Assembly (NCBI GenBank): GCA_052034235.1
Contig: JBPOIT010000005.1
Span: 49,698-113,697, forward strand
Reading direction: 5' to 3'
Length of the DNA stretch: 64,000 nt
Source of the DNA: Candidatus Levyibacteriota bacterium
GTDB taxonomy: Bacteria > Patescibacteriota > Microgenomatia > Levybacterales > UBA12049
The position numbers and the translations under genes were made by a program. The notes under the pieces are model-generated. The model worked only from the letters and a program-made list of their open reading frames with translations. It was not told the DNA's origin and made no database searches. This document shows positions 1-64,000 of this stretch, piece by piece (within the stretch, counting starts at the first letter, position 1; every line of letters starts with the position of its first letter).

Positions 1-988
1 CTCTAACTACTCCTATTTTACGTGCTGAAGAGACAGTGCTTCTAGGATCTTCAAATAACTTTCCTACTTGTCCACGGTTCATTGCTTTATCTGGATCGAT
101 CGGTAAGCCTGTGAGTATTACTCCTACAGATTTTCTCACGATATGCTTCCTTCCTCCGTCATCTGTTAGAGTTACTCTGAGTGTTGACCCTTCATCGTCA
201 GTTGGTTCTGTCATTACAAAAATTTTTGCTGGTTTTTCTGGGACTATACCTTGGCCTTTTTTATTCAGCTCAGTGAGAGCATCCCCAACTCGTTCCTCCA
301 CTTCTTTCCCAGTCGGTACATGTTCTCCTTTTTGCTGAACATATCTTCCTTGAACGCCCCCTGCGTCAGTGGTTACAACTTCGTCCCTAGATGGTCTCGC
401 TAATCGTTCACGTACCTCCCTCGGCGAACGCCCTGTTGTATCAGATAGTCTATCAACCACTGCTCCTCGTACTCCTTCTTTGGTTCTTTCAGGTAGATTT
501 TCTTTTTTACCTTGATCTCTACTATCTCCCCCCAGAACTCGTCTCCTCTTCGGTATATCACGTGGAGTTGGACGATTTCTTGGTGGTGTTATATCAGCAT
601 CCAGCTTAGCGGGTGATCCGGTTGGATCAGCTGGTACTTCTGGCGGTTCTCCACTTGCTCTGCTTCTTGAAACTCTTGGTGGTAAGGTAGGTTCCACTCC
701 TTTATCGCTTGGTGTAGGTTTATCAGGTGGTACTTTTGGTCCTTCTCCATCTCCACCATTTCGTGGACCTTCTGCTGTAGCTGTAGGATAAATTCTCCCT
801 TTTAAAGAACCGCCCGGTGGAATTGGTTGTCTACGTGTTTCAATCGTCGCTGGAATTTGAGGAGTTGCACCTAAATCAACACCAACTCTCCGAATGCCAG
901 AATCTATAGTCGGACGGGTACCTCCCACTCCCGAATTCCCAGTTTGTCCATCTAAGCCTCTTTTTCCTCCTTGCCCTTCAACTGCCAT
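1..988 (-). CDS. Tagged island protein, partial (C-terminus lies beyond the window start). Its first ~118 aa are near-identical to those of the 4934..7741 gene: MAVEGQGGKRGLDGQTGNSGVGGTRPTID...
   Basis: Manual reverse translation from ATG at 988-986 gives MAVEGQGGKRGLDGQTGNSGVGGTRPTID, identical to the N-terminus of ORF 4934..7741. The frame stays open to the window edge. The + strand ORFs 36..338 and 391..609 are antisense shadows of it. Confidence 0.6.
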   Translation of the reverse strand, partial: MAVEGQGGKRGLDGQTGNSGVGGTRPTIDSGIRRVGVDLGATPQIPATIETRRQPIPPGGSLKGRIYPTATAEGPRNGGDGEGPKVPPDKPTPSDKGVEPTLPPRVSRSRASGEPPEVPADPTGSPAKLDADITPPRNRPTPRDIPKRRRVLGGDSRDQGKKENLPERTKEGVRGAVVDRLSDTTGRSPREVRERLARPSRDEVVTTDAGGVQGRYVQQKGEHVPTGKEVEERVGDALTELNKKGQGIVPEKPAKIFVMTEPTDDEGSTLRVTLTDDGGRKHIVRKSVGVILTGLPIDPDKAMNRGQVGKLFEDPRSTVSSARKIGVVR

Positions 989-998
989 AATGCCACGT

Positions 999-1004
999 AT
1001 TATA
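999..1004 (-). promoter_or_regulatory. Extended -10 box (TGTTATAAT) 10 nt upstream of the ATG of the partial tagged gene; implies a leaderless transcript
   Basis: The minus-strand sequence upstream of ATG 988 reads GTGTTATAATACGTGGCATT-ATG. No Shine-Dalgarno motif is present. Confidence 0.4.
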
Positions 1005-1180
1005 ACACGACGTAGGTTATTTCTCACTACGCGTGAGCATATAACATAGAGTCGGGTGAGCTAAAGGCGATAAGCGTCACGGCTTGCACCAGTTTGCCTG
1101 ACCTTCAAAAAGTTTTTGATACGCGTACTCATTTAAACAAACAATTATATTACAATCTTTGGATACTTATATTTTTTGAA

Positions 1181-3640
1181 TTATTCGCTAGCTGAATTTT
1201 GGGGAGACATGTTTCTAAAAGCTTTTCGCGCAGCTAACTTTTTGATATTTTTGATAGAGCTTCCACCTACGGTGTATTCCCTTGGTTCTTCACCCGGTAT
1301 GGTAATACGAACAGTGCATGTAAATTTTCTTTCAGGTCCTGAAACCTCTGTTATTTCATAGTGTGGTTCCTCCCATCCTTGACGACTCGCTAACGTTTGC
1401 AAAGCTTCGAGATAATTTCCTTGATTAACATGTACAGGTCTATCTCTTCGTGGAACATTTGAATAAATGATATTTTCGTATTCCCTATTTGGCATATGAC
1501 TTCGTGCCTGCTTGAGAACATCTTTTGCAGCAGCAGTTTCAACTTGATTTCGACTGGATCCTGTAAATTCATGTGATTGAAGTGTCACATCTCCAAAAGT
1601 GACGCTTGCGGTAACTTTGAATAATGGGTTATCTGGTGGCCCTTCTTGTGTAACCTCATAATTCGGAGGATTCCATGACTTAGTTTTGCACATTTCCTTG
1701 AGTTTTTTCCTTAAATCTGTTGTGGTATATTTATCTTGTGAAACATCTTCAACAGGGCTTTGAGAAATTTTCGAAAGGACATTCCATAACGCTAATTGTT
1801 CAGATTTAGTTTGAGAATGAGCTGTGATTTGGTCAGAGGTCATCGGTGTATCACCTATCTGCATAGTTGCAGAAGTGGTAGATTGCGGTTCATACGCTAA
1901 TCCATGTTCCTGTGTTGTAAATTCTGGAGCAGACCATACTCCACGTTGCTCTCCTAACTGAACAATTTGAGGTGCTAATTGGGGATTTTCATAGATATGC
2001 GCAAGGACATCTGATTTTAATCTTGCAACGGATCCATCTTCCAATACCGTTCCTCGTAAAATCAAATACTGATCATATACTGATAATCTACCATCAATTA
2101 GTCTCCTTTGCACTTCTACTCCTACATTTTCCGGAATAACTCCATCACGAGAGGTATCCCTAACAACTCTCGTAAATAAACTTGGATCTACCGATCCTAA
2201 GTCTTTTTGCTTTTGCACTCTAGCTACTTCTCTTTTGGATTCAGCGACATAAAATTTTTTCGTATGTATTTTTTCATTTGTAGTTTGAGAATTTAATCTT
2301 CGTGCCATTTTATCGAGTTGGTCAGGTGTATAGGGAGACTCTTCACCTCGCATATGAGCTATAACTATTCTTTGATTCACCAAACTCGCATGAAGTCTGA
2401 GACCAATACCTCCAGGTGCGTAAGCATCAACACCCATGGCCATATGTCCTTCTGGTTCTACGCCGAATGAAGCTCTACCATAAAGGACTTGTAACCTATC
2501 ATTTACTTCGTCTAGTGGCTCTCCAGATTTATTCATTGCTGCATTTTGATATATTATTCTTATATCTTCTGAATCCGGATCACGTACTAATCCATGCTGA
2601 TTCCTGTAGAGTGCTGGTAAACCATGACGTGCCAAATACTTACCAAAAGCAGTATTTAATTTTATTTTTGCCTCTTGAACGATTTTATATCCTGTCATAT
2701 CTTGACCAACCTGAATGATATTTCCATCCTCATCAGTGGCTAATCCGCTTTGAGAATCATACATTACTAACGATCCTTTTCTTGATCGGTCTCTTTCAAG
2801 TGCATCCGCTACAGAGCTGAGTAATGTAGCTTCTCCAAAACGGGGATGACTCGGATCTTTGAGTATTTCACTAAATTCTTTAGGGCTCATTCGTCCTGCA
2901 CTCGTAAATGCCGTTTGGGTAATCGAGGTTTTATCACGATCATTAAATGGAACATGCAACGTCAGTGTTGGTCTTGTTTGTCCAGGTAATAAACTCAAAC
3001 GGGATGCTGACAATGGACGAGGCAGCATAGGTGTAACAGTATCACTACCTCGATACCCCGTGAAGCCTCTTGCTTCAGCTTCTACGTCAATAGCTGTATT
3101 CGGTCGAACAACAGCGGAGACCTCTGATACTGATACTTGTAACGTATGTGTATTTGCTGGTTCTGTTACCACACCAAGTCCATCATCTAAATCTTTTGCT
3201 GTACTCGGGTCAATAGTTATGCCGTGCACTTCTTCACGACCGGTAAGTATCGCTTTGAGCTTGGGTAATGCGGCAACTTCACGCATAACTTCTGGAGGAA
3301 ATTCAAAACGCTCCACAATACCCGTTGCTCTTACTCGCCGTGGAGATGAAGCAGGTGCGGGTTCCTGTGCTTGTGTTTCAAAAATGACTCCTCGATCTGC
3401 TGGTTTTGTAGTCGGAGGAGGTGTATCTGAGGTTTCCCGGGGCTTTTCAGGTTCTGCAGGAGTTAAGGATGCCTGAGGAGCACTGATCCCCGGAGTGCTA
3501 TCTCTTCCACGTAGAATGGCACGTGTGGGTTCATGAGTAGAGGAAATTGGCCCAAGATGTCGGAGACCATCAGCTCCCAATCGACTTGGTGGGACCGGAT
3601 AACTTGGTCTATCTTGACCTCCTGAAAATTCAACACCCAT
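1181..3640 (-). CDS. RNase II/R-family 3'-5' exoribonuclease (RNB domain) fused to two C-terminal dsRNA-binding domains. It has an N-terminal MGVEF tag and a Pro-rich linker
   Basis: RNB motif I: HGITIDPSTAKDLDDGLGV aligns to E. coli RNase II VTIDSASTEDMDDAL. TVTPMLPRPLSASRLSL aligns to FNIPMLPRELSDDLCSL. The C-terminus carries two dsRBD-like units (…GPPDNPLFKVTASV…AAAKDVL and …GPERKFTCTVRI…GGSSIKNIKKLAARKAF). No cold-shock or S1 domains are present. The N-terminal ~150 aa are low-complexity. Confidence 0.75.
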   Translation of the reverse strand: MGVEFSGGQDRPSYPVPPSRLGADGLRHLGPISSTHEPTRAILRGRDSTPGISAPQASLTPAEPEKPRETSDTPPPTTKPADRGVIFETQAQEPAPASSPRRVRATGIVERFEFPPEVMREVAALPKLKAILTGREEVHGITIDPSTAKDLDDGLGVVTEPANTHTLQVSVSEVSAVVRPNTAIDVEAEARGFTGYRGSDTVTPMLPRPLSASRLSLLPGQTRPTLTLHVPFNDRDKTSITQTAFTSAGRMSPKEFSEILKDPSHPRFGEATLLSSVADALERDRSRKGSLVMYDSQSGLATDEDGNIIQVGQDMTGYKIVQEAKIKLNTAFGKYLARHGLPALYRNQHGLVRDPDSEDIRIIYQNAAMNKSGEPLDEVNDRLQVLYGRASFGVEPEGHMAMGVDAYAPGGIGLRLHASLVNQRIVIAHMRGEESPYTPDQLDKMARRLNSQTTNEKIHTKKFYVAESKREVARVQKQKDLGSVDPSLFTRVVRDTSRDGVIPENVGVEVQRRLIDGRLSVYDQYLILRGTVLEDGSVARLKSDVLAHIYENPQLAPQIVQLGEQRGVWSAPEFTTQEHGLAYEPQSTTSATMQIGDTPMTSDQITAHSQTKSEQLALWNVLSKISQSPVEDVSQDKYTTTDLRKKLKEMCKTKSWNPPNYEVTQEGPPDNPLFKVTASVTFGDVTLQSHEFTGSSRNQVETAAAKDVLKQARSHMPNREYENIIYSNVPRRDRPVHVNQGNYLEALQTLASRQGWEEPHYEITEVSGPERKFTCTVRITIPGEEPREYTVGGSSIKNIKKLAARKAFRNMSPQNSASE

Positions 3641-3650
3641 ATAAGCCTAT

Positions 3651-3659
3651 ATTATACCA
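3651..3659 (-). promoter_or_regulatory. Extended -10 (TGGTATAAT) 10 nt upstream of the ATG of the RNB gene. It overlaps the stop codon of the upstream gene
   Basis: The minus strand reads TGGTATAAT-ATAGGCTTAT-ATG. The same TATAAT-ATAGGCTyTw-ATG arrangement precedes the 3652..4746 gene. Confidence 0.45.
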
Positions 3660-4746
3660 TCTTTCCTCCCGTTACCGCGAGGATTTTACTTACCTGTTCA
3701 TCAACTGCTTTTGCACTTACAGATACAATTAATTCTCTATATGCACTCTTACTTACCGATGATTCAAAAAATGGATCAAAAAATTTCTCTCTCGTTGGCC
3801 TAATCCTATCTCTAGCCTCACTTCTAATTATTCCTGTCACTTCTGCCCATCTACTTTCGCCACTTTCTTGGGCTGTTATAGTTAACGCAGATAAAAAATT
3901 TGTTAAATTATGAGTACTTACCGTTTTTGGATAAGAAGGTAATAAGTACTCATGACTATGCAAATTATGTAATCCTGAATAGGACAAATTTGGCCATGTA
4001 AATAATTCTACTAAATGATCAACACTTGGTGGGATTCTGTGATGCATATAAGGATTTATATAATCACATACTGATAATCGAACATTTGGAATTTCATCAA
4101 CAATTTTCCGTACTTTTTTATCAATTGCTGCATATTGATCTCTGGTCGGAGTCGGACCTCTCCCTGAATAAAATACAAGATCAAGATCAGCAGGTTTATT
4201 TTTCGAACTTGGTTGTACATATGTTCCCAATGCATCCCTAACAAGCATGCCACCTGATGCACCACTCCCTACAAGAACAAGCCCTGCACCTGTAAAACCG
4301 AACGTATTATACTGTGATTCCATTTCTCCTTCAACAACCTGCATAACTTTAGCAACATCTGGATGGGTGAGCTCATTCATGAGTTGTGTATGGTTAGCAA
4401 CTGCTTCAGCTATTGTAGTTACAGGTTCTCTGACGAGTGAAATAGCATTTTGACGTCGCTCTTCTAATTGATCAAGGGGCATGCGTCTTTGCGGGTTATC
4501 CCATGGTGTTTGAACACGATCCTGTACAAATCGAGCAACCCGTACACTTAACAATCGAGCAGCACCCGAAGTTCTAGATACTTCTGCTCTTTCACCATTA
4601 TCTTCAATTATTCCTCCATTTAAGGCTGTTGTTGGGGATAAAACATTAGGTATAGGTCCAATTCGTGACAATTCTTTCCACCCGCCTGAGTCTCTATTTG
4701 TTGTTACTCTTCTTTCAGAATTTCCTCTGACATTTTCTATCCCCAT
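3652..4746 (-). CDS. Tagged Pol-beta-superfamily nucleotidyltransferase whose head domain resembles poly(A) polymerase / CCA-adding enzymes
   Basis: Motif GGMLVRDALG…(16 aa)…DLDLV matches the PolyA_pol/CCA head signature GGxVRDxLLG…DxD. N-terminal MGIENVRGNSER tag. Confidence 0.45.
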   Translation of the reverse strand: MGIENVRGNSERRVTTNRDSGGWKELSRIGPIPNVLSPTTALNGGIIEDNGERAEVSRTSGAARLLSVRVARFVQDRVQTPWDNPQRRMPLDQLEERRQNAISLVREPVTTIAEAVANHTQLMNELTHPDVAKVMQVVEGEMESQYNTFGFTGAGLVLVGSGASGGMLVRDALGTYVQPSSKNKPADLDLVFYSGRGPTPTRDQYAAIDKKVRKIVDEIPNVRLSVCDYINPYMHHRIPPSVDHLVELFTWPNLSYSGLHNLHSHEYLLPSYPKTVSTHNLTNFLSALTITAQESGESRWAEVTGIIRSEARDRIRPTREKFFDPFFESSVSKSAYRELIVSVSAKAVDEQVSKILAVTGGKMV

Positions 4747-4756
4747 AAGAGCCTAT

Positions 4757-4765
4757 ATTATAACA
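4757..4765 (-). promoter_or_regulatory. Extended -10 (TGTTATAAT) 10 nt upstream of the ATG of the nucleotidyltransferase gene
   Basis: The minus strand reads TGTGTTATAAT-ATAGGCTCTT-ATG. Confidence 0.45.
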
Positions 4766-4933
4766 CAGCAATAATTTTTGTAAATTACTAGGAGATTCCA
4801 TATCAGGACAATTGGTTTTTCTTAATTTCACGCTTTTTAAAATATCACACTTTTGGTAGTAAAAAATTGCAAATCTATTTCACTAGGTGCTTGAGGATAG
4901 TATATTAATACAAGCTCATCACAATGAAAATGT

Positions 4934-7741
4934 CTATTCTTGAGTATTCCTTGCGCTTTGTTCACTCAGACGGATAAGTTGTATCATATATGCATCTTTT
5001 CTTGGTCCTTCTAGATTTCGGACAATATTCTCAAACGCCCTTAACGTTACCTCAGTATCCATTCCATAGCTTATTTGTTTTTCAACGAGAGATCGAAGTA
5101 ATATTACTCGTTGACTATCAGTTAATTTAGTTTCTGGTGAAATGAGTCTATTTTGTACTGTTGTAAATAGTGTTTCATTTGCAGGTAAAACCCGTATCAC
5201 ATCTATATCCCAATCAGTAACTTTAATATCCTCCAATGTGTGTAAAGCACCCTCAGTGTCACCAGTTTTTACCTGACCTTCAAAAAGCTTATGATACACA
5301 TACTCACTTAATACTGATTCTCCAATCTCTTCTTTAACTGTTTGGAATAATTGGTTACCCCCTATATCAATTTGTGCAACTGCTAGATCGAGTAAATACT
5401 CTTGTCTTTTTTCAGGCGAAAGAGTTCTATCAGCTCTTACTGAGACAGCACTCGCATCGATTTCCGCATTTAGTCTTTCTTTTTCAGCAGCAGGAGGTGG
5501 ATCTTCAGTATAGATATCCGCTAAATTTTGCATTGCCATAGTACGAAATTCACTACGCGTTTCACCGATAATCTCATATAATTCATTTTTATCAGCATCA
5601 GTTAAAATACCATATGATTTTAATCCATTTCTTGCTGCAATCGATCTTTCCTGTGGGTCTTTTATCGTTCTAATTTTATCCATAGCATTAGTTACATCTC
5701 TCTCGGCTTTAGTTGTATCTCCCGTTTGCATAGCTTTTTCTCCTGCTTCCATATATCCGTCAACTATAACACGAGAAAATTCATCTAAAGTAAAACTTCT
5801 TACAGCATCTGTGCTTTTCCCAATTCTAGCCAAATATGCATTTTGTATCCTGGCAACACCTAGTTTATCCCCATTAGCTGCATAAGTCCTCCCTAACTGA
5901 AATAATTGTATGAGTGCCATATCACTTTCAGAAATATCAAGTATGTGTGCTTCTGCTTGTGGATAGTGACTAGCTGAAGGTTCATCCATGTAGCGATCTG
6001 CTAATGCTTTAAGTAATGCATCTCGACTAATATTGTCTTCAGGATTTGTTTTCTTTTCCAAAGAACCAACAAGTTCCTCGGCATCCACCAATGTTAGTGA
6101 TTCTTCTCCAGGAGAGAAAATCGGAGTGTCAACACGCTCCCTATGTAACATTGCTGTATATATAGAAGCCTGTATTTCTACCAAACTGCTCCGAAGAATG
6201 CCATCAAGGTCACTATCTCCTGTATTAAATTCTACATAATCCATTTGATCAGCTATTGCTCTCGCTGTATCGATATACCCGGTTTGTGCGTATAAAATAG
6301 CTATATTCCCGCGCAACTCGTTTCTTGTTAGTTCAGGTATACTAAATTCATCTTCTACAAATTCTCCTACTTCAATTAGTTGTCTTGCTTTGTCCATCTC
6401 TGCTTTTTCACTCTCTGGAGAAATATTTGCAGCTAGTTTTGCCATCTTTATTTGAGTGTTAATAACACCTATTCCATGTGATTCACCAATGCCTTGTGAT
6501 AAAAAAGTGCTTGTCTCTCTGAATCCTTCAACCAAATCTTCCGGTGGAGGTAATTCCAATTCTTTGAATAAACTGAGTAGATAACCATATTTAAGCAAAC
6601 GTCTACCAGGTTCATCATCTGCGGCTGATCTTTGGAATTCTCCTATTAATGCTTGAGCTTTTGCTGCAGGATCGTATGGTTGACCTGATTCTGCTGTGAC
6701 TCCCCTTGCTTCAGGCAAAACTTCTTCCTGCCCCTCTTCTAGTGTAATTGCTGGCACAACACTCAGAGCAGGCCTTGCAGGAGGTGTTTCGTCGACCATA
6801 CTCTCATCAGTGTCATCTCCAGGATGGTGTATTACATCTCCGGGTGGAGCTGATACAGTTTGTTGTGCATCACCATCAGTAGTAGTCGGTGATCCGGGTA
6901 GAATTCCTTCAGGGACTTTTCTACCAGCCTTCGCGTAATCAACTTCAATCCACTCACGAACGACATCATTAGGGGGCTCTTTTCCTTCATGATCATTTCT
7001 ATATAACTTTTTTCTCCATTCTGTACGTTTTGAGATTATAAATTCTATTGAAGGCAGTTGAAACCTATCTCCTAAAGCTGGCTGTTCAATCACATCTCTT
7101 CCTTGTAACATAAAATCCTTCGGCTCAACTCTTAGTACCTCAGGATGAACGTTCAAATCCTCTGGAATTTCTTCACCTGCAACTCGAAAATATTCTCTCT
7201 TCCATCTTCTCACTTCATCTGGTGGAGGCTCGGTACCGTCATGCTCACTTCTATATTGCTCAGCTCGCCATCCTGATATTATTTCGATCATAACTGATAC
7301 TGGTGGTGTCGTTAGAGGTGCTGATGTTTTTTTTCTCTCTGCTGGAGGCTGAGGTACATCAGGTTTACCTGAGACTGGCTCTTCGGTAACTTCTGGCGGT
7401 TCTCCACCTGCTCTGCTTTCTGAAACTCTTGGTGGTAAGGTAGGTTCCACTCCTGTATCGCTTGGTGTAGGTTTATCAGGTGATACTTTTGGTCCTTCTC
7501 CATCTCCACCATTTCGTGGACCTTCTGCTGTAGCTGTAGGATAAATTCTCCCTTTTAAAGAACCGCCCGGTGGTATTGGTTGTCTACGTGTTTCAATCGT
7601 CGCTGGAATTTGAGGAGTTGCACCTAAATCAACACCAGCTCTCCGAATGCCAGAATCTATAGTCGGACGGGTACCTCCCACTCCCGAATTCCCAGTTTGT
7701 CCATCTAAGCCTCTTTTTCCTCCTTGCCCTTCAACTGCCAT
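4934..7741 (-). CDS. Tagged helical-repeat (TPR-like) protein. It has a duplicated W-rich ~45-aa motif and is a paralog of 7846..10158
   Basis: N-terminal MAVEGQGGKR tag plus a GVDLGATPQIPATIETRRQP motif. An internal duplication (ISGWRAEQYRSEHDGTEPPPDEVRRW / ISKRTEWRKKLYRNDHEGKEPPNDVVREW) is present. The long C-terminal alpha-helical region shares a motif with the next gene (LTDSQRVILLRSLVEKQISYG vs LTDSDRIILFQQIAEKQIQFG). Confidence 0.55.
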   Translation of the reverse strand: MAVEGQGGKRGLDGQTGNSGVGGTRPTIDSGIRRAGVDLGATPQIPATIETRRQPIPPGGSLKGRIYPTATAEGPRNGGDGEGPKVSPDKPTPSDTGVEPTLPPRVSESRAGGEPPEVTEEPVSGKPDVPQPPAERKKTSAPLTTPPVSVMIEIISGWRAEQYRSEHDGTEPPPDEVRRWKREYFRVAGEEIPEDLNVHPEVLRVEPKDFMLQGRDVIEQPALGDRFQLPSIEFIISKRTEWRKKLYRNDHEGKEPPNDVVREWIEVDYAKAGRKVPEGILPGSPTTTDGDAQQTVSAPPGDVIHHPGDDTDESMVDETPPARPALSVVPAITLEEGQEEVLPEARGVTAESGQPYDPAAKAQALIGEFQRSAADDEPGRRLLKYGYLLSLFKELELPPPEDLVEGFRETSTFLSQGIGESHGIGVINTQIKMAKLAANISPESEKAEMDKARQLIEVGEFVEDEFSIPELTRNELRGNIAILYAQTGYIDTARAIADQMDYVEFNTGDSDLDGILRSSLVEIQASIYTAMLHRERVDTPIFSPGEESLTLVDAEELVGSLEKKTNPEDNISRDALLKALADRYMDEPSASHYPQAEAHILDISESDMALIQLFQLGRTYAANGDKLGVARIQNAYLARIGKSTDAVRSFTLDEFSRVIVDGYMEAGEKAMQTGDTTKAERDVTNAMDKIRTIKDPQERSIAARNGLKSYGILTDADKNELYEIIGETRSEFRTMAMQNLADIYTEDPPPAAEKERLNAEIDASAVSVRADRTLSPEKRQEYLLDLAVAQIDIGGNQLFQTVKEEIGESVLSEYVYHKLFEGQVKTGDTEGALHTLEDIKVTDWDIDVIRVLPANETLFTTVQNRLISPETKLTDSQRVILLRSLVEKQISYGMDTEVTLRAFENIVRNLEGPRKDAYMIQLIRLSEQSARNTQE

Positions 7742-7749
7742 AATGCTCT

Positions 7750-7758
7750 ATTATAGCA
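7750..7758 (-). promoter_or_regulatory. Extended -10 (TGCTATAAT) 8 nt upstream of the ATG
   Basis: The minus strand reads TTTTGCTATAAT-AGAGCATT-ATG. Confidence 0.4.
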
Positions 7759-7845
7759 AAAACTAATTTATTTATATAATTTTATAAATAAACATAAATA
7801 AAGACTGCAATCAAAAATATCACTGGAAATTATATTTCCAAATAA

Positions 7846-10158
7846 TTACTTTGTTCCACTTTGTACATATAGGCGTACTAAATTGAATATAGATTCAATT
7901 TTTGATAGTTCATCGTCTTCCATAAAAACAACATCTCTCAAATCTCTTAAAGCTTTAGCGCTGTCAAATCCAAATTGTATTTGTTTTTCTGCTATTTGCT
8001 GAAATAAAATAATGCGGTCTGAATCTGTCAATTGTTCGTTTTCTGCCAGAACATCTTCATGAACACTAGTAATAAATGCTTCGTCGTTGGGTAAAAAATC
8101 TACCATGACTCCATACACCCAATTATTTTTATCCACTCTTTTCATTGTTTTCATTGCATCTTGATAGTCTCCGGTTTCAATTTGCGTACGAAATAATACA
8201 TTAGCACCATAATCACTTAACGGTGCATCTTGCATAGTGGTTTTTATCTCGTCATAGAGTGGATAAGTTCCATCAGTTGACATTCCTATTTGAGTATGTG
8301 CCAATTGAATTAAATTATCATTTCTATCCATAATACCTATCCTCGTATCTTTTTGTAGACTCGCTGCACAGGAAGTAAGCTCATCTTGTAACTGTTGTCT
8401 GTCTTGAGCAGAAGCTGTATCAGGCATTATGTTTGCAATACTTACAATAGCCTGTGTTCTATGATCATAATCAAATGTTCTGATAATTCCATACATTTCC
8501 CCTCTTATTTCAGGCGTGGAGAATGCTGGATAAGAAAAGCTTTCAACAACGGCTTTCATCTTTGTCCCATCATCGGTTATCTTACCAATTCCTTCCAAAG
8601 CGGCACGCGTATTCCCTGCTTGTAAATAACCCTCTACTTTAGAAACTATATTATTTTTCACATGATTACTCTTTGTCATCGGTAAATTATGAAATGAAGT
8701 TTCAATAGTTTCTGTAGCCCATCTTTCAATACGTTTTACTCCCACTTCATCACCATTTGCTGCATATGCTCTTACGATATGAGCAAGTTGAGGTAGAGCA
8801 AAATCAGGATTAAATATCTTACGAACACACACTTCAGCATCAGAATATTTCCCCGCATCTATTAAACTTTTTGTGACGTCAATTAGCAAGCTATCTCGTG
8901 CATCATGAGGATCAAATTCAGTAATTTTGTCGGGCATTAATGTAATCTCTTCAAAAACTTTTCGGACTGTAGGCGTTATTTCACCTGGTTGAGTAGGTGG
9001 TTTTACTTTGCGCTCTTGCCATATGTTATGGGCAGTTGCCATTGCCCACGATCCAAAGACATCACTCTTTGTCTTCATATCGGCATCCGGATCTTTGGAC
9101 ATTTTTAATAATTCATCGAGTACCTGCTGAGCTGAACCGACATCTCCAGTTGCTGAATAATTATCAGCAAGTCTATGTAACAATTTTGCTTTTATATCAA
9201 TAGCCGATTGTGTTTCTTGACTGAATGTTCCTGTTGTAATCTTACTTTTTGCCTCTGCAAAATGTGCACGTGCCTCATCATCAAGTTCTGTACCGCTTAA
9301 TAAATGCCCTACATCAATTAATCTATCGACTTCCAACTTTTTTGTTGGTGCGTCTTGAAGTTTCATCATATCTTCATACGCAGTCTCAATATCTCGACGT
9401 ATCTTCTCATCATATGGAAAATGACGTTTTTTTCTTTCTTCACCAATTAATATAAGTCGTCTCGACCGTCTTTCTAAAGATAGTTCAATCGTTGTTAATC
9501 GCATCGCATCAAGTATGCCCTCAGCTTCTACAATTGGATCAATTTTTTCAGGCGGCTTTGTAGCTTCTACCTTACGAGTTTCTTTCTTTTTTGTAACTTG
9601 TTGAGGGACTTCAAGGTTTGTATCTGCAGGTTCTGGTAAAACTACAGTCCAATGAATTTCTCTAGGGGTAGATCGTCCATCTGTCAATGAAGTGTCCCTA
9701 ACTACTTGTAAATGACGAGGAGTAGTTCCTGCTGGAGCTTCCACGGGTTCTAATCGAGTATCATCAGATGGTATCTGTGGTTTTTTTCCGATATTATTAT
9801 GAGGAGATTCACCAGATGGAGGATCTCCTGATACTGGTAAGCCTGAAGTATCTGAATCACTACGAGAATCTCCGACAGGAGGGGTGATTGTTGGAACATC
9901 CGGTTTCCCATCATGAACTATCGAACTCGGACCGTCTCCTGGGGTATCACCTGATGCTGCTCGAGGTATTGTTACACGATTTGTGTCAATACCCCCTGGT
10001 AAAGTTGGAGGAGTAACATGAGTAGTTATTCTTGCTCTTAAGTTCCTAGATGGTCCTAAATCAACACCTTTCCGGGACAATCCACTACCGAGGACCCTAT
10101 CTTTCCGTTTTGTGTCAAGAATTCCATTAGGTCTATCTCCGCTGTTTTCAATAGTCAT
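7846..10158 (-). CDS. Tagged helical-repeat (TPR-like) protein, paralog of 4934..7741
   Basis: N-terminal MTIENSGDRPNG tag and an RKGVDLGPS motif. The C-terminal half is homologous to the previous gene (AYAANGDEVGVKRIE vs TYAANGDKLGVARIQ). Confidence 0.55.
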   Translation of the reverse strand: MTIENSGDRPNGILDTKRKDRVLGSGLSRKGVDLGPSRNLRARITTHVTPPTLPGGIDTNRVTIPRAASGDTPGDGPSSIVHDGKPDVPTITPPVGDSRSDSDTSGLPVSGDPPSGESPHNNIGKKPQIPSDDTRLEPVEAPAGTTPRHLQVVRDTSLTDGRSTPREIHWTVVLPEPADTNLEVPQQVTKKKETRKVEATKPPEKIDPIVEAEGILDAMRLTTIELSLERRSRRLILIGEERKKRHFPYDEKIRRDIETAYEDMMKLQDAPTKKLEVDRLIDVGHLLSGTELDDEARAHFAEAKSKITTGTFSQETQSAIDIKAKLLHRLADNYSATGDVGSAQQVLDELLKMSKDPDADMKTKSDVFGSWAMATAHNIWQERKVKPPTQPGEITPTVRKVFEEITLMPDKITEFDPHDARDSLLIDVTKSLIDAGKYSDAEVCVRKIFNPDFALPQLAHIVRAYAANGDEVGVKRIERWATETIETSFHNLPMTKSNHVKNNIVSKVEGYLQAGNTRAALEGIGKITDDGTKMKAVVESFSYPAFSTPEIRGEMYGIIRTFDYDHRTQAIVSIANIMPDTASAQDRQQLQDELTSCAASLQKDTRIGIMDRNDNLIQLAHTQIGMSTDGTYPLYDEIKTTMQDAPLSDYGANVLFRTQIETGDYQDAMKTMKRVDKNNWVYGVMVDFLPNDEAFITSVHEDVLAENEQLTDSDRIILFQQIAEKQIQFGFDSAKALRDLRDVVFMEDDELSKIESIFNLVRLYVQSGTK

Positions 10159-10167
10159 AATATACTT

Positions 10168-10176
10168 ATTATACCA
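10168..10176 (-). promoter_or_regulatory. Extended -10 (TGGTATAAT) 9 nt upstream of the ATG
   Basis: The minus strand reads AAATGGTATAAT-AAGTATATT-ATG. Confidence 0.4.
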
Positions 10177-10222
10177 TTTTTGTTCAAAATATTATAAGAC
10201 TTTAATAAGAACATAACAACTT

Positions 10223-11032
10223 TTATTGGGAGTATTGATACATCAGCAACGTGTGGTAATCATCCGGTTCTACTATGGGGCTTTGAAGCGAATGAAAACC
10301 TTGTGGAGTTAATACAGGAGAGAGATCACCTTTGACTAAATTGGGGAAAATAACCACTATTCCATTTGGTTCAAGCGCATTTGGTAATAAAGACGCAAGT
10401 TGTGCTACCTCTATGGGAGTACTCAGAACATATTCCATTCCAAATACTGTCACGATATCAGTTTTGGGAATTCCAAGAGTATTTAAATAACTATCTATAT
10501 CTTCTTCAACTATTTGACCCGTAAATCCTGACTCATTTAGACCCTCTCTTGTTAAGTGAGAAAAACCTTTATCAACTAGTGTCATATGCGACAAATCAAT
10601 ACCCAATGTTTCTGCAAACGCTTGTTCTCCTTGTGCCTTACCAGCTCCGAGAGCGAGATACGTTGGTCTCTCAGGCAATGTAAATCCACTTTTATGAATT
10701 TTCCGAAGCAATTCTTTTGCAATACTAATACCTCTTTGAGGAGAGGTAACATCTTCAAAATTATCCCTCCGATCTATAGTACGACCACTTATCTTTATTC
10801 TATCTGAGACACCACTTGCATTTTCTACAGATGCTTCACCATTTCTTTTCTGATGAAGTTCAGTTCCTAGATGAATAGATTGTGTGTATGTGGTAATAAT
10901 TGATCTATGTGTGGCAGGATTATCGGTTATCTGACCACTATGAGTTGTTCCCACATCTTTACCAGAATCTATTAGTTGTGGAATCTTGAATGTTGTTGAA
11001 ACCCTACCTGACTTTGCTATTTCGATACCCAT
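10223..11032 (-). CDS. Tagged class I SAM-dependent methyltransferase
   Basis: Motif I is YLALGAGKAQG (hhhGxGxxG). An acidic post-I residue follows (TLVDKG). C-terminal motifs are IVTVFGMEYV and LEPNGIVVIF. The N-terminal MGIEIAKSGR tag is followed by IDSGKDVGTTH…PATHRS, which resembles motif 2 of the tag. Confidence 0.5.
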   Translation of the reverse strand: MGIEIAKSGRVSTTFKIPQLIDSGKDVGTTHSGQITDNPATHRSIITTYTQSIHLGTELHQKRNGEASVENASGVSDRIKISGRTIDRRDNFEDVTSPQRGISIAKELLRKIHKSGFTLPERPTYLALGAGKAQGEQAFAETLGIDLSHMTLVDKGFSHLTREGLNESGFTGQIVEEDIDSYLNTLGIPKTDIVTVFGMEYVLSTPIEVAQLASLLPNALEPNGIVVIFPNLVKGDLSPVLTPQGFHSLQSPIVEPDDYHTLLMYQYSQ

Positions 11033-11043
11033 ACGTGTGGCTT

Positions 11044-11052
11044 TTTATAGCA
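11044..11052 (-). promoter_or_regulatory. Extended -10 variant (TGCTATAAA) 11 nt upstream of the ATG
   Basis: The minus strand reads TTTGCTATAAA-AAGCCACACGT-ATG. Confidence 0.35.
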
Positions 11053-11109
11053 AACTTAGACAAAAAGAGGATATTTTATATATTTTTGGATTTGGGATGA
11101 GAAACTAAA

Positions 11110-11445
11110 CTATTTTACAGCACCTTTTTTTGGTTTTTTCGCAAATCTTTCTTCAGCTCGACTTACTGCTAATTGTCCTGGCCCAGCAATGGTGGCTTTA
11201 GTTTCGTCTCCTCCCGCACTCGCGGTAATTACTGCTTTCCCGCCTTGCACCTCACCTTTAACAGCTGCAATAACATTAGGTTTTGCACCTGTCGTTCTAA
11301 GAATTTGCCTAGTCTCAGCAACAGCACCTCTCTTAAATAAAGTACCACCAAGAACTAACTTAGCATGTCTTTCTGCTTTTTTAGCTTCTCTCAGTTCTTT
11401 ATTTGTAGGCACTGCACCTGGTTTTTTCCCACCTTCTACTGACAT
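11110..11445 (-). CDS. Tagged small basic (K/A/G-rich) protein, possibly nucleic-acid binding
   Basis: Sequence MSVEGGKKPG…AKKPKKGAVK shows a strongly basic, histone-tail-like composition. TATAAT lies 9 nt upstream of the ATG. Confidence 0.4.
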   Translation of the reverse strand: MSVEGGKKPGAVPTNKELREAKKAERHAKLVLGGTLFKRGAVAETRQILRTTGAKPNVIAAVKGEVQGGKAVITASAGGDETKATIAGPGQLAVSRAEERFAKKPKKGAVK

Positions 11446-11454
11446 AATATAAAC

Positions 11455-11460
11455 ATTATA
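11455..11460 (-). promoter_or_regulatory. -10 box TATAAT 9 nt upstream of the ATG
   Basis: The minus strand reads GCTTATAAT-GTTTATATT-ATG. Confidence 0.35.
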
Positions 11461-11766
11461 AGCGTAAAATATTTTTTGTCAAGATGGAATATAGGACTTC
11501 TCTAAACGAGGTGGCTCATAACCAGAAAAATATGACCTTGAACTAATTCAGACAACTAGCATCTGAAGAATGAATCATAAAGTCACCAAAGACAAATTAC
11601 CATCAGTTGAGGGAGAATTCTGTTGCTGATTTTTTCACCCTGAAATGTACATTTCTCCTTATGAATACTTACTAATTGCATTATGTGTTGTATCAACTCT
11701 TTAAGAGTACCCTAATTTACTACATATATAATTCCAATATACCTTGTAATAGTATGCTATAAGTCT

Positions 11767-11772
11767 TATAAT
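11767..11772 (+). promoter_or_regulatory. -10 box TATAAT 7 nt upstream of the ATG of the + strand tagged gene
   Basis: The sequence reads CTTATAAT-TCACCCC-ATG. Confidence 0.4.
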
Positions 11773-11779
11773 TCACCCC

Positions 11780-12865
11780 ATGCGAGAAATAAAAAATGGA
11801 GGAGATAGATTACCAGATAAAAAAGGTCGAAGGCACGATGTAACTGTACCTCAAACATGGTCAGATTTAATAGGTGGTCCAGACAAAACACCTCGACCTA
11901 GGGCTACAATTGAAACTAGACGTCCCGTTGATGTCGAATATAGTCGTGTAAAAGTCCCCTTTGAAAGAGAAGAAAGAGAAGAATTACTTACTCAACTTAC
12001 GGTAAATCCAGGAGATGGTATTGCTGAAGTACATAATCCCTATCCAATAGCCGTTGTAGGCGTAAGAATAGATCATCATGGGCAAGCTCAACATATCAAA
12101 TTCGTCCAAACCAGAAATGGACTTATCATGCCTATACCAGACAATCCAAATAGTGAAGATACTCTTATTGGTTTTTTTGTGGGTAGGCGACGAGTAAATG
12201 GTGGTGGTGCAGTTGCTCTTCGTGACAGTAGATATCCATCTATTGATCCTCAGTATCGTACAAAACCTCTTGCACGACAAGACGACCCAACAGGTGATCT
12301 CGCATCCTTTAAACCAACCCAACCCACTGATTTATCAAGACCATATCTCGGTGCTGTCCTCCGTCAAGGTGACTATCCAGCTGTTCCACTTGTTACAGCA
12401 GAAATAGATGGTACGTATAAAGAATTATTAAGTCGATTGGATGGCATACGGCCAGGAAATCGATGGCATTATGCTCAAGATGTCGGACTATTTCAAGAAT
12501 TAGGATTTGATCCCAACAATACTGAAGGCCTTTTTGATAAATCTCATAAAGATAGTCTATCGGCACAAGAGCAACATGTTAGAGAAATTGTAATACAACA
12601 GCATCAGTCTAAACGTCATTCAACTGGTATTTCACCTAACAGATTTGAGTTACTTGTTTATAATACTCGTCGAGATATAAGACCCGAACCAAACTCTGTC
12701 ACATCAACTGATCATTTAAGGGATGCACGTACTGGTGAAGCTCCTTTAGAAATTAAATACACCCGGGGGAGACGAATTAGTTGCCCTCCTAGCACTCCAT
12801 CTATAGTTTACTCACTTGCAGCAGCATTCCCTATCCAAGTAGTTTCCGAATGGGATGGGATATAA
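11780..12865 (+). CDS. Tagged hypothetical protein (variant tag MREIKNGGDR). It carries the ATIETRRP motif shared with 4934..7741
   Basis: An ORF with a Pro-rich N-terminus. PRPRATIETRRPVD matches PQIPATIETRRQP of the 4934..7741 protein. No recognisable catalytic domain. Confidence 0.45.
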   Translation: MREIKNGGDRLPDKKGRRHDVTVPQTWSDLIGGPDKTPRPRATIETRRPVDVEYSRVKVPFEREEREELLTQLTVNPGDGIAEVHNPYPIAVVGVRIDHHGQAQHIKFVQTRNGLIMPIPDNPNSEDTLIGFFVGRRRVNGGGAVALRDSRYPSIDPQYRTKPLARQDDPTGDLASFKPTQPTDLSRPYLGAVLRQGDYPAVPLVTAEIDGTYKELLSRLDGIRPGNRWHYAQDVGLFQELGFDPNNTEGLFDKSHKDSLSAQEQHVREIVIQQHQSKRHSTGISPNRFELLVYNTRRDIRPEPNSVTSTDHLRDARTGEAPLEIKYTRGRRISCPPSTPSIVYSLAAAFPIQVVSEWDGI

Positions 12866-12968
12866 TTTTTTTAGTAATTTCCACCTCTAATCAGTTTTTT
12901 TAATATACGAGTAGTAAACCACATGAGGTAGTAATAGTTACTTTAAAATGGGGGGAAGATGTGTAATG

Positions 12969-13460
12969 CTATTTGAATATTGATCGAGCTTTCCTTTTTT
13001 GGTGGCGTTCAGCTTCTTTTCGACTTTTATTACTATTAACTATACCAGCTGCTATTCTTGCACGACGTCTCGCTTTTTGACTCCCTTTTCCGAATTGAAA
13101 TACTGGCATTACTTCACCATTCGCATTTTGTGTTGTACTAACAAATTTTGTAGGAGTAAATGGTCCTAGACGACTCAATTTATGCATTTCTTTTTTTAGT
13201 CTTATACGATCCCCTATTTGAGGGCCTGTTCTCACAGCACTGCCAATTACAGTGCGTGCACTATGAATAGGTTTTTTGGGTGGTGTAATATCTACAGGTT
13301 TGGATGGGCTCAAATCTACGGGAGCACCTCTAAAAGTAGCACGACCAGGATGTGTAGTTGCATCAACACCTGCATGTGAGGTAGTTCCTGATGAAGTATC
13401 AGCTGGACGTTTCCATTTAAGACCTTCAAAACCTTTTCCAAATCTTGTTTCTGCACCCAT
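12969..13460 (-). CDS. Tagged small basic protein with an R/K-rich C-terminus
   Basis: Sequence MGAETRFGKG…HAGVDATTHPGRAT…ARRRARIAAG…RKEAERHQKRKARSIFK. Confidence 0.45.
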   Translation of the reverse strand: MGAETRFGKGFEGLKWKRPADTSSGTTSHAGVDATTHPGRATFRGAPVDLSPSKPVDITPPKKPIHSARTVIGSAVRTGPQIGDRIRLKKEMHKLSRLGPFTPTKFVSTTQNANGEVMPVFQFGKGSQKARRRARIAAGIVNSNKSRKEAERHQKRKARSIFK

Positions 13461-13466
13461 ATTTTC

Positions 13467-13494
13467 ATTATAGGATATTTAAACTTCTTGTCAA
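13467..13494 (-). promoter_or_regulatory. Consensus sigma70-type promoter TTGACA-16 nt-TATAAT ending 6 nt before the ATG, giving a leaderless mRNA
   Basis: The minus strand reads TTGACA AGAAGTTTAAATATCC TATAAT GAAAAT ATG. Both hexamers are a perfect match to consensus. Confidence 0.55.
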
Positions 13495-13513
13495 TAGTTT
13501 CTTAAACGTATTT

Positions 13514-16500
13514 CTATGGATCTACATCTAAGTCACCAGCAAGTTCGAGTAATATGTCTCTCAATCTTTCTCTTCCGGATCGAGTTGAATCTGGAACAGC
13601 TGTAGTTGTACCAGCTCTTCTTTTTTCTTCAATAGAACTTGTAACAATCTCACGTACCTGAGCATTAACCTCTTGGGTTACGTATTTTGTAATAGCTTCC
13701 TCATACATCCCATAAAGCATCGTTAGCGCCATTTTACTACCCGGATCTGTTGGATCTTCAAAATATTTTACTAAATATTCTCTCAGTCCCTCTAGAAATG
13801 GAATAGTATAAGTGTTTGTGGCTAATGTCGCATCGATAATTTCTTTATTGAGTTCAGTATCATAATAATGTTCTGGAGTAATTACACCGGGGGCAAGAAC
13901 CTTGGCTGCTAATCTATTTGCGACACTTTCCATATCGTGCATAATCGGTATTCCAACTGCCCGCTCTACTGGAATGAAAATAGCTCCTCTGGACATGACA
14001 ACTTTAGGATAAAATAAGTCTCTATCATTCACAACTGTTCCAATTCCTGGCAAATCAAATAACTGTCTACTTAAGCGACTTGCTCCTTCTGGAGTTGTAG
14101 AAGCTAATATGACATTAATATCATGTTGTATCCCTAATCCACTTGTTTCGTCAGTAATACTAGCAAGACTTTCTATCTGGTTTCCTACAGGCATATTGGG
14201 ATCACGATATGAAAGTTTATGCACAATTAAATCCCACATTTCGAGAAAAGCTTGTTGTTCTACTGCTGTCAAACCAGGTATTGGATGTCCTAATATTTTT
14301 TCCCATTTATCAGAGTCTGTAAATCGTTCTCTTACCGCTTCTTTTATAACAAGCTCTCTTTGTTCATGAATATGAGTATCAATTTGCATTATCAATGCTT
14401 CTAAGACCTTTCTTTTTGAACTTTCTTTATCAGTTGATTCGTATTCTTGAATTAGTTTATCTCTTTGCTCGTCTGCAGTAGAATTTGGTAATGTAATACC
14501 ATATTCTTGCGTTTGAGCTTCAAGACCATCTAGAGCTCCAATAACTAGACGCTCAAGAGGAGCGCTAGCTATTGCTTCTACTTCCTGACGAACCAGCTCT
14601 TTCGGGGTATCATACATACTTGATTGTGGCATAGATTTGGAATCGAACCAGGGATCAATTGTTTTTTCTAAGACTACAGGAGTCCGACCTGGGATAGAAA
14701 TTTCCTCAGTATATGTTGTAGGTTCAGTTGCATTCGGGATACGTCTTCCCCCAGTAGGATCTGATAGATGATACCATACAGCAGCATAGAGAGAATCTTT
14801 AATGTCTTGAGAGGATTTCTGTAATCTCCATATTTCTTCAGAACGTGCTTCAACAATTTTATCGATACCAACTTCCAAAGCAGTTTGTATTATCCTCCTC
14901 GTTTCTGGATCATTTATCTTATGATTATAGAATTTATAAGGATCTCCAGAATTTCCTCCACCGGGGACTTCCTTAAAACCTAGAAATCGTACACCATTAA
15001 CTTTTGAATCAAAAGCGGCATTAAGTATGCCAATTAATTTCCGCGACCACCAGTCTTCTCCACCCAAATATTTCAGTGCTTCTGAGTATTCTTTTTTTGT
15101 ATATGCTATTCCGGATGGCCCCAGATCATACAGACGCCCTTCAGGAGATACGACTAAATCAACACGAGATGGTAGATTTGCTGGATCATCAACACGAATA
15201 CAAAAAGGATCACCTTTATCTACTCTACCTATCATTGTTCCATTAGGTAAATGCCTTAATACATTTCGCGATTGTTCAGGAATACCTAGGCTATCTCCCA
15301 TTACACTAATGTCTGTTTCATCACCTAAACTAAATGTTCCTCTGAATCTGGCACTTGACAACATACTTCTTGGTGCATGACGTGGTTCTTGTCCTATATA
15401 CCAAACTGTATAACCAAATTTTCCACCTTGTAGTACATGTTCTTCCAGAATACTCGCAACTGGACTTGGACTTGTGCTATTGTTTGTGGAAGTAGCTTGC
15501 TGGCCTTCTTCTGCAATAACCAAATTAGTTAACGGACGTGGTGCAGCACTAAGTGGATCTTTCTCAAGATAAGCTTTTTCTGCAACATAATTTGTCGTTA
15601 CTGCGACAAATAATTGCTGTGCTGCAGCAGAAAGAGCATTTGTGTTTATAACAAGATTATCATCGGTAAGAGTATTTGGATCTACAGTATGATTACTATT
15701 AAATCCATCTGCACCAAATATTTCACCCAAATTTCTTTCCAACCAACCTAGGATTCTTGATTGATACTCGCCACCCTCCCCATCATATTTCAATCCTTCT
15801 TTAACAAATTTCTTACAATAATCATAGATTTCATCATTTGATGGATATAACCCTGTATCTTTATACTTATCTTTAAGACCTTTAAATGTTTTATCCAAAG
15901 AAACACCTTCTGCCAATTTTCCAGGCTTCATGCCAATTATCGCTCCATTTAAAACACTTCTAAACAAAGCTTTATCCCCGTCATCTCCTTCAAAAGTGCT
16001 CGCAAGTAAATCTGGCAAAGCAGCATAATGTTTATCCTCAGAATATCCATCAATGGGTCTGGCAAGGCTTCCAAATCCAACTGAGACATCAGCATCCCCT
16101 GCGACGACATTCCAATATATTACCTCTTTACCAGTATCTCTTATCCTATCTCCAAGAAGTCGCCAATCTTCTGCACCACTCGGAGCAAGAACAATAACTT
16201 GCATCCCTTCTCTAACCGCTCTTTCTGCAAGTTGCTGCGTAAATACTGATTTACCTTCTCTTGGTCGGCCCAACACTGTAACACCTAGCAATTGTTCTGT
16301 TGAAATCGGCAATTCCCCAAGATCTGGGCCACGATTTATGCCTAAAGCTGCATTCACAGCGGTACCAAGTCTGATCATTCGTGTTCCATCAGAAAATGTA
16401 GGAAGAACAGTGTTTGTTGTAAGTGGTCTATCATAGTCAAATCCTTTAACTTGTGTTGTTGGATATCTCATCAACTCTGCTAATTGTCCACTACTAACTA

Positions 16501-17821
16501 TTGCATCAAGTGGTACATGAGACGGAGGAAGTTGTAATGCTCCTTCTGGAATCGCTGTTACTTTGATGCTTTTTGAATCCATTGCAGATGTAAGCATATC
16601 TTGAAGTGCTGATACACGCTCAGGGCTCTGGGCAGAGACTTCAACTTCCGTTGTCCACAAAGGTTTGTCTACTTCCGCTAATTTTTTAGCTATAGCTGTA
16701 AAATCTTCCTTTACAAGTTTATCCTTTTCAGCGCCTTGTTTTGCCTTATTAGCAAATAGTTGAGCTAGACCACCTGAGTCCTCTCTCTCTTTCTTACTCA
16801 ATGGACGTGCAACAACCGATATGCTAAAGGGCTCTGTCCCGCCGTGAGTCACCAGCCATTCAGCCCAATTTTTTTCAGTTTTGGCGCCTGGCAATACACT
16901 TGTTGCAGCGCTTAACATATCACTTATTCCCTGAAAAGATTGCAAGTGTTCTGGCAAGGCAGGTGCCTCCTTCTTAAGATCAACGCGTAATTTTCCAGTG
17001 AAACGATCTGTTCTATCTGCTTGATCTAACGATATATTTGATCCTTGAGATTTTTCAGGAAATGTATGAATAGGAGAAGTACTTGTATGGCCAAAATTAG
17101 TTTCTAGAAAATAATTTTTTTCTTCATCCAACCCAAACCTGTAAGTAACCGATCCAGGAGACTGATCTGTTCGTGTCTCTTGGAGAGTTCTTGCTCTTTC
17201 ATCCAACTCACTTACGACATGAGCCGGGTCAATTTGTTGACCTATTAAGAAACTAGTAATGCGCTTTACACCAGTATATGGTACGTCTGGATTTTCAATG
17301 GGAGGAGGAGATTCTAGAAGAATACCACCGTGTAATCCTAGCTCGAATCCGCCGTCAACAATTAGCTTTCTCGTTCGCTCTCCTCGCACCAATTCTTCCC
17401 AACGATGTAATATACCTACGTTCGGATCAGTAACAGTCGGCTCTTCTTCTCGAGACTGGTGATCACGATCACTAGTTTCATTTGAAACAGATCCCGTAAC
17501 ATTAACGGGTTCTTCCTGGGGGAGCGTTACAGGCGGATTAGGTTCCCTAGGAGGCTCTACATCTGAAGTTGAAGCATGAACTGTAATAATATGCCCGTCA
17601 GGTAAACGATTAACTGTAGTAGTAGTTCCATCGGTGGCAGTTGAAAATATTCGACTCGTTGGTCCACTTCGTCTAGAAGATTCTGTTTGGTTAGGCGGTC
17701 CTGTTTGGTCAGATGTTCCTGCAATTAATTGGTCAAATGAACTAACCGGTCTTGTAGGTGGACGAGCTGGAAGTCCCGTATTTTCTGGATTCCTTCTCCC
17801 TTTTAAAAATTCCCAACTCAT
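13514..17821 (-). CDS. Tagged giant (1435 aa) multidomain protein with a central P-loop NTPase domain (FtsK/HerA/VirB4-VirD4-like?)
   Basis: N-terminal MSWEFLKGRR tag and a P/T-rich linker. Walker A is VLGRPREGKSVF. A candidate Walker B, LVIAEEGQQ, lies ~250 aa downstream. No other domain was recognised. Confidence 0.5.
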   Translation of the reverse strand: MSWEFLKGRRNPENTGLPARPPTRPVSSFDQLIAGTSDQTGPPNQTESSRRSGPTSRIFSTATDGTTTTVNRLPDGHIITVHASTSDVEPPREPNPPVTLPQEEPVNVTGSVSNETSDRDHQSREEEPTVTDPNVGILHRWEELVRGERTRKLIVDGGFELGLHGGILLESPPPIENPDVPYTGVKRITSFLIGQQIDPAHVVSELDERARTLQETRTDQSPGSVTYRFGLDEEKNYFLETNFGHTSTSPIHTFPEKSQGSNISLDQADRTDRFTGKLRVDLKKEAPALPEHLQSFQGISDMLSAATSVLPGAKTEKNWAEWLVTHGGTEPFSISVVARPLSKKEREDSGGLAQLFANKAKQGAEKDKLVKEDFTAIAKKLAEVDKPLWTTEVEVSAQSPERVSALQDMLTSAMDSKSIKVTAIPEGALQLPPSHVPLDAIVSSGQLAELMRYPTTQVKGFDYDRPLTTNTVLPTFSDGTRMIRLGTAVNAALGINRGPDLGELPISTEQLLGVTVLGRPREGKSVFTQQLAERAVREGMQVIVLAPSGAEDWRLLGDRIRDTGKEVIYWNVVAGDADVSVGFGSLARPIDGYSEDKHYAALPDLLASTFEGDDGDKALFRSVLNGAIIGMKPGKLAEGVSLDKTFKGLKDKYKDTGLYPSNDEIYDYCKKFVKEGLKYDGEGGEYQSRILGWLERNLGEIFGADGFNSNHTVDPNTLTDDNLVINTNALSAAAQQLFVAVTTNYVAEKAYLEKDPLSAAPRPLTNLVIAEEGQQATSTNNSTSPSPVASILEEHVLQGGKFGYTVWYIGQEPRHAPRSMLSSARFRGTFSLGDETDISVMGDSLGIPEQSRNVLRHLPNGTMIGRVDKGDPFCIRVDDPANLPSRVDLVVSPEGRLYDLGPSGIAYTKKEYSEALKYLGGEDWWSRKLIGILNAAFDSKVNGVRFLGFKEVPGGGNSGDPYKFYNHKINDPETRRIIQTALEVGIDKIVEARSEEIWRLQKSSQDIKDSLYAAVWYHLSDPTGGRRIPNATEPTTYTEEISIPGRTPVVLEKTIDPWFDSKSMPQSSMYDTPKELVRQEVEAIASAPLERLVIGALDGLEAQTQEYGITLPNSTADEQRDKLIQEYESTDKESSKRKVLEALIMQIDTHIHEQRELVIKEAVRERFTDSDKWEKILGHPIPGLTAVEQQAFLEMWDLIVHKLSYRDPNMPVGNQIESLASITDETSGLGIQHDINVILASTTPEGASRLSRQLFDLPGIGTVVNDRDLFYPKVVMSRGAIFIPVERAVGIPIMHDMESVANRLAAKVLAPGVITPEHYYDTELNKEIIDATLATNTYTIPFLEGLREYLVKYFEDPTDPGSKMALTMLYGMYEEAITKYVTQEVNAQVREIVTSSIEEKRRAGTTTAVPDSTRSGRERLRDILLELAGDLDVDP

Positions 17822-17943
17822 ATTTTACAGTTTATCATTATGAATCTTATAGTTTAAATGTACGATTCTTCAGATAAAGGAGTATTATACTATAATTTGC
17901 TATATATAGATAGATATAATATAATGAGTCGTTATTTATTAAT

Positions 17944-19836
17944 ATGTCTATAGCAGAAACCGGTGGTTCCGGAAACCGTGTACATAGTGGAGGATTTGAT
18001 AGAGTATCAAGCAGAGTTGTTTCACGCAGAGAATGTCGTGTTGATTCAGGTCCTGCGACATCCACAGCTAGAATTTCTGAAAGAGCTCCTGTTGTTTCAG
18101 GTCCTACGACACCCGCAGCTAGAATTACTGAAAGCACTCCTGTTGTTTCAGGTCCTACGACACCCACAGCTAGAATTTCTGAAATTAGACACCAAACTTC
18201 TCGAGTTCAAACTCCAGGAGGTGAAGCTGTTTTAGCTCCGGCTAGTGAAGTTAAACCTGCTGCTATTACGGTTAAGGATACCCCCACTATTCCAGACAGT
18301 AAACCCAGAACGAGCGTATATGGTCCCTTTCGTGATGCTTATGACGAGCCCCCAGTTGATACTACAGTAGTTTCTTCCTCTGGTGGTAGCAATGCCAGGG
18401 AAGGAGAGCCTCCTGAAATAGTCGTGGAACAGACACGTGGAGAAAAAGCGAGAAGTGCTTTAGATACCGCTGTTGATGTAGCAACATCTCCCGGTATATT
18501 ATTACCAGCTACATTGGGCGTAGGAGCACTTGCGGTATCCCACCCTGAGCAAGTAGATCGTGTTGTTGGTGCACTAAGTCACCCTGATCCCAAAGTCGTA
18601 GTAGGAACTGTAGCGGCTACTACTGTTGTAGGAATAGGTGCAAGTGCATGGAATAGGTATCTTAAAGGTATACAAAGAAGTGATAAGCCAGCACCTAGCG
18701 ATACATTATATGGCGTAGCAGCAGCAGCACCGCTAGCACATCCACAAGTACTTGATGGACTATCAACTTTAGCTCATGATCCAAAATTTCTTGTAGGTGG
18801 AGCGGTAGTATTTGCTTTAGGAACAGTATTGCCAGTTAATCAAATGATGTCAGAATTTGGTAATTCAGCTATGGAAATAGTAAATAGAGACAAATCTCAA
18901 CCAACACCAAGACATGCAAGGCGTAAACCAGATAGCACAGAATTAATAGGTAGTTTACCAAGAAGTATAAAGGACGCAGTAGTTAACGTACCGGGCCTAG
19001 CAAAGAGAACAGCAGAAAGAGCACAGTTAAATGTAAAAGACGCTTTAGGTGGTGATCTAAGTGCAGTGTTTAATAGATTCCCTATTTCATCAGATGAAGT
19101 AGTAAAGCTAGAAGATAGATATAGAACTTTATACAGCCCATCTCGTTTAGGAATTAGTCAGTATTATACCTTAACCAATTTTGCCAAATTTGGTACTCTA
19201 GCTACAGTTACATCCGCCATCGAATCAGCAGGTATCACAGTTCCACCTGCTGTGGCCGGAGTAATTATTATTGGAAGTAGCAGAAAAGATTTTAAGACAG
19301 CAAAGAAGGAGGTTAAACAAACTCAAGATGATATGAGATTATGGAATTTTAATCGGGCTGCTGCAATAGGTGGAGCAAAAATGGGTGGATTTAAACTTCT
19401 ATTCGGAAGTGCTGGAATAGGAACTTCTTCATTAGCAATTAGTGAATCTTTTGATGTACCAAGAGGAACAACTTCTCTCACATTATGGACTGTAACAGGA
19501 GGTTTATTATGGGATGGCACTCGCTCATTACGTCGTGAACGTGTACGGGCACAAATTACGAATCGCTATGATAATAGAAAGGATAAATTATTAGCCAGAG
19601 GGAATGCAACTTTAAAAAGATATAACGATCTAACTAAACGATTAGATAGTGAAACAGATCCCTCAAAAGCAGCTAAATTACGCGGAGAAAAGGATGAAAC
19701 CTTTAATAGACTACTAGTATTAACAAAAGCCGGTTATGACGGAAAAGCTAAATTTCCTCATTTCGCTGCAGAAACCAAAGAGCATGGGACAATATATGTA
19801 CCTCAAGGCGAATGGCTTCATGGTAAAAGTTCATAA
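17944..19836 (+). CDS. Hypothetical protein with an N-terminal 17-aa tandem repeat and hydrophobic, probably membrane-associated, segments
   Basis: N-terminus MSIAETGGSGNR. Three repeats of SGPxTxxARIxExxPVV are present. Hydrophobic stretches include ILLPATLGVGALAV and VVVGTVAATTVVGIGASAW. Confidence 0.5.
   Translation: MSIAETGGSGNRVHSGGFDRVSSRVVSRRECRVDSGPATSTARISERAPVVSGPTTPAARITESTPVVSGPTTPTARISEIRHQTSRVQTPGGEAVLAPASEVKPAAITVKDTPTIPDSKPRTSVYGPFRDAYDEPPVDTTVVSSSGGSNAREGEPPEIVVEQTRGEKARSALDTAVDVATSPGILLPATLGVGALAVSHPEQVDRVVGALSHPDPKVVVGTVAATTVVGIGASAWNRYLKGIQRSDKPAPSDTLYGVAAAAPLAHPQVLDGLSTLAHDPKFLVGGAVVFALGTVLPVNQMMSEFGNSAMEIVNRDKSQPTPRHARRKPDSTELIGSLPRSIKDAVVNVPGLAKRTAERAQLNVKDALGGDLSAVFNRFPISSDEVVKLEDRYRTLYSPSRLGISQYYTLTNFAKFGTLATVTSAIESAGITVPPAVAGVIIIGSSRKDFKTAKKEVKQTQDDMRLWNFNRAAAIGGAKMGGFKLLFGSAGIGTSSLAISESFDVPRGTTSLTLWTVTGGLLWDGTRSLRRERVRAQITNRYDNRKDKLLARGNATLKRYNDLTKRLDSETDPSKAAKLRGEKDETFNRLLVLTKAGYDGKAKFPHFAAETKEHGTIYVPQGEWLHGKSS
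18046..18200 (+). repeat. In-frame 57-nt tandem repeat, ~2.7 copies
   Basis: tcaggtcctgcgacatccacagctagaatttctgaaagagctcctgttgtt is repeated with a few substitutions. Confidence 0.7.
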
Positions 19837-19874
19837 ATGCAGCCAAATTTACTTACACGTAATATATCTCTCAT

Positions 19875-20936
19875 CTACAATTGAGAATAATCACTAACAC
19901 TCATTACCGTATAAGCAGCACTTGATACCTTACCATTAAGAGTGATATCCATATGACTATCTTTGATACCAGTTACATAATCAGGATATGAAAGACCTGA
20001 AACTCTAGCTGCTACTGCTGCACCATAAGAATTCGATGCTATCTCTTGTACAATTCTAGCTGCTAGTTGCATTGCAGCATCTGGATTATTTGGTGCAATT
20101 GTTAATATTCTCAGTCTTGTGTGATCTGTGGGAACCATATCAACTGTATTATTAAATGCCTCAACAGCCAATCCATATACACTCCCATCAAGGTTCATTT
20201 TTCCTACTTTTCGCTTACCAACACCCAATTCAAAATAACTTTCACGTAGAGCAGGATTATCTGGCTTAATGACAGTAAACGCTTTAGCATCTGGATTCGC
20301 CGATCCTGAGATATCCACACCTACATCTTTAACATCTTTTACAATTTTAAATACGTGTCGTTGTACACGTTCTGCTGGAGTAATAGTAAAAGTCAAAGAA
20401 TCCGCCGCTGGTCCTTCTCCAAGCGGTAAAGAAACTTCAGGTTTATGTTTACTATACGTTTCAACTTTTTTATAAGCCGTATTTACATTTTGTGAATTAT
20501 ACGCAGTTCCTTCGGTTGAGACTCCGTTTTCTACTTGCAGAATCACAGCAACCGGTATTCCATCATTCCCAGGAGTGCTTAGAAGTGTTTGTTCCGGATT
20601 AAAACGTAAAGGTTTTTGTGCAGATGATTCTTGTGATTTTGCTTGAGAACCCGATGTAACAGCATGAGATTCTGGTGGATAAACTTGACCATCTGTCCCA
20701 GCACAACCACTTAATGCAAAAACTGCTGCACCAACAGCTGCCGCACCGGTTGTAACTACTCTTCCTGATCTTCTATGAGTTTCACCAAAATGTAATTTTG
20801 ATGTTATAACTGCCGGTTGTGGTTTAGGTTCATCCGTCACTTGACCTTGAGTACGTATCTGCGACCCAGAGATGCGTGATTCCGATAAAGATGTGGGTCG
20901 ATTTAATATGGATCTCCCAGTTTCTTGAAAAGCCAT
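19875..20936 (-). CDS. Putative lipoprotein or membrane-anchored protein
   Basis: N-terminus MAFQETGRS. A hydrophobic segment VVTTGAAAVGAAVFALSGC ends in a lipobox-like LSGC. Confidence 0.4.
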   Translation of the reverse strand: MAFQETGRSILNRPTSLSESRISGSQIRTQGQVTDEPKPQPAVITSKLHFGETHRRSGRVVTTGAAAVGAAVFALSGCAGTDGQVYPPESHAVTSGSQAKSQESSAQKPLRFNPEQTLLSTPGNDGIPVAVILQVENGVSTEGTAYNSQNVNTAYKKVETYSKHKPEVSLPLGEGPAADSLTFTITPAERVQRHVFKIVKDVKDVGVDISGSANPDAKAFTVIKPDNPALRESYFELGVGKRKVGKMNLDGSVYGLAVEAFNNTVDMVPTDHTRLRILTIAPNNPDAAMQLAARIVQEIASNSYGAAVAARVSGLSYPDYVTGIKDSHMDITLNGKVSSAAYTVMSVSDYSQL

Positions 20937-21528
20937 AGCAATATTTCTCTGTATTGATTTGTTCGATTACATTTACAATAGTACTTACTGTATTCGTGTG
21001 ATACGTTTTCTCCAGAATCAGTGTTTAGGGGAAGGTTGAGTCTTATTTTCAATCTTTGCTTTTGATGTACTTTTACTTCCCTCAACAATTTTAGGTTTTT
21101 TAGTTATCCTATCTTTTTATGTTGTACAATATCCTGTTTCTTATATACATAATATTATATCAAATTAGCCTATTATTTCAACAAGCGGAAGTTCTAAATC
21201 GAAATGCACCACTTACGGATAAATGTTGGTTTGGTCAATAAAACATGCAAATAACAGTAATGTCAAAATTGCTGTAACTGTAAGTGATCTGCCGCGAAGG
21301 AAGACCTAAATATAATTTTGAATAATAATTTACTCTTGTGAGACACCAGCACCACAGTTGGAACACCTGCTCACCCGACTTCTTGAATTATACCAAAAAA
21401 ATAATTAGCCTTGGATTTACCTCTTATAATGGTCAAGTTGAGATAATTGAGCCACTAGCATACTGTCCAAGCTCTTTTACTTCTGAGCTTTATGATGAAA
21501 TAACATTCTCTATAAAAGACACAACCAG

Positions 21529-22683
21529 TTATTTTTCTTCAAATAAATTAGCAATTTCCTGAAAATAATTTTTAGAATTTATTGTAGTAAATACATGAGG
21601 TAACGGGAAAATATTTTTATTGCCACCGCTTTTTTTCATTTTCATTTCTATACAAATATATTTTTTTTTATAGTCCTCCAAAACTAGATCAATTTCTTGT
21701 CCACCATATTCTCTATAAAAAAACATTGTCTGTTTTGCATTATTATTCTTTCTTTTCTTCTCAATCTCAGCGACGATAAAATTTTCAAATACTCCCCCTT
21801 TATCAGGACGGAGATCTAACTCTCTAAAGTCTTTGACTAAAATATTTCTTATACCGAGGTCATAAAAATATAGTTTTCTATTTTCAGATACTGCTTTTCT
21901 TTGATTTGTTTTAAAAGATGGGAGAGGAATAAGAATATAATTTTTGATAAAAATTTCAATGTAGTTAGAAACAGTTACGGCATTTGCTCCTAGACTATTT
22001 GCGAGTTCTCGCACAGATACTTCTGAACCAATTTGCAATGCAATTTTTGTTAAGATGTCTTTTGCTAATTTTTCATTCTTTAAATCATAAATGTTGATTA
22101 TATCTTTTAGAACATACGTATCTAAAATGTTTTGTAATAAATCCATTTTATCTGTCTCAGCAATCGTATTTTTTGAATATACTTCAGGAAACGAACCAAA
22201 TATCTGTAAAGAATTAAAGATTTTTTCATAAAAACTCTGTCTTTCATACTCTTCAATGTATGTATTCTCATTAATTTCATACAGAGAAAGTGGTAAGCAA
22301 TAACTTTCAGTAAACCTCCCTGCAAGCGTGTCAAAATTTGCTGATTTTTGTCTTAGTTCACTACTACCTGTCGCAATGACTTTTACATTAAACTCATCAT
22401 AAAGAATTTTCAGTGCAACAGTACTTTCTGGATAATTTTGCACTTCATCAATAAGTATTACTTTATGAGCTAAGGCAATTTTCTCAAGATTATCTCTGGT
22501 TGCAGTAAACGATGCTTGATCAGAAATTAAGTCAAAATTAAATACTGGAACTGACAGTTTTGAAGCTATATCTTTTAATATTGTTGTTTTCCCGGACCGT
22601 CTTGGTCCCCATATAAAAAATATTTTTTTACTGTCCCCTTTTAAATAATCTTGCACCTGATTTTCAATATATCTTTGTAACAT
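21529..22683 (-). CDS. AAA+ ATPase of the COG1373 family (AAA domain plus DUF4143)
   Basis: Walker A is GPRRSGKTT, Walker B is ILIDEVQ, and a C-terminal DUF4143-like region contains YFYDLGIRN. Confidence 0.6.
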   Translation of the reverse strand: MLQRYIENQVQDYLKGDSKKIFFIWGPRRSGKTTILKDIASKLSVPVFNFDLISDQASFTATRDNLEKIALAHKVILIDEVQNYPESTVALKILYDEFNVKVIATGSSELRQKSANFDTLAGRFTESYCLPLSLYEINENTYIEEYERQSFYEKIFNSLQIFGSFPEVYSKNTIAETDKMDLLQNILDTYVLKDIINIYDLKNEKLAKDILTKIALQIGSEVSVRELANSLGANAVTVSNYIEIFIKNYILIPLPSFKTNQRKAVSENRKLYFYDLGIRNILVKDFRELDLRPDKGGVFENFIVAEIEKKRKNNNAKQTMFFYREYGGQEIDLVLEDYKKKYICIEMKMKKSGGNKNIFPLPHVFTTINSKNYFQEIANLFEEK

Positions 22684-22821
22684 ATAGACATATTATAGTA
22701 CTAAAACGGATATTGTCAATGTGTATATTAGTACTAATCTGAATAGTGGATCAGTTGGGAAATTTGCGTATAAATAAGATTGGGCTTTGATTTATACTAT
22801 CTATGCATAAGAATTGAGGCT

Positions 22822-22868
22822 TGATTGTAGTTTCCTCCAATAGGATTTGAACCCATAATTAGCCCCAA
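22822..22868 (-). other. tRNA-like 3' fragment (T-arm plus acceptor 3' strand) with no matching 5' half; possible relic att/tRNA remnant
   Basis: The minus strand reads …ATGGGTTCAAATCCTATTGGAGGAA. This gives T-stem ATGGG/CCTAT, T-loop TTCAAAT and acceptor 3' strand TGGAGGA. No complementary TCCTCCA lies upstream. Confidence 0.3.
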
Positions 22869-22929
22869 AATCCCGAAATATTGTTAGAATTATATTATTT
22901 AGAACTTTATTAGTTTCAATATATATCTG

Positions 22930-23001
22930 TGAGCCCCGGGGGACTCGAACCCCCAACCAATACCTTAAGAGGGTACTGCTCTACCATTGAGCTAGAGGCC
23001 C
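22930..23001 (-). tRNA. tRNA-Lys (anticodon CUU)
   Basis: The reverse complement is GGGCCTCTAGCTCAATGGTAGAGCAGTACCCTCTTAAGGTATTGGTTGGGGGTTCGAGTCCCCCGGGGCTCA. It folds as a cloverleaf with anticodon loop CTCTTAA. Confidence 0.85.
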
Positions 23002-23117
23002 TGTTGGACAAAGCTTATTTTACCAAAAATGAAGCAAAACATCCAATCCGGGTTCTACTTGCAACACAACCTTAAAATAGATATGATCAAATAAGGAGAC
23101 TTCCGATGAAGTGAGCC

Positions 23118-24431
23118 ATGAAAAATCATAGAAAAAATATTCAAAAATTGAACTCATCAAGAATGTTACTCATCCCACTTTTCTTGCTGCTTATCGTCGG
23201 AACGATTACCTCAGTCTATCAAAGTTCACAAAAACAAAACCTAAAATCTGAAGCTGCAGCCATAGATTGTACGGTACCTTCGACACGACTGACAATGTCA
23301 ATTAGTGAACAATCAATGCTCGATAAAATAAATCAGTATCGCCAGCAAAATAATTTACCAGTACTTGTTGATTCACTGCCATTGAAACAAGCTGCTGCAT
23401 GGATGAGTAATGATATGCTGACAGAAGGCTTATTAAGTCATGTTGATAGTCTTGGCAGAGATACAGCTGCAAGATTAAGCAACTGCGGTCTTCCGTTCCC
23501 CTCAATCATTGCTGAGATTATAGATAGTGGCAATGCTGACCCTGCAATCATGATTGAAGCATGGAAACATTCCTCCGCACACTCAAATCGGATACTTAAT
23601 AAAAATTTCACACACATCGGTGTTTCTCTTGCGTCAAATACCACATCTGGACAATCTTATTGGTCAGTAACTTTTTCTGGTCCGGATCAAACAATCACTC
23701 TAGCGCCGTCGATACTTTTAACGCCCTCAGTTTATCCTTCATCAAGCATTACGCCTTCAACTGGTACCCCAACACGTACGCCTACCCCTTCAAAAACACC
23801 GACACCGACAAAACCTGTGATCATCACACCTACACCAACAAACAAACCTATTCCTATCCCAACCAAAGGGCCTATTGCGACAGCAACACCAACCCCTTTC
23901 CCAACAATTGATCCGAAATACGTACAAAATCCTGACGATACACAGATTTATGTTTCAGTCAAAGTCCCGGGTATTGGACCTGATGGAGTGAGAAATCCAA
24001 AACATTTATCAAGACGCATTCAGGCGACATTTTACAATACAAAAAATACCGAAGTTAAAGTAGGAACAGCTGATTTAAGATTTAACGGTGATGTATTCCA
24101 AGGCAATATGCATATGGGTATTCTTGAAAACGGAATTTATTCTATTAAAATCAGTGGGATCAGAACGCTAAAAAATGTCGTCGAACCTCAATTTCAAAGG
24201 ATTAGTAATGAACGACTTAATGTTTTGCCTCAGGTAACCCTGAGACAGGGAGATGTCTCTGAAGATAATGCGCTCACTCTGGATGATTATAATTTAGTCC
24301 TCGCATGCTTTCAGGATAAAATATGCAAACGCGACGCACAAGATTTTATAGATTTTAATGATAGTGGTGCAGCTGATGTAGTTGACTACAATTTATTGCT
24401 GCAATCGTTCTATAAACTCACCGGAGATTAA
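23118..24431 (+). CDS. Secreted CAP/SCP (YkwD-like) domain protein with a Thr/Pro-rich linker and C-terminal dockerin-like Ca-binding repeats
   Basis: Signal/TM segment LLIPLFLLLIVGTITSV. SSAHSNRILNKNFTHIGVS matches the YkwD SPGHRANILNxxFTHIGVG motif. A TPTPT-rich linker follows. The C-terminus has DFNDSGAADVVDYNLLLQSF. Confidence 0.55.
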   Translation: MKNHRKNIQKLNSSRMLLIPLFLLLIVGTITSVYQSSQKQNLKSEAAAIDCTVPSTRLTMSISEQSMLDKINQYRQQNNLPVLVDSLPLKQAAAWMSNDMLTEGLLSHVDSLGRDTAARLSNCGLPFPSIIAEIIDSGNADPAIMIEAWKHSSAHSNRILNKNFTHIGVSLASNTTSGQSYWSVTFSGPDQTITLAPSILLTPSVYPSSSITPSTGTPTRTPTPSKTPTPTKPVIITPTPTNKPIPIPTKGPIATATPTPFPTIDPKYVQNPDDTQIYVSVKVPGIGPDGVRNPKHLSRRIQATFYNTKNTEVKVGTADLRFNGDVFQGNMHMGILENGIYSIKISGIRTLKNVVEPQFQRISNERLNVLPQVTLRQGDVSEDNALTLDDYNLVLACFQDKICKRDAQDFIDFNDSGAADVVDYNLLLQSFYKLTGD

Positions 24432-24445
24432 ACGGAGAACTGCCC

Positions 24446-25942
24446 ATGCCCAAACATCATACAAAGAAGAAAAACCTCTTTAGGTCATTTATTGGCTATG
24501 GATTTCATTTATGGATTCTATTGTTTGTTTCAAACATGCTCATTTTCTATAGTTTTAGCATTTTTAGCTTTGGTGCGGAGAAAGATACGAAAGCCGAAAC
24601 AAATCTTGCACAGACAGTATCTGAAACAATTTCACAAGCTGACCTATCCCCTGTCGTCTCGAAACCTATCGTTGGTCGTGTAAAACGTGAACCTACGCCT
24701 AAACCTAATGGACCAGTTATAAGCCTCACTTTTACTGTGCCAGGTATTGGCAGCGCGGGAGGAATGTTCCGACCAACACGATTAAAACGTAATATTACTG
24801 TGTATCTCTATGCAACGGATGTCAATTCAAATGACAATAAAGTAAAACCACTTTATAGTATTCATACGACTGCTTCTTATAATACCAACGAACTTAGTCC
24901 AACATACACTTCATTCATAAACCCGTATATTGAGCTTGGTGACACTGTTAAAAACGGTAAATATCAAGTTGCTTTTGTTACTGATCAGGCTCTTAGAAAA
25001 ATCGTAAAAGATAAGGAAGATGCGATTGGTGGAAAAATTGTCACGATAAGCACACGTGAAAAGGCGATTCTTCCTTCTCAACTCGTCACTATGGGTGACA
25101 CCTCACCTCCAGCCGGAAATAACATCATGGATATCAATGATTATAATGTCGTTGTAGAGTGTTTTGGGAAAACTTCATGCAAGAATTTGAGAAATGCAGA
25201 TTTAAATGATGACGGAGTTGTCGATGGCATTGATTACAATATCATGGCGCGCAGTTTTAGTGCACTTACTTCACAGGGGTTTGCACCACCACAATTGCCA
25301 ACATCCAAACCAACTGAAATAAAGAAGTTTCCAGGTACAACAGCAACACCAAATGCTATAAAAAAGAATGTACCGTCACCTTCTGTTGTCCCGGTGGTAC
25401 AAAAAACCAGCGGGAATCCAGTGGGCGCACTTTTTGGATTTATTTTTTTCGTGCTTATATTTGGAAGTGTCGGATTCTTTGTAGCAACGAAGACAAAATT
25501 TGGTAAAGCATTTTTAGCAACACATCCTCTTCCATTTTTAAAACCAAAACTGGAAAAAGATACAAAAACGACTACTGAAACTCAACCTGATAATTCATCA
25601 GCTGAAATGACCCCTGCGGGAGATGCCACACCTGAGGCAATTGCAGCATCAACTGAGATACCTGTTGCCCAAATTGAAGATGCAAAGAAAGCTACCGAAC
25701 CAGTCCCAACACCTGCAGTGAGAGTTTCGGATGCCAATAGTGTTGATAAAACATATTATGTAAAAAATAAATCAAAAGACGATAAAGGAACGTGGTTTAC
25801 GTTAACTGATGATGCTGGGCCAATTGATGGCTTACTCAAATCTGGAGATATCGAGGATGGGTTTGAAAGAATCAAAGGCACATTGGTACAGGAAAGTGGA
25901 AAGAAATATATTCTAATAACCGAAGTTCTACCGTCAGAATAA
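24446..25942 (+). CDS. Membrane-anchored protein with dockerin-like repeats
   Basis: N-terminal TM segment. DLNDDGVVDGIDYNIMARSF matches the dockerin D-x-N-x-D-G-x-V-D-x-x-D-Y pattern. A second TM segment is GALFGFIFFVLIFGSVGFFVA. Confidence 0.45.
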   Translation: MPKHHTKKKNLFRSFIGYGFHLWILLFVSNMLIFYSFSIFSFGAEKDTKAETNLAQTVSETISQADLSPVVSKPIVGRVKREPTPKPNGPVISLTFTVPGIGSAGGMFRPTRLKRNITVYLYATDVNSNDNKVKPLYSIHTTASYNTNELSPTYTSFINPYIELGDTVKNGKYQVAFVTDQALRKIVKDKEDAIGGKIVTISTREKAILPSQLVTMGDTSPPAGNNIMDINDYNVVVECFGKTSCKNLRNADLNDDGVVDGIDYNIMARSFSALTSQGFAPPQLPTSKPTEIKKFPGTTATPNAIKKNVPSPSVVPVVQKTSGNPVGALFGFIFFVLIFGSVGFFVATKTKFGKAFLATHPLPFLKPKLEKDTKTTTETQPDNSSAEMTPAGDATPEAIAASTEIPVAQIEDAKKATEPVPTPAVRVSDANSVDKTYYVKNKSKDDKGTWFTLTDDAGPIDGLLKSGDIEDGFERIKGTLVQESGKKYILITEVLPSE

Positions 25943-27442
25943 TAATGAAATTCCCGGCAATGCAGTTCCTATTTGTCTGCCTAATTCTCGCCAATTTATA
26001 CGTTTCACCCGATTTCTATCTTCAATACTAACGGTCTCACCAACACCCCTGCGCACTGGAGGTTTTGCTTTTATAACGTCAACTGCTTCTGAAATTAAAT
26101 TTGCAGCGGAGACAAATCTCATTGATAAATCGCGACGCCATTCAGGCTCAGATCCATCAACACCTGCTGCACCATTAGTCTCGGTTTGAGAATAATCTCT
26201 CACGATATTACTGGTAGTTGATTGTGTCGGCCCCTGCATAACAGACAAAATTTCTGAACCAGACACAAATTCAGCTTCTTTTGTCCTAGTAAAAATAATT
26301 TGTCCTGCATCTAACACTTGTCGTAAACGAGCTGAAGCAGCTTCTGTATCGACACTATATGGAAAATCGTTAACCTCTTCAGGAGACTGATTGTCTGTAT
26401 CTTCAGATTGAGGTTTTTTCAAAATAGTAGTTGGACTATCTGGTTGTGGCAAAGTTGCAATGCCGTGCGACACTTCTGTTTGTACGGCTGCCGAAACTTT
26501 TTGTATTTGCTGTGAAAGTTGCTGAGGAGATTGTTCTGTTTGTGTGAGCAAAGCAGTTTGCGTATCAATCAGCGTTTGTACTTTTGTTTTTGTCTGTTTG
26601 ACAAACGGTTCATCCTTTTGCACCAAAACGTTCGTTATTTTAGATAATTGAGTTGCCAATTTGGCTTTAACTGCTTTACTTATTATTTCTGCATTAAATT
26701 TTGTTTGTTTAGTGTCAGTTTTTTTTTCATCCTGATCTTGTGTTGCTTTGGCTGCTTCCCTACGAGCAAGTAAAGTCCGGTAAAGTAACGCAGTTGAATG
26801 TTTTTTAGAAATATTTTCGGCTTTTTTCGAATTCAGCTCGTCAAATCCCGGAATTGGCTCAACAAGTACTCCATCTTTTGTATTTTCTCTCTTTTTTGCT
26901 AGTACTTCCGCTTCAGCTTTATTTATTTTCAACTGATGCGCAGCTGACACTTCACGCAATTCTTTCAGGATTTCTTGTTGTTGCACAATTGAATCAGAAG
27001 GCCTTGATTTAGATAATGTATCATCAGGTAATTGAAATTCTCTCGTAGTTTTTAACAAATTTTCACCTGTTAGTTTTTTGGGTTCTGGAATTGTTAGATT
27101 AAGAGGTGTAGGTACGAATTCGACAAATGTCGGCTGCGTGGATTTCGGAATTGTTTTTGGCGCTTCAGTGCGATTTGCGCGCATAGGTAATCCGGTTGCA
27201 TGATCCCCCAAACCTACCCGACGAGGAACATCACCTGAGGAACGAATTGTCATTTTTTCATTTCCAATATCAACTTTTCGTCCAGCAGCAGACATCTCAG
27301 GTTTACGGAAGGTGGGCGCTGAATATTCAGATAAACTTCGACTCGAGAATGTCGGTTTACTCATGCCCGCGGATCCTCGTTCGATTCCGCTGCTTCTTGT
27401 TTCTGTTGAAACTCCTCTTGATATTGTTGCTGTTCCTGCCAT
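25934..27442 (-). CDS. Hypothetical Q/K-rich coiled-coil protein
   Basis: Long ORF with no recognisable domain. Confidence 0.4.
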   Translation of the reverse strand: MAGTATISRGVSTETRSSGIERGSAGMSKPTFSSRSLSEYSAPTFRKPEMSAAGRKVDIGNEKMTIRSSGDVPRRVGLGDHATGLPMRANRTEAPKTIPKSTQPTFVEFVPTPLNLTIPEPKKLTGENLLKTTREFQLPDDTLSKSRPSDSIVQQQEILKELREVSAAHQLKINKAEAEVLAKKRENTKDGVLVEPIPGFDELNSKKAENISKKHSTALLYRTLLARREAAKATQDQDEKKTDTKQTKFNAEIISKAVKAKLATQLSKITNVLVQKDEPFVKQTKTKVQTLIDTQTALLTQTEQSPQQLSQQIQKVSAAVQTEVSHGIATLPQPDSPTTILKKPQSEDTDNQSPEEVNDFPYSVDTEAASARLRQVLDAGQIIFTRTKEAEFVSGSEILSVMQGPTQSTTSNIVRDYSQTETNGAAGVDGSEPEWRRDLSMRFVSAANLISEAVDVIKAKPPVRRGVGETVSIEDRNRVKRINWRELGRQIGTALPGISLLF

Positions 27443-27881
27443 AATTTCCCCCTTTCGAGTTATATACTTTCTATGTGCGCAGTATACTCCCGAGGCTATT
27501 TGTGAACTTGATACAAACTTTACAAAATTGCAACAATTTGAGGCTAATACGTGCTGAAAGCTGGAAGTTGGGGTTTTATAAGATAAATATCAAGAACAAC
27601 TCTAGAGAATATCTATAATGTGATTAGAAAGGAAAATACAGAAATGGCATTTAATACTTTTATCAAAAATAAACAGCGCAGAGTACTTTCAAAAACGTGG
27701 AGAGAAAAACTTGTATCACGGGAAATTGAAAAAAATAATTTCCGCATGACCGGGAACATTAAAAAGGCTAAAGCATTTGCAAATTCGGTTGCACTGTATC
27801 ATGAACAAGTAAAAATGCCTGTAAACCAATTTTCTGAACCAACTATTCTTTTTTCAAGGCAAAATTTTTGACGTTTAGTAT

Positions 27882-28502
27882 TCATACTTTTGGGAGAAAT
27901 TTTGTGAGATTAAATGAGGTTCGGTGCAATTCACATAAGCCATGAATCCCAATTGCTTCTCGATGTTTTTTGGTACCATAACCTTTATTAGTTAAAAAAT
28001 CATATACTTCGTGTTTTTGATGTAGTCGCTCCATCAGTTCATCTCTGTATACTTTGGCGATTATGGACGCTGCTGCTATTGAAATACTTATCCTGTCACC
28101 GTGAATAATTGGCGTTTGTATCTTTTTTTCAAATGTATCAATAAAAAATGCATCCATTAAGATATGGTCTGGAGTTTGTTTTAAACCAGATATCGCTTTG
28201 GTAAAAGCTTTTTGTGTTGCTTTGCCAATGCCTAATTCATTAATTATCGGTACAGAAATTTCAGCAATGGAAAAGGAAAGTGCCTGTTTCTTAATTATTT
28301 CAGCAAGTTTAGAACGTTTTGCGGGACTGAGAAGTTTGGAGTCATTTATACCGTCAGTGTTTTTAAAAGTTGCGGGTAATATAACAGCAGCTGCAACAAC
28401 GGGACCTGCAAAACAACCTCTACCTACTTCGTCTACACCAGCAATATAATGCATTCCCCGATTCCAAAAGTGTGATTCATGTTCAAAAGTGGGCAGCAAC
28501 AT
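27882..28502 (-). CDS. rnhB: Ribonuclease HII
   Basis: Sequence MHYIAGVDEVGRGCFAGPVVAAAVIL is the RNase HII N-terminal motif (DEVGRG). Confidence 0.8.
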   Translation of the reverse strand: MLLPTFEHESHFWNRGMHYIAGVDEVGRGCFAGPVVAAAVILPATFKNTDGINDSKLLSPAKRSKLAEIIKKQALSFSIAEISVPIINELGIGKATQKAFTKAISGLKQTPDHILMDAFFIDTFEKKIQTPIIHGDRISISIAAASIIAKVYRDELMERLHQKHEVYDFLTNKGYGTKKHREAIGIHGLCELHRTSFNLTKFLPKV

Positions 28503-28507
28503 ATATT

Positions 28508-29671
28508 CTAATCATCTAACAAATTACCCTGGCCTCCTGAAGCTCCCTCCGGTAATTCTTCAAGACCTCTGATTGTAGGTAAATTATTGCCGATAATACC
28601 CTTAAAATCACCATGCATACCGTATGTGTTATCGATAACACGTCTGATATTTTTTTCATCCCTTGCCCATTTGCTTGAAAAATATCTTTTTTCTTTTTCA
28701 ATTTCCACCTGCATACTTGTAAAAGCTTCAATAATAGCCTCGATTCTATGTTTAAATTCAACTCCTGAAATATATGAATATAAAATCTCAACTTTTTCAT
28801 CTTTCCCCTTTGCCGCGTTTTTAACATAATAAAGCTGAATAAGACTTGCTCGGAGTGCCGAAGCAAGACCGATGACAAAATGTTTTTCAGTCACCCATAT
28901 TCCGTCTCTCCATCCGGCAGATGTAAGCTCTTTGGGTAAAATTTCTGTTATCAGTACAGCCTCTTCTGCATTAATTGTGCGTTTATCATTTTTAAGTTTA
29001 TCGACCCACCCTTCACTCCATGTTTTGGTATTTTTAAGTTCCCACAAAATCTTTCCGTTATAATTTCCTTTGGCATCCCACACTTCCTGAATAACATCTC
29101 CTCCCTTTATTCCCTTACCCACAGGCTTGATTTTGTCATGTGGGAATTCTCGCTGCAGCATTTCTTCAAATTCGAGTTCAAATACTTCTCCTTGTGTTTG
29201 TTGTGACCCTTGCTGAAGTTTACGCCGAGCATCTTCAAGTTCTTTGAGTGTGTCTTGGAGCTGTTTATCTTTAGCCAAAATCTTCAGATGCTGTTCTTCT
29301 TCCGCCTTTTTTTGCGCCTCTATTCTGATTTTATCTTCACTTTCATGAAGTTTCTTCTGCATCTCAAGCGCTGCTTCATCACGTTCTTTTTTAGATTGAC
29401 GGAGATCTTGTGTGAGTTCCGTTATTTGCTCGATGAGTTTTTTTATCCTTGAATCTTTTTCTTCAGCATCTTCACGAGCTTGTTTCATTTGGAGTTCAAA
29501 TTCTTCCTTTGCTTTTTTAACGGAAGCATCAAGCGTTGCTTTTTTCACTGCTTCAATTTCTTTGAGGTGTTGTTCATTGATTTCGGCAAGTTGCTGTTCA
29601 TTAAATTCATGCCTTAGCGCTTCTGAAATCTCAACAGCCTTTTTACAATGGGGACAAACAACAGTATTCAT
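28508..29671 (-). CDS. Zinc-ribbon and coiled-coil protein with a DUF2130-like C-terminal domain
   Basis: N-terminal CPHCK zinc ribbon, a long E/K coiled coil, and a conserved C-terminal globular region. Confidence 0.4.
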   Translation of the reverse strand: MNTVVCPHCKKAVEISEALRHEFNEQQLAEINEQHLKEIEAVKKATLDASVKKAKEEFELQMKQAREDAEEKDSRIKKLIEQITELTQDLRQSKKERDEAALEMQKKLHESEDKIRIEAQKKAEEEQHLKILAKDKQLQDTLKELEDARRKLQQGSQQTQGEVFELEFEEMLQREFPHDKIKPVGKGIKGGDVIQEVWDAKGNYNGKILWELKNTKTWSEGWVDKLKNDKRTINAEEAVLITEILPKELTSAGWRDGIWVTEKHFVIGLASALRASLIQLYYVKNAAKGKDEKVEILYSYISGVEFKHRIEAIIEAFTSMQVEIEKEKRYFSSKWARDEKNIRRVIDNTYGMHGDFKGIIGNNLPTIRGLEELPEGASGGQGNLLDD

Positions 29672-29752
29672 AACAGGTTACATAATACTATTGTGAAGTG
29701 TTTCATGCAAGTTATCATTGACTTAGAAAGTCTTACATATTATAAATGATAT

Positions 29753-30262
29753 ATGTCCGAAGGTAGCCCAGAAATAGAAAGACCTTTAAGCCCGAATGAA
29801 ACCATATCAAGTGGTCTAAGTGAAATATCACTTATGTATTCAAATGTTGAACCTGGATCAGTTGCACATAGAGCACTCCTTCATCTTATTTCGTATGAAA
29901 CTCTAAAGCATGAGACTGTTGAATCTGAGGGTAGATTAAAAAACGCTCAACAAGACACACGTGATGCAACTAGATTAGATCATCCTGATTTAGCGTTTTA
30001 TCAGCATATTGAACAGGATGAACAGGAATATCTTAATAAGAAAACTACTGGTACTGAAGAACTTATTAAAATTATTTCTGCTAACTGTGAAAATGAAGCA
30101 TATAGTGCTCTTTCAAAACGTAGTGCTGCGGTTATTGAAGAGCTTGAGAATGCACATAAACAACTTGAAACACCTAAACCATTTGCTGCTATAGCTGTAG
30201 CCTTAAGAGAAATCAATGAAAAAGTTGTTTTAAAACAAGAAGAAACACAAACTGCGGATTAG
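29753..30262 (+). CDS. Hypothetical protein
   Basis: ORF only. Confidence 0.35.
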   Translation: MSEGSPEIERPLSPNETISSGLSEISLMYSNVEPGSVAHRALLHLISYETLKHETVESEGRLKNAQQDTRDATRLDHPDLAFYQHIEQDEQEYLNKKTTGTEELIKIISANCENEAYSALSKRSAAVIEELENAHKQLETPKPFAAIAVALREINEKVVLKQEETQTAD

Positions 30263-30308
30263 TTGTTTGACACATGTTACTCCTTTTTGTTAGCATAAAC
30301 TCGACCTC

Positions 30309-30710
30309 ATGAAATATCTGCTCCGTCGCATTTTCATTTGTACGTTCGCGCTCTTTTTATTGCCCGCGCTTATTCCTGGTTTTAATGTCTCTGGGGGTAT
30401 TTGGATGATGCTTTGGGGAGGCATTACACTTGCATTAATGTTTTTTATTCTCAAACCTGTTCTTAATCTCCTCACTTTTCCCGCTCACCTTATGACACTT
30501 GGTTTGTTCTCAATCTTTAACAGTGCACTGATTTTATATTTACTCACCGTATTTGTCAGTCAAATCACTATTGAAGCTTTTATCTACCCTCGAATGGATC
30601 TTGCAGGTGTAATTATTCCGTCACTGACTTTTAACACATTTTTGGCTTACATTTACTCTGCTTTTGTGTTATCATTCATTGATTCTATACTCTCATGGCT
30701 GATGGACTAA
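30309..30710 (+). CDS. Small 4-TM membrane protein (DUF360 / phage-holin-4-like)
   Basis: Four hydrophobic helices in 133 aa. Confidence 0.4.
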   Translation: MKYLLRRIFICTFALFLLPALIPGFNVSGGIWMMLWGGITLALMFFILKPVLNLLTFPAHLMTLGLFSIFNSALILYLLTVFVSQITIEAFIYPRMDLAGVIIPSLTFNTFLAYIYSAFVLSFIDSILSWLMD

Positions 30711-31678
30711 AAAGTACATTAAAAGGTAAACGAATAGTATGCTTGGGCGGCGGAATAGGAACCGTGAACCTCATTAAAGGTTTAAAAGCATACTCTGACA
30801 AAGTATCAGCAATTGTTTCAATGGCTGATGACGGTGGTTCAGGAGGAAGACTCCGCAGACTTTATAATATTTTACCCCCCGGTGATGTTGCGTCTTGTAT
30901 GGCAGCACTCATGGATAATCCAAACCCTCACATGTCCAAACTATTAACCTACAGATTTCCTGGCGATCGTTATGCTAAAGATCACGAATTACCTGGTCAT
31001 AAATTAGGAAACCTCATGCTTGCCGCTGCAACAGATATGACAGGCAGTTTTACGGGGGCTATAGCGCTTCTTAAAAAATTATTTAAAATTAAAGAAGCAA
31101 TTATACCTGCAACATCAGAGCCTGTGGGTATTACTGCACGAACAAAAGATGGCTATCAGATTCAAGGTGAAGAAAATATCGATTTAGGTAAATTCCATGG
31201 GGACAAACCTCTTGATGAAGTTAAATTGGTACCCGCAAACATCAAAGCATCACCTGATGCAATGAAAGCACTTAAAGCTGCCGATGTTATCATCGCAGGA
31301 CCTGGTGATTTATACACCACAATTTTGCCAACGCTTATCATTCCTGAAATTAAGAATTTCCTTCTAAAGCAAAAGAAAAAGCAGATTTTTATCGTTAATG
31401 TTGCCAATAAACCGTTTGAATCAAAGGGTTATGCTATAAAAGACTTCGTTAATGCTATCGAAAAACACATGGGAGGTTTTCCTTTTCAAATAGTTATTGC
31501 AAATGATCAGACTTCATTACCGCTTCCTCAAAATTTAGAATTTGACTATACTTATGTCGGTTCAGAATTTCACGACGACGCTACTTACGAATTAGTAAAT
31601 TCAGACATAGTTGATGAGAGTTTTCCACTCTATCACGACTCTTCGAAACTTGCAAAGGTAGTGGCTGAACATATATAA
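30695..31678 (+). CDS. yvcK: Gluconeogenesis factor YvcK (UPF0052, CofD-like)
   Basis: Sequence IVCLGGGIGTVNLIKGLK…IVSMADDGGSGGRLRR matches the YvcK signature. Confidence 0.7.
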   Translation: MADGLKSTLKGKRIVCLGGGIGTVNLIKGLKAYSDKVSAIVSMADDGGSGGRLRRLYNILPPGDVASCMAALMDNPNPHMSKLLTYRFPGDRYAKDHELPGHKLGNLMLAAATDMTGSFTGAIALLKKLFKIKEAIIPATSEPVGITARTKDGYQIQGEENIDLGKFHGDKPLDEVKLVPANIKASPDAMKALKAADVIIAGPGDLYTTILPTLIIPEIKNFLLKQKKKQIFIVNVANKPFESKGYAIKDFVNAIEKHMGGFPFQIVIANDQTSLPLPQNLEFDYTYVGSEFHDDATYELVNSDIVDESFPLYHDSSKLAKVVAEHI

Positions 31679-31685
31679 TACCCTT

Positions 31686-31907
31686 ATGATAGAAAACGTT
31701 ATTTCTGTGTTGCAAATTATTATTTCAATCGCTCTTATTGGAGCAGTCCTGCTTCAAGCACCTGAGGGAGGGTTATCACCTGCGTTTAGTGGTGGTGGTG
31801 AAATGTACCGCAGTAAAAGAAACATTGAAAAATTTCTAATCGTCGCAACAATTGTTCTGGCAGCTCTTCTTGTTCTACTGTCAATGGTACAAGTATTCCT
31901 CTTCTAA
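31686..31907 (+). CDS. secG: Preprotein translocase subunit SecG
   Basis: 73 aa with two TM helices and LLQAPEGGLSPAFSGGGE, the SecG Gly-rich loop. Confidence 0.6.
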   Translation: MIENVISVLQIIISIALIGAVLLQAPEGGLSPAFSGGGEMYRSKRNIEKFLIVATIVLAALLVLLSMVQVFLF

Positions 31908-31923
31908 ATATAAATTCTAGTTT

Positions 31924-33291
31924 ATGGCAGTAATACGTAGACGACTCATTATCTGGCTCATCAAAGCCTACATCAAAAAATCTGGCAGAACTATTCTTTT
32001 CTCTTTTCTTGCAGGACTGATTGTCTTTTTTGGATTTTTCTTCCTCAGTACAAACTACACCAATCTTTTTCCTGTTTATAAAAAGATAACCATAGGTGTC
32101 GTTGGGGCATATACTGTTGACAATATGCCACCAGTTGTCATAGAAAGATTATCCCGAGGCCTTACCAAAGTTGAATCTGACGGTAGCATTACTCCAGACA
32201 TCGCTAAATCGTGGGAGATCCTTGATAATGGTAAATCATATGTTTTTAAACTCCATGAAAATTATCGTTTTTCAAATGGTGTCCCTGTTACCTCTGAGAC
32301 GATTCGGGTTAATTATTCAGATGTCACTGTTGAGAAACCAGATAAATTTACAATCGTTTATAAACTCAAAGATGCTTATGCACCGTTTCTTGTTTCTGCT
32401 TCAAAACCAGTCTTTGATAAAGGACTGAATGGTGTGGGTAAATATCGCATTGAAGACGTAAAACTCAATGGTAATTTCGTCCAAATGCTCAAACTCGTTT
32501 CTATAGATAATCGTTTCGATACTGTTCAGTATATGTTTTATCCAAGTGAAGAAGCTTTGAAAATGGCTTTTTTAATGGGTGAAATTAATCAGACACAAGA
32601 ACTAAAAGATATTACATTTAGGGGTACGTCTCTTGAGACATATCCAAACACCGAAGTAGAAAGATATACAGCTTATTCTGACCTGGTAACGCTTTTTTAT
32701 AATACGACAGATCGTACACTTTCCGATAAAAAAGTACGACTTGCATTAAGTTATACCATCCCTGAAAAATTTTCAGGGGGTGAACATACTCATATGCCAT
32801 ATTCACCGGGATCACTTTATTACAACAATGACCTTGAAGAAAAAACGCAAGATTTCGAACACGCAAGACTTCTCCTGACGTCCTCAGACTCAGCAAGTGA
32901 TAGTGGACAAATTGAACCATTAACCATTAAAACCTTAAAAAAATATAAAAATACCGCAGGAGAAATTGCAATTGCATGGAAACAAATTGGTATTGAAACC
33001 AAGATCGAAGAAGTAAACTCCGTGCCTGATAACTTTCAAATATTTCTAGGGGATTTTAAAGTTCCGCATGATCCTGATCAGTATGTACTTTGGCATTCTA
33101 GTCAAATTCAAATAAACAATATTAGTAGATATAAAAATGTAAGAATTGACAAATTGCTCGAAGATGGAAGAAAAAATACAGATTTAGAAGATCGTAAAAA
33201 AATCTATGCAGATTTCCAAAAGTATTTGCTCGATGATGTTCCAGCTTCGTTCCTTTTCTTTCCTTACGAATACAAAGTCGTCAGAAAATAA
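31924..33291 (+). CDS. ABC transporter substrate-binding protein, family 5 (peptide/nickel-like)
   Basis: N-terminal TM anchor. DGSITPDIAKSWEILDNGKSYVFKLHENYRFSNGVPVTSETI matches the SBP_bac_5 core. Confidence 0.5.
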   Translation: MAVIRRRLIIWLIKAYIKKSGRTILFSFLAGLIVFFGFFFLSTNYTNLFPVYKKITIGVVGAYTVDNMPPVVIERLSRGLTKVESDGSITPDIAKSWEILDNGKSYVFKLHENYRFSNGVPVTSETIRVNYSDVTVEKPDKFTIVYKLKDAYAPFLVSASKPVFDKGLNGVGKYRIEDVKLNGNFVQMLKLVSIDNRFDTVQYMFYPSEEALKMAFLMGEINQTQELKDITFRGTSLETYPNTEVERYTAYSDLVTLFYNTTDRTLSDKKVRLALSYTIPEKFSGGEHTHMPYSPGSLYYNNDLEEKTQDFEHARLLLTSSDSASDSGQIEPLTIKTLKKYKNTAGEIAIAWKQIGIETKIEEVNSVPDNFQIFLGDFKVPHDPDQYVLWHSSQIQINNISRYKNVRIDKLLEDGRKNTDLEDRKKIYADFQKYLLDDVPASFLFFPYEYKVVRK

Positions 33292-34089
33292 TTATTTCGT
33301 AAGATATTCAAGGGTTCCTTTGCTGAAACCAGAAACAAATTCTAAAGGATAATTTCTACTTACACCCTGCATTTTCTCTTTATTACCTACAAAAATAAAG
33401 GTTATTTGTTGCCCTCTTTTTGCAAGCTCATCAGCCATTTCAATATCTGAGTTACTATCTCCAAAGGCAAAGAACGCATCTGCTTTAAGATTTTTCTTAT
33501 CTAAAAATTGAAGAAATCGATCAGCACCCAATGCCTTACCCACATGGCTATTTTCAATATCTGTCGCAATGATGGTCGGATCAATTTTTAAGGTCGTCTC
33601 GAGTTCATGTTTTGATAATAATGCTTCTAGTACGCCAATGAGACGTTGTTGCTCTGAATGGTAGGCAGTAAGATCAAAATTATCCTGCATTTCAACAGAT
33701 ATCATTGTTTCTTTTGATTCATCAAAAAACATACTCTTTGCAAACGTTTCACTAACGAGTGAGCGGATTTCATATTTTAAAAAAGCAGGAACAGTAATAC
33801 TTTCGTCTCGTTCACGTTTCCTTTCGCCGTTTTCATCAAAAGTCATCCATGTACCTCCTTTTTCACCCACCAGCATAAAATGAGAAAGGGACGTTTTGTC
33901 TGCGATTTTTTCAAAAAGAGGATCAATAACGCGAGTTTCTACCCAGGCAAGCGATCTTCCTGTATTAAGACAAACAGGGCTGCCATTCTCAAGGAGGAAT
34001 AGTAATTCATCAAACAACTGAGCCTCAGTCACCTGTTTTGTTTCAGGATCAGATAATACTCCATCGACATCAAAAAGATAAGCTTTCAT
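33292..34089 (-). CDS. HAD-superfamily hydrolase
   Basis: Motif I is LFDVDGVL. The GDSNSD motif is also present. Confidence 0.6.
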   Translation of the reverse strand: MKAYLFDVDGVLSDPETKQVTEAQLFDELLFLLENGSPVCLNTGRSLAWVETRVIDPLFEKIADKTSLSHFMLVGEKGGTWMTFDENGERKRERDESITVPAFLKYEIRSLVSETFAKSMFFDESKETMISVEMQDNFDLTAYHSEQQRLIGVLEALLSKHELETTLKIDPTIIATDIENSHVGKALGADRFLQFLDKKNLKADAFFAFGDSNSDIEMADELAKRGQQITFIFVGNKEKMQGVSRNYPLEFVSGFSKGTLEYLTK

Positions 34090-34104
34090 ACTTCAAATAG
34101 TGTA

Positions 34105-35289
34105 CTACAATTTTCCAGCCAATACAGTATCTCTTGCTTGAAGCAAAGTCATAATTGCCATATTAATTTCGGGTATACCTTCGGGTGTAGGAACGGATGA
34201 CCTTTTCGTATTTGGACGCATTGCACGTCCAACTTTTATTTTATTCTTATCCATTAATATAAGTTGACTCACGCTGTCATCTATATAAACGATTTGTGTT
34301 CCTTCATGAAATTCATTCAAAAATATATCAAAAATCGGTTGTTTTCTTCCTGAAGTAACAATCAGTAATTCATCAAGGCGTCTTTCTCCATTTTCTTCAC
34401 GTTGCGACATAATTTCTGTTGTTTTTTCCGATTGACCATCGAGTTGTCCAAATGTCGCCCATATCTCTCTGTCATCTTCAGGCAAATCAGCGTGATGTTT
34501 TTCAGATTCAGGAATAGAGGGACTTGCTATCGTTTCCTGGTAAATTTGCCAAACACTTTCATAAACACCTTCAGGACAAACTCCACCATAGCCTACCATG
34601 ACTTTACTTTCATCCTCTTCTTTAAAATAATTCTTCGTTGAGCCTCCTTCTTTCAACTTTTTTGTAACATCCACTGCAAGATGTGGAAGAAAGATATCGA
34701 ATTCAGTTGGTTGGTAACCGTTCATTGGAACGATGTTATCAACAGCTCCTATTTCATCAGCAATGAGTGCCCTTGCTGCAATCTCATCATGAGGCACGAG
34801 TGCATCAAATCCGGAATTAAGGTAATAGATAACCTTACTGACACCGCGCATTTCTAAAAGCGGTGCATGCCTTTCAGGATGAATGTCTTCATTTTGTGCT
34901 TCATTAACCACAGGTAATAACCTAGCTGCCTTATTTATAAAATTGGCAGCATTTTTAAAAAATTCACGTTTATCTTCAGGTACCAATTCTGAAGCCTTTT
35001 CAAAAAAATCACGTTTTGCTTGGGAAGTGTCGATCAAACAATCGTCAACATCCAAAAGACCAACCACTCCTTTTATTTGCCCTCCCTCAGGACGCTGCCT
35101 AATCATTATGTGCCAAGCTGAAGCGACTATTTTGCCATCCGGTCCTGTAGCCAGAATTTCCCTGACATTTTTTGAAGTTAGCTGCTCAGGTCCTTGAAAA
35201 CCGTATATATTGTTTATTTTGTTTAAATATCCTCCTATAACTACCAGCGGTGGTTGTTCCCGTGATATTGGATTTTCTGCTCTATTCAT
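34105..35289 (-). CDS. Hypothetical protein, possibly HAD-like
   Basis: LLDVDDCLIDT resembles the DxDx(T/V) motif. Weak. Confidence 0.3.
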   Translation of the reverse strand: MNRAENPISREQPPLVVIGGYLNKINNIYGFQGPEQLTSKNVREILATGPDGKIVASAWHIMIRQRPEGGQIKGVVGLLDVDDCLIDTSQAKRDFFEKASELVPEDKREFFKNAANFINKAARLLPVVNEAQNEDIHPERHAPLLEMRGVSKVIYYLNSGFDALVPHDEIAARALIADEIGAVDNIVPMNGYQPTEFDIFLPHLAVDVTKKLKEGGSTKNYFKEEDESKVMVGYGGVCPEGVYESVWQIYQETIASPSIPESEKHHADLPEDDREIWATFGQLDGQSEKTTEIMSQREENGERRLDELLIVTSGRKQPIFDIFLNEFHEGTQIVYIDDSVSQLILMDKNKIKVGRAMRPNTKRSSVPTPEGIPEINMAIMTLLQARDTVLAGKL

Positions 35290-35338
35290 AGATGTTTAGT
35301 CTATCATTTTTAGGGCTGAAAAACAATACTATAAGTCT

Positions 35339-36829
35339 TTATGCGGCGATTGCGTTTTTGCTTCTGAGGTGGCGGTGATAGGTTATGGCGAACCTATGGG
35401 CTTCGTTTCTGAGGCGTTGTATCAACTGAAGAGATGGGGAATTTTTGGGGAGTGAGATTTCGATAAAATTATCCTCTTCAACAATAATTGTTTTCCCTTT
35501 TTCTTCTTCCGTACCTGCGAAACGTAAATTTAATAAATCCTGATAGGTTTTAACTCGTGATGTAGTACTTCCGCTTGTGACACCATTTGTGCCCAGGATT
35601 GGAACTATAATTGTTTCTTCTCTTTTGGCCAAACCCACAAGAGGAATAATCATCCCGCTTTCAGCAAGTGCGGTCATGGCAGCAGAGACTTGCCCTTTGC
35701 CACCATCGATAATAATTAAACTTGGTTTATGCCACTCTTCATGATGCAACCGGCGCTTTAACACTTCCTTCATCATCGCAAAATCATTTGAGAGATGTTT
35801 GCTAGATCTGAGTGCAGTCGTAGGGTTATGCTCAAGTGCTATTTTTTCTGCTCTTGTTTTGGGCTTTTCCCAATCTCTTCTAATTCTGAATTTACGATAG
35901 TGCGAACCATCTTTCTCACCATTAATAAAGACCACCATTGACCCTGTAGCGTGCGTTCCCTGTGTATTTGAGATATCATAACATTCAATCCTCTCAAGAT
36001 CTTTAACAGGCAAACCCTGCTCTGCTAGGATTGTTTGTAAACCAACAAGTTCTGTAGTTCGAAGGTCTTCACGTAAATTTGGATTTATGTGATATTCAAA
36101 AGGTTTATGATACGGTGTGGTTATTAAACTTAACGCTTTTAATTTATTTTGTGCTGCCAATGCTTTTTCGAATTCCTCCTTTTTACTCGCAGCATCGCGT
36201 TCTTTTTCAAGCTCCGTTACAATTTTTCTTGTTTCTCCTTCGAGAATTCGAATAATTCCTCGTATATTTTTTCTATAAAGATTTTTACTTTCTGCTGAAT
36301 TCTCCAGCAAAGGAGGACACGGACATAGCCCTAAATGATTGTATAAACATAACTTTTTAGGATGATTAAGTACCGATTGATAAGGAAAAACTTTTCTAAT
36401 TGTTTTAAGAACGAGCCGTACAGATCCAGAACTTGGATAGGGACCGAAATAAACTGAATCTTTGTCATCTTCTCTTCGAGCAAGAAGAACTTTTGGGAAA
36501 TTATCTTTCAAGGTTATACGAATTCTGATGTAGGATTTGTTGTCAGTGAGACGGATGTTATATTTAGGATTAAATTTTTTAATATAAAACGCTTCAAGCA
36601 GCAACGCTTCGAGTTCAGACTCAACTTCCGTTGTTTTGATGTTTTGAATCTGTGAGACAAGAACACGGGTTTTAGGCCCTAATTTAGAAATGCCGGTAAA
36701 ATAAGAAGAAACTCGAGAGCGAAGATCGTTGGCCTTACCAACATACAAAACGTTACCCTCTCCATCGAGGAAGCGGTATACGCCTGCTTTTTGCGGCAGC
36801 GATAAATATGATGAACGCGAATATAACAA
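35339..36829 (-). CDS. uvrC: Excinuclease ABC subunit C (short form)
   Basis: GIY-YIG motif GVYRFLDGEGNVLYVGKANDLRSRVSSYF. The RNEAHRFAITYHR motif is also present. Confidence 0.8.
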   Translation of the reverse strand: MLYSRSSYLSLPQKAGVYRFLDGEGNVLYVGKANDLRSRVSSYFTGISKLGPKTRVLVSQIQNIKTTEVESELEALLLEAFYIKKFNPKYNIRLTDNKSYIRIRITLKDNFPKVLLARREDDKDSVYFGPYPSSGSVRLVLKTIRKVFPYQSVLNHPKKLCLYNHLGLCPCPPLLENSAESKNLYRKNIRGIIRILEGETRKIVTELEKERDAASKKEEFEKALAAQNKLKALSLITTPYHKPFEYHINPNLREDLRTTELVGLQTILAEQGLPVKDLERIECYDISNTQGTHATGSMVVFINGEKDGSHYRKFRIRRDWEKPKTRAEKIALEHNPTTALRSSKHLSNDFAMMKEVLKRRLHHEEWHKPSLIIIDGGKGQVSAAMTALAESGMIIPLVGLAKREETIIVPILGTNGVTSGSTTSRVKTYQDLLNLRFAGTEEEKGKTIIVEEDNFIEISLPKNSPSLQLIQRLRNEAHRFAITYHRHLRSKNAIAA

Positions 36830-38639
36830 TTATACCTCCAATTCCCCACACGCTCTTAAAAAGCTGTGTAACAGTAATACGCTCTTCAACATTGATTTGC
36901 TGAGCACTATCTGTACTTGCACCAAGGACTGTATTACTAGGCTCTCCCTCAGCGTGCGGCGGGGTATAACGTATTGTAAAGACAGCGTCAGTATTTGTCA
37001 AAAATTTTGTGGGGTGGAATTTCACTGGGACGGTTGTATAACCAAAGGGAGGAATTGCCTGATATTGATACGCTTGCTCTCTAGGACTTAGAGCTTCTGA
37101 ATATACTGAGAATATTTGAGGCTGAACAAGACGAGAACCTGTGTTTTTAATCAGCACATTTCCCGTAATTGGAAAACCTGAGATTGCTGAATCTGAGAAT
37201 GCAGAAGTTATTGAAACTTCAGGATCAGTATGAGTGATTTCCTTCGCAAATCCGACCGTCACATCCTTTAAACCGCTGTCTGAATCAAGTTTATACGCTC
37301 CTGCTGGCAGAGGTAATTTGCTATCACTTCCTTTTACAACAAAAGCGATATGATCATTATCAATCTTATGAAAATAATCAATGCCGCCTGTTGTACTCCC
37401 CCATGTCGGATCGACCATTACCCAGGTTTTTTTATCTTTATCATAATACTCCGGCCATGAATGGAGAATATCTTGAGAAAGAGAAATAGGACGTAGTCTA
37501 GGGTTTTCAGTATACGCAAAACCATTAATTTCACGAGCTGGAATTCCCGCAGCTCTGGATATGGCAATAAACAAATCAGTAAATTCACGACAAACTGCAG
37601 CATTTGGATTTTTTTGAGCAGCAGCAGCACCCATTCGCGCTGATTCCTGAGTAATTCTTGTAAAATCATATTTGAGCGTTTTTATGACATAGTTATAAAT
37701 TGCCTCAGGTGTTTGCAGCTCTTGTGCCAGTCTCATGATTTCAGGATCAGTTGTTTCCCAAAATTCCATTCCTCTTGTATAAAATGCATAATCCTCGAGT
37801 GATAATTCTCGACTTTTTGGTGCGAGATGCACCGCTGCATTGCCTCTGACATTGATATCAAGCTTTTGTGCAGGCAATAAATTATACTGAGCAAGCCAAT
37901 TACCATCTTTATCCAGCCTGACATTCTCAGGTTGCGGTTCCATACCTGTAATAAAAATATCTTGATAGTTAGTGGTTGGAGGCAAGGCAATTTCTGATTT
38001 TATAGGGAAAAGGTTTTTGTTTTGTAGATGATACTCCAAATCAAATGCGTAAAGTTGTTTATCACCAAAGGCAATAGCTATACCTGATTTTCCTAATTGT
38101 TCTTTTGTAAAAGTGAGTGTCGGATTGTGATGATCTGGTTTAATATATGTCGGTTTACCAAAAGATTCAGGAACCTTTACCGAAACAACAAACGATTGGA
38201 ATTCTTCGGGATTTGAAATGCCTGGAACATTTATTTCCCAAATTTGGCCGTGTTTCCGTGCAACTTCTTTCGTGTCAAAAGTTATAGTAAATGTTAATTT
38301 ATCACCTTGTCCAACCGCTTTTTTGTTAAATGTGATATCGAGCAAATACCCATCGTTTGTTTTTGTAATTTTGGGTTTTAGCTCTCCGTCAGGATCAGCT
38401 GCTGTCAGGTTGGTAATTTCAGAAAAGCCTAATTGCATTTGATACGATGAGGCGTAATACTGCGTTGTGGTATTCGTAAGTGTTACCGTCAAAGCCGCTC
38501 TGGTCAATTCGTTTTCAAGTACAGTATAAGTAACTTTGTAATCTGTCGTGAAGTTTGGTGCAGCTGAAGCTTGCATAGGCGTCAGAAGGAAGCAAAACGT
38601 TAAGAGAATAAAGAGAGCAGATTTGAATAAATAAGACAT
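36753..38639 (-). CDS. Secreted transglutaminase-like cysteine protease superfamily protein with a C-terminal TM anchor
   Basis: Signal peptide. Catalytic triad context: CREFTDLFIAISRAAGIPAR, HSWPEYY and VMVDPT. C-terminal TM helix. Confidence 0.55.
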   Translation of the reverse strand: MSYLFKSALFILLTFCFLLTPMQASAAPNFTTDYKVTYTVLENELTRAALTVTLTNTTTQYYASSYQMQLGFSEITNLTAADPDGELKPKITKTNDGYLLDITFNKKAVGQGDKLTFTITFDTKEVARKHGQIWEINVPGISNPEEFQSFVVSVKVPESFGKPTYIKPDHHNPTLTFTKEQLGKSGIAIAFGDKQLYAFDLEYHLQNKNLFPIKSEIALPPTTNYQDIFITGMEPQPENVRLDKDGNWLAQYNLLPAQKLDINVRGNAAVHLAPKSRELSLEDYAFYTRGMEFWETTDPEIMRLAQELQTPEAIYNYVIKTLKYDFTRITQESARMGAAAAQKNPNAAVCREFTDLFIAISRAAGIPAREINGFAYTENPRLRPISLSQDILHSWPEYYDKDKKTWVMVDPTWGSTTGGIDYFHKIDNDHIAFVVKGSDSKLPLPAGAYKLDSDSGLKDVTVGFAKEITHTDPEVSITSAFSDSAISGFPITGNVLIKNTGSRLVQPQIFSVYSEALSPREQAYQYQAIPPFGYTTVPVKFHPTKFLTNTDAVFTIRYTPPHAEGEPSNTVLGASTDSAQQINVEERITVTQLFKSVWGIGGIIVIFAFIIFIAAAKSRRIPLPRWRG

Positions 38640-38659
38640 GTTTTAAGAATTGTGTCTTA

Positions 38660-41569
38660 TTATTTTAATACATTTTTAAGGAATTTGCCCGTCCAACTGT
38701 TAGGATTTGCAGCAATCTGTTCAGGTGTTCCTGTAGCAACAATTTGACCACCCTTATCTCCACCTTCAGGTCCAAGATCAATAATCCAATCAGCGTTTTT
38801 AATAACATCAAGATTGTGTTCAATCACAATGACTGAATTACCGACATCTGTCAGCTTGCGAAGCACATACAGTAATTTTTCTAAATCAGCGAAATGGAGT
38901 CCAGTCGTTGGCTCATCTAAAAGATATAACGCATCGCGTCCGCGCTTTGAGAGTTCTGTTGCAAGTTTTACACGCTGTGCTTCACCACCAGAAAGTGTCG
39001 GTGCTGGCTGGCCGAGTTTTACGTAAGACAAACCGACATCATTGAGTGTTGATAGTTTATGAGCAAGACCAGGAACAAACGAGAAGAAATCAACAGCTTC
39101 TTCAACACTCATGTTCAACACATCTGATATGTTCTTGCCGTTAAATAATACTTCAAGTGCTTCATGTGTATATTGTTTTCCTTCACAAACCTCACACGTA
39201 ATGTAAACATCTGGCATAAATTGCATTTCAATTTTAATCTGTCCTTCACCTTCACATGCTTCGCACCTGCCACCTTTGACATTGAAAGAAAATCTCCCAG
39301 GACCATAACCTCTAATTTTGGCTTCTTTGGTTGAGGCAAACAATTGTCTGATGTATGCAAACGCACCCGTGTATGTCACCGGATTACTACGCGGAGTACG
39401 GCCGATTGGACTTTGGTCAATCGCAAAGACACTTCGAACCTGCTCAAAACCTTTAATTTCGGCAAATGTGCCGGGTTTTTGTGGATGATATGCATTTTGT
39501 TTCTGCATAAGCGCATGGTAGAGAATATCGTTGACCAAGGTTGATTTGCCACTACCTGAAACACCAGTGACAACGACAAGTTTATTAAGGGGAAATTCAA
39601 CATCAATGTTTTTCAGATTATGTTCAGTTGCTCCTAAAATTTTAATCGTGCTTTTTTGTTCAGCTTTGGCTTTGCCATTGGCATCAGGATTTGGTTTTTG
39701 AATTTTTAATTGTTTTTTACCTGATAAATACTGTCCAGTAATAGAGTTTGGATCTTTTTTAATCTCGTCAACCGTTCCATGAGCTATGATATTGCCTCCC
39801 AGATGCCCTGCACCGGGTCCAAAGTCAAAAATATAGTCAGATGCCTCCATTGTGTCCTGATCATGTTCTACAACCAAAACTGTGTTGCCTAATTTTTGCA
39901 GTTTTTTAAGTGTCTCGATGAGTTTGGTGTTATCTCGTTGATGTAGTCCAATTGACGGTTCATCCAGTACATATAACACACCTGTTAATCCTGAACCGAT
40001 TTGTGATGCCAGTCGAATGCGTTGTGCTTCTCCGCCTGCGAGTGTAGCGGCAGTTCTACTAAGTGTCAGGTATTCTAGTCCGACATTCACCAGAAATGTC
40101 AGCCTGGAAACAACTTCACGAAGAATCATTTTTCCAATCTCTGCCTCACGCGCTGAGAGTGTACCGGTTGATAAACTATTCACAAATTGCAAAGCATGTT
40201 CGATAGACATCTGAGCGACATCAACAATAGATTTGTCTTTAATCGTTACTGACAACGCTTCTTTTTTCAATCTGCCGCCTTTACAGACCGGACATTTTTC
40301 ATAACGCATGTATTTATCAATTTGCGTTCTGATAAATTGTGACTCTGACTCGTTGTATTTCTTTCTGAGCTCATGAGAAATACCCATAAATGATTCATGA
40401 ATAACTGTTTCATGACCCCATCTATTTTCACCTTCAACCGTGTATTCTTTTGTACCTGTTCCGTTAAGCAATAATTCTTTTTGCTGCTGGGATAATTCGC
40501 TTAAACGTTTGGTCATTGGAATACCATTCTCCTCACAAAATGTCTTAAACGTACGAGAAAACCAGGTATCATTACTGCCAATGTTAAAAAATGGCACAAT
40601 GCCGCCTTCGCGAATTGAAAGATTATCATTAAGGATCAGCTCTGGATCTGCTTCCAAAACTCTCCCAAGACCTGAACATTGCGGACATGCACCATGCGGT
40701 GTGTTGAAAGAAAAAATTCTGGGTTCTACTTCGTGAAGTGAAATGTTACAAATTGGGCAGGCAAATTTTTCAGAGAACAGATGATCTTCCATTTTTTCAG
40801 GTTTTTCAGGCATCGTAAATGACGCGTCACGGATAATTGAAACAATCATCTCGCCGTCCCCAAACTGCAAAGCCTGTTCGACATCTGTTGAAACTCTGGT
40901 GCGTTCTGTTGCCTCACTTATAACAAGTGCATCAATAACAAGTTCAATTGAGTGTTTGTTTGTTTTGATAAGCACAATATCATCAGTGACATCAAATATT
41001 CTGCCATCAATTCTCACTTTGCTATAACCTCTCTTTTTTAAACTCGCAAATAAATCGTTATATTCTCCCCTTCTGTCTTTCACAAGAGGTGCAAGAAGAA
41101 GTACTCGTAAGTCCTTTGGACCACTGGTTTTAAATTTTGCAGGCATATTGAAGATTTGTTCGACAATCTGTTCTTTTGATTGACGAGCAATCTCACGACC
41201 ACAATTCGGACAATGCGGATGTCCAATACGAGCAAAAAGTAAACGTAAATAATCGTAAATTTCCGTAACTGTTCCAACTGTTGAGCGAGGATTATGACTT
41301 GTTGATTTCTGGTCTATTGAAATTGCTGGAGACAACCCTTCAATCAAATCAACATCAGGCTTTTTCATTGTCCCGAGGAATTGACGAGCATATGCTGACA
41401 AACTCTCAACGTAACGCCTCTGACCTTCTGCATACACGGTATCAAAAGCAAGTGAAGATTTCCCACTACCGGATAACCCAGTTAAAACAACAAGTTTATT
41501 TTTTGGGATTTCAAGATCAAGATTCTTAAGATTATGCTCACGCGCACCTTTGATGACTATTTTTTCCAT
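38660..41569 (-). CDS. uvrA: Excinuclease ABC subunit A
   Basis: Two ABC ATPase modules. [19 protein letters not shown] and [15 protein letters not shown] Walker A motifs, plus zinc-finger cysteines. Confidence 0.9.
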
Positions 41570-41646
41570 AGAAGCAAATAAAGTAATCCATTATAAACAA
41601 ATTCCAAAACTATAGCAAACCCGGGGAAGTATGTGCTCAGAAACAT

Positions 41647-42096
41647 TTAAGAGGATTTCTGCAAAGCAAGATTTACTGTTGTGTAACCTGCATTTTCAAA
41701 TTGTTTGTCAAAACCAAAAATTGTCTTTGTCTTGTACTCATCTGCCACTTTCATAACTAAGCAATCCGTATAACTTACTCCTGCAGAAACCGTACGAAAT
41801 AACTCCAAAGCGTCCTGACGTGAGATGTCACTTGTTGGCACTACGATAAAAGCTGCTGATTCTAACACTGATTGAGCCGTTCCGGCTGCATATTTGTGAC
41901 CAAATTTTTTTCCAAGAATATTTACTGTTTCAGCAAACACCTCGGCAGGCAACAATGCTTTTAATTCTGTTGAGTCAAATTTTTTCGCAAAATCCAACGC
42001 CTTGGTGTGGTTACTATCCGTATCTACTACAAGTGATATGAGACCACTGGAGTCAACGATAATGAAGTTACTTGTCGCCATAGAGGTATTCGTCAA
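41647..42096 (-). CDS. PIN-domain toxin (VapC-like)
   Basis: IIVDSSGLISLV is the PIN N-terminal strand with its Asp. The gene overlaps the upstream antitoxin gene by 29 nt. Confidence 0.55.
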   Translation of the reverse strand: MTNTSMATSNFIIVDSSGLISLVVDTDSNHTKALDFAKKFDSTELKALLPAEVFAETVNILGKKFGHKYAAGTAQSVLESAAFIVVPTSDISRQDALELFRTVSAGVSYTDCLVMKVADEYKTKTIFGFDKQFENAGYTTVNLALQKSS

Positions 42097-42322
42097 GATT
42101 GGTAGATAGGTCAGTCGGACCAGTCAAACCAAAATTCTTACCAACATCTGAAAGCCTAAGAAGCGCATCACTTAGAGATTCTTGACGACGCCCCTGAGAA
42201 ACGAACCTTCCCCGCTCTAATAGCTCTCTTGCAACATCAGACTCTCTGCGACGCTCTCTTTTCGCTTGAAGCTTAATTGCATGTGCCTGTTCTTCTGATA
42301 TATATATGTGTGTGCGTATCAT
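42068..42322 (-). CDS. Antitoxin, ribbon-helix-helix-like (VapB-like)
   Basis: Small 84-aa protein immediately upstream of, and overlapping, the PIN gene. Confidence 0.45.
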   Translation of the reverse strand: MIRTHIYISEEQAHAIKLQAKRERRRESDVARELLERGRFVSQGRRQESLSDALLRLSDVGKNFGLTGPTDLSTNLDEYLYGDK

Positions 42323-42535
42323 ATCGATTTATAAAATATAACACATGATATGTGTCACAGTCAATAAGGTTCGACTAAGTCGTAAGTAAATGCTGATGAG
42401 TTTAAGTCTAAACTAGAAGTGCAGTAATGTGACTAGTGTCAAATTTAAATAAACGAAGACTTCTTATAATAATTAATTCAATTATCCTTGAATATTGACA
42501 TATCAAAGGTGATAATGTAAACTTCCTCCATTACT

Positions 42536-43474
42536 ATGAGTCGCACATGTGAAGCAAGAACATCAAGTGTTGCCGTACGTGAACAGGGGCTAAATGCTGA
42601 ATCATTGGGTTTATTAAATTCAATGCGCAATTTTGATGAATTGGATTCATTTATTAGTCGTGCTGTGAGTGCTACACCCAAGAGCCCTTCGAGTTCAATT
42701 TCAGAATTCTATCAAAGATTTGCTGATAACATCCCTCAGAAAATTCCGAGTAGCGCTCAATCCATAGCTATGGACGCGGTGGCTCAACAAGATCCAAAAG
42801 GTTTAGGTGTCCTTGTATTACTTAATATTCGCTCGATAGCTTCTGGCGTTGATTCATTCCAGGAGCATTTCAAAGGAGACAGGGATGAAATAATGCAAGC
42901 CGCGATTACTGAAGTACTTGCCAATCCCCCCAAACCTACTAATAAAGCTACTGTGCCTAATCAAATTAATAAGACTGTAAGAGCTGAAGTTTCACGATTC
43001 ATAGCTACAAGAGATGGAATTCCTGTAGAGTGGTTTAGAAAGCAAGAATTTGACGAGCTAATTGCTCAGATTGACGGCATAATTGATTCGGGTAAATTAA
43101 CCAAAAATGGTAAAGTAGATGAAAGCTTGTGTTTTAAATTCGCAAGAAATTTAAATCTTGATGAAAAAGATCTTTTCGAACTGATTAGATTTAGAAGTAT
43201 CTATTGGGACACAGATACTACGTTAGACCGAGGTTCTATTCCCCCTCCAGCTGCACCCGACATCGATTCGACAATAAACCGTATCGATCTAGAGAACTCG
43301 CGAAAAAAACGTAAGAGATATGCACATAAATACGCTAATCAAATACTTAAATTGAGATTTGGATCAGCAGGTAAACCTTATACCCTTGATGAAATTGGGG
43401 AGATATTAGGACTTTCAGGCACTCGGATTGGGCAAATTATTGCAGAGGAAACATGGGCTTTGCGTCGCTTATAG
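42536..43474 (+). CDS. Hypothetical protein with a C-terminal sigma-70 region-4-like HTH
   Basis: YTLDEIGEILGLSGTRIGQIIAEETWALRRL resembles sigma70 r4 (TLEEVG…TRERIRQIE…AL.KLR). Confidence 0.4.
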   Translation: MSRTCEARTSSVAVREQGLNAESLGLLNSMRNFDELDSFISRAVSATPKSPSSSISEFYQRFADNIPQKIPSSAQSIAMDAVAQQDPKGLGVLVLLNIRSIASGVDSFQEHFKGDRDEIMQAAITEVLANPPKPTNKATVPNQINKTVRAEVSRFIATRDGIPVEWFRKQEFDELIAQIDGIIDSGKLTKNGKVDESLCFKFARNLNLDEKDLFELIRFRSIYWDTDTTLDRGSIPPPAAPDIDSTINRIDLENSRKKRKRYAHKYANQILKLRFGSAGKPYTLDEIGEILGLSGTRIGQIIAEETWALRRL

Positions 43475-43620
43475 GATGGGTAAATCTATCGATATTATAG
43501 TTGCTACAAATTACAGAATCCGCATACAAATGCGCCGTATGTAAGAATCTCTTTTGAAAATATCTTTGGGATATGCAAAGCTTTTTGTCCTATTTGTGAT
43601 TTTAAAATTCCTACCAGCAA

Positions 43621-44580
43621 ATGAGGTATAATACAGCTATGGAAATTGCACAGTTACCTGCACAATTTTTAGAAAGACTTCGTACTATTATACCTCACGA
43701 GAAGTATGATGAAGTACTCTTGACGTTTACAAAACCAAAACCAATCTCCTTTCGCACAAATACGCTGAAAACTGATTCGGACTCACTTGAAAAGGCTTTA
43801 TTGTTACAAAACTTACCGATTGAACGGGTTTCCTGGTATAAGGATGCTTTTTTATTCAGTGGAGAAAAAGCACAGCTTATGGCGACTGATGAGTATAAAG
43901 CAGGACATATCTATATTCAAAATCTGTCCAGCATGATCCCGCCGCTTGTACTAAATCCTCGGACGAAAGACCTCGTTTGCGATCTCACCGCTGCTCCTGG
44001 TAGCAAAACGACTCAGCTTGCCATGATGATGAATAATAAAGGTACAATTGTCGCCAATGATATCAGTCGAACGCGATTATTTCGATTGAGGGAGAATTTG
44101 GAGTCACAAGGCATTACCAACACCGATATGAGCTGCATCCCTGGTCAGGCACTTTGGAAACGATATCCTCATTATTTTGATAAAACGCTTGTTGATGTAC
44201 CGTGTACGATGGAAGGACGATTCTCAACTTTGGATCCTGACTCATATAAAGACTGGTCGCCAAAAAAAGTAAAGGTGCTCAGTCAACTTCAAAAATTTCT
44301 TCTCCGCTCAGCAATTACCGCGACGAAATCTGGAGGTCTTATTGTCTATTCAACATGTACGCTTGAACCGGAAGAAAATGAAGAAGTAATTGATTGGATT
44401 TTGCAAAAAGAAACAGGACAGGTAAATGTCGAGGAAATTACCTTAATCGTTCCAGGAATGGTTTCAGGTTTAAGAGAATGGAAAAAGAAAACGTTTGATA
44501 CACAAATCACCAAAACAAAACGCATTCTTCCCTCTGATACCATGGAAGGATTTTTTGTGGCCGCACTTCGAAAAAGCTAA
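43621..44580 (+). CDS. rRNA cytosine-C5 methyltransferase (RsmB/RsmF/NOL1-NOP2-Sun family)
   Basis: Motifs DLTAAPGSKTTQLA, DVPCTMEGR and YSTCTLEPEENE. Confidence 0.7.
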   Translation: MRYNTAMEIAQLPAQFLERLRTIIPHEKYDEVLLTFTKPKPISFRTNTLKTDSDSLEKALLLQNLPIERVSWYKDAFLFSGEKAQLMATDEYKAGHIYIQNLSSMIPPLVLNPRTKDLVCDLTAAPGSKTTQLAMMMNNKGTIVANDISRTRLFRLRENLESQGITNTDMSCIPGQALWKRYPHYFDKTLVDVPCTMEGRFSTLDPDSYKDWSPKKVKVLSQLQKFLLRSAITATKSGGLIVYSTCTLEPEENEEVIDWILQKETGQVNVEEITLIVPGMVSGLREWKKKTFDTQITKTKRILPSDTMEGFFVAALRKS

Positions 44581-44631
44581 GGAGCATTTTCCAAACTGCT
44601 TCAAATAAAAAAATTTGTTATACTCTTCTCA

Positions 44632-45672
44632 ATGACTCTGTGGACGACATTTGCACCTGGGAAAATTGTGTGGGAATTAACGTCTGTACAATCAGACGGT
44701 AAGGCTGCGACAAGTAACTGGATGGAACACAAAGAAATTGTTGTGAATTCTCTCAAACTCCTCAAGCAGCATGGTATATCAGGTATTCGACTTGTTATTT
44801 ATCCATCTGAACTTACCGAAAGCGGCAAAAGTTTTGATTGGAAACCGATAGATACGATGTTTGAGTTAGCAGCTAAAAATAAACTCGAAGTTGATCTGTG
44901 CATTGGACCATTTCAATATCCAAATTATCCTGGAATTTATTTACCAAAGGGCCTTTTACGCTTCGTGTTTGATAATCAAAGAGCACTCGATACCACAAAC
45001 GTCCTTCGCGACTATGGGAAAGTCTTTCTTGAAAAGCAATTAGAGCGATACGGATCTGATAAGCGTATTCGCGGATTTCACTTTGCCAATGAATGGCCGG
45101 ACCGACAAAATGTGTGGGGGAAAGAACAAATTAAAGCGTATGTTTCAATAGATTATATGCTTAAAACAGCTTTTTACCTGAAAGAACATACAGATAAACC
45201 TATTTCATTAAATACCAATATTGACGCTGCGGATAAGAAAAAACTAAAAGCAACGTTTGATGAATTGTTAACAATTCTCGAAGACCGGGGGAATTTAGGT
45301 TTTGATATCTACCCTTCACAAGAAACCTGGCGAAAAGCGCCTCTGCAAAAACTTAGACGTATTTTTGAACCCTACAGAAAATCATTTCAATGGTCGCAGA
45401 AAAATTTCAAACTCTGCGAAATGTATTTTTGCGAAGTTGAGGCTCAGCCTTGGGGTGACGGCAGATCCTGGTTACGAATCATAAAGAGTGAAGAAAATGC
45501 TCAAGAAAAAGTTTTGCAGTATACCAAAGATTCACTTTACAAAACCTGGAAGCATCATATTAAAGATACGACATGCACAACAGCTAGTCTCTGGGGCGCC
45601 GATTTTTGGCTGAGTGCACATGAAATGGGAATCGATTGGCCGCTACAGGCTGTTAAGACTTTACCTCGCTAA
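44632..45672 (+). CDS. Hypothetical protein, possibly a TIM-barrel glycoside-hydrolase-like fold
   Basis: Weak FANEWP motif only. Confidence 0.3.
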   Translation: MTLWTTFAPGKIVWELTSVQSDGKAATSNWMEHKEIVVNSLKLLKQHGISGIRLVIYPSELTESGKSFDWKPIDTMFELAAKNKLEVDLCIGPFQYPNYPGIYLPKGLLRFVFDNQRALDTTNVLRDYGKVFLEKQLERYGSDKRIRGFHFANEWPDRQNVWGKEQIKAYVSIDYMLKTAFYLKEHTDKPISLNTNIDAADKKKLKATFDELLTILEDRGNLGFDIYPSQETWRKAPLQKLRRIFEPYRKSFQWSQKNFKLCEMYFCEVEAQPWGDGRSWLRIIKSEENAQEKVLQYTKDSLYKTWKHHIKDTTCTTASLWGADFWLSAHEMGIDWPLQAVKTLPR

Positions 45673-46586
45673 ATATCTGTTTCCTTCATTTGGGCATCAG
45701 CTTTTTGGATATTAAAGCCCCGTTGCTGGAGTTTTGTTTTTATTTCTTCCCTCAATTTTCTATATAAACGCGCACTGAGAACAAAATTACCTGGGCGATA
45801 TGGATCATCAAAATCTTCTATGATAAGGTATACGCCAAATGCCAATAAAGCGACAACCATACTAAAATAGTAATTAATCACCATGCTGTTAAACGGGACA
45901 AAAAGTGAACCGAAAATAACTGAGAATGTAGCAAAATAGATAAAAATCTTAATACCACTTGGCAGCCGTTGTCCCGAGAGTTGAAGTTTTGTTTCACGAA
46001 ATTCCATAGCACGAGTTAAATAGCCCGATATGATTGCTCCCTCATTTGGATATTTTTTTACTAGTTTAAACATACTGTCATCTATTTTGATAAGTGCGTC
46101 GTCCACTTGTTGAGATCTTGTACTTGAGAATTTGCGACTTTCTTCTTCTGATATTGTAATATATGTATGTAAGTAATTATAAATTCTATATCGAAGTTCA
46201 AGCATTTCAGGTTTTGGAAAATGATGGGCAAGGATAAATAGCTGTCTGAGCATGGTTATTTCTCCTCTATTTGCCTCAATAAGCCTGTCCCACTTCGTCC
46301 ACTGCGCTTGAACAATAAACCCTGTAAAGATACTATAAAGAAAGTTTCCGGCTGCAAAGAGAGTAGGAATCGAGCGCAAATCTTGTTCGAGATTATATTC
46401 AGGGAGAATATTGCCAAGTCTTATAAACCAAAACACCGTTGAAAAAACAAATATAAATAAAATAATTTTTATGACAATTGCACGAGCATACAATGTTGAA
46501 TAGAGTTGTGAACTTCTATAAGCGATTTCAGCCTTGAACATTTCCATAAGAGTACTATCATAACAAAACACCCTTGTTTTGTACAA
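45669..46586 (-). CDS. Hypothetical membrane protein
   Basis: Multiple hydrophobic helices. Confidence 0.4.
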   Translation of the reverse strand: MYKTRVFCYDSTLMEMFKAEIAYRSSQLYSTLYARAIVIKIILFIFVFSTVFWFIRLGNILPEYNLEQDLRSIPTLFAAGNFLYSIFTGFIVQAQWTKWDRLIEANRGEITMLRQLFILAHHFPKPEMLELRYRIYNYLHTYITISEEESRKFSSTRSQQVDDALIKIDDSMFKLVKKYPNEGAIISGYLTRAMEFRETKLQLSGQRLPSGIKIFIYFATFSVIFGSLFVPFNSMVINYYFSMVVALLAFGVYLIIEDFDDPYRPGNFVLSARLYRKLREEIKTKLQQRGFNIQKADAQMKETDI

Positions 46587-46631
46587 AAAGAAAGTAAGTG
46601 TTTTTTAATTATCTCTGCTATAATTATTTAT

Positions 46632-47309
46632 ATGACAAAAGCTTTTATCTTTGACATGGACGGGGTTATCATTAATAGCGAGGAAGCATGGCATAGATAT
46701 CTTGATAACGTATGGAACGAACTCATAGGCCCTGAGACTGCAAGTGTTTTTCGTTTCCCTGTAGGTATGACTCCCTCAAGCATTTATAGCGAAGCGGTTA
46801 AGCACGGCTCGCAAGTATCGGAAGAACAATTTTATAAGCAATTTAATGAAATAGCAGAAAAAGTTTATAAAGAATCCCCATTTACAGGCGGTATTGATGA
46901 ACTTGGTAATTTTCTTGTTGATCGTGAATACAAAATTGGACTAGTTTCGTCATCACCAAAAGCCTGGATCGATAAAGTGCTTGAACGATTAAGCTTTAGA
47001 GATCATATTGCATCCATAGTTTCGATTAATGACAAACCTGAATTAAAGCCAAAACCACATCCTGGAAGTTACATAGAATCGATTGATCAGCTAGGAGCAA
47101 ATTCCGACACGACAATTATTCTTGAAGACTCAAATTCAGGCATACAAGCAGCAAAAGCAGCTGGAGCATTCACGATCGGACTGACTGCGCATTTACTCCC
47201 TGCGTATACACAACATGGAGCTGATATTTATGCGCATACTGTTGAAGACGTAAAAAAGATTGTGAGTGATTTTGACGATAAGATCATCAAAGATGCTTCT
47301 TCTTCATAG
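46632..47309 (+). CDS. HAD-IA hydrolase (beta-phosphoglucomutase-like)
   Basis: Motif I is FIFDMDGVII. EDSNSGIQAAKAAG is the motif III/IV region. Confidence 0.65.
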   Translation: MTKAFIFDMDGVIINSEEAWHRYLDNVWNELIGPETASVFRFPVGMTPSSIYSEAVKHGSQVSEEQFYKQFNEIAEKVYKESPFTGGIDELGNFLVDREYKIGLVSSSPKAWIDKVLERLSFRDHIASIVSINDKPELKPKPHPGSYIESIDQLGANSDTTIILEDSNSGIQAAKAAGAFTIGLTAHLLPAYTQHGADIYAHTVEDVKKIVSDFDDKIIKDASSS

Positions 47310-48132
47310 ACTTTTTTTTCTTCAACTTTGTAAATCTATAATGAACTCTTCTATCTGAACGCAATATCCAATAAGCTGTCATAACAATCCAAACAAGAAA
47401 AGCCAACACCGGAAGTTTTTGTATGATGCCTACATACTGTGGCATATTAAATACAGCAAATAACGCACTTGTTAAACCTGCTACAAGTATTATCATACTT
47501 ATGACAAATGAATATTTAGAAGCATTATTAAGGTTTTTGTTTGAAGAGAAACTATAGCTAAAAAGCCATAAAGCAATAACCGTGAATGAGGCTGTGAGAA
47601 GTACGATAATGATATGTGCATGACCGTTTGTTGAACGTGAGAGTTGCAGGGCATCCATGGGCACTACAATTAACAGCAGACTTGTGACTGCAGACATTGC
47701 TAAGTACAAAGCTCCAAGTCTTGCAAACATATTGTGCAACCGAAGCACAAGAACCACTGAAAAGAGTAATAAATTTACGTTATAAAGTCTGTACAAAGGA
47801 ACTGTAATATCCTCATAAAGTGAATAAGGCGATATGAGAAAACTTATTTCCTGAAAATACAATGTATGCAGAGAATTAAACAAACCTCCAAAAGTTACCA
47901 TTAAAAGAAAGACAATAACTGTTATGATCCCGTAGATGGCAATAAATATATTTTCGACTTTAATCATCTGTAAGAAATATTTAAGAAACGCGTAATAATA
48001 TAGTAGTATAAATAATTCTACATGACAAATGGCTCTGCAATGATGTATAGTTAAAAAAGAGCAAATATTTTTCGTACGTATGCACATAACGTACCTCGTA
48101 TTACTTGGACTTTCGGTTGTAATAAATAGCAT
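47287..48132 (-). CDS. Hypothetical polytopic membrane protein
   Basis: Hydrophobic throughout. Confidence 0.4.
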   Translation of the reverse strand: MLFITTESPSNTRYVMCIRTKNICSFLTIHHCRAICHVELFILLYYYAFLKYFLQMIKVENIFIAIYGIITVIVFLLMVTFGGLFNSLHTLYFQEISFLISPYSLYEDITVPLYRLYNVNLLLFSVVLVLRLHNMFARLGALYLAMSAVTSLLLIVVPMDALQLSRSTNGHAHIIIVLLTASFTVIALWLFSYSFSSNKNLNNASKYSFVISMIILVAGLTSALFAVFNMPQYVGIIQKLPVLAFLVWIVMTAYWILRSDRRVHYRFTKLKKKKSMKKKHL

Positions 48133-49825
48133 CTTACTCGTTATTTTCTACCGTCATTCTCAGAAAAACACGACAACCCTTTCATTATTTACACTTTTAG
48201 CGTTGGTAAACATTTGGTTTTTGCCGAAATTTCTCACAAACGCGTTTCATCCAACCAACGAGATATTTGAAAACTTAAGTAGAATTTCCGCCCTTGGGTA
48301 CATTTTTGTTCCATCTACTCTCCTTATATTTGCCCTTTCGTTCGGTTTTTATATTAATTTACTCCACAGACTATCATTCTGGCTGCTGCTTTATATTCCC
48401 CCTCTAATATTTTTATTTCTCTCATGGTCTTCTGACCTCGTTGGAGTACATTCGTATGAAACTGCTATGCGATATGCATGGGGTTATGAGACCCCTACAG
48501 GTCCATTATGGGGCTTTTATATGTTCTGGTATGACCTTATGGTACTTGCGTCAGTACTCGTTCTCACTCGGTATTACAAAACGATGATTGACCAGACAAA
48601 ACGAAAGCAAGCACTTTATTTTATATTCGCAATCACAATACCCTTAGCCATTAACACGTTTACTGTAGGTGTGCTTCCGATATTTGGTATTTTTCTCTTT
48701 CCGATCGGTCTCTTGCTTATTGATATTGTCACAGTTGTAGGGATAGCACTTATTATTAGATACAATTGGCTTGAAGTATCGCCATCAATCATTCTTTCAA
48801 ATTTGAACCAGGCAATATTAACAGTCGATACTAAGGGAAGAATTATTCAGACCAATCAATTCGCTGAAAAATTATTAAAACGTAATAATCTGGATATGAA
48901 AGGTACCTCACTGGAGAAAATATTAATTGTTAAAGACAACGACAAGAGAAAAAGTAATCACTGCATGCAGCTCGTGAACCTCGTGTTATCGCGTGGAAAA
49001 AGTATGACATTTGATTCGTTTTCAGTACTTCTCAACGGGAAACATGAATTCACTGATACAGTTTCAATAACACCAATTTATGAAGGCAATAGTGTCATTG
49101 GTGCCAATGTATTTCTCCAGGACACAAGAAAAGAAAAAGAACGGGAAAAATTAAAAGATGATTATTTCTCTATGCTTTTTCACGAATTAAAAAGCCCAAT
49201 GACAAGCATAAAAGCATATAATCAGGTATTAGCAGGAAGATTCAGTGATACAACCATTGAGAATAAAAGGCTTTTTATAAACATGGACAAACAACTGGAT
49301 AGATTGACGAGGCTTATAAACGATTTTTTCGAACTTTCCAAACTTCAGTCAGGAAAAATTACATTAAAGAAAGAATTTTTTGGTGTTGATGATTTTGTTC
49401 AGGATGTTATAGAAACGATGCAAATCACGCATAAAAAGCGAAAATTCATCCTTAAAGGACATTCCAATAGTGTTGTGTACGCTGACAAAGATAAAATTGA
49501 ACAAATCCTTCTCAATTTTATAACCAATGCATTGAAATTTTCTCCCGATGACGGAGAAATTATTATTCATCTAGCAGCCGATCCTTTAAAAGTCACCATT
49601 GGTGTGCAAGATTATGGAAAAGGAATTCACCCAAAATTTCACAAAAAAATCTTTGAACGATTTTTCCAAATCGAACAAAATGCAAAGCAAAAAAATGGAT
49701 TGGGCATTGGGCTTGCGATTACCAGTGCTATAGTCAAAGCACATGCTGGAAGAGTATGGGTTAACTCAAAATTAGGCAAGGGAAGCACTTTTTACTTCAC
49801 TCTCCCTGTCAGTAAATTCTCATGA
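48080..49825 (+). CDS. Sensor histidine kinase (multi-TM N-terminus, PAS, HisKA, HATPase_c)
   Basis: H-box FHELKSPMTSI. G-boxes DYGKGIHP and GLGIGLAITSAIVKAHAGRVWV. Confidence 0.7.
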   Translation: MHITYLVLLGLSVVINSILLVIFYRHSQKNTTTLSLFTLLALVNIWFLPKFLTNAFHPTNEIFENLSRISALGYIFVPSTLLIFALSFGFYINLLHRLSFWLLLYIPPLIFLFLSWSSDLVGVHSYETAMRYAWGYETPTGPLWGFYMFWYDLMVLASVLVLTRYYKTMIDQTKRKQALYFIFAITIPLAINTFTVGVLPIFGIFLFPIGLLLIDIVTVVGIALIIRYNWLEVSPSIILSNLNQAILTVDTKGRIIQTNQFAEKLLKRNNLDMKGTSLEKILIVKDNDKRKSNHCMQLVNLVLSRGKSMTFDSFSVLLNGKHEFTDTVSITPIYEGNSVIGANVFLQDTRKEKEREKLKDDYFSMLFHELKSPMTSIKAYNQVLAGRFSDTTIENKRLFINMDKQLDRLTRLINDFFELSKLQSGKITLKKEFFGVDDFVQDVIETMQITHKKRKFILKGHSNSVVYADKDKIEQILLNFITNALKFSPDDGEIIIHLAADPLKVTIGVQDYGKGIHPKFHKKIFERFFQIEQNAKQKNGLGIGLAITSAIVKAHAGRVWVNSKLGKGSTFYFTLPVSKFS

Positions 49826-51096
49826 AAATTGGTTTTTTTACAGACAGTTATCTTCCAACGCCTGATGGTGTCGCAACATCAGTCGAAGCAACTGCACGTG
49901 AATTGCAAAAGCTGGGACATGACATCTATATAATTGCGCCAAATCAACCACATGGAAAAGATAGAAAAAATATTATTAGACTGGTTTCTATCCAAATTAT
50001 CAAATCACCGGAAATAAGATGGGCACTCGAAGTTCCTCAACCTGAACTGTTCAAGATTGCTAACCTTGAATTTGATATCATTCATGGGCATTCAGGAGGA
50101 CCAATTTCAGTTTTAGGCTGGCAACTTGCTCATCTTCATAATTTACCTTTCATCGAGACATATCACACTTCGTGGGAACATTACCAACATTATTTCCCTC
50201 TTCCATTCCTTTTCAATGTCAAAATGATAAAGAAACTCAATGGTTTTTTTATCAATATTTGTGATGCAGCAATTGCACCTTCCTTAAAAGCAAAAAATGA
50301 ACTTCTACGGGACGGAGTAAAAAGACCCATCTTTATAGTGCCTACCGGCATTTCTCCTGATAAATTTGATCAAAAGCCAAAAGGTTATCTTCACGAAAAG
50401 CTCCATATTCCAAATAATAAAAAGATTATTTTAACTGTTGGCAGGTTACATAAAGAAAAGTCAATTGACTTTTTAATTAAAGCTTTTGCTTTAACTCATA
50501 AGACATGCCCTGATATAGTTCTTGTAATCATCGGCCGAGGCCCATTGAAATCAAAGCTTGAAGAGCTCGCTGCTTCTTTAAAAATTGCAGAATCTGTATA
50601 CTTTGCTGGTACTCTAGAGCCAAAGGATATGTCATACGCATATGCTGATTCAACGAGCTTTATTTTTGCATCAACTTCCGAGACACAAGGCCTTGTTGTG
50701 TATGAAGCTTTTGCCGCAGGATTACCTGTTGTAGCAGTTGAAGATGGTGCCTTTAAAAATGTCGTAGAAAACGACAAAAACGGGTATACGACAACAAAAG
50801 ATGAAGTACAATTTGCAGATAGACTTATCAGAATCTTAACACAAGCTGACCTTAAGAAAAGATTTAGTACGAACGCGAGAGAGGCTGCAAAACAATATTC
50901 TATAGAATCTACTTCACGAATTCTTGAACAAGTGTATAAAGAAGTACTATACATGCAAACACAAGAATCAACACGCAACAATTCAAAAAAATCTCAAACT
51001 ATGATTCGGTTATTTAAGGTCAAAAAACACATAAAAAGTGAATTTAAAAACCTCCAGGACCTAATTGACAATATAAAACCAGAAGTTTTAAAGTAA
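49822..51096 (+). CDS. Glycosyltransferase family 4 (GT-B)
   Basis: MKIGFFTDSYLPTPDGVATSV… and a C-terminal E-x7-E-like GT4 region. Confidence 0.7.
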   Translation: MKIGFFTDSYLPTPDGVATSVEATARELQKLGHDIYIIAPNQPHGKDRKNIIRLVSIQIIKSPEIRWALEVPQPELFKIANLEFDIIHGHSGGPISVLGWQLAHLHNLPFIETYHTSWEHYQHYFPLPFLFNVKMIKKLNGFFINICDAAIAPSLKAKNELLRDGVKRPIFIVPTGISPDKFDQKPKGYLHEKLHIPNNKKIILTVGRLHKEKSIDFLIKAFALTHKTCPDIVLVIIGRGPLKSKLEELAASLKIAESVYFAGTLEPKDMSYAYADSTSFIFASTSETQGLVVYEAFAAGLPVVAVEDGAFKNVVENDKNGYTTTKDEVQFADRLIRILTQADLKKRFSTNAREAAKQYSIESTSRILEQVYKEVLYMQTQESTRNNSKKSQTMIRLFKVKKHIKSEFKNLQDLIDNIKPEVLK

Positions 51097-51915
51097 AATT
51101 ACCCCTTGTTCTCGTTCTTGAATTTGCTTTTTTATAATTTTTATTAATTCCAGCTTAGAGACAATATCATCGAGTAATCTTCTTTCTGTATCTGCAAAAA
51201 TATCTTTATTCTTTTTCTTTGCAATTTCTATTTTTATCATCCAGTCAAACCATTCAGATTGATTTAGTTCTATTTTGATCCTATTTTGTTCTTCCAGATC
51301 TCTCATCAATTGCAATAAAGTTTCCTCTAAATTTTCAATTGATGTATCTTTTATTGAACTATTATCTTTTTCAATTTTTTGCAGTTGCTCTAAATCTCCT
51401 TCTTCATACGCTTTATTTATTTCCTTCATTATATTTGTTCTTTTACTTTTTTCTGCCATATTTTGTGTCAAATCAGGATGGAATTTAGCAATGAGTTTTT
51501 TCCAGAGTTTTTTCAGATCAGGTGTGATCAATGGTTTTTGCTCCTCTCTTTTAATATATATTTCTTCTTCAAATCGAATCCTCGCTTTTTCCTGATCAAA
51601 CTTCAACTGCTCAGCATAATATGTTTGTGTAATTTCTTCTACAGCCTGATCATATGTATGTCCTTCATCCATTAATTTTAAAATATTTTGTAAGCGAATG
51701 ATTTCTAAATCCAATGTGTTGTCTTTGAGAAATAGTGATCCAACTTTGACCATATATTCCTGCCGCGCCATATCCAAATTTACACGAAGCATTTCATTTG
51801 CAAGAATTGCCTGCTTTAATTCGAGACGTTTTTTTCTAATAACAAGAATTAGCTGCTTTCGCTTAAGATTTTCCTGTGTTTTTGAAATAACAATGGCGGT
51901 ATTTTTTTCTGACAT
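51088..51915 (-). CDS. J-domain (DnaJ-like) coiled-coil protein
   Basis: KFHPDL…KEINKAYEEGDL matches the J-domain HPD motif context. Confidence 0.45.
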   Translation of the reverse strand: MSEKNTAIVISKTQENLKRKQLILVIRKKRLELKQAILANEMLRVNLDMARQEYMVKVGSLFLKDNTLDLEIIRLQNILKLMDEGHTYDQAVEEITQTYYAEQLKFDQEKARIRFEEEIYIKREEQKPLITPDLKKLWKKLIAKFHPDLTQNMAEKSKRTNIMKEINKAYEEGDLEQLQKIEKDNSSIKDTSIENLEETLLQLMRDLEEQNRIKIELNQSEWFDWMIKIEIAKKKNKDIFADTERRLLDDIVSKLELIKIIKKQIQEREQGVILL

Positions 51916-51970
51916 AGATTATCAAGTTAACATCATACCATATAATTTTTGGGGGAACTGCATTGTGGGC

Positions 51971-52711
51971 TTATTTTGCAGTCAAACTGAATGTACAAGT
52001 GCGGCTTTGACCTGGTGTAAGCAGACTCTCTGGAGAACCAAAATAGTCTCCAAAAGGATCTTGTTCAACAGGTTCTATACAGACATATGTTTGGTCAATT
52101 TCCTTCGTTTGTGGATTTTTCCCAACCCACACGACTGCTTTTTTAAATCCCAGTTGATCCAAAGTATATTCCGGTTTACCTGGTATTTGAATAATATTTC
52201 TTTCTAATAGATCAATTGCAATTCCATCATAATTATTCTCAATAAGTTCTGAAATATCTTTTCCGTTGATTATAGTCCCTCTAAATCCCTGAGGTGCGTC
52301 AAAATAACAATGTTCACCGGTGTTGAGGGCTGCTGTCTCTTCTCCGTTATTTGTATGTGTCATTTCAAAATAATAAACTCCATCTTCAATTTTCATTTTT
52401 TGTTTTATGAATAATCCCTTAGGAAACCCTTCATCAGTTAAATTATGAGTAATAACTATTTGATTATTTTGTTCTTCAACATCACACTTTTCATTTCGCA
52501 TGTTTCCATGCTGATTCAATCCATAGATATTTTTTCTATCAGGACCGAAAATTGGAGTACAAGGATGTGTTATACCATGTTTGCCATCACCTCGGATAAA
52601 ATCCCCCAGGATTATGTTTCCGGAAAGAGTCAGGAATGTTTTAGCACCCTGTTCATATACTTCAAGTTCATTGTTCGTATCAGTGATAATTTGAAAAAAC
52701 TTTTCGTTCAT
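51971..52711 (-). CDS. Aldose 1-epimerase-family protein (hexose-6-phosphate mutarotase-like)
   Basis: HPCTPIFGP…NQHGNMRN resembles the YeaD HGFAR motif region. Confidence 0.45.
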   Translation of the reverse strand: MNEKFFQIITDTNNELEVYEQGAKTFLTLSGNIILGDFIRGDGKHGITHPCTPIFGPDRKNIYGLNQHGNMRNEKCDVEEQNNQIVITHNLTDEGFPKGLFIKQKMKIEDGVYYFEMTHTNNGEETAALNTGEHCYFDAPQGFRGTIINGKDISELIENNYDGIAIDLLERNIIQIPGKPEYTLDQLGFKKAVVWVGKNPQTKEIDQTYVCIEPVEQDPFGDYFGSPESLLTPGQSRTCTFSLTAK

Positions 52712-52771
52712 TTATGAAATTGTAGCACATTATTAATTATTGCTTAATATCTTTGAGCAGATTAAAAGTAT

Positions 52772-55480
52772 TTATTTAGTAATGAGGGCTTTGAGTATCT
52801 CAATTTCTGCTTTTAATTCGTCAATTTGTTTTTGTTGTTCTTTTGTTGACTCAACAAGTACTGCTGTCATTTTTTCGTAGTCAACTGATTTGGTTCCGTT
52901 TGCATCTGTTTTTACTACTTCTGGGAATAGTTCTTCAAGATCCTGAGCAATAAATCCTATATTTTTACCTTCTCCAGGTGCACTTTCTGTGTCTTTTAGT
53001 AAGTCATAACGTACACCTTGAGCTTTCAAAACTCTTGGCAAGACATTTGTTATGTCAGTGATATTGGTTTTTAGTCTTCTATCTGAAGGTGTACCTGAAC
53101 ATTTAACAACATTATCAGATGCATCTATACATAGTGCATCTGCAGTTGCAGTTGTAAGTCCATTGATAACTAAGAATGAATCAGTATCAGTTACAACTGT
53201 AACATCGTTTGTACTACTTGGAGAAAGTGTTGAGGAACCATTGGTCGTAAGTGTCCCTATAGAGATAGAGTTGGCCGTTAAAGTTCCGTTTGTTTGTACG
53301 TTGCCATTCGAACCATTGATAGACCAATTTGTGCCTACAACATCATTCGCACCTACAGAGAGAGCTGCACCAATTTCAGCATCTGAAACATCTATTGCTG
53401 TATTGATTCCTCCACTTTCAGATTGGACTTTTAAACCAACTGGGAGAGTTTCATCTGTATCTAAATTGTCAATTGCAATGAGTTGTGAAGGTGTATTTAC
53501 CCCAGCTCCATTCTGTAGATTAAAAGCCGTGTAGCCGGTAGCACCACTTGCAGTATTAACATTTACATTAGAATCTGTTGTAGTGTCGCTTAATGTATAT
53601 GTTATATCTCTAGCATTTGTAGTACTTATTGTGTTGCCTGTATTATAAGAATCCTGAAGAGATCCGCCACCGCCTGAGGATGCACATAATATTAATTGAC
53701 TTGTGCCGTCAATACATAAAGCTGTACCTGATGCACTTGATAAACCATTTATTATTACTGCAGAATCACCATCAGTACTAAAAATTACATCATTTGTGCT
53801 ATTTGGTGAGAATACTGTATTGCCATTTGCTGTAAAGGCTTCACCTGCGACAACATTGAATCCACCATTGGCTGTTAAATTATTATTTACTGTTGTTGTT
53901 CCAACTCCTGAACCAAGATTAAGACTAGCTGCTGCTCCCCCAAGATTTATAGTCGTTGCATTCGTATTAAAAAGATTTGCTGTTGATGATGTTGTTATAA
54001 GATCACCACCGTTTACCGACAAATCACTTGCAGCTGTTACATTGCCGCTTAATGTACTTGTTCCCTGAACAACGAGGGTTCCATCACTTTGAATATTTCC
54101 GGTATCACTTATCGTCACACCTGTTAAACCGTAACCGCCTCCTATTGAAGTAGCATACATACTTACAGTCGCATTGTTAGCATTAATGTTAAATGCATTT
54201 GGGAAACTTACCGTGTTATTTCTCATAGTTACACTTCCACCATTTGCACCTATTGAAACACTCGTGGCTGCTCCTCCCAGATTGAGTGTGGTTACACTGC
54301 TGTTGAGAATATTAGCTGTAGCGGCAGTTGATGTAATATCTCCACCGCCAACTGAAACATCTCCACTTGTCTGAATATTACCACTAGCACCATTGATAGC
54401 CCAATTTGTGCCGTTGAGATCGTTTGATCCGGCTGAAAGTGCATTTACAATGTCTGCATCTGAAGCATCAACTGCATTCGTTAAGCCACCAGCTTGTACA
54501 TTAAATGCTAACCCATTTGGCACAGATTGGTTTGTATCAAGATTTTCGAGTCTTAATAGTTGTGAAGGTAATTCTATATTTGCATTATCATTGCGGGTAA
54601 TTGCGACTGTGTTATCTGACGCAATATAGACTCTAAAATCACTATCAGTTACTGTATCTTCAAGACCAAATTGAATATCCCGGCTGTCAGTGGTTGTTAT
54701 ACCATTCCCAATATCATAAACTGTTTGCAATGTACCACCCCCACCTGATGCTGCGCATTTAATTAACTGGTCAGAACCATTGACACAGAGTGCATCTCCG
54801 GATGAGGTAACCAAACCTGGTAAATTGACTGTTGAGTCAGTATCGGAATTTATCGTGACATCATTGGTACCTGAAGGGCTAAAGTTGCTACTACCAGAAG
54901 CTGTAAATGTATTATTCACATTGACGACATTATTAGTTGTAACTGAATTATTTGCGACAATTGGCCCATTAGCAGTCATTGTGCCAGTTGTTGTAAGTGT
55001 TCCACTGACATTCAAACTACCACTTAACGTTGTTAAACCAGTTCCCAAGAAGCTATATGTTGGATTTGTGGTTGTATTTCCAAATGAAATATTCTCAGTA
55101 GCGTTTGTTGTTTTAATTTGCAAATATTTTATTGCTCCCTGTTGGACATAAAATGCATTTGCGTTGTTATCTGCTGTACTTACTGCAACCGAAGTTCCGG
55201 ACAAAGAAGCGGCGTCTCCTCCGTCTCCTAAGTTAAGTATCCCATTTGCTGTGAGAGTTGAATTAAATGTTTGTGCACCTGTCCAAGTATTTGCATTTCC
55301 AGTATTTAGTTGAAGTTTGTATGGATTTGCGGCAGACCCAGCTCCTGTTCGTGTGAGTGTGGTATTAAATGTATCAACGACTTCGTTTCCGACATTTGCA
55401 TCAGCTGCATACGCCTGAACTGGGATAAAGACAGTAACGAGTGCAATAAGAAAATATATGGGCAGAGCTTTTAAAGACAT
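52772..55480 (-). CDS. Secreted tail-fibre-like adhesin with three ~130-aa repeats and a C-terminal peptidase S74 intramolecular-chaperone domain
   Basis: Signal peptide. T/N/G/S-rich beta-repeats. Three repeats each contain FSP(S/N)xTNDV…ALC(V/I)(N/D)…(K/L)C(A/S)…SGGGG. The C-terminus SDRRLKTNITDITNVLPRVLKAQGVRYDL…NIGFIAQDLEELFPEVV…VDYEKMTAVLVE matches the S74/endosialidase chaperone domain. Confidence 0.7.
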   Translation of the reverse strand: MSLKALPIYFLIALVTVFIPVQAYAADANVGNEVVDTFNTTLTRTGAGSAANPYKLQLNTGNANTWTGAQTFNSTLTANGILNLGDGGDAASLSGTSVAVSTADNNANAFYVQQGAIKYLQIKTTNATENISFGNTTTNPTYSFLGTGLTTLSGSLNVSGTLTTTGTMTANGPIVANNSVTTNNVVNVNNTFTASGSSNFSPSGTNDVTINSDTDSTVNLPGLVTSSGDALCVNGSDQLIKCAASGGGGTLQTVYDIGNGITTTDSRDIQFGLEDTVTDSDFRVYIASDNTVAITRNDNANIELPSQLLRLENLDTNQSVPNGLAFNVQAGGLTNAVDASDADIVNALSAGSNDLNGTNWAINGASGNIQTSGDVSVGGGDITSTAATANILNSSVTTLNLGGAATSVSIGANGGSVTMRNNTVSFPNAFNINANNATVSMYATSIGGGYGLTGVTISDTGNIQSDGTLVVQGTSTLSGNVTAASDLSVNGGDLITTSSTANLFNTNATTINLGGAAASLNLGSGVGTTTVNNNLTANGGFNVVAGEAFTANGNTVFSPNSTNDVIFSTDGDSAVIINGLSSASGTALCIDGTSQLILCASSGGGGSLQDSYNTGNTISTTNARDITYTLSDTTTDSNVNVNTASGATGYTAFNLQNGAGVNTPSQLIAIDNLDTDETLPVGLKVQSESGGINTAIDVSDAEIGAALSVGANDVVGTNWSINGSNGNVQTNGTLTANSISIGTLTTNGSSTLSPSSTNDVTVVTDTDSFLVINGLTTATADALCIDASDNVVKCSGTPSDRRLKTNITDITNVLPRVLKAQGVRYDLLKDTESAPGEGKNIGFIAQDLEELFPEVVKTDANGTKSVDYEKMTAVLVESTKEQQKQIDELKAEIEILKALITK

Positions 55481-55589
55481 AGACAGAATCTCTTCTATAA
55501 TAATTAGATCACTTCAAAAAACCTCTGTCAATCACCTCTTTAATATGGGGTCAAAAGTATTAAAAACTTCTGAAATCTACTTTAAACAC

Positions 55590-55622
55590 AAAAAAGCTCC
55601 TTTTGGGAGCTTTATTGTTTTT
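55590..55622. terminator. Rho-independent terminator hairpin flanked by A- and T-runs (bidirectional)
   Basis: The sequence reads AAAAAAGCTCC-TTTTG-GGAGCTTTATTGTTTTT. Confidence 0.55.
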
Positions 55623-55708
55623 AGTGACCCCAAAGCGTGTCTATTCAAACGATCTTTAGCATATTGGGATCATTTAAGGAAAATTCTTGAGACTTAAATA
55701 TACTAGAA

Positions 55709-55978
55709 TTAACTCCCTATTTGTTGTTTCAAATGATCCATAATCCACATTCGCGCAAGTGTAGTAGGTCCTATTCCTTTCTCCTGTGCTATCTCTCGGA
55801 TTTTATTTAATGTTGGTTCGTCAAATCGGATAGTTATGCCCTCTGAAAGATTCTTTGCAAATCTAGCCTTTACAGTTTTGAATTCATGTTGGTAATCTGC
55901 CATATCATGCGTTTCGAACCAAAGAGCTTCCTCTTCTCGATTTTTAAATTCTGGAATAGTTTTTTGTTTTTGTGTCAT
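55709..55978 (-). CDS. brnA: BrnA antitoxin (CopG/RHH-like)
   Basis: 89-aa protein downstream of BrnT. It shows the conserved BrnA C-terminal helix. Confidence 0.55.
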   Translation of the reverse strand: MTQKQKTIPEFKNREEEALWFETHDMADYQHEFKTVKARFAKNLSEGITIRFDEPTLNKIREIAQEKGIGPTTLARMWIMDHLKQQIGS

Positions 55979-55984
55979 TTTACT

Positions 55985-56263
55985 TCACCCCCCTTTTTCT
56001 AGTTTATATATTCTTTGTTCTTTTTTACTTGCATGTCGAGCAGTTACAGGATAATAAATACCCCTCTCTTCCTCTGCATCAAGTATAACTGCAATAAGCT
56101 TTTTATTATTTGTTAGTCCTATGACAAGTAATCTTCCCTTTTTGCCTTCCTGTACTAATGCATTATTATGACAAATAAATTCTACTTCCTCAGGTACAAT
56201 GTCATGCCTAGCTATATGCGCAATATTCCATGAATCCCAGATAAGTTTCTTAATATCTAGCAC
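55985..56263 (-). CDS. brnT: BrnT toxin (RelE-fold ribonuclease, DUF497)
   Basis: 92 aa. Sequence WDSWNIAHIARHDI…LLVIGLTNNKKLIAVIL. Confidence 0.55.
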   Translation of the reverse strand: MLDIKKLIWDSWNIAHIARHDIVPEEVEFICHNNALVQEGKKGRLLVIGLTNNKKLIAVILDAEEERGIYYPVTARHASKKEQRIYKLEKGG

Positions 56264-56504
56264 AATTCTATTGTAACACGATGCGTTACAATGTCAATTG
56301 CAAGTTAACTCGTTCGAAATGAATATAAGGGTATATAAATTGCGGGGATTTGCAATTCTAAATAGGCTGATATATCAACCTATTTAGAATTACTTAAAAA
56401 GCTTTCCACTTAGTGAACTCAACGCCAATGTCTTCGAAACATTTTTGCCTTGGATATATAATTTAATGGAGGCTTATTAACGAAAAAGTAGTTTGATTAA
56501 AAAG

Positions 56505-56843
56505 CTATAAAGTATTTTTTATTGTTTCTATTTGCTCTTTAAGCGATGGAATTTTTTGTGTTATTGTTTTCCATACAATATCTTCATCTACTTCTGTATA
56601 TTGATGAATGAGTATATCTCTCATACCTGCCATCTCCTTCCATGGGATATTTGGATGTTTTTGTTTAAAATCGTCAGGTATTCTCTTTGTTGCTTCACCT
56701 ATAATCTCAAGTTTTCTTTCAACAAATCCTTGAAGTAATTCTGAATCCTTAAATTTTTCTTTTGTAATTCCTTCTATTTGAGTTTGAATCGAGGTAATTG
56801 CTTCAGATATATGAGTTATATACAATATGGGATTCTTCGTCAT
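56505..56843 (-). CDS. hepT: HepT toxin (DUF86, nucleotidyltransferase substrate-binding)
   Basis: Rx4HxY motif RDILIHQY. The gene overlaps mntA by 4 nt. Confidence 0.65.
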   Translation of the reverse strand: MTKNPILYITHISEAITSIQTQIEGITKEKFKDSELLQGFVERKLEIIGEATKRIPDDFKQKHPNIPWKEMAGMRDILIHQYTEVDEDIVWKTITQKIPSLKEQIETIKNTL

Positions 56844-57130
56844 AGAAGTAGATATTGATTATTCAAAACAGAATCCTTAATGATTGGAGAAATACTCTTA
56901 TATGTAACAATATCTACCTTCTTATTTAGTTCTTCTTCAAGACTAATCTTTAATCCTCCTAATTCAAAAAGTGTTGCACTATCTGGTAGTTCAACAAGAA
57001 TATCAATATCACTTTCTTCAGTGTTATCACCTCTTACATAAGAGCCAAATAATGCTGCTTTCTTTATATCGGCTTGCCTTAATAACGGAAGCGCTTTCTT
57101 TTTAATTTCTTCCAAAATAGCTTTATTCAT
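56840..57130 (-). CDS. mntA: MntA antitoxin (minimal nucleotidyltransferase)
   Basis: LFGSYVRGDNTEESDIDILV matches the GSx9-13DxD signature. Confidence 0.65.
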   Translation of the reverse strand: MNKAILEEIKKKALPLLRQADIKKAALFGSYVRGDNTEESDIDILVELPDSATLFELGGLKISLEEELNKKVDIVTYKSISPIIKDSVLNNQYLLL

Positions 57131-57240
57131 ACAGATATAATACCTTCAAACGTTATTTGAGTCAAGGTTATAATTAACTGTTTCGAATCCCGTTGGGATT
57201 GATATAGTTTAATATATATTTTTAAAGCTATTTCGTTCGG

Positions 57241-57314
57241 TGACCCCAATGGGAATCGAACCCATGATTTTCGGGATGAAAGCCCGACGTCCTAGGCCGC
57301 TAGACGATGGGGCC
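57241..57314 (-). tRNA. tRNA-Glu (anticodon UUC)
   Basis: The reverse complement is GGCCCCATCGTCTAGCGGCCTAGGACGTCGGGCTTTCATCCCGAAAATCATGGGTTCGATTCCCATTGGGGTCA, with anticodon loop CTTTCAT. The + strand ORF 57240..57524 is an artefact. Confidence 0.85.
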
Positions 57315-57376
57315 GTCTTGCACTACGATTATACCACAAAATTGTGGCTGATTAAAAACACCAGTTTCATCCCTGA

Positions 57377-58039
57377 TTATTTCACTCTTTTAACTAGTGC
57401 ATCAAGGATTACTTTAGCAGCATCCCTGCCACCTAAACCGAAAGCAATTCCTCCGGCAAGTGCCAGCATAGCAACGACACCGGTGAAAAGAATTCGAATT
57501 AAATCCTGTGCAACTCCCAACTGATTGAGTACTGCGAGTAAGACAAAGATTGTAATTGCAACTCTTGTTGCTGATGCAACTGCTCTGGATGATTCAGCTG
57601 AAAGACCTCTGGTTGAAGCAAGCACCAAATCTGCCGCGAGTCGTGCAAAGACCAGTCCGACGAGTCCTATGATTGCCGCAACAAAAACGTTAGGTAAGTA
57701 CAAAAGGAACGTGTTAAGCAGTTCAGTAATCTGTGGTAATCCCCAAATTTCTGCTGCTGGTATAAGAAACAGAATGATTACAAACCATCTGACGATCTCT
57801 GCCAAAATATTTGTCCAGCTGAATTCTTTCTTTGCTTCAGGTATTCCATATCGCTTAAGATATGTTTCAACTTTGAGCGCGTTTAATACTTCGATAACTA
57901 TTCGCTTCACTATTGATGCGAGAATGATACCGATAAGAATTATGATAATGCCTGTTATAAAATTCGGAAGAAAAGCTGCCGTGTTGAAAATACCTCTATT
58001 TATGGATGTTAAAAATGTTTCTGTTATATTATTTCCCAT
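57377..58039 (-). CDS. Hypothetical membrane protein
   Basis: Several TM helices. Confidence 0.4.
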   Translation of the reverse strand: MGNNITETFLTSINRGIFNTAAFLPNFITGIIIILIGIILASIVKRIVIEVLNALKVETYLKRYGIPEAKKEFSWTNILAEIVRWFVIILFLIPAAEIWGLPQITELLNTFLLYLPNVFVAAIIGLVGLVFARLAADLVLASTRGLSAESSRAVASATRVAITIFVLLAVLNQLGVAQDLIRILFTGVVAMLALAGGIAFGLGGRDAAKVILDALVKRVK

Positions 58040-58248
58040 CTACTCACCCCCTTTCATCATTATAGTGTTTATATTTTATACGGAGAATATGATAACTCTG
58101 TAAGAACTCAAGTATTTGTAGCTGAGTATGCCACCCATCACTTTACTTGTCAATAGTCGTGTAGGTTGGTATAATGTTATGTAAGAATTTGAAACTAAGA
58201 GCAAATGTTCTTAGTTTTCTCTTTTTAGCTCAATGTTACATAAAACTT

Positions 58249-58320
58249 GGGCCGGTAGCTCAGCGGTAGAGCAGGAGCCTTTTAAGCTCTTGGTCCTGGG
58301 TTCGAATCCCAGCCGGCTCA
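58249..58320 (+). tRNA. tRNA-Lys (anticodon UUU)
   Basis: GGGCCGGTAGCTCAGCGGTAGAGCAGGAGCCTTTTAAGCTCTTGGTCCTGGGTTCGAATCCCAGCCGGCTCA, with anticodon loop CTTTTAA. Confidence 0.85.
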
Positions 58321-58380
58321 CAGAACATCTACGGATTTATATTGTTTTCTTCGTTTTTCTACAACTTATTGTGTTCATGC

Positions 58381-59436
58381 TTAAGCAATTAAGTTAAACA
58401 CATACCCGATAATCATTATTCCAATTGTGGTTATTCCAACGAATGTGGCAAGTAATTGCCATTTCATAACTTTTTTTAAAATAAGCAACTGAGGGATTGA
58501 AAGTGTAACTACTGCCGTCATAAATGCTAAAGCTGTACCAATTGGCACTCCTTTCATGACAAGTGCTTCCATAATTGGGATGACGCTGACTGAATTTGCA
58601 TACAAAGGTGTGCCTATAACCACTGCCAGAGGTACTGACCACCAACTTTCTAATAGGAGATATGTTTCAACCATTGAAGCAGGCACAAAACCATGAATAA
58701 TAGCCCCTATCCCTACACCAAGAATGACAAAAGGGAACACTTCTTTCGTTATTTTTAATCCATCTTTTAACCAAAATTGCAGTAACTCTTTAATTGTAAT
58801 TTTCTTTCCTCCATATATTTTTTGCAGATCGTTTTTTGACGTGTATTGAAGAAGTTCAGTCCGAATAAATCGTTTCATATTGAGTTTGTCTATAACATAT
58901 CCGCCGATCATGCTGATTGTTATGCCAAGCACATTGTATAAGAGTGCGACCTTCCAGCCAAAAAGTGCAGGGAAAAGTGCGAGTGATGCTTCGTTAACCA
59001 GAGGAGAACAAATAAGAAAGGCAAATGTTACGCCAAGCGGAATACCTGCGCTTAAAAAACCAATAAATAATGGTATCGAAGAACAAGAACAAAAAGGTGT
59101 AAAAACACCTAATAAAGCCGCTAAAAAATAATCTATACCAAACCATCGTCTTTTTAAAAGGATATTTCTTATATTCTCAATTGGAAAAAAATAACGAACA
59201 ATTGCCATAATGAAATTAATAACAAGCAGCAACAATCCAATTTTAATACCATCATAAATAAAGAAATTGACCGCATTTCCCAAATAGCTATTTTTTGTTA
59301 TTCCCAATATGGAATATGTGAAGATGTCAGCAAATAGCTGAATAGGATAAAAAAGATCCATATTATTTATGAGTAAGAATTGCTTTTCTAATTTTTTCCT
59401 TATCTGGAGTAAAACCAACCATGACGGCTTCTCCAT
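58381..59436 (-). CDS. Permease (DUF318-type, two-Cys motif)
   Basis: Polytopic membrane protein with an FTPFCSCSSIPLF motif. It lies downstream of arsR and a thioredoxin-like gene. Confidence 0.5.
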   Translation of the reverse strand: MEKPSWLVLLQIRKKLEKQFLLINNMDLFYPIQLFADIFTYSILGITKNSYLGNAVNFFIYDGIKIGLLLLVINFIMAIVRYFFPIENIRNILLKRRWFGIDYFLAALLGVFTPFCSCSSIPLFIGFLSAGIPLGVTFAFLICSPLVNEASLALFPALFGWKVALLYNVLGITISMIGGYVIDKLNMKRFIRTELLQYTSKNDLQKIYGGKKITIKELLQFWLKDGLKITKEVFPFVILGVGIGAIIHGFVPASMVETYLLLESWWSVPLAVVIGTPLYANSVSVIPIMEALVMKGVPIGTALAFMTAVVTLSIPQLLILKKVMKWQLLATFVGITTIGIMIIGYVFNLIA

Positions 59437-59602
59437 TAACTGCGAGTACAGGACTATGCATGATACCCATTACTATTATTTTTGTAATATCAGTACTATA
59501 TTCTACTTCTGCTTTTATTTTATTTTCTTTTACAACATCTTTTACTAATTCGTGTAACCGCCTGCAATTGTTACAGCCTGAACCGATAATTTGTATTTTC
59601 AT
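59363..59602 (-). CDS. Thioredoxin-family redox-active disulfide protein
   Basis: 79 aa with IIGSGCNNCRRL, a CxxC redox motif. Confidence 0.5.
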   Translation of the reverse strand: MKIQIIGSGCNNCRRLHELVKDVVKENKIKAEVEYSTDITKIIVMGIMHSPVLAVNGEAVMVGFTPDKEKIRKAILTHK

Positions 59603-59946
59603 TTCTTGTCCACCCCCTTATCAAGCATTTTGAATAATGACTGTACAATATGCCTACCTTTCGTGGTAAGTTCATAATAAACTCGTAAACCTCTTTTTGT
59701 ATCGACAACAAGACCCCCTTCTTTGAGTTCTTTCAGATGATGGGAGATTAAACTTTGAGAGAGCTTTACATGTTCTGTCATTTCGCATACACAATGTTCA
59801 CCTGTTTGAAGTATGCATAGCAGTTTTAAACGGCTCTCCTCTGAAACCATTTTTAATAATTCTGATAATGAATTTACATTTTTGTAAGTCGGTTCTGTAC
59901 AGCATCTATATGAATTCATATTCATATAGTACTCTTGCTCTCCCAT
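59599..59946 (-). CDS. ArsR/SmtB-family transcriptional regulator
   Basis: CVCEMTEHVKLSQSLISHHLKELKEGGLV is the HTH with the metal-binding Cys pair. Confidence 0.65.
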   Translation of the reverse strand: MGEQEYYMNMNSYRCCTEPTYKNVNSLSELLKMVSEESRLKLLCILQTGEHCVCEMTEHVKLSQSLISHHLKELKEGGLVVDTKRGLRVYYELTTKGRHIVQSLFKMLDKGVDKK

Positions 59947-60123
59947 CTGCGCAGTGATTCATATCAATTCGTTGGGTCTCTTGCATCAGATTGCTAATGA
60001 CTTGTTGTCGGGCAATTGAAAATGCCGCAATTTAAATGTTTCATACACTCTCGCAAAATAAACTTAGTAGGTATTCCATTTTGAGCGGAAGGTGTTCACA
60101 AAAGTAGATTTTATTCTAAAAGA

Positions 60124-60759
60124 TTATCTTTTTTTTGCTGGAAGATCACTTGCAATTACTGTAATTTTAACATCTCTGGTATCTCTCATAGTTTCATAGT
60201 TTTTTTCAGCATTCCTTCTGTATTCTTGTCTCAAATTCCAACGTGTTACAAAACTATGCATTAAATGTTCCGATTTAAGAAAACTTCTTGCTGGTCCCGC
60301 TAAGGTATATAATGTAGATCCAATTACATGCAAGAATCTATCATAGCCTGTCTTAGATACTTCAAATTGGCGTGACTCTTTATTATTTTGATAATTCGCA
60401 ATTGTTGTGGCAGCAACAAATGAAGCACCTTCTATAATTAAACTAGTTGGTTTTTCTACATGTGCACCAATCACTGCACCCGCAGATGTTCCAGTGACCA
60501 AAGAGGTGAAGATAACACCGCCTCGCCCGAACCACTTAGGCAATGTTGCTTCATCATCATTCTTTCTTGCAGCCATATTGTAGTAGTAGGTAAGTCCATA
60601 ACCTACAAGTCCACCCTCAACAGCACCTGCAAATGTATTTGGTTCAGAAAGAATCTGTGCGGGAATAACAGAGAGAGGAATAGGAATAACTGGTATTGAT
60701 TTTCTAACCCTGGTTGGGAGATATGGAATTCTTTCTTGCAAATATCTATAAGCTTCCAT
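60124..60759 (-). CDS. Hypothetical protein, possibly a patatin-like serine hydrolase (weak)
   Basis: VTGTSAGAVIGA resembles the GxSxG nucleophile elbow. Confidence 0.3.
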   Translation of the reverse strand: MEAYRYLQERIPYLPTRVRKSIPVIPIPLSVIPAQILSEPNTFAGAVEGGLVGYGLTYYYNMAARKNDDEATLPKWFGRGGVIFTSLVTGTSAGAVIGAHVEKPTSLIIEGASFVAATTIANYQNNKESRQFEVSKTGYDRFLHVIGSTLYTLAGPARSFLKSEHLMHSFVTRWNLRQEYRRNAEKNYETMRDTRDVKITVIASDLPAKKR

Positions 60760-61247
60760 GTAGCAAGTATATCATGCTATAAGCTCTATTTCAATGAAAT
60801 TATTCAATATAATATACATTATTATAATCGCTAAATTCATCGCTGAAATAAAACTGGATATACTGGTAAACTGCCAGACAAGGTTTGTAAAAATTATGCT
60901 ATCTTGTAGATTTTAAAAATAATTCAAATATGCTATGAAGACTATTGTTTAGAAGAACTTTTAAAACTTCATGGATTCGGACCCAAAGCACATATATTGT
61001 TGCAGGATGCACTAAAAGAATAATGCCTTTCATTTTCTTATTTAAATGAATAAGACGTTACATTTCTGTGCTTGAATTTGATAAACAGTGTTAAATTAGC
61101 TATAATAGTTATTCGCTTTCTGTGCAGAACTGTTCAGAAGTAAATTAAAGCTTAAATCTTCTTACTATATAAATGCTTGTACACCTAGTACAAGTTTTTT
61201 TATTCCCTTGAAGTAGTAGAAATATTTTCGTTATTGTTGTTAATTTT

Positions 61248-62054
61248 ATGACTTTAGAAACCGGATCATCAATTAAACATCGTGAAATTTTAGGCAGCGC
61301 TCCAGTCGTTGATGTTTTTGTTGCAGCTGAACCGCGTAGAGTGTATGAAGAATTAGTAAACGAATTAGAAGGAACTGAAATGGAAACCAAATTAGCGATT
61401 GGAGATGATACAAGTAATGAAGAAGTAATGAACACTGCGTTTGAGTATTTCCAGATACAACCAGACTACGCCCTTTATGAACCAAACATTATACACGCAA
61501 GCAATGTAGTCATAAAATACGCAACACCTAAAGGGGGTTTTTCAATACTTTTTCGTGAAGATGGGACACATGCGTTAAAGAAAAAGGGTGAGAAAATATT
61601 TCTTACTTCTGGGACCATACTTCGACCGGAAGATAAGGCTGAGATACCAATTGAAACAGATCCTTTGGATGAAGCTTCATCCAGATATGACATTCCTCGT
61701 GATCAAATGGCACTGCTAGGAGCTTATGAAAGGAAAAAAGCGAGGGTTCTCGTAATAAATCAAGCTAGCGGAAGAGTATATACAATAAATGCAGATGAAT
61801 CGACAATGCTCGATCCACAAAATACACAGATAAAACTTGCTGGCTCACCGCTACGTCAGCTTGAAATCGAATACAAAGGTACTCTTCCAGGAAGAACAAG
61901 TAAAGCAGATGACAAAACACAAGTAGTTCAAGCGATTCATGACGAAGTAAGTGGCTTGCAAACAAGAATGATTGCAAGTTCTAAGCAAAGAGGTTTATCA
62001 CTTGAACCAACAAAACTAACGAAAAGACAATGGATGAAAGCTTTTATGAAATGA
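61248..62054 (+). CDS. Hypothetical protein
   Basis: ORF only. Confidence 0.4.
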   Translation: MTLETGSSIKHREILGSAPVVDVFVAAEPRRVYEELVNELEGTEMETKLAIGDDTSNEEVMNTAFEYFQIQPDYALYEPNIIHASNVVIKYATPKGGFSILFREDGTHALKKKGEKIFLTSGTILRPEDKAEIPIETDPLDEASSRYDIPRDQMALLGAYERKKARVLVINQASGRVYTINADESTMLDPQNTQIKLAGSPLRQLEIEYKGTLPGRTSKADDKTQVVQAIHDEVSGLQTRMIASSKQRGLSLEPTKLTKRQWMKAFMK

Positions 62055-62058
62055 TTTT

Positions 62059-63534
62059 ATGATTTTTGCTAAAAATATTTCTTATGGTTATTCCCGACTC
62101 ACAGTCTATGAAGACTCGAGTTTTAATGTGCTTAAAGGAGAGCTGATTGGACTTGTCGGACCAAATGGTGCTGGAAAATCTACACTTTTTAAATTACTTA
62201 GGGGTGAAGAGGAAACTGCCAGTGGTTCGCTTGAAATTATGGGTAGTGTTGGCTACGTTCCGCAGGAAGTAAAACATGATCCTGAACTGGAAAGTGCTGT
62301 TGATATCCAAAGCTACATCGATCCTGAGATGAAGAAAGAGATGTATGAGCTGATGATTATGCTTGAGTCTCTTGAAGTAAATGCAGAACTTGATACGAAA
62401 CCCAAAATTTTAAGCGGCGGACAAAGGACTAAACTCGCACTTCTTCGCGCAATAATTCAGGAACCAGATGTGCTTCTCCTGGATGAACCAACAAACTTTT
62501 TAGATACTGAAGGAAAACGCTGGATCATGGAGTTTTTAAGTGATTATCCAAATACGCTCATTGTTATCTCTCATGATATTAATCTTTTAGATGGTCATAT
62601 CGATAAAATTCTCGCAATCAATCCGACAACGAAAAAGATTGAAGAATACAAAGGTAATTACACAAAATACGTCAAACTCAAAGGACATAACGACGCGATG
62701 CTCGTCAAAAAATATGAAAACGACCAAAAAGAAATTACCCGTATGAAAAAAAGTCTTCTCAAAATGGCAAGTGGCATGACCGAAAAAGGAGCACGGGCAC
62801 GTGCAAATGTGCAAACACGAATTGATCGTATCAAGGAAAAACTGCCAGAACTTCCAATAGAAGTCAGAAATATTAAATTCACACTCCCCGATCCACTCCA
62901 CACAAGTGAAATCCCCCTGCAAGTTAAAGATATCTCAATCAGTTTTGACGGCAATACTGTGCTTTCAGATGTATCACTTGCCATCAAACGCGGTGAACGA
63001 ATTGCGCTTTACGGACCAAACGGTGCTGGAAAAAGTACCTTTATTAAAATTCTCATGGGACGGCTGCAACCAGACACCGGTGACATTATAAAAGACCCGA
63101 TGCTGCACATAGGCTATTATTCGCAGGAATTTGAAACGTTTGATTTTAATAAAACAGTTATCGAGATGGTTGAGGAACATTGTGATTTGCCAATGATGCA
63201 AATACTCCCTATTCTTGGCTCATTTAACTTCCCTAGACCTCGTATTTATCAAAAAGTTGGATCACTTTCTGGAGGTGAGAAAACACGACTTTCAATCGCA
63301 ATGCTGATGCTTAGAAATTATAATTTACTCATTCTTGATGAACCAACTACGTATCTGGATATGGTTTCACAACGCACCATTCTCGAAGCTCTGAAGGCAT
63401 ATAAAGGGGCTATGCTCTTTGTCAGTCACACTGAAGAATTTGTTGAAGGTCTTTCCCCTAGTCGTATCATGATACTTCCTGAAAATACGATTAAACACTG
63501 GATACCCAAAGATATCACCAATTTTACAGGCTAA
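62059..63534 (+). CDS. ABC-F family ATPase (tandem ABC domains; EttA/Uup-like translation factor)
   Basis: Two Walker A motifs (GPNGAGKST twice) and two LSGGQ-like signatures (LSGGQRTK and LSGGEKTR). No TM domain. Confidence 0.7.
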   Translation: MIFAKNISYGYSRLTVYEDSSFNVLKGELIGLVGPNGAGKSTLFKLLRGEEETASGSLEIMGSVGYVPQEVKHDPELESAVDIQSYIDPEMKKEMYELMIMLESLEVNAELDTKPKILSGGQRTKLALLRAIIQEPDVLLLDEPTNFLDTEGKRWIMEFLSDYPNTLIVISHDINLLDGHIDKILAINPTTKKIEEYKGNYTKYVKLKGHNDAMLVKKYENDQKEITRMKKSLLKMASGMTEKGARARANVQTRIDRIKEKLPELPIEVRNIKFTLPDPLHTSEIPLQVKDISISFDGNTVLSDVSLAIKRGERIALYGPNGAGKSTFIKILMGRLQPDTGDIIKDPMLHIGYYSQEFETFDFNKTVIEMVEEHCDLPMMQILPILGSFNFPRPRIYQKVGSLSGGEKTRLSIAMLMLRNYNLLILDEPTTYLDMVSQRTILEALKAYKGAMLFVSHTEEFVEGLSPSRIMILPENTIKHWIPKDITNFTG

Positions 63535-63600
63535 AAATAAGAATTTAGGTAATTTGGGAAATATCTGCTATACTTATAAGTAGGAAAGGAGAGGAAAACT

Positions 63601-63798
63601 ATGACAGGTACAATTAAAACTAAAATGGATAAAGGATTTGGATTCATAAGTCGCGAAGGCGAAGCTAAGGATCTATTCTTTCATTCTAATGATTTAAAAG
63701 GTGTAAGCTTTGATGAAATTCAAGTTGGTGATACAGTTACATTTGAAGTTGTTAACGGCGAAAAAGGCCCTAACGCTAAGAACGTAACCAGAGCATAA
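63601..63798 (+). CDS. cspA: Cold-shock protein (CspA family)
   Basis: GTIKTKMDKGFGFISREGEAKDLFFH contains the RNP1/RNP2 motifs. AAAGGAGAGG lies 8 nt upstream, one of the few clear SD sequences in the window. Confidence 0.8.
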   Translation: MTGTIKTKMDKGFGFISREGEAKDLFFHSNDLKGVSFDEIQVGDTVTFEVVNGEKGPNAKNVTRA

Positions 63799-63820
63799 AC
63801 TATAAAGCTCACACAAATAA

Positions 63821-63846
63821 AAAAAGCTCCGTAAGGAGTTTTTTTT
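63821..63846 (+). terminator. Rho-independent terminator downstream of csp
   Basis: The sequence reads AAAAAGCTCC-GTAA-GGAGTTTTTTTT. Confidence 0.55.
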
Positions 63847-64000
63847 ATGTTTGAAATGTTTAGGCTTCCTTGCCTTAATTTGTGGGTATAGTTTCTTGAG
63901 GAGTATATTTTTGCTGTGTTTCTTCTATCCTTTGACGAATATTTTCATACCTTATATTTTTAACAGACAGATACTCTTGATATTCAGCGAAATTAAACGA

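Follow-up and report, generated by a model that had tools for sequence, protein, structure and literature searches.

A putative N-terminal docking tag on the products of a tRNA-Lys-associated genomic island in a Levyibacteriota bacterium

Introduction

At one end of a 64,000-nucleotide stretch of a Candidatus Levyibacteriota genome (the window), a run of genes encodes proteins that begin with much the same few residues and then continue into unrelated domains, which raises the question of what such a peptide does and why it should belong to this locus. The genes are lineage-restricted, otherwise unknown, and belong to a small low-GC bacterium. The original prediction, made from the window alone, described a bipartite tag joined by a linker to variable cargo and suggested secretion or capsid packaging as its purpose. 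The analysis below supports a peptide motif that is specific to the island and points, tentatively, to docking.

Results

The start peptide is common to all twelve open reading frames in 1..20936, here numbered g01 to g12, which open with an M-[GAST]-[VI]-E-x-x-G-G-like sequence; the ORF list and translations agree with the prediction in the number of ORFs and in every N-terminus that it quoted. In an ungapped comparison of the 11 distinct proteins from Met1, conservation at residues 3, 4, 7 and 8 is above the 95th percentile of the per-shuffle maximum, and that at residue 2 is above the 99th percentile of the values for all shuffled columns. This places the first element far above shuffles at these five positions; columns past residue 8 score no better than shuffles in the ungapped comparison. 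Glu occupies residue 4 in 8 of the 11 distinct island proteins versus 1 of 34 flanking genes, and a six-frame set of 151 ORFs, each 60 aa or longer, shows the start pattern in the island genes, in two antisense ORFs and in an ORF at 61248. The third codon positions vary (GTT, ATA, ATT, ATC and GTA for V/I; GGA, GGT and GGG for G), and the motif is therefore conserved as a peptide. The first 100-200 residues consist of 63-90% disorder-promoting residues, a composition in agreement with the predicted Pro/Gly-rich disordered linker. Among near-identical population variants the motif columns vary by 2.2%, the non-motif columns of the tag by 6.0% and the remainder of the protein by 3.1%, a pattern that would be expected of short linear motifs within a disordered region.

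The second element of the tag is less widespread. It had been expected in all 11 proteins together with the first, but only the first is general, the second being present in only about half of the genes. The sequence A[RTV]I[STE][ETS] is found at residue 42 in g05, g08, g11 and g12, and g01/g04 have it at residue 47. This pattern, which was derived post hoc, has no match in the remaining 5.3 kaa of island protein and one in 12.4 kaa of flanking protein; GVD is limited to g01/g04, g05 and g09. An HMM of the N-termini, suggested as a way to unite the family, does not do so, as leave-one-out HMMs fail to recover the members, and pairwise N-terminal z exceeds 4 only for g04-g05, g04-g09 and g06-g12 (z = 7.2 for the last, the g06 tag being closest to that of g12). 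In the window, the tag is robust over residues 2-8 only and its wider similarity is patchy. It had been said to fit no known trafficking family, and none was matched on checking either.

The idea of one N-terminal module common to unrelated cargos is borne out by the domains that follow it. The best defined of these is in g02 (1181..3640, minus strand), where tag and linker lead into the predicted RNase II/R-type RNB exoribonuclease domain (Pfam RNB, 1e-34) and two dsRBDs (dsrm, 1.5e-13), with partial NCBIfam matches to RNase R/II. The paralogues g04 (4934..7741, minus) and g05 (7846..10158, minus), 28% identical over 493 aa, combine a tag (type I with the motif at residue 47, and GVDLG with ARITT at residue 42, respectively) with a TPR/PPR-like alpha-solenoid, preceded by a linker in g04; the TPR-like repeats foreseen here are recognizable but weak, as g05 matches TPR_19 (PF14559) with E = 1.4e-5 and the g04/g05 profile matches designed PPR proteins with E = 8e-6. 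Of the 5′-partial g01 (1..988, minus), 329 codons are visible; its residues 1-124 match g04 with 92% identity, and its cargo starts from residue 140. The assignments of g03 (3652..4746, minus) to nucleotidyltransferases and of g06 (10223..11032, minus) to SAM methyltransferases find no support in Pfam, NCBIfam or PHROGs, and single-sequence AlphaFold models have pLDDT of 34 and 38; both are tagged ORFans, the former with a GS...DxD motif that hints at a nucleotidyltransferase. The ORFan g08 (11780..12865, plus) carries RATIETRR at residues 41-48. The proteins g07 (11110..11445, minus; 111 aa) and g09 (12969..13460, minus; 163 aa) are indeed small and basic, with pI of 10.4 and 11.7, while nothing further supports calling them histone-like; a 90%-level variant of g09 is present in another sample.

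Contrary to what had been assumed, enzymatic cargo is not the only kind to carry the tag. It is found on g10 (13514..17821, minus), in which a linker of about 130 aa is followed by the P-loop ATPase of the 1435-aa protein. The ATPase belongs to the HerA/FtsK superfamily, since its homologues contain DUF87 and HerA_C and the family profile matches HerA structures at 1e-19; the family is very rare, its homologues forming only 7 clusters in a set of 1.84 billion representatives. The earlier view that no machinery is recognizable therefore needs amending for this protein. No T6SS, T7SS or T4SS component was found. The gene adjoins those of a membrane protein and a lipoprotein-like protein, and its product could serve as the island's motor or hub. 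In the membrane protein, g11 (17944..19836, plus), the tag is followed by an SGP..ARI(S/T)E motif in three 17-aa repeats and then by a polytopic domain, with TM segments found from residue 218 onwards; the gene contains a 51-nt tandem repeat (18039..18184, plus; 2.9 copies, 90% matches, TRF score 243) in which the second tag motif is triplicated. In g12 (19875..20936, minus) the tag precedes a hydrophobic segment that ends in a lipobox-like LSGC (residues 60-78), which places the tag on the cytoplasmic side; the protein has a weak LppK-like match over the signal region. By hydropathy, the tag stands before TM segments in g11, g12 and L003_14355.

Most island genes look leaderless or nearly so, each with its own promoter and a -10 box 6-11 nt before the ATG. 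The box is near-consensus and lies 6-10 nt before the ATG in 8 of the 12 genes, and none has a Shine-Dalgarno sequence; examples are TATAAT at 3651-3656 for g02 (10 nt from the ATG), the box at 11767-11772 for g08 (7 nt), promoters matching at 12/12 positions for g07 (11482-11455, 9 nt before the ATG) and g09 (13494-13467), and an 11/12 match for g03 (4784-4757). The promoter-start DNA is common to g01, g02 and g03. Between g01 and g04 the similarity reaches further, about 355 nt being 96-98% identical in a stretch that begins 5 nt upstream of the ATG and runs to roughly codon 117-124. This 5′ module, consisting of the 5 nt leader, ATG, tag and Pro/Gly-rich linker (623..993, minus), corresponds to 7376-7746 and is surrounded by unrelated sequence on either side; the two genes have recently exchanged tag and linker.

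A sister strain provides the clearest view of the module. The flanks of the two strains are 95-96% identical by blastn, beginning exactly at the 3′ end of the tRNA-Lys, while inside the island there is essentially no nucleotide similarity, and the sister strain carries another set of genes at this site, a complete island of about 19.7 kb. Eleven of its genes have a common 65-aa N-terminal module, clearer than the window tag and with no detectable homology to it. Identity across the module amounts to 0.48, 0.48 and 0.39 at the first, second and third codon positions, the baseline being about 0.34, and different codons encode 305 of the 622 pairs of identical residues, with synonymous sites nearly saturated; both argue for selection at the peptide level. 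The two strains place different tags on orthologous cargos: g01 and the 700-aa L003_7657 (L003:7657-9759) share 49% cargo identity over 114 aa but have unrelated tags, g05, which with g04 forms one such case, and a 779-aa L003 protein share 23% identity over 415 aa, and g10 has the orthologue P0014. The tag therefore belongs to the island and not to the cargo, and the predicted modularity of tag and cargo is strengthened.

The tRNA-Lys(CTT) (22929..23001, minus; ARAGORN and Rfam) marks the exact right-hand limit of the variable region, with the blastn breakpoint at window 22929 and L003 16154. The block, thought to end at 20936 with the last tagged ORF, thus extends to 22928, and its left end lies outside the window. 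The region also contains, outside the tagged set, an untagged AAA_14/DUF4143 ATPase gene (21529..22683, minus; Pfam) that is missing from L003 and is a candidate defence gene, PDC-S01 (PADLOC, 7.7e-87); a tRNA-like fragment likewise adjoins the island. The GC content is 39.8% in the island and 37.2% in the remainder of the window, and the spot values of 58, 42 and 33% given for about 0.6, 14 and 30 kb were recomputed as 0.50, 0.35 and 0.33. Horizontal origin is accordingly retained on the sister-strain comparison, in which the block varies from strain to strain and has probably passed between lineages, but not on GC. The window block is best explained as one form of a "replacement" genomic island at the tRNA-Lys 3′ end.

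Discussion

The reading preferred here, tentatively and at somewhat below even probability, is that the module is a putative island-specific docking tag, intrinsically disordered and acting through a few short linear motifs. Every island product, whether RNase II-like enzyme, alpha-solenoid protein, small basic protein, HerA-type ATPase, lipoprotein-like protein or polytopic membrane protein, would attach to a single shared partner at the cytoplasmic face of the membrane, giving a single membrane-associated assembly that might in turn export some of them. The partner would most probably be island-encoded, either the solenoids g04/g05 or the ATPase g10, and the presence of peptide-binding-type solenoids and a HerA/FtsK ATPase counts in favour of docking, as do the near-confinement of the start motif to island ORFs, its constraint as a peptide, the slow change of motif columns among population variants, the place of the tag ahead of TM segments and the g01/g04 exchange. 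The SRF-P-L-LG motif of the sister tag reappears at the C-terminus of the sister ATPase, as would be expected of a portable docking motif. Tag and partner would evolve together, which would explain why each island has its own version, and tag and linker would pass between genes by recombination. Since orthologous cargos differ in tag while the flanks are 95-96% identical, a conserved partner encoded elsewhere in the genome would need to recognize both of these unrelated tags. The sole untagged gene of the sister island encodes a sigma factor, therefore any island-encoded partner must be tagged itself, and a tag on the presumed receptor is unusual; also, the motif at residues 2-8 could equally serve an N-terminal processing, degradation or export factor. 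As the tags of the two islands show no detectable homology, the clearer picture from the sister strain carries over to the window by inference, which also weakens the docking reading.

The leaderless layout suggests another, rather unlikely explanation, a portable expression cassette in which promoter, ATG and first codons spread together and the residues serve initiation efficiency, Met removal or stability. It would account for the -10 boxes, the exchange that begins 5 nt before the ATG, the shared promoter-start DNA, the restriction of strong conservation to residues 2-8 and the invariable GAA codon of the start-proximal Glu (11/11 in the window, 7/7 in the sister strain), yet eight flanking genes with the same layout lack the start peptide, the sister module is conserved over 65 residues as amino acids, the second motif keeps a fixed place, residue 42/47, and the motif columns evolve slowest. 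That the starts are mis-called, or that the conserved element is a nucleotide signal, is extremely improbable: GGAGG-like purine runs do occur at nt +19 to +23 in g01, g02, g04 and g08, and g03, g05 and g12 have related ones, but no in-frame start follows them, the ATGs have no earlier start codon in their ORFs and lie 6-11 nt past strong -10 boxes, the Gly codons vary, and the tagged ORFs run on into bona fide domains. A degron or regulator-binding peptide, placing all products under common post-translational control such as proteolysis until a signal, would suit an accessible, disordered motif that is always at the extreme N-terminus, is found on all product classes including membrane proteins and would be lost from g12 with its signal peptide. 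It is nonetheless distinctly unlikely, as a protease or adaptor outside the island would face the two unrelated tags in otherwise 95% identical strains, none was found among the island genes, and the tag is not known to resemble ClpX, ClpS or Lon motifs.

The proposed secretion or packaging signal is not supported: no toxin/immunity pair, known trafficking domain, capsid, terminase, prohead protease or integrase was found. A cryptic integrated virus or conjugative element, with the tags as packaging or propeptide signals of travelling proteins, is very unlikely. The strain-variable position at a tRNA 3′ end, the adjoining defence candidate and tRNA-like fragment, the sigma factor of the sister island and the common role of HerA/FtsK ATPases as packaging or transfer motors speak for it, and some prohead proteases cleave at Small-x-Glu-like sites, which the start peptide resembles. 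Against it, the complete sister island has no integrase, relaxase, capsid, portal, terminase or protease, PHROGs match the RNB domain only, g04 and g10 are unmatched in 50,697 phage records and g10 also in 72,556 plasmid and 2.9 million viral contigs, and a repeat of the tRNA 3′ end was searched for at the far border and not found. Export, possibly into a host bacterium, through the HerA-type ATPase and g11 or the essential T4SS of Patescibacteria, is a fairly improbable reading, although the soluble tagged proteins all lack Sec or Tat signals, the island is replaced between 95% identical strains as expected of arms-race genes, its cargos include an exoribonuclease with dsRBDs, it encodes the ATPase together with membrane proteins, and no substrates of the Patescibacteria T4SS are known (PMC12857230). 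No VirB/VirD4, T7SS or other secretion component was found with Pfam or NCBIfam, and g10 matches HerA and neither VirB4 nor VirD4. T4SS signals are normally C-terminal, and a tag before the lipobox signal of g12 would be redundant in an exported protein. The tags on g10, g11 and g12 fit cytoplasmic docking and assembly at least as well as export.

Should the docking reading be true, the island would represent a private system of protein-addressing tags. The architecture of its products, with a constant N-terminus, a disordered linker and a variable cargo, resembles that of known effector families, a likeness that counts for export.

The N-terminal tag of the window island

The region 1..20936 holds 12 ORFs (g01-g12), with g01 running off the left end, and their N-termini are exactly those quoted in the original prediction, which had proposed a bipartite N-terminal tag on all genes of the block. 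An ungapped alignment of the 11 distinct proteins from Met1, scored against within-sequence shuffles, places residues 3, 4, 7 and 8 above the 95th percentile of the per-shuffle maximum and residue 2 above the 99th percentile of all shuffled columns, and past residue 8 the column score equals the shuffle expectation. Residue 4 is a glutamate in 8 of the 11 island proteins versus 1 of 34 flanking genes. The third codon positions of the start motif are variable among the window genes, and the conserved element is therefore a peptide motif and not a nucleotide motif. The sequence GGAGG at +19 was considered as a Shine-Dalgarno site for a downstream start and rejected, as no in-frame start follows it and the Gly codons vary. 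In the six-frame ORF list the start pattern matches the island genes, two antisense ORFs and one conserved flanking gene at 61248..62054 (+), and no credible small hidden tagged ORF is present in the intergenic gaps of the island. The flanking gene, which is found on 9 contigs, begins with MTLETGSS and has neither a -10 box near the ATG nor the second motif; its resemblance to the tag is probably due to chance.

The second element of the tag is likewise real, but it is not common to all genes as had been proposed, since only g05, g08, g11, g12 and the g01/g04 pair carry the pattern A[RTV]I[STE][ETS]. The motif starts at residue 42 in the first four proteins and at residue 47 in g01 and g04, and it is repeated three times in g11 via a 51-nt tandem repeat. 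Elsewhere in the island proteins (5.3 kaa) the pattern has no match, and the flanking proteins (12.4 kaa) contain a single one; as the pattern was derived post hoc, the independent evidence is the agreement of positions. A single homologous 80-aa domain was considered for the window tag and rejected, since leave-one-out HMMs do not recover the members, and the N-terminal pairwise z-score exceeds 4 in three pairs only (g06-g12, g04-g05 and g04-g09). In g01 and g04 the tag and linker share approximately 355 nt with 96-98% identity, starting 5 nt before the ATG, and the sequences on either side of this stretch are unrelated; the shared part is the product of a recent exchange. Upstream of g01, a 44-nt stretch (1093-1136) is 86% identical to the part encoding the C-terminus of g04 (5268-5311). 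It resembles a remnant of a gene of the g04/g05 type and suggests that the island has been rearranged and has partly decayed.

Searches with the tag itself were largely uninformative. The alignment is too degenerate for use in locus scans, and an exact 41-mer has no match among genome contigs. The 70-aa tag of g04 gave no candidates in an index of 5.8 billion proteins, which is a weak null because g04 itself is in that collection and yet was not returned. No description of such tags or islands was found in the literature, nor is there any citation of the sample accessions.

A second island version in a sister strain

All of the island proteins are singletons at 90% identity. A sister strain, represented by the loci L003 and L014, has a different island in the same tRNA-Lys slot. 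Its flank and window positions 22929-30063 share 95-96% DNA identity, and the nucleotide similarity starts exactly at the 3′ end of the tRNA-Lys(CTT) gene (22929 in the window, 16154 in L003), to the left of which the sole similarity is one 337-nt stretch of 70% identity. The sister island is approximately 19.7 kb long, is bounded by an aldo/keto reductase gene and the tRNA, and consists of ten genes with a common 65-aa N-terminal module of the form M-x-x-x-E ... PVD ... P-[IV]-E-P-x-A-x-x-R-P-G ... S-R-F-x-P-x-x-x-L-G, together with one untagged sigma-70-type gene. An eleventh tagged gene stands alone 3 kb away (L003 19315-19944, 209 aa), with its own leaderless promoter, between conserved genes for 498-aa and 502-aa proteins. 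It is absent from the window, where the 498-aa and 502-aa genes overlap at 25934-25952, without the insert and with no target-site duplication visible, and tagged genes can therefore be gained or lost one at a time.

Sequence comparison lends strong support to the sister module. A module HMM recovers eight members with E-values from 1e-12 to 1e-26, having been trained on those same eight sequences (the other three tagged genes lie outside the ORF set that was searched), and the mean pairwise z-score, which is independent of HMM training, is 6. Identity at codon positions 1, 2 and 3 of the module is 0.48, 0.48 and 0.39 over a baseline of about 0.34, and half of the identical residues are encoded by different codons. 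Among population variants, the motif columns vary least (2.2%) and the non-motif tag columns most (6.0%), with the rest of the proteins at 3.1%; the contrast between the latter two values has p = 0.014. The module is thus selected as a peptide.

Three families have orthologues in both islands, namely g01, whose cargo is 49% identical to that of a sister 700-aa protein, g04/g05, which are 23-26% identical to a sister 779-aa protein, and g10. Every orthologue bears the tag type of its own island, and in this comparison, which is with one other island version, the tag belongs to the island and not to the cargo. Homology between the two tag types was considered and rejected, as hmmsearch and hhalign were both negative and the matches seen by eye are unsupported. 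Both types have a glutamate at residues 3-6 followed by a glycine and are of disordered composition; the two types differ in net charge, which is basic for the tags of the window and acidic or neutral for those of the sister island.

Promoter layout

A near-consensus TATAAT lies 6-10 nt before the ATG in 8 of the 12 island genes, several of which also have an upstream TG, and none of the 12 has a Shine-Dalgarno sequence. The best promoter matches of the region coincide with the island gene starts. Taken together, these features suggest that the island genes are transcribed separately, as leaderless or near-leaderless units. How tightly these units are packed is seen at g02 and g03, where the stop codon of g03 (3652-3654) falls within the -10 box of g02 (3651-3656).

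Leaderless promoters were also considered as a speciality of the island, and this was rejected, since the same layout is shared by flanking genes that do not have the peptide motif. In 8 of 34 flanking genes (for example at 22692-22697, 46619-46624 and 52719-52724) a -10 box precedes the ATG by 4-12 nt, whereas 6% of random positions have this layout; an SD-like sequence is found in only 4 of the 34. The genome as a whole tends towards leaderless genes, as far as the window indicates.

A giant HerA/FtsK-type ATPase

When queried alone, g10 (13514..17821, - strand) has no family match in Pfam, and the Walker A motif, GRPREGKS, is readable in its sequence. An exhaustive search of 1.84 billion representatives returned only seven related clusters. 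The homologues P0015-P0018 match PF01935 (DUF87) and PF05872 (HerA_C), and the family profile matches the solved HerA structures 4d2i, 9x1l and 8xau at 1e-19 to 1e-17, compared to E = 0.006 or worse for TrwB, VirB4 and IcmO; it is to HerA that g10 aligns. On the basis of these domains and structure matches, g10 is a giant member of the HerA/FtsK superfamily. It is these matches that the g10 family shares with the known ATPases of the superfamily (HerA-NurA, the Sir2-HerA and DUF4297-HerA defence proteins and VirB4/VirD4); it differs from them in being two to three times larger (1000-1435 aa), in its N-terminus, which is tagged and disordered, and in its long additional domains. No NurA, Sir2 or DUF4297 partner for g10 was found with Pfam and PADLOC. 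The island brings a very rare, giant branch into the HerA ATPase family.

The closest relative, P0014, is 25-30% identical to g10 and is encoded by the sister island, on the ENA contig that holds L003 and L014. Among viral contigs, plasmids, phages and genome contigs g10 has no match, and g04 has none in phage records. When the word index was searched again, this time with the profile of the HerA family, it gave generic HerA proteins only, among them P0021, which is in an unrelated context. In the P0014 gene (L003 10001-14305), residues 1408-1430 at the C-terminus (…GNRFTPSLELGGTGNTS) repeat the SRF-P-L-LG motif of the sister tag with an independent E-value of 0.011, and this copy is nearly identical to the tag motif of the adjacent 537-aa membrane protein.

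The more distant family members (L004 1127-6383, L005 8996-13664 and L013 2075-7513) always have directly after them a co-directional gene for a 455-523-aa protein that forms a family of its own, with a faint match to the TraG-D_C coupling-protein domain. A counterpart of this partner of about 500 aa was sought in the window island and rejected, as the hhalign probabilities do not exceed 1.1%. In L005 a LysM/M23 peptidase gene is found upstream. Some neighboring genes in L004, L005 and L013 also begin with M-[GAS]-[VI]-E, an anecdotal observation.

Other cargo proteins

The assignment of g02 as an RNB exoribonuclease with two dsRBDs was confirmed, with PF00773 matching residues 140-426 at E = 1e-34. 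Cold-shock (CSD) and S1 domains have no match in Pfam and NCBIfam, the C-terminus being taken by the two dsRBDs, and the protein scores far under the RNase II/R equivalog cut-offs; by its RNB catalytic domain, g02 can still be placed in the RNase II/R family. The TPR-like repeats are seen here as paralogous alpha-solenoids in g04 and g05, whose matches to TPR and PPR-like families are weak. A nucleotidyltransferase in g03 and a methyltransferase in g06 had also been suggested. Neither has a supporting profile, and the single-sequence AlphaFold models of g03 (pLDDT 34) and of the g06 cargo (pLDDT 38) are unusable and carry no information on disorder. A profile of the cargo conserved between g01 and its L003 orthologue has no match among metagenome and viral contigs, and neither has the degenerate pattern GAVVDRLSDTTG.

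A hydropathy scan finds transmembrane segments from residue 218 onwards in g11 and a single hydrophobic segment at residues 60-78, ending in LSGC, in g12; the other 10 of the 12 island proteins have no hydrophobic signal. As the segments of g11 and g12 come after the tag, the tag lies on the cytoplasmic side in both. An N-terminal h-region of the Sec, Tat or lipoprotein kind is not seen within the first ~35 residues.

The island border and the type of element

The strain-variable block lies at the 3′ end of tRNA-Lys(CTT), as in tRNA-linked elements. Window positions 1-23000 encode no integrase or recombinase, and neither does the sister island, which was covered in full. An att site, in the form of a direct repeat of the 3′ end of the tRNA, was sought at the opposite end of the sister island and rejected, since L014, which spans the left border, has no match with up to 3 mismatches. 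A tRNA-like 3′ fragment at 22826-22870 (-), composed of the T-arm GGGTTCAAATCC and an acceptor stub, is located about 60 nt from the intact tRNA-Lys within the variable region; it is not called by ARAGORN or Rfam and may have been left behind by a previous insertion or by a tRNA that has decayed.

Relaxase, capsid, terminase and protease genes were not found in the island as far as it lies within the window, the sister island has no phage structural genes, and the RNB domain gives the only PHROGs matches. Phage capsid-targeted internal proteins (T4 CTS, phiKZ inner-body proteins) are encoded in genomes with genes for capsid, portal and prohead protease, and their propeptides end in a protease site of the form L/I-x-E or S/A/G-x-E. 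The start M-[GAST]-[VI]-E formally fits S/A/G-x-E, although cleavage there would take off only 4 residues and no protease was found. Elsewhere in the window, a gene at 52772-55480 (-) encodes a 902-aa repeat protein that is rich in Thr, Asn and Gly and has a signal peptide; judging by the translation only, its C-terminus resembles the peptidase S74 domain, which serves as an intramolecular chaperone in phage tail fibres.

Between the tagged block and the tRNA, the window strain has an untagged AAA_14/DUF4143 ATPase gene (21529-22683, -), absent from the sister strain, that matches the PADLOC candidate defence gene PDC-S01 at E = 8e-87. A reading of the island as a defence system was rejected, as this is the only PADLOC match and none of the nine tagged proteins scanned (g01-g06, g08, g10 and g11) has one.

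Discussion

The reading that we tentatively prefer is that the tag is a cytoplasmic docking tag of short linear motifs that binds a partner encoded by the island itself. A partner outside the island would be near-identical in both strains and yet would have to read two unrelated tags, hence an island-encoded one is the simplest choice. The sole untagged gene of the sister island encodes a sigma factor, and the tag is found on the ATPase and ahead of membrane segments, which makes docking the simplest function. The partner might be the solenoids or the HerA ATPase, all island products would be gathered in one membrane-associated assembly, and the tag and its partner would co-evolve, with tag and linker swappable by recombination. 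The two island versions represent a natural swap experiment, with one slot, orthologous cargos and unrelated tags, and the specificity of tag recognition is therefore directly testable.

Export of some of the tagged proteins, as originally suggested, is compatible with the data yet unproven, and we regard it as unlikely. A portable expression or N-terminal maturation cassette would fit the short motif of the window island but not the peptide-level conservation over 65 aa in the sister island, and this explanation is doubtful. It is improbable that the tag is a degron or regulatory handle. The tRNA-linked position is what a cryptic virus or ICE would have; recombinase, relaxase and capsid genes are lacking, and such an element is very improbable. 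An artefact is extremely unlikely. The most far-reaching reading, also quite unlikely, extends the docking tag to a self-contained, strain-specific addressing and delivery system, in which the disordered tag would co-evolve with solenoid receptors encoded by the island and a translocon of the giant HerA ATPase and membrane proteins. Such a system, exchanged as one cassette, would export RNA-directed enzymes (the RNase II-like protein with dsRBDs and others), perhaps from an ultra-small, possibly epibiotic cell into its host bacterium.

If the delivery reading were true, the island would pair a new secretion signal with a new machine. As a docking or export signal, the tag would give a sequence handle on a fully unannotated, fast-evolving protein set from a type of organism with little-characterised interaction machinery; should the organism be one of the Patescibacteria, its secretion substrates are also yet to be identified. 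As no more than an expression or stability element, it would still show with unusual clarity that peptide-level constraint can act on the first residues encoded by leaderless genes. The island in any case illustrates the shuffling of a short N-terminal module and leaderless promoter among genes.

Several known systems share features with the island. Polymorphic toxins (LXG, MIX, Rhs, CdiA) likewise combine a constant N-terminal trafficking part with swappable C-terminal modules exchanged by recombination, but in the island an RNB nuclease, solenoids, an ATPase and membrane proteins take the place of toxins. No LXG, WXG100, MIX, PAAR, Rhs or CdiA trafficking domain was found in the island proteins with Pfam, NCBIfam and PADLOC, toxin/immunity pairs were not found, as no tagged gene is followed by a small untagged one and the gaps between genes contain no credible ORF, and T6SS, T7SS and CDI genes are absent from the 64-kb window and the sister-strain loci. 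The mycobacterial PE/PPE proteins, which are ESX/T7SS substrates, are similarly numerous, fast-evolving paralogues with a conserved N-terminus and variable, often disordered C-termini, and, as in the island, they are linked to an ATPase of the FtsK/HerA superfamily. In contrast to the disordered island module of 8-65 aa, their N-termini are folded and helical, 110 and 180 aa in length, with a YxxxD/E signal and an unrelated sequence, and no Esx, WXG or EccC component was found in the island. The component set described for type IV secretion in Patescibacteria and monoderms (VirB4, VirD4, VirB6, VirB8, VirB1 and VirB2-like; PMC12857230) has no representative in the island by Pfam and NCBIfam. 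Double-glycine leaders are helical, 15-30 aa long and end in GG, with a C39 ABC exporter; in the island the GG is at residues 7-8, the Glu/hydrophobic spacing is also off consensus, and no C39 domain or ABC exporter is encoded.

Closer in design are signals built from short motifs. The substrates of T3SS and flagella have a disordered two-part N-terminus with an extreme signal and a docking motif at about residues 30-50, and TPR-type chaperones bind short N-terminal peptides. Their signals, however, have no sequence consensus and the machinery is untagged, whereas residues 2-8 are conserved in the island, which has no T3SS genes. The oomycete RxLR-dEER and Plasmodium PEXEL effectors also have short motifs at a fixed N-terminal distance in a disordered leader, on unrelated proteins in fast-evolving clusters, but these systems are eukaryotic and the motifs follow a Sec signal peptide, unlike in the 10 of 12 island proteins without a hydrophobic signal, for which export is a proposal only. 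The cargo-loading regions of Family 2 encapsulins and the encapsulation peptides of microcompartments use short motifs in a disordered N-terminus for bringing diverse enzymes to one protein assembly. The island encodes no shell protein and its membrane proteins are not encapsulable; the likeness is one of logic only.

At the level of the locus, a comparison can be made with replacement flexible islands, for example those for the O-antigen or the cell wall in marine bacteria and Haloquadratum. Their genes are for glycosyltransferases and surface structures and, unlike those of the window island, do not have a peptide tag in common, but they also occupy a tRNA-adjacent slot with equivalent, divergent gene sets in genomes of ~95% ANI and have no integrase. 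With equivalent but extremely divergent gene sets in the same slot of strains with ~95% identity, the window island and its sister version follow the replacement pattern of such flexible genomic islands.

Follow-up and report, generated by a model that had tools for sequence, protein, structure and literature searches.

Why should two genes with unrelated products open with almost the same 118 codons? The pair, here called gene A and gene B, lies in a strain-specific genomic island of an uncultured, ultrasmall Microgenomates-group Patescibacterium, within the 64-kb stretch of DNA that we analysed as a whole (the window). To our knowledge, almost nothing has been described of the ways in which Patescibacteria, which make up a large part of bacterial diversity, organise or deliver the proteins they use on hosts or against invaders, and our literature search found no description in these bacteria of such N-terminal tags or of the ATPase family encoded beside them.

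The shared sequence forms a single block confined to the N-terminal module. MAFFT, a repeat finder and a position-by-position comparison without gaps (offset 6753) all align 636–993 with 7389–7746, with 351 of 358 nt identical (98.0%) and mismatches at 655, 666, 667, 702, 730, 821 and 885. The initial annotation had called a near-identical duplication at 632–988 and 7385–7741; the duplication is real, those positions were right to within 5 nt, and the identity lies above the ~85% set as the floor for the claim. Elsewhere in the 64-kb window the next-best repeats reach only 44–68 nt at 74–91% identity, so that a 358-nt match at 98% is far beyond chance. On the minus strand, both copies open 5 nt before the start codon (ATG at 988 and 7741) and run to codon 118. 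The −10 boxes of the two genes lie upstream of the block and are not common to both, while past its downstream end about 35 nt of weak similarity give way to none. From residue 119 onward the best BLASTP match between the two proteins has an E-value of 0.70. By this comparison, genes A and B, whose bodies span 580–820 aa, are unrelated outside the block, as the annotation had also proposed.

Divergence between the copies dates the event as recent, again in line with the initial annotation. None of 69 four-fold degenerate sites differs between the A and B tags, against 81 of 676 (12%) in orthologous core genes of this strain and a sister strain (Fisher p = 4e-4). The tags differ in six codons, five non-synonymously and one synonymously, a number too small to show selection; across residues 1–86 the only change is the conservative V35A. 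The block is coding in the frame of the genes, as shown by a GC3 of only 0.17 where GC overall is 0.48. Two non-coding or programmed origins were rejected. As an RNA element, the block has no Rfam match and its folding energy is not unusual (z = +0.89). As the target of a diversity-generating retroelement, its seven mismatches are mixed (T/C, C/T, A/C, A/G, G/A) and not adenine-specific, and no reverse transcriptase domain was found in the proteins scanned.

Taken together, these comparisons show that the repeat is real and that an N-terminal coding module has been copied non-reciprocally, and very recently, between the two genes. The route may have been gene conversion, template switching, or duplication followed by fusion. 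No third copy is apparent: a word-indexed search of 5.8 billion clustered proteins returned the tag N-terminus in genes A and B only, both on the same 250-kb NCBI contig, and scans of genome and metagenome contigs with the 118-aa tag gave no match. The tag alignment was too poorly conserved for an IMG/VR scan. Lying on the same strand 6.75 kb apart, the copies are direct repeats and a ready substrate for deletion or duplication of the DNA between them.

Table 1. Features of the island and its right-hand boundary, in window coordinates.
Feature	Position	Strand	Evidence or remark
Gene A (first 329 codons in window)	1..988	-	Full product P0002, 701 aa: tag 1–118, conserved module 140–253, orphan body
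Gene A second module (aa 140–253)	237..573	-	Conserved in sister-strain island L083, directly behind a different tag
Repeat copy A (5 nt 5' flank + gene A codons 1–118)	636..993	-	351/358 nt identical to 7389–7746
Gene A extended −10 box (TGTTATAAT)	999..1007	-	10 nt before ATG, outside repeat
Relic fragment upstream of gene A	1087..1136	-	85% identical to internal 3' part of gene B (5260–5311); repeat family D3
Other M-x-x-E/disordered-N-terminus gene	1181..3640	-	RNB + dsRBD
Other M-x-x-E/disordered-N-terminus gene	3652..4746	-	
Gene B	4934..7741	-	935 aa: tag + body paralogous to neighbouring 770-aa TPR-like protein (BLASTP)
Repeat copy B (5 nt 5' flank + gene B codons 1–118)	7389..7746	-	Alignment, repeat finder (family D1); Logan contig L087
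Gene B extended −10 box (TGCTATAAT)	7750..7758	-	8 nt before ATG, outside repeat
Other M-x-x-E/disordered-N-terminus gene	7846..10158	-	
Other M-x-x-E/disordered-N-terminus gene	10223..11032	-	
Other M-x-x-E/disordered-N-terminus gene	11110..11445	-	
Other M-x-x-E/disordered-N-terminus gene	11780..12865	+	Start MRE
Tagged gene near ATPase	12969..13460	-	
HerA-family P-loop ATPase, 1435 aa	13514..17821	-	Family profile; start MSWE, then disordered stretch
Tagged membrane protein near ATPase	17944..19836	+	Three-fold repeated motif (D2)
Tagged gene near ATPase	19875..20936	-	Lipobox after residue 75; start codon uncertain
tRNA-Lys(CTT)	22929..23001	-	ARAGORN, Rfam; 3' end is the exact right-hand island boundary

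Gene B aligns with the product of 7846–10158 at 25% identity over 636 aa (BLASTP E = 1e-35), and the gene downstream of it encodes another tagged protein, of 364 aa. Gene A carries a second module with a counterpart in the sister strain's island (L083): 237..573 matches L083 9230–9566 at 70% nucleotide identity (blastn), and residues 140–253 match residues 66–179 of the product of L083 7657–9759 at 49% over 114 aa (BLASTP E = 1e-21). An apparent similarity of this second module to the 7846–10158 product is unsupported (local alignment score 36). The A/B block ends about 20 codons ahead of the conserved module, whose start was set by this independent comparison, and because the module's counterpart sits behind a different tag in L083, the case for the N-terminus as an exchangeable unit is strengthened. 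Upstream of gene A, a relic of a B-like gene survives, matching gene B over 52 nt at 84.6% identity (blastn E = 2e-10 within the window). Searches of Pfam, NCBIfam, PHROGs, PADLOC and PDB sequences gave no match for gene A, gene B or most of their neighbours, and no toxin or known trafficking domain. No immunity-like gene was recognisable in the window, beyond which the region downstream of gene A lies. The initial annotation had seen here the signature of a cassette or polymorphic effector family; exchange of the N-terminal module is made more likely by the sister strain, whereas the effector label finds no toxin, trafficking or immunity match.

The tag is one instance of a feature shared by most of the island. 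About twelve island genes, that of the 1435-aa ATPase among them, begin with M-x-x-E followed by a stretch rich in Gly, Pro, Ser, Thr and Arg. Glutamate occupies position 4 in 9 of 13 island genes against 1 of 30 non-island genes (p = 1e-5), and in genomes further removed the ATPase and the proteins encoded beside it again start with M-x-x-E. With 70–90% of residues drawn from G/P/S/T/R/Q/N/D/E/K, the tag of genes A and B, some 118 residues rich in the same five amino acids, is probably disordered. This reading draws on its composition and on a low-confidence, single-sequence AlphaFold2 model of gene A (mean pLDDT 36), in which residues 1–170 have no secondary structure. The other tags in the window form no statistically supported sequence family (leave-one-out HMMs, E 0.5–100); what they have in common is the M-x-x-E start, composition, loose short motifs and promoter geometry only.

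That geometry places a TATAAT box 6–10 nt before the ATG in most M-x-x-E-start island genes. Upstream sequences show promoter placement fit for leaderless mRNAs genome-wide, from which we infer leaderless transcription of the island genes. Because the genes look leaderless, the tag module would start at about the predicted transcription start. Within the first ~35 residues, gene A, gene B and most tagged proteins have no hydrophobic window that could serve as the h-region of a Sec, Tat or lipoprotein signal. The exception is the 19875–20936 product, whose hydrophobic window at residues 60–78 seems to be a lipoprotein signal placed behind the tag.

The island occupies a site where the two sister strains differ. 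It spans at least 22.9 kb, its left end lying beyond the window, and its strain-specific DNA abuts the 3' end of tRNA-Lys(CTT), as expected of a tRNA-integrated element. No integrase domain was found in the proteins scanned from the window (the island's left end lies outside it), and no att-like copy of the tRNA 3' end occurs elsewhere in the window. The surroundings are a variable hotspot beside a PDC-S01 defence candidate (PADLOC). The sister strain has a different island at the same site, with ~95–96% DNA identity in the flanks; homology between the strains begins at 22929, corresponding to L083 16154, also tRNA-Lys. Core proteins of the two strains are 90–100% identical (five compared), whereas the two island ATPases are only 25% identical.

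The two islands differ in their tags. In L083 a tag of ~62 aa, different from those of the window, stands on all nine tag-bearing genes, that of the ATPase included; each ranks first in leave-one-out HMMs (E 1e-16 to 2e-4), and window-type and L083-type tags give no cross-matches. On nine otherwise unrelated proteins the L083 tag keeps the fixed motifs PVD, [VI]EP, RPG and SRF[AS]P..L, while at the DNA level the best shared match is at most 41 nt at 88% identity. Fixed motifs with so little DNA match point to selection on the tag peptide. The contrast between islands suggests that N-terminal tags can be exchanged as labels, each type belonging with one island and the giant HerA-type ATPase encoded there.

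The ATPase is a member of the HerA family, as judged from a profile of six homologues. Against the PDB this profile matches HerA at E = 1e-19, FtsK at 5e-6 and EccC at only 0.3–0.9, and two homologues, P0006 and P0007, carry HerA_C and DUF87; the window ATPase alone has no Pfam match. The protein has no hydrophobic segment or transmembrane helix. Relatives are rare: an exhaustive HMMER search found only 8 among 1.84 billion representative proteins, of which four were examined in their genomic context, a word-indexed search returned only the ATPase itself, and scans of IMG/VR and JGI metagenomes returned nothing. In other genomes a conserved partner protein is encoded downstream of the ATPase, and no homologue of it was found in this island. 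The ATPase is a candidate partner or hub of the tags.

We judge it somewhat probable that the tag serves for docking or addressing, is specific to its island, and passes between genes by non-reciprocal recombination. It would link a mixed set of island products, among them the RNB + dsRBD nuclease, the TPR-like proteins and a membrane protein, to one partner that the island itself encodes. The HerA-type hexameric ATPase is the likeliest partner, with the TPR-like proteins as the alternative. Recombination among tags would give new or existing bodies the matching label, with the A/B pair as the freshest such event. The destination of tagged proteins could be a cytoplasmic multi-effector complex or export. 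A broader proposal, which we offer tentatively, is that these islands are an undescribed protein-coupling system of Patescibacteria. Each variant would comprise a giant HerA-family ATPase and unrelated proteins, all made from leaderless mRNAs and all bearing a disordered, island-specific M-x-x-E label. Through this label they would be directed to the ATPase, whether for assembly or for delivery to the host; gene conversion, of which the A/B pair would be a case, would keep label and receptor matched while recruiting cargo.

Export offers a narrower, doubtful account of the same pattern. The tag would be a secretion or translocation signal and the island a set of polymorphic effectors delivered by an epibiont to its host, with the HerA-type ATPase powering delivery; copying the tag would make a new body secretable. 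A common N-terminus on unrelated bodies fits this account, as does effector-like cargo (the RNB nuclease with its dsRNA-binding domains, the TPR-like proteins), and tag type co-varies with ATPase variant as T7SS EssC variants do with their cognate substrates. Patescibacteria are, moreover, described in the literature as host-dependent epibionts. Yet the tag has no hydrophobic, Sec, Tat or known trafficking domain, no toxin/immunity pairs were recognised and no channel component was identified, and the closest solved relatives of the ATPase are the HerA proteins of repair and defence complexes, secretion ATPases matching much less well. Tags also stand on the soluble ATPase, the membrane protein and the putative lipoprotein. 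A tag on the ATPase itself and a lipoprotein signal behind another are awkward for a simple export signal, and the spread of tags over nearly every island gene fits a docking or adaptor label at least as well.

Similarly doubtful is a neutral origin: in an island that evolves fast, ordinary segmental duplication or illegitimate recombination would have produced the block as a by-product. The leaders would then be tolerated without a common partner, and M-x-x-E would be something that leaderless translation or the promoter demands. Several observations sit well with this: the window's own tags fail the leave-one-out test, rearrangement of the region is evident from the B-like relic ahead of gene A, neutrality could accommodate five non-synonymous changes and one synonymous, and promoter positions suit leaderless mRNAs genome-wide. 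Set against them is the L083 tag, whose motifs persist on nine proteins with little DNA match, as selection on the peptide would predict. Core genes that appear leaderless lack M-x-x-E (1 of 30), and the A/B block stops short of gene A's conserved module.

We regard it as very improbable that one copy is an assembly artefact, whether a misjoin or a collapsed or duplicated repeat. The assembly is of metagenome type and a 358-bp repeat exceeds typical k-mers; however, the copies differ at seven sites and have unique flanks on both sides. An independent Logan contig (L087), 100% identical to 7450..3206, carries the B body and B-specific variants and ends exactly k−1 (30 nt; k = 31) past the last of them (7420). 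That end point is the expected branch of a k = 31 assembly graph within the repeat, and is what a second version among the reads would produce. Relatives in the sister island likewise lead one to expect a tag on both bodies. The assembly check called for by the initial annotation is thus answered in part: the Logan contig is consistent with two copies and an artefact is unlikely, short of the formal exclusion that reads would provide. Hardly credible, too, is a prophage-like island whose tags are capsid-targeting sequences or propeptides cut after Glu by a protease, as in T4 and phiKZ head proteins: the element adjoins a tRNA, the N-terminal [GAST]-x-E motif is reminiscent of the S/A/G-x-E site at which phiKZ head proteins are cleaved, and PRD1-like viruses use FtsK/HerA-type ATPases for genome packaging, but PHROGs match none of ten island proteins, IMG/VR yields no relatives, no capsid, portal, terminase or protease was recognised, and cleavage after residue 4 would remove nothing useful.

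The locus provides a concrete, testable handle on these questions. A short label differs between two islands at one chromosomal site in near-identical strains, marks almost every island protein, the HerA-type motor among them, and was very recently copied between genes. If the label is an address, it would represent a new targeting code, with cargo predictable from sequence alone and concerted evolution of signal and receptor. If it has no partner, the locus would still be a clean example of module-limited recombination making mosaic genes in a reduced genome.

Known systems each resemble part of this arrangement. HerA-effector defence systems (SIR2-HerA, DUF4297-HerA) and HerA-NurA share the ATPase, with profile matches of E = 1e-17 to 1e-19; here, however, there is no SIR2, DUF4297 or NurA partner, the ATPase is 2–3 times longer, and PADLOC returned nothing for the island proteins. 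Type VII secretion through EssC/EccC likewise involves a large P-loop ATPase of the FtsK-HerA superfamily, of ~1400 aa, whose variant goes with strain-specific neighbour genes. The ATPase here differs in matching HerA best (EccC E 0.3–0.9) and in having no transmembrane helices, Pfam gave no matches to WXG100 or LXG proteins, and any signal would be N-terminal and disordered. Polymorphic toxins (LXG/T7SSb, Rhs, CDI) also combine a near-identical N-terminus with unrelated bodies, recombination at the boundary and a nearby gene relic, whereas in this island neither a known trafficking domain nor a recognisable gene for a toxin or immunity protein is present, and tags also stand on an ATPase and a membrane protein.

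EAD coupling provides a further parallel. There a core NTPase and the effectors encoded around it carry one and the same adaptor, and each copy is most closely related to those next to it; the EADs are small folded domains, mostly alpha-helical, on STAND, vWA-MoxR or GTPase cores (Kaur, Burroughs, Iyer & Aravind 2020, eLife, PMC7159879). The module described here differs in being Gly/Pro-rich and probably disordered, with no Pfam EAD match, and in the core position stands a giant ATPase of the HerA family, in a Patescibacterium. A single adaptor on both ATPase and neighbours is clear in L083 (nine genes), whereas the window ATPase has only the M-x-x-E start and composition in common with its neighbours. 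The likeness lies in the design: a short N-terminal module on a core NTPase and on varied adjacent proteins, attached domains that vary between close relatives, and neighbouring copies that are the closest relatives, as in the 98% identity of A and B beside the lack of cross-matches between window and L083 tags.

Genes A and B carry a recent, non-reciprocal copy limited to their N-terminal module. The block (636-993 against 7389-7746) is a single ungapped stretch of 358 nt with 351 identities (98.0%) and mismatches at 655, 666, 667, 702, 730, 821 and 885. MAFFT alignment of 600-1000 against 7350-7760, a repeat finder (family D1) and a position-by-position comparison at a constant 6753-nt offset concur, bearing out the near-identical duplication and the coordinates proposed in the initial annotation. 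On the minus strand, the block forms the 5′ end of both genes, from 5 nt before each ATG through codon 118. Beyond codon 118, ~35 nt of weak similarity are followed by none, and the remaining 583 residues of gene A and 817 of gene B match at a best BLASTP E of 0.70. The complete downstream divergence, claimed from sequence inspection, likewise holds.

The A/B block is coding sequence of very recent common origin. Its GC content is 48% overall and 17% at third codon positions, matching the rest of both genes, so it is translated in the gene frame. As an RNA element it drew no Rfam match, and its folding energy was ordinary (z = +0.89). Six codons account for the seven nucleotide differences; five of these codons are non-synonymous and one is synonymous. 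Four of the differences lie in the final 67 nt, and the sole change in the first 86 residues is the conservative V35A. All 69 four-fold degenerate sites common to A and B are identical, whereas 81 of 676 (12%) differ between orthologous core genes of the source genome and its sister strain (Fisher p = 4e-4). The copy is therefore far younger than the split of the two strains. Of the cassette or polymorphic-effector reading in the initial annotation, the recent exchange of an N-terminal module is established; the label "polymorphic effector" is not.

An independent Logan assembly of run SRR34217540 supports two genuine copies. One contig, 100% identical to 7450..3206, contains the gene B body with the B-specific variants at 7408 and 7419/7420 and ends exactly 30 nt beyond the last of them. 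This break supports a second version of the block in the reads, since a k=31 graph must branch there. An assembly artefact, the concern raised alongside the original claim, fits this contig break poorly, though the break does not exclude every kind of misjoin. This N-terminus is unique to A and B among 5.8 billion clustered proteins, and neither GTDB species representatives nor JGI metagenomes yielded another copy of it when scanned.

The copy may have arisen by gene conversion or by duplication followed by fusion. The flanks of the block have no common homology to explain the tract ends, and its 5′ end coincides with the predicted transcript start. The upstream -10 boxes of genes A and B are unlike in sequence context and spacing. 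Upstream of gene A, a 52-nt fragment (1087-1136) shares 85% identity with a stretch inside the 3′ portion of gene B (5260-5311); it is the remnant of a B-like paralogue and shows earlier rearrangement. The intervening 6.75 kb could be deleted or duplicated through the two direct repeats.

Features of the island and its boundary (window positions unless given as L083, the sister-strain contig)
Feature	Position	Strand	Remarks
Gene A	988 to beyond window edge	-	full product P0002, 701 aa
RNB exoribonuclease with dsRNA-binding domains	1181-3640		tagged
Gene B, TPR-like	4934-7741	-	tagged; 935 aa
TPR-like paralogue of gene B	7846-10158		tagged; 25% identical to gene B product over 636 aa
Soluble HerA-family ATPase	13514-17821	-	tagged; 1435 aa
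Weakly hydrophobic membrane protein			tagged
Putative lipoprotein	19875-20936		tagged; start codon uncertain
Several orphan proteins			tagged
tRNA-Lys(CTT)	22929-23001; L083 16154-16226		boundary between conserved core DNA and two unrelated islands

Both genes belong to an island (positions 1-22928) that is probably mobile. Homology to L083 (ENA ERZ23795167) starts exactly at the tRNA-Lys 3′ end. On one side, window 22929-30063 is 95-96% identical to L083 in DNA and the five core proteins compared are 90-100% identical. On the left, the DNA is unrelated bar one 337-nt stretch at 70% identity and the two ATPases are only 25% identical, so the island is replaceable at a tRNA hotspot. The tRNA-Lys 3′ end is thus a predicted site of integration or replacement. 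No integrase was seen among the proteins scanned and no att repeat in the window, but the left end of the island lies outside it. Adjoining the tRNA, a tRNA-like fragment (~22815-22890) with the T-arm-like GGATTTGAACCC and no ARAGORN tRNA call may be a remnant of earlier integration. Between the tagged genes and the tRNA, an untagged AAA_14/DUF4143 ATPase (21529-22683) matches PADLOC PDC-S01, a single-gene phage-defence candidate, at E 8e-87.

The window's UvrA is 79-80% identical to those of MAGs including a Candidatus Levyibacteriota genome, and 55-63% identical to those of many Microgenomates and other Patescibacteria; the source is therefore a Microgenomates-group Patescibacterium, with a GC content of ~38%. 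The island ATPase is a very divergent, rare HerA-family member. A full HMMER search of 1.84 billion representatives returned only eight relatives, the closest encoded by L083. Solved HerA proteins, some of them from defence complexes, match its family profile at E 1e-17 to 1e-19, and FtsK matches it at 5e-6.

N-terminal tags recur across the window island. About twelve genes start with M-x-x-E (MAVE, MGVE, MGIE, MTIE, MSVE, MGAE, MSWE; also MSIAE and MAFQE), followed by a 60-130-aa stretch that is 70-90% Gly, Pro, Ser, Thr, Arg and other polar residues. Glu occupies position 4 in 9 of 13 island genes versus 1 of 30 other window genes (p = 1e-5). Most island genes lack a Shine-Dalgarno sequence and are instead preceded by a TATAAT or TGnTATAAT box whose end lies 6-10 nt from the ATG. 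Their mRNAs are therefore probably leaderless, which places the start of the A/B block at about the transcription start. The same arrangement precedes several core genes (e.g. 21529-22683, 46632-47309, 51971-52711) and suggests that leaderless mRNAs are widespread in this organism. As a sequence family the window tags do not cohere: leave-one-out HMMs recovered none from one another (E 0.5-100). What the tags outside the A/B pair have in common is limited to the start motif, composition, the loosely placed short motifs GVD.G and A/T-R/T-I-S/T-E, and promoter geometry.

Individual tagged genes have features of their own. In the N-terminal region of the 17944-19836 gene, three tandem 51-nt units (18036-18184; family D2) encode SGP(A/T)T..ARI(S/T)E, a triplicate of one loose tag motif; one Logan contig ends within this array. 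In the exoribonuclease, the RNB (RNase II/R) catalytic domain is joined to a probably disordered tag and to dsRNA-binding motifs of eukaryotic style, two or three in number, an unusual architecture for a bacterial enzyme of this kind. The putative lipoprotein has a good signal (RRSGR, a hydrophobic stretch, LSGC) only at residues 55-78, behind a tag-like N-terminus, and its gene has no clear -10 box. Either its start codon lies downstream or a tag stands ahead of the signal peptide.

Tags are island-specific and separable from bodies. The L083 tag, ~62 aa long, reads M-x(2-4)-E ... PVD ... [VI]EP-x-A-x-x-RPG ... SRF[AS]P-x(3)-L and is found on nine genes, among them that of the ATPase and one lone gene sitting between two core genes. 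Each of the nine was recovered at rank 1 by an HMM of the other eight (E 1e-16 to 2e-4), and HMM comparison gave no cross-hits between window and L083 tag types. Conservation is at the peptide level, as DNA matches reach at most 41 nt at 88% identity. Most L083-tagged genes have TATAAT directly before the ATG. The inserted gene (L083 19315-19944, 209 aa) has its own TATAAT box and separates core genes that overlap in the window (~25934-25952); tagged genes are thus not confined to the island and can stand alone elsewhere. The L083 ATPase (L083 10001-14305) has the motif NRFTPSLELGG again in its C-terminal tail (residues 1408-1430), where it could be a pseudo-substrate or self-docking element.

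Bodies, judged by sequence, are common to both islands, whereas tags differ. The products of gene B and 7846-10158 have a relative in the L083 1-1774 product (23-26% identity). Residues 140-253 of gene A align at 49% identity (E 1e-21) with a segment of the L083 7657-9759 product, residues 66-179, that sits directly behind that protein's L083-type tag. Two independent comparisons thus agree on a module boundary in this stretch of gene A: A/B identity stops at codon 118, and cross-island homology starts at codon 140. Gene A reads as a three-part mosaic of B-shared tag, L083-shared module and orphan body. On contigs L084-L086, which come from genomes further removed, the ATPase and adjacent proteins start MSVE, MANFE, MPTPEE, MPTRE, MAIE and MKFE, an anecdotal but consistent fit to the tag pattern. 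There and on the P0008 contig, a conserved partner of 455-523 aa comes after the ATPase in every case. This partner has a DIVGGDR motif and matches TraG-D_C weakly; none of its homologues turned up in the window island.

The tag is best read as a peptide for docking or addressing that a partner encoded by the island would recognise. The HerA-type ATPase would be the likeliest such partner, with the TPR-like proteins, typical peptide binders, as the alternative. Tag recombination would fit bodies with the label matching the resident partner. Tagged proteins could assemble into a cytoplasmic multi-effector complex or be exported to a host. Tags on the ATPase itself and on a membrane protein favour assembly; export stays plausible because Patescibacteria live as epibionts and the cargo includes a nuclease.

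The A/B duplication led to a wider pattern, in which tags are specific to each island and co-vary with its giant HerA ATPase. Literature searches turned up neither these tags nor this ATPase family for Patescibacteria, and the A/B module belongs to no described trafficking domain, EAD, signal peptide or DGR target. That the locus marks an undescribed coupling or targeting system is a realistic though less likely possibility. The finding is an instance of modular N-terminal label exchange, a known kind of process. In EAD coupling within NTPase-centred conflict systems, the core and the effectors encoded nearby bear one adaptor, and copies lying side by side are each other's closest relatives (PMC7159879). 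The label-partner matching proposed for the island would follow the same logic, as do the constant trafficking domains of polymorphic toxins.

Follow-up and report, generated by a model that had tools for sequence, protein, structure and literature searches.

Nine genes of an uncultured bacterium belonging to the Microgenomates group of the CPR, with a genome of 38% GC, encode proteins sharing an N-terminal M-x-x-E tag and carry a TATAAT-like hexamer almost touching the start codon. This raises the question of whether such boxes are promoters delivering mRNAs that begin at or near the AUG, and whether the arrangement belongs to the tagged genes or to the way in which genes of this organism are generally expressed. 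All coordinates given here are positions in the whole stretch of DNA analysed, 64 kb in length and referred to as the window.

The original prediction placed TATAAT (once TATAAA) 6–11 nt before the nine ATGs, and every spacing proved correct to the base (Table 1). The TGn extension expected at six of the nine hexamers is present (TGT, TGG, TGT, TGC, TGG and TGC, in table order), while the three promoters lacking it all possess a -35 element (TTGACA, TTGACA and TTGTAA), and agree with the combined consensus at 12/12, 12/12 and 10/12 positions. The TTGACA-16-TATAAT promoter described for the gene at 13460 is found as stated and has a second instance at the gene at 11445. Four of the six TGn promoters lack any -35 element matching at 4/6 positions or more; TGn and -35 complement each other here in the either/or manner classical for sigma-70 promoters. 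Of the nine boxes, that at 11044–11049 is weakest, since its hexamer ends in A and not in the near-invariant T; the gene at 10158 has an additional promoter-like site, TTGTTA-17-TATAAT, at 10191–10219. As anticipated, one -10 box spans a stop codon: an 11-nt intergenic gap precedes the gene at 3640, and the TAA (3652–3654) of its upstream neighbour (3652–4746) falls within the TATAAT (..AAG ATG GTA TAA T..). From the unit said to be shared by two adjacent genes, TATAAT-ATAGGCT is common to both, but the tail given as yTw is slightly off, reading TAT and CTT. The predicted lack of a Shine-Dalgarno (SD) sequence was borne out at all nine genes, where GGAG, GAGG, AGGA, GGGG and GGTG find no match at -18 to -4. 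The gene at 17821, outside the range of the original prediction, has the same layout. The 9-mer TGGTATAAT of the tagged genes also precedes two tRNA genes, for which strong transcription is expected.

Table 1. Candidate promoter boxes of tagged genes, untagged controls and tRNA genes in the window.
Feature	Box position	Strand	Motif	Distance to start	Start	Product and N-terminus
Tagged	-10 999-1004 (extended 999..1007)	-	TGTTATAAT; weak -35 GTGAGA at 17 nt	10 nt	ATG 988	MAVEGQGG; runs off left window edge
Tagged	-10 3651-3656 (extended 3651..3659)	-	TGGTATAAT	10 nt	ATG 3640	RNB + dsRBD protein; MGVEFSGG
Tagged	-10 4757-4762 (promoter 4757..4784)	-	TGTTATAAT; TTTACA-16-TG(T)TATAAT	10 nt	ATG 4746	MGIENVRG
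Tagged	-10 7750-7755 (extended 7750..7758)	-	TGCTATAAT	8 nt	ATG 7741	935 aa; MAVEGQGG
Tagged	-10 10168-10173 (extended 10168..10176)	-	TGGTATAAT	9 nt	ATG 10158	MTIENSGD
Tagged	-10 11044-11049 (extended 11044..11052)	-	TGCTATAAA; TATAAA	11 nt	ATG 11032	MGIEIAKS
Tagged	-10 11455-11460 (promoter 11455..11482)	-	TTGACA-16-TATAAT (consensus)	9 nt	ATG 11445	MSVEGGKK
Tagged	-10 11767-11772 (promoter 11744..11772)	+	TTGTAA-17-TATAAT	7 nt	ATG 11780	MREIKNGG
Tagged	-10 13467-13472 (TTGACA 13489-13494)	-	TTGACA-16-TATAAT (consensus)	6 nt	ATG 13460	MGAETRFG
Tag-like	extended -10 17829..17837	-	TGATAAACT	7 nt	ATG 17821	1435-aa P-loop protein; MSWEFLKG
Untagged control	22692..22719	-	TTGACA-16-TATAAT	8 nt	ATG 22683	AAA/DUF4143 ATPase
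Untagged control	44616..44624	+	TGTTATACT	7 nt	ATG 44632	
Untagged, divergent pair, left	46557-46565	-	TGTTATGAT	9 nt	ATG 46547	
Untagged, divergent pair, right	46616-46624	+	TGCTATAAT	7 nt	ATG 46632	HAD hydrolase
Untagged control	52719..52727	-	TGCTACAAT	7 nt	ATG 52711	aldose-epimerase-like
tRNA-Glu (57239-57314)	57328..57336	-	TGGTATAAT	13 nt upstream of tRNA		
tRNA-Lys(TTT) (58249-58321)	58167..58175	+	TGGTATAAT	upstream		

Start codons were assigned from ORF logic together with agreement with public gene calls. No start codon lies ahead of the assigned ATG in any of the nine ORFs, apart from an in-frame GTG in the gene at 988. Eleven tagged proteins looked up in the public calls (the nine minus that at 988, plus g17821, g17944 and g20936) have identical N-termini, and the M-x-x-E tag is conserved from the assigned ATG onward.

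The positions of the boxes fit the leaderless expression originally proposed, as transcription initiating some 7 nt past the hexamer is predicted to leave a 5' UTR of 0–5 nt; at 13460 the canonical +1 coincides with the A of the ATG. Leaderless transcripts are defined as having UTRs no longer than 5 nt (PMC3898074), and about five of the nine spacings, at 9–11 nt, lead to predicted leaders of 3–5 nt that are not strictly leaderless. It is likely that the boxes are functional promoters of the sigma-70 type and that they produce leaderless or near-leaderless mRNAs. Each would act either as an extended -10 element (TGnTATAAT), for which a -35 is not needed, or as a classical TTGACA-16/17-TATAAT promoter; the first transcribed base would be the A of the AUG itself or lie 1–5 nt ahead of it, and the mRNAs would be translated from the 5'-terminal AUG without an SD sequence. 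The arrangement would then be the default for the first gene of a transcription unit in this bacterium and its relatives, SD use being rare. Translation of an SD-less ORF would be possible mainly from the 5' terminus of a transcript, and every SD-less gene would therefore need a promoter of its own. For the nine genes the leaderless reading is well supported rather than proven. What the DNA shows directly is the anatomy of the boxes, their positional enrichment, the missing SD, their occurrence in untagged genes and in relatives, and a conservation footprint; that the boxes are active, where and how strongly they start transcription, and how the mRNAs are translated is inferred.

The association of such boxes with gene starts extends across the window. 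Exact TATAAT lies 6–11 nt upstream of 10/50 gene starts, compared with 9/2131 other ATGs (0.4%; binomial p = 1.6e-14). TAnnnT boxes with at least 5/6 matches occur at 5–12 nt in 19/50 genes versus 5.9 ± 2.2 in 2000 shuffles of the same upstream regions (maximum 14), and TGnTAnnnT at this distance precedes 15 of the 50 gene starts where 0.64 is expected, a roughly 23-fold excess. The spacing histogram peaks at 6–10 nt from gene starts, and all ten exact TGnTATAAT sites of the window are at promoter-plausible positions, those of two tRNA genes included. SD-like motifs remain at chance level window-wide (6/50 versus 4.3 ± 1.9 in shuffles). In a diverged strain (L089, 83–90% nucleotide identity) the region upstream of the untagged gene at 44632 is unalignable except for AAAAAAATTTGTTATACTCTTCnCAATG, the TGTTATACT-7-ATG segment being the only conserved part. 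Some of the weaker untagged boxes (4.4–5 bits) could be due to chance, because the upstream regions are AT-rich and shuffles yield about 6/50.

It is hardly credible, however, that TATAAT-like hexamers as a whole reflect nothing but their frequency in AT-rich intergenic DNA, the genome having 38% GC. Counting both strands, the window does contain 87 TATAAT, many within genes, and a generic -35/-10 scan of it is not enriched (62 versus 55.8 ± 6.2 in shuffles), but the positional enrichment at true starts, also over shuffles of the same regions, the TGnTAnnnT excess and the footprint in the diverged strain contradict this account. The boxes could also fail to be promoters if one or a few transcripts covered the block, with UAUAAU serving as an A/U-rich, SD-independent initiation region or being inert. 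Other bacteria do initiate translation on A/U-rich leaders independently of an SD, the genes are co-oriented with one gap of only 11 nt, and intrinsic terminators between block genes are not detectable, the intergenic folds being no more stable than shuffles. Even so, this explanation is improbable, since an A/U-rich enhancer leaves unexplained the exact in-register TGn, the perfect TTGACA at 16 nt precisely where TGn is missing, and the identical 9-mer before untranslated tRNA genes. Moreover, the divergent genes at 11445 and 11780 are unable to share a transcript, and the intergenic gaps of the nine genes range from 11 to 334 nt, eight being at least 53 nt, which is not operon-like. Neither does the block resemble an SD-led polycistronic operon, with nine genes lacking SD sequences, wide gaps and a consensus box for each gene. 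The claim that every block gene is independently transcribed holds insofar as each has its own box, even over the 11-nt gap, but is weakened by the lack of detectable terminators, which makes read-through likely. Longer read-through transcripts probably coexist with the predicted leaderless ones, and their translation would need another mechanism.

The original prediction had further treated the arrangement as specific to tagged genes and their first codons as possibly constrained at the RNA level. A close -10 box and the codons ATG-GNN-RTN-GAR would in that case form one RNA-constrained unit of the tagged genes. Exact-consensus boxes are indeed enriched in these (8/15 versus 2/35 in untagged genes; Fisher p = 4e-4), their -10 scores are higher (Mann–Whitney p = 0.006), GAA is the only codon used for Glu at position 4, and the island of a sister strain, with different tagged genes, again has TGnTATAAT 11–12 nt upstream of tagged-like genes (TGCTATAAT-12-ATG and TGATATAAT-11-ATG). 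A unit of this kind nevertheless has little probability. With a relaxed -10 definition applied to the 64-kb window, a box lies 5–12 nt from the start in 14/25 untagged candidate transcription-unit-first genes and 9/14 tagged ones, with no difference in spacing (p = 0.35), and relatives have the arrangement too. RNA-level constraint on codons 2–4 finds no support, as untagged leaderless-type genes begin with the unrelated MLQR, MTKA, MTLW, MEMF, MNEK and MEAY, and GAA already makes up 78% of all Glu codons. The arrangement is missing from four of six further genes judged tag-like (g17821, g17944, g20936, g27442, g29753 and g61248): no box is near g20936 or g61248, the gap at g17944 is 18 nt, and g27442 carries an SD-like GGGGG. 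In addition, a 358-bp repeat common to the genes at 988 and 7741 (98%) begins 5 nt before the ATG and leaves the boxes outside.

Longer gaps had been proposed for the other genes of the window, which is true of uvrA (20 nt), rnhB being operon-internal, but not of the rsmB-like ORF or of many untagged genes, whose boxes are close. Six codons into the annotated rsmB-like ORF lies an in-frame ATG (43639), and TATAAT precedes it by 6 nt. Across the window a box is present at 23/39 transcription-unit-first genes versus 2/11 operon-internal ones. Since over half of the ordinary genes look like the tagged ones, the arrangement is best regarded as a known way of expressing genes that appears here in a new lineage, and not as a property of tagged genes. 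What distinguishes the tagged block is near-perfect consensus boxes on every gene and its location in a strain-variable island, which starts at a tRNA-Lys gene. Judged by their closeness to consensus, in which they are like the two tRNA promoters, the block promoters are probably strong.

The layout recurs in relatives of this bacterium, as TTGACA-16-TATAAT-6-ATG in one (L003), as TATAAT over the upstream stop codon and 6 nt from the ATG in a member of the Woesebacteria (L016), as TGCTATAAT-8-ATG in another (L030), and likewise as a box next to a start codon in L052. In a relative with an 80% identical UvrA (L004), 6/16 genes have a box and 0/16 an SD-like motif.

Leaderless genes are marked by a TA-like signal some 10 nt ahead of the start codon (PMC3160421), and a start-codon-adjacent -10 motif works as a promoter in Deinococcus reporter fusions (PMC12340547). 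In GeneMarkS-2 group C genomes a Pribnow box lies 6–8 nt from the start in 25–50% of operons, the remaining genes being described as using RBS sites (10.1101/193490). The arrangement reported here corresponds to this group C pattern, or "-10 adjacent to ORF", of Actinobacteria and Deinococcus-Thermus: a Pribnow-type box precedes the starts of first genes by about 6–10 nt, SD sequences are lacking, the start codon is AUG, the share of candidate first genes (23/39) is comparable, and the pattern is found in first genes across the 64-kb window rather than in one gene family. Unlike in group C, SD-like motifs do not rise above chance in this window, and several spacings of 9–12 nt suggest leaders of 3–6 nt. 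In contrast to GC-rich actinobacteria with their loose TANNNT, this AT-rich genome uses the full E. coli-like TATAAT with frequent TGn. The lineage, the Microgenomates group of the CPR/Patescibacteria, is also a different one, and our literature search found no published link between Microgenomates and leaderless expression. Extended -10 (TGn) promoters are known from E. coli and Gram-positive bacteria; the boxes resemble them in having TG one base before the hexamer (-15/-14) and in dispensing with a -35, although to our knowledge those promoters are not systematically positioned relative to the start codon. The classical leaderless mRNAs known from E. coli and its phages, such as lambda cI and Tn1721 tetR, require an AUG start. 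A 5'-terminal AUG without SD is likewise predicted here, but where SD initiation dominates the genome, as in E. coli, such mRNAs are rare exceptions, whereas most first genes of this bacterium would be expressed in this way.

In this lineage a leaderless-aware model should be used to call gene starts and the limits of operons. The start of the rsmB-like ORF is probably mis-set because it was called without one, and the same probably applies to the choice of TTG or ATG at 46586/46547. The promoter layout is not to be read as part of the tag; specific to the tagged genes are the consensus-strength promoter on each and the hypervariable island. More tentatively, and with some leaning towards doubt, the Microgenomates branch of the CPR as a whole may express its genes chiefly through leaderless or near-leaderless mRNAs made from extended -10 promoters, with SD initiation nearly unused, and the strain-variable island beside a tRNA gene may consist of swappable cassettes. 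These would each comprise a promoter of about 20 nt and an SD-less ORF, inserted or swapped gene by gene, and their products would be fast-evolving proteins bearing the N-terminal M-x-x-E tag. Reduced ribosomes are already known in the CPR. The leaderless reading provides a concrete prediction for metatranscriptomes and, if true, a major uncultured radiation would join the short list of bacterial groups relying on leaderless translation.

Across the leftmost 18 kb of the window runs a series of genes, mostly on the minus strand, whose products begin with M-[GAST]-[VIA]-E followed by long Pro/Gly/Thr-rich stretches. The starts found in this block are MGVEF, MGIEN, MAVEG, MTIEN, MGIEI, MSVEG, MGAET and MSWEF, with MREIK on the plus strand. 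These genes, termed tagged for their shared N-terminal start and named by the window coordinate of the start codon, were originally predicted each to possess its own -10 hexamer 6–11 nt from the ATG, giving leaderless mRNAs. For the nine genes concerned every sequence detail behind the prediction was recovered. TATAAT, once TATAAA, stands near each ATG, and six of the nine boxes carry the TGn extension directly 5' of the hexamer (TGT, TGG, TGT, TGC, TGG and TGC). The -35/-10 pair of gene 13460 is perfect, as is that of gene 11445, the 3652-4746 gene ends in a TAA contained in the TATAAT of the next gene, TATAAT-ATAGGCT is common to two adjacent genes, and a Shine-Dalgarno (SD)-like motif precedes none of the nine. 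In each of these ORFs the ATG is the first start codon, an in-frame upstream GTG being present only at gene 988, and all 11 tagged proteins looked up by exact sequence, including eight of the nine, have identical N-termini in public gene calls.

Close -10 boxes of tagged genes and of untagged window genes; distance is from hexamer end to start codon
Start codon	Class	Product	Promoter element	Distance (nt)
988	tagged			10
3640	tagged			10
4746	tagged			10
7741	tagged			8
10158	tagged		TGGTATAAT	9
11032	tagged			11
11445	tagged		TTGACA-16-TATAAT	9
11780 (+)	tagged			7
13460	tagged		TTGACA-16-TATAAT	6
ATG 22683	untagged	AAA ATPase	TTGACA-16-TATAAT	8
ATG 44632	untagged	weak Pfam matches only (Glyco_hydro_42, DUF4434)	TGTTATACT	7
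ATG 46547	untagged	bestrophin-like	TGTTATGAT	9
ATG 46632	untagged	HAD hydrolase	TGCTATAAT	7
ATG 52711	untagged	epimerase-like	TGCTACAAT	7
GTG 56263	untagged		TGTTACAAT	6
ATG 60759	untagged	no Pfam match	TGATATACT	6

The close -10 arrangement exceeds chance. Exact TATAAT lies 6–11 nt upstream of 10 of the 50 window gene starts, compared with 9 of 2131 other ATGs (binomial p = 1.6e-14), while 19 of 50 starts have a TAnnnT match of at least 5/6 in the 5–12 nt before them, against 5.9 ± 2.2 when the same upstream regions are shuffled. TGnTAnnnT occurs in the 5–12 nt interval at 15 of 50 starts, with 0.64 expected from its overall density, and the histogram of box-to-start spacing peaks at 6–10 nt. 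SD-like motifs, found at 6 of 50 window starts, are not above shuffles (4.3 ± 1.9).

The anatomy of the boxes argues that they are promoters rather than elements acting in the RNA. All three boxes without TGn have a -35 element at 16–17 nt, which is absent from four of the six that carry TGn; by the textbook rule sigma-70 promoters possess either TGn or a -35, and a role at the RNA level would not yield such an either-or pattern. The window contains ten exact TGnTATAAT 9-mers, every one at a promoter-plausible place: at five tagged genes, at the untagged gene 46632, at tRNA-Glu and at tRNA-Lys(TTT), the remaining two being in a long intergenic gap. Since strong activity is expected of tRNA gene promoters, the strong promoters of the organism probably have this 9-mer as their consensus. 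In the 592-nt gap before gene 20936 stand the extended -10 boxes TGATATAAT and TGGTATAAT (21154-21162 and 21387-21395, minus strand), both exact and followed by no ORF of at least 50 aa, and Rfam scans of the window and of this gap returned tRNAs only; small RNAs or small ORFs could be transcribed from these two orphan boxes. Besides its close box, gene 10158 has a promoter-like site in tandem with it, TTGTTA-17-TATAAT (10191-10219, minus strand), placed 32 nt before the ATG, an arrangement from which both a leadered and a leaderless transcript may arise.

The arrangement is not specific to tagged genes, as had been proposed. The 50 window genes were classed by orientation and upstream gap, a box being counted where a -10 score of at least 4.3 bits occurred 5–12 nt from the start. 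By this measure 23 of 39 potential transcription-unit heads have a box (9 of 14 tagged and 14 of 25 untagged), compared with only 2 of 11 operon-internal genes. Box spacing does not differ significantly between tagged and untagged genes (p = 0.35), whereas the -10 score does (p = 0.006), and exact TATAAT is present at 8 of 15 tagged against 2 of 35 untagged genes (p = 4e-4); tagged genes are therefore distinct by promoter quality and not by position. The suggestion of an RNA-level constraint on the tag codons is not supported either, the GAA bias being accounted for by genome codon usage. GGAGG strings at codons 6–8, considered as an RNA signal, were rejected on direct reading: they arise from Gly-Gly with GGA and have no start codon downstream.

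Nor does the rsmB-like ORF serve as the contrast for which it was cited, as TATAAT lies 6 nt upstream of its in-frame ATG 43639. As called, this ORF starts at ATG 43621, so that the TATAAT (43627-43632) is inside it and ATG 43639 is six codons in. The segment 43621-43641 is kept in a diverged strain, the DNA upstream is not, and relatives have a 50-aa ORF with a 4-nt overlap at the annotated start; 43639 may be where translation truly begins. For the bestrophin-like gene (45669-46586) public gene calls are split between TTG 46586 (305 aa) and ATG 46547 (292 aa), and the box 9 nt upstream of the latter favours the shorter form. The protein of 19875-20936 (minus strand) begins with a tag-like MAFQE, and its lipoprotein-type signal (..AVFALSGC..) appears only after ~75 N-terminal residues; the protein has an internal signal peptide or else has been called from the wrong start.

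The UvrA of the window has 79–80% identity to metagenome-assembled genomes (MAGs) including one labelled Candidatus Levyibacteriota and ~60% to Gottesmanbacteria, Woesebacteria and Microgenomates MAGs, which places the window in the Microgenomates group of CPR/Patescibacteria. Its genome is represented in SRR34217540, and close strains are in ERZ23795167 and SRR31222566. Relatives were surveyed by pattern counts with spot checks in 83 loci (80 UvrA loci and L001-L003). TATAAT-N6-11-ATG has 132 matches in these loci and the control spacing N26-31 has 82; at the three loci checked, ORF starts coincide with 5–6 of 18 exact N6-11 matches, against none of five N26-31 controls. Individual cases include TTGACA-16-TATAAT-6-ATG and TATAAT-6-ATG in L003, TGCTATAAT-8-ATG and TATAAT-6-ATG in L030, TGATATAAT-11-ATG in L052 and, in the Woesebacteria locus L016, a TATAAT over the upstream stop codon 6 nt from the ATG, with one further case. 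In another relative (L004) a box lies at 5–12 nt in 6 of 16 genes and at 13–20 nt in 6 more, and an SD-like motif in none of the 16. For strain comparison L003 was set aside as too close to inform (98–100% identity in the regions compared) in favour of L089 (83–90% nucleotide identity). Upstream of the 44632 orthologue L089 is unalignable except for AAAAAAATTTGTTATACTCTTCnCAATG, a footprint that coincides exactly with the extended -10, its 7-nt spacer and the start codon; the uvrA TATAAT with its ~20-nt spacer is likewise conserved between diverged flanks. Also conserved in related strains is a 902-aa protein (52772-55480, minus strand) with a C-terminal Peptidase_S74 (endosialidase chaperone) domain, a domain usually found in phage tail fibres.

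The tagged block itself varies between strains. A sister-strain contig (L084) has 95–96% identity to the window up to 22929, exactly the 3' end of tRNA-Lys(CTT) (22929-23001, minus strand), beyond which similarity ends (window 1-22928, L084 7996-14173). There the sister strain carries other tagged-style genes (MRHGIEAG.., whose TGCTATAAT box is 12 nt from the start), and its 1434-aa homologue of the window's 1435-aa protein has no more than 25–28% identity to it. This break, with different genes beyond it, puts the whole block in a strain-variable island adjoining the tRNA gene, an island of fast-evolving genes, each with its own compact expression signal. An extra, single 209-aa tagged-style gene (MRHLEVSS..) of L084 (4206-4835, minus strand), with its own TGATATAAT 11 nt upstream, separates two genes that are directly adjacent in the window (~25942) and looks like a one-gene cassette, inserted or deleted. 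The two MAVEG genes (ATGs 988 and 7741) share a 358-bp repeat of 98% identity (636-993 and 7389-7746) that starts 5 nt upstream of the ATG, excludes the -10 boxes and spans the first ~118 codons. As similarity between the two proteins is lost after residue ~124, recombination appears to exchange the N-terminal module. There is one more match, a weaker one (1087-1136 and 5260-5311, 85%), which looks like a coding-sequence remnant in an intergenic gap.

No close relatives of the tagged proteins were found among billions of public proteins, and none above 31% identity for the RNB protein. The 1435-aa protein (13514-17821, minus strand), which heads the block and starts MSWEF, contains a Walker-A-like GREGKS motif and has no Pfam match; it has no relative in genome_contigs or viral_contigs, a word-indexed search returned only itself, and an exhaustive HMMER search of 1.8 billion representatives gave 7 distant relatives (best 28% identity). 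Enzyme-like C-terminal parts are evident in the tagged proteins of 1181-3640, 3652-4746 and 10223-11032 (minus strand): one has an RNB exoribonuclease and two dsRNA-binding domains (Pfam), another a nucleotidyltransferase-like GS..DLD motif and the third a methyltransferase-like LGAG motif, the latter two recognised by eye. Taken together, the tagged proteins resemble effectors or toxins that share an N-terminal tag.

Leaderless expression of the boxed genes is a well-supported inference from their sequence features. A sigma-70-type holoenzyme would bind the extended -10 or the -35/-10 pair and transcription would start ~6–9 nt downstream of the hexamer, so that the observed spacings predict 5' UTRs ranging from 0 nt (genes 13460 and 11780) up to ~5 nt. 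Ribosomes would then initiate at the 5'-terminal AUG without an SD, and an SD-less ORF would have to sit at or near the RNA 5' end to be translated, which would account for a promoter per gene, even over an 11-nt gap. A search for terminators between the tagged genes gave nothing convincing, so read-through RNAs probably exist, and these are unexplained by the leaderless model.

The pattern matches the TA-like signal described ~10 bp upstream of translation initiation sites by Zheng et al. (PMC3160421) and GeneMarkS-2 group C, mostly Actinobacteria and Deinococcus-Thermus, in which a Pribnow box lies 6–8 nt from the start in 25–50% of operons (10.1101/193490). A further match is the “-10 region adjacent to ORFs” of Deinococcus, which has been validated by experiment (PMC12340547), and the predicted UTRs fall within the operational definition of leaderless in M. 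tuberculosis (UTR of at most 5 nt; PMC3898074). No leaderless or SD reports for CPR, Patescibacteria or Saccharibacteria were found in a searched library with few subscription journals, which is absence of evidence only. Genes with adjacent -10 boxes and predicted leaderless transcripts are of a known kind, and the arrangement itself is of modest interest. Some value lies in what it hints at, namely a lineage-wide use of leaderless expression in Microgenomates and a hypervariable island made up of autonomous gene cassettes.
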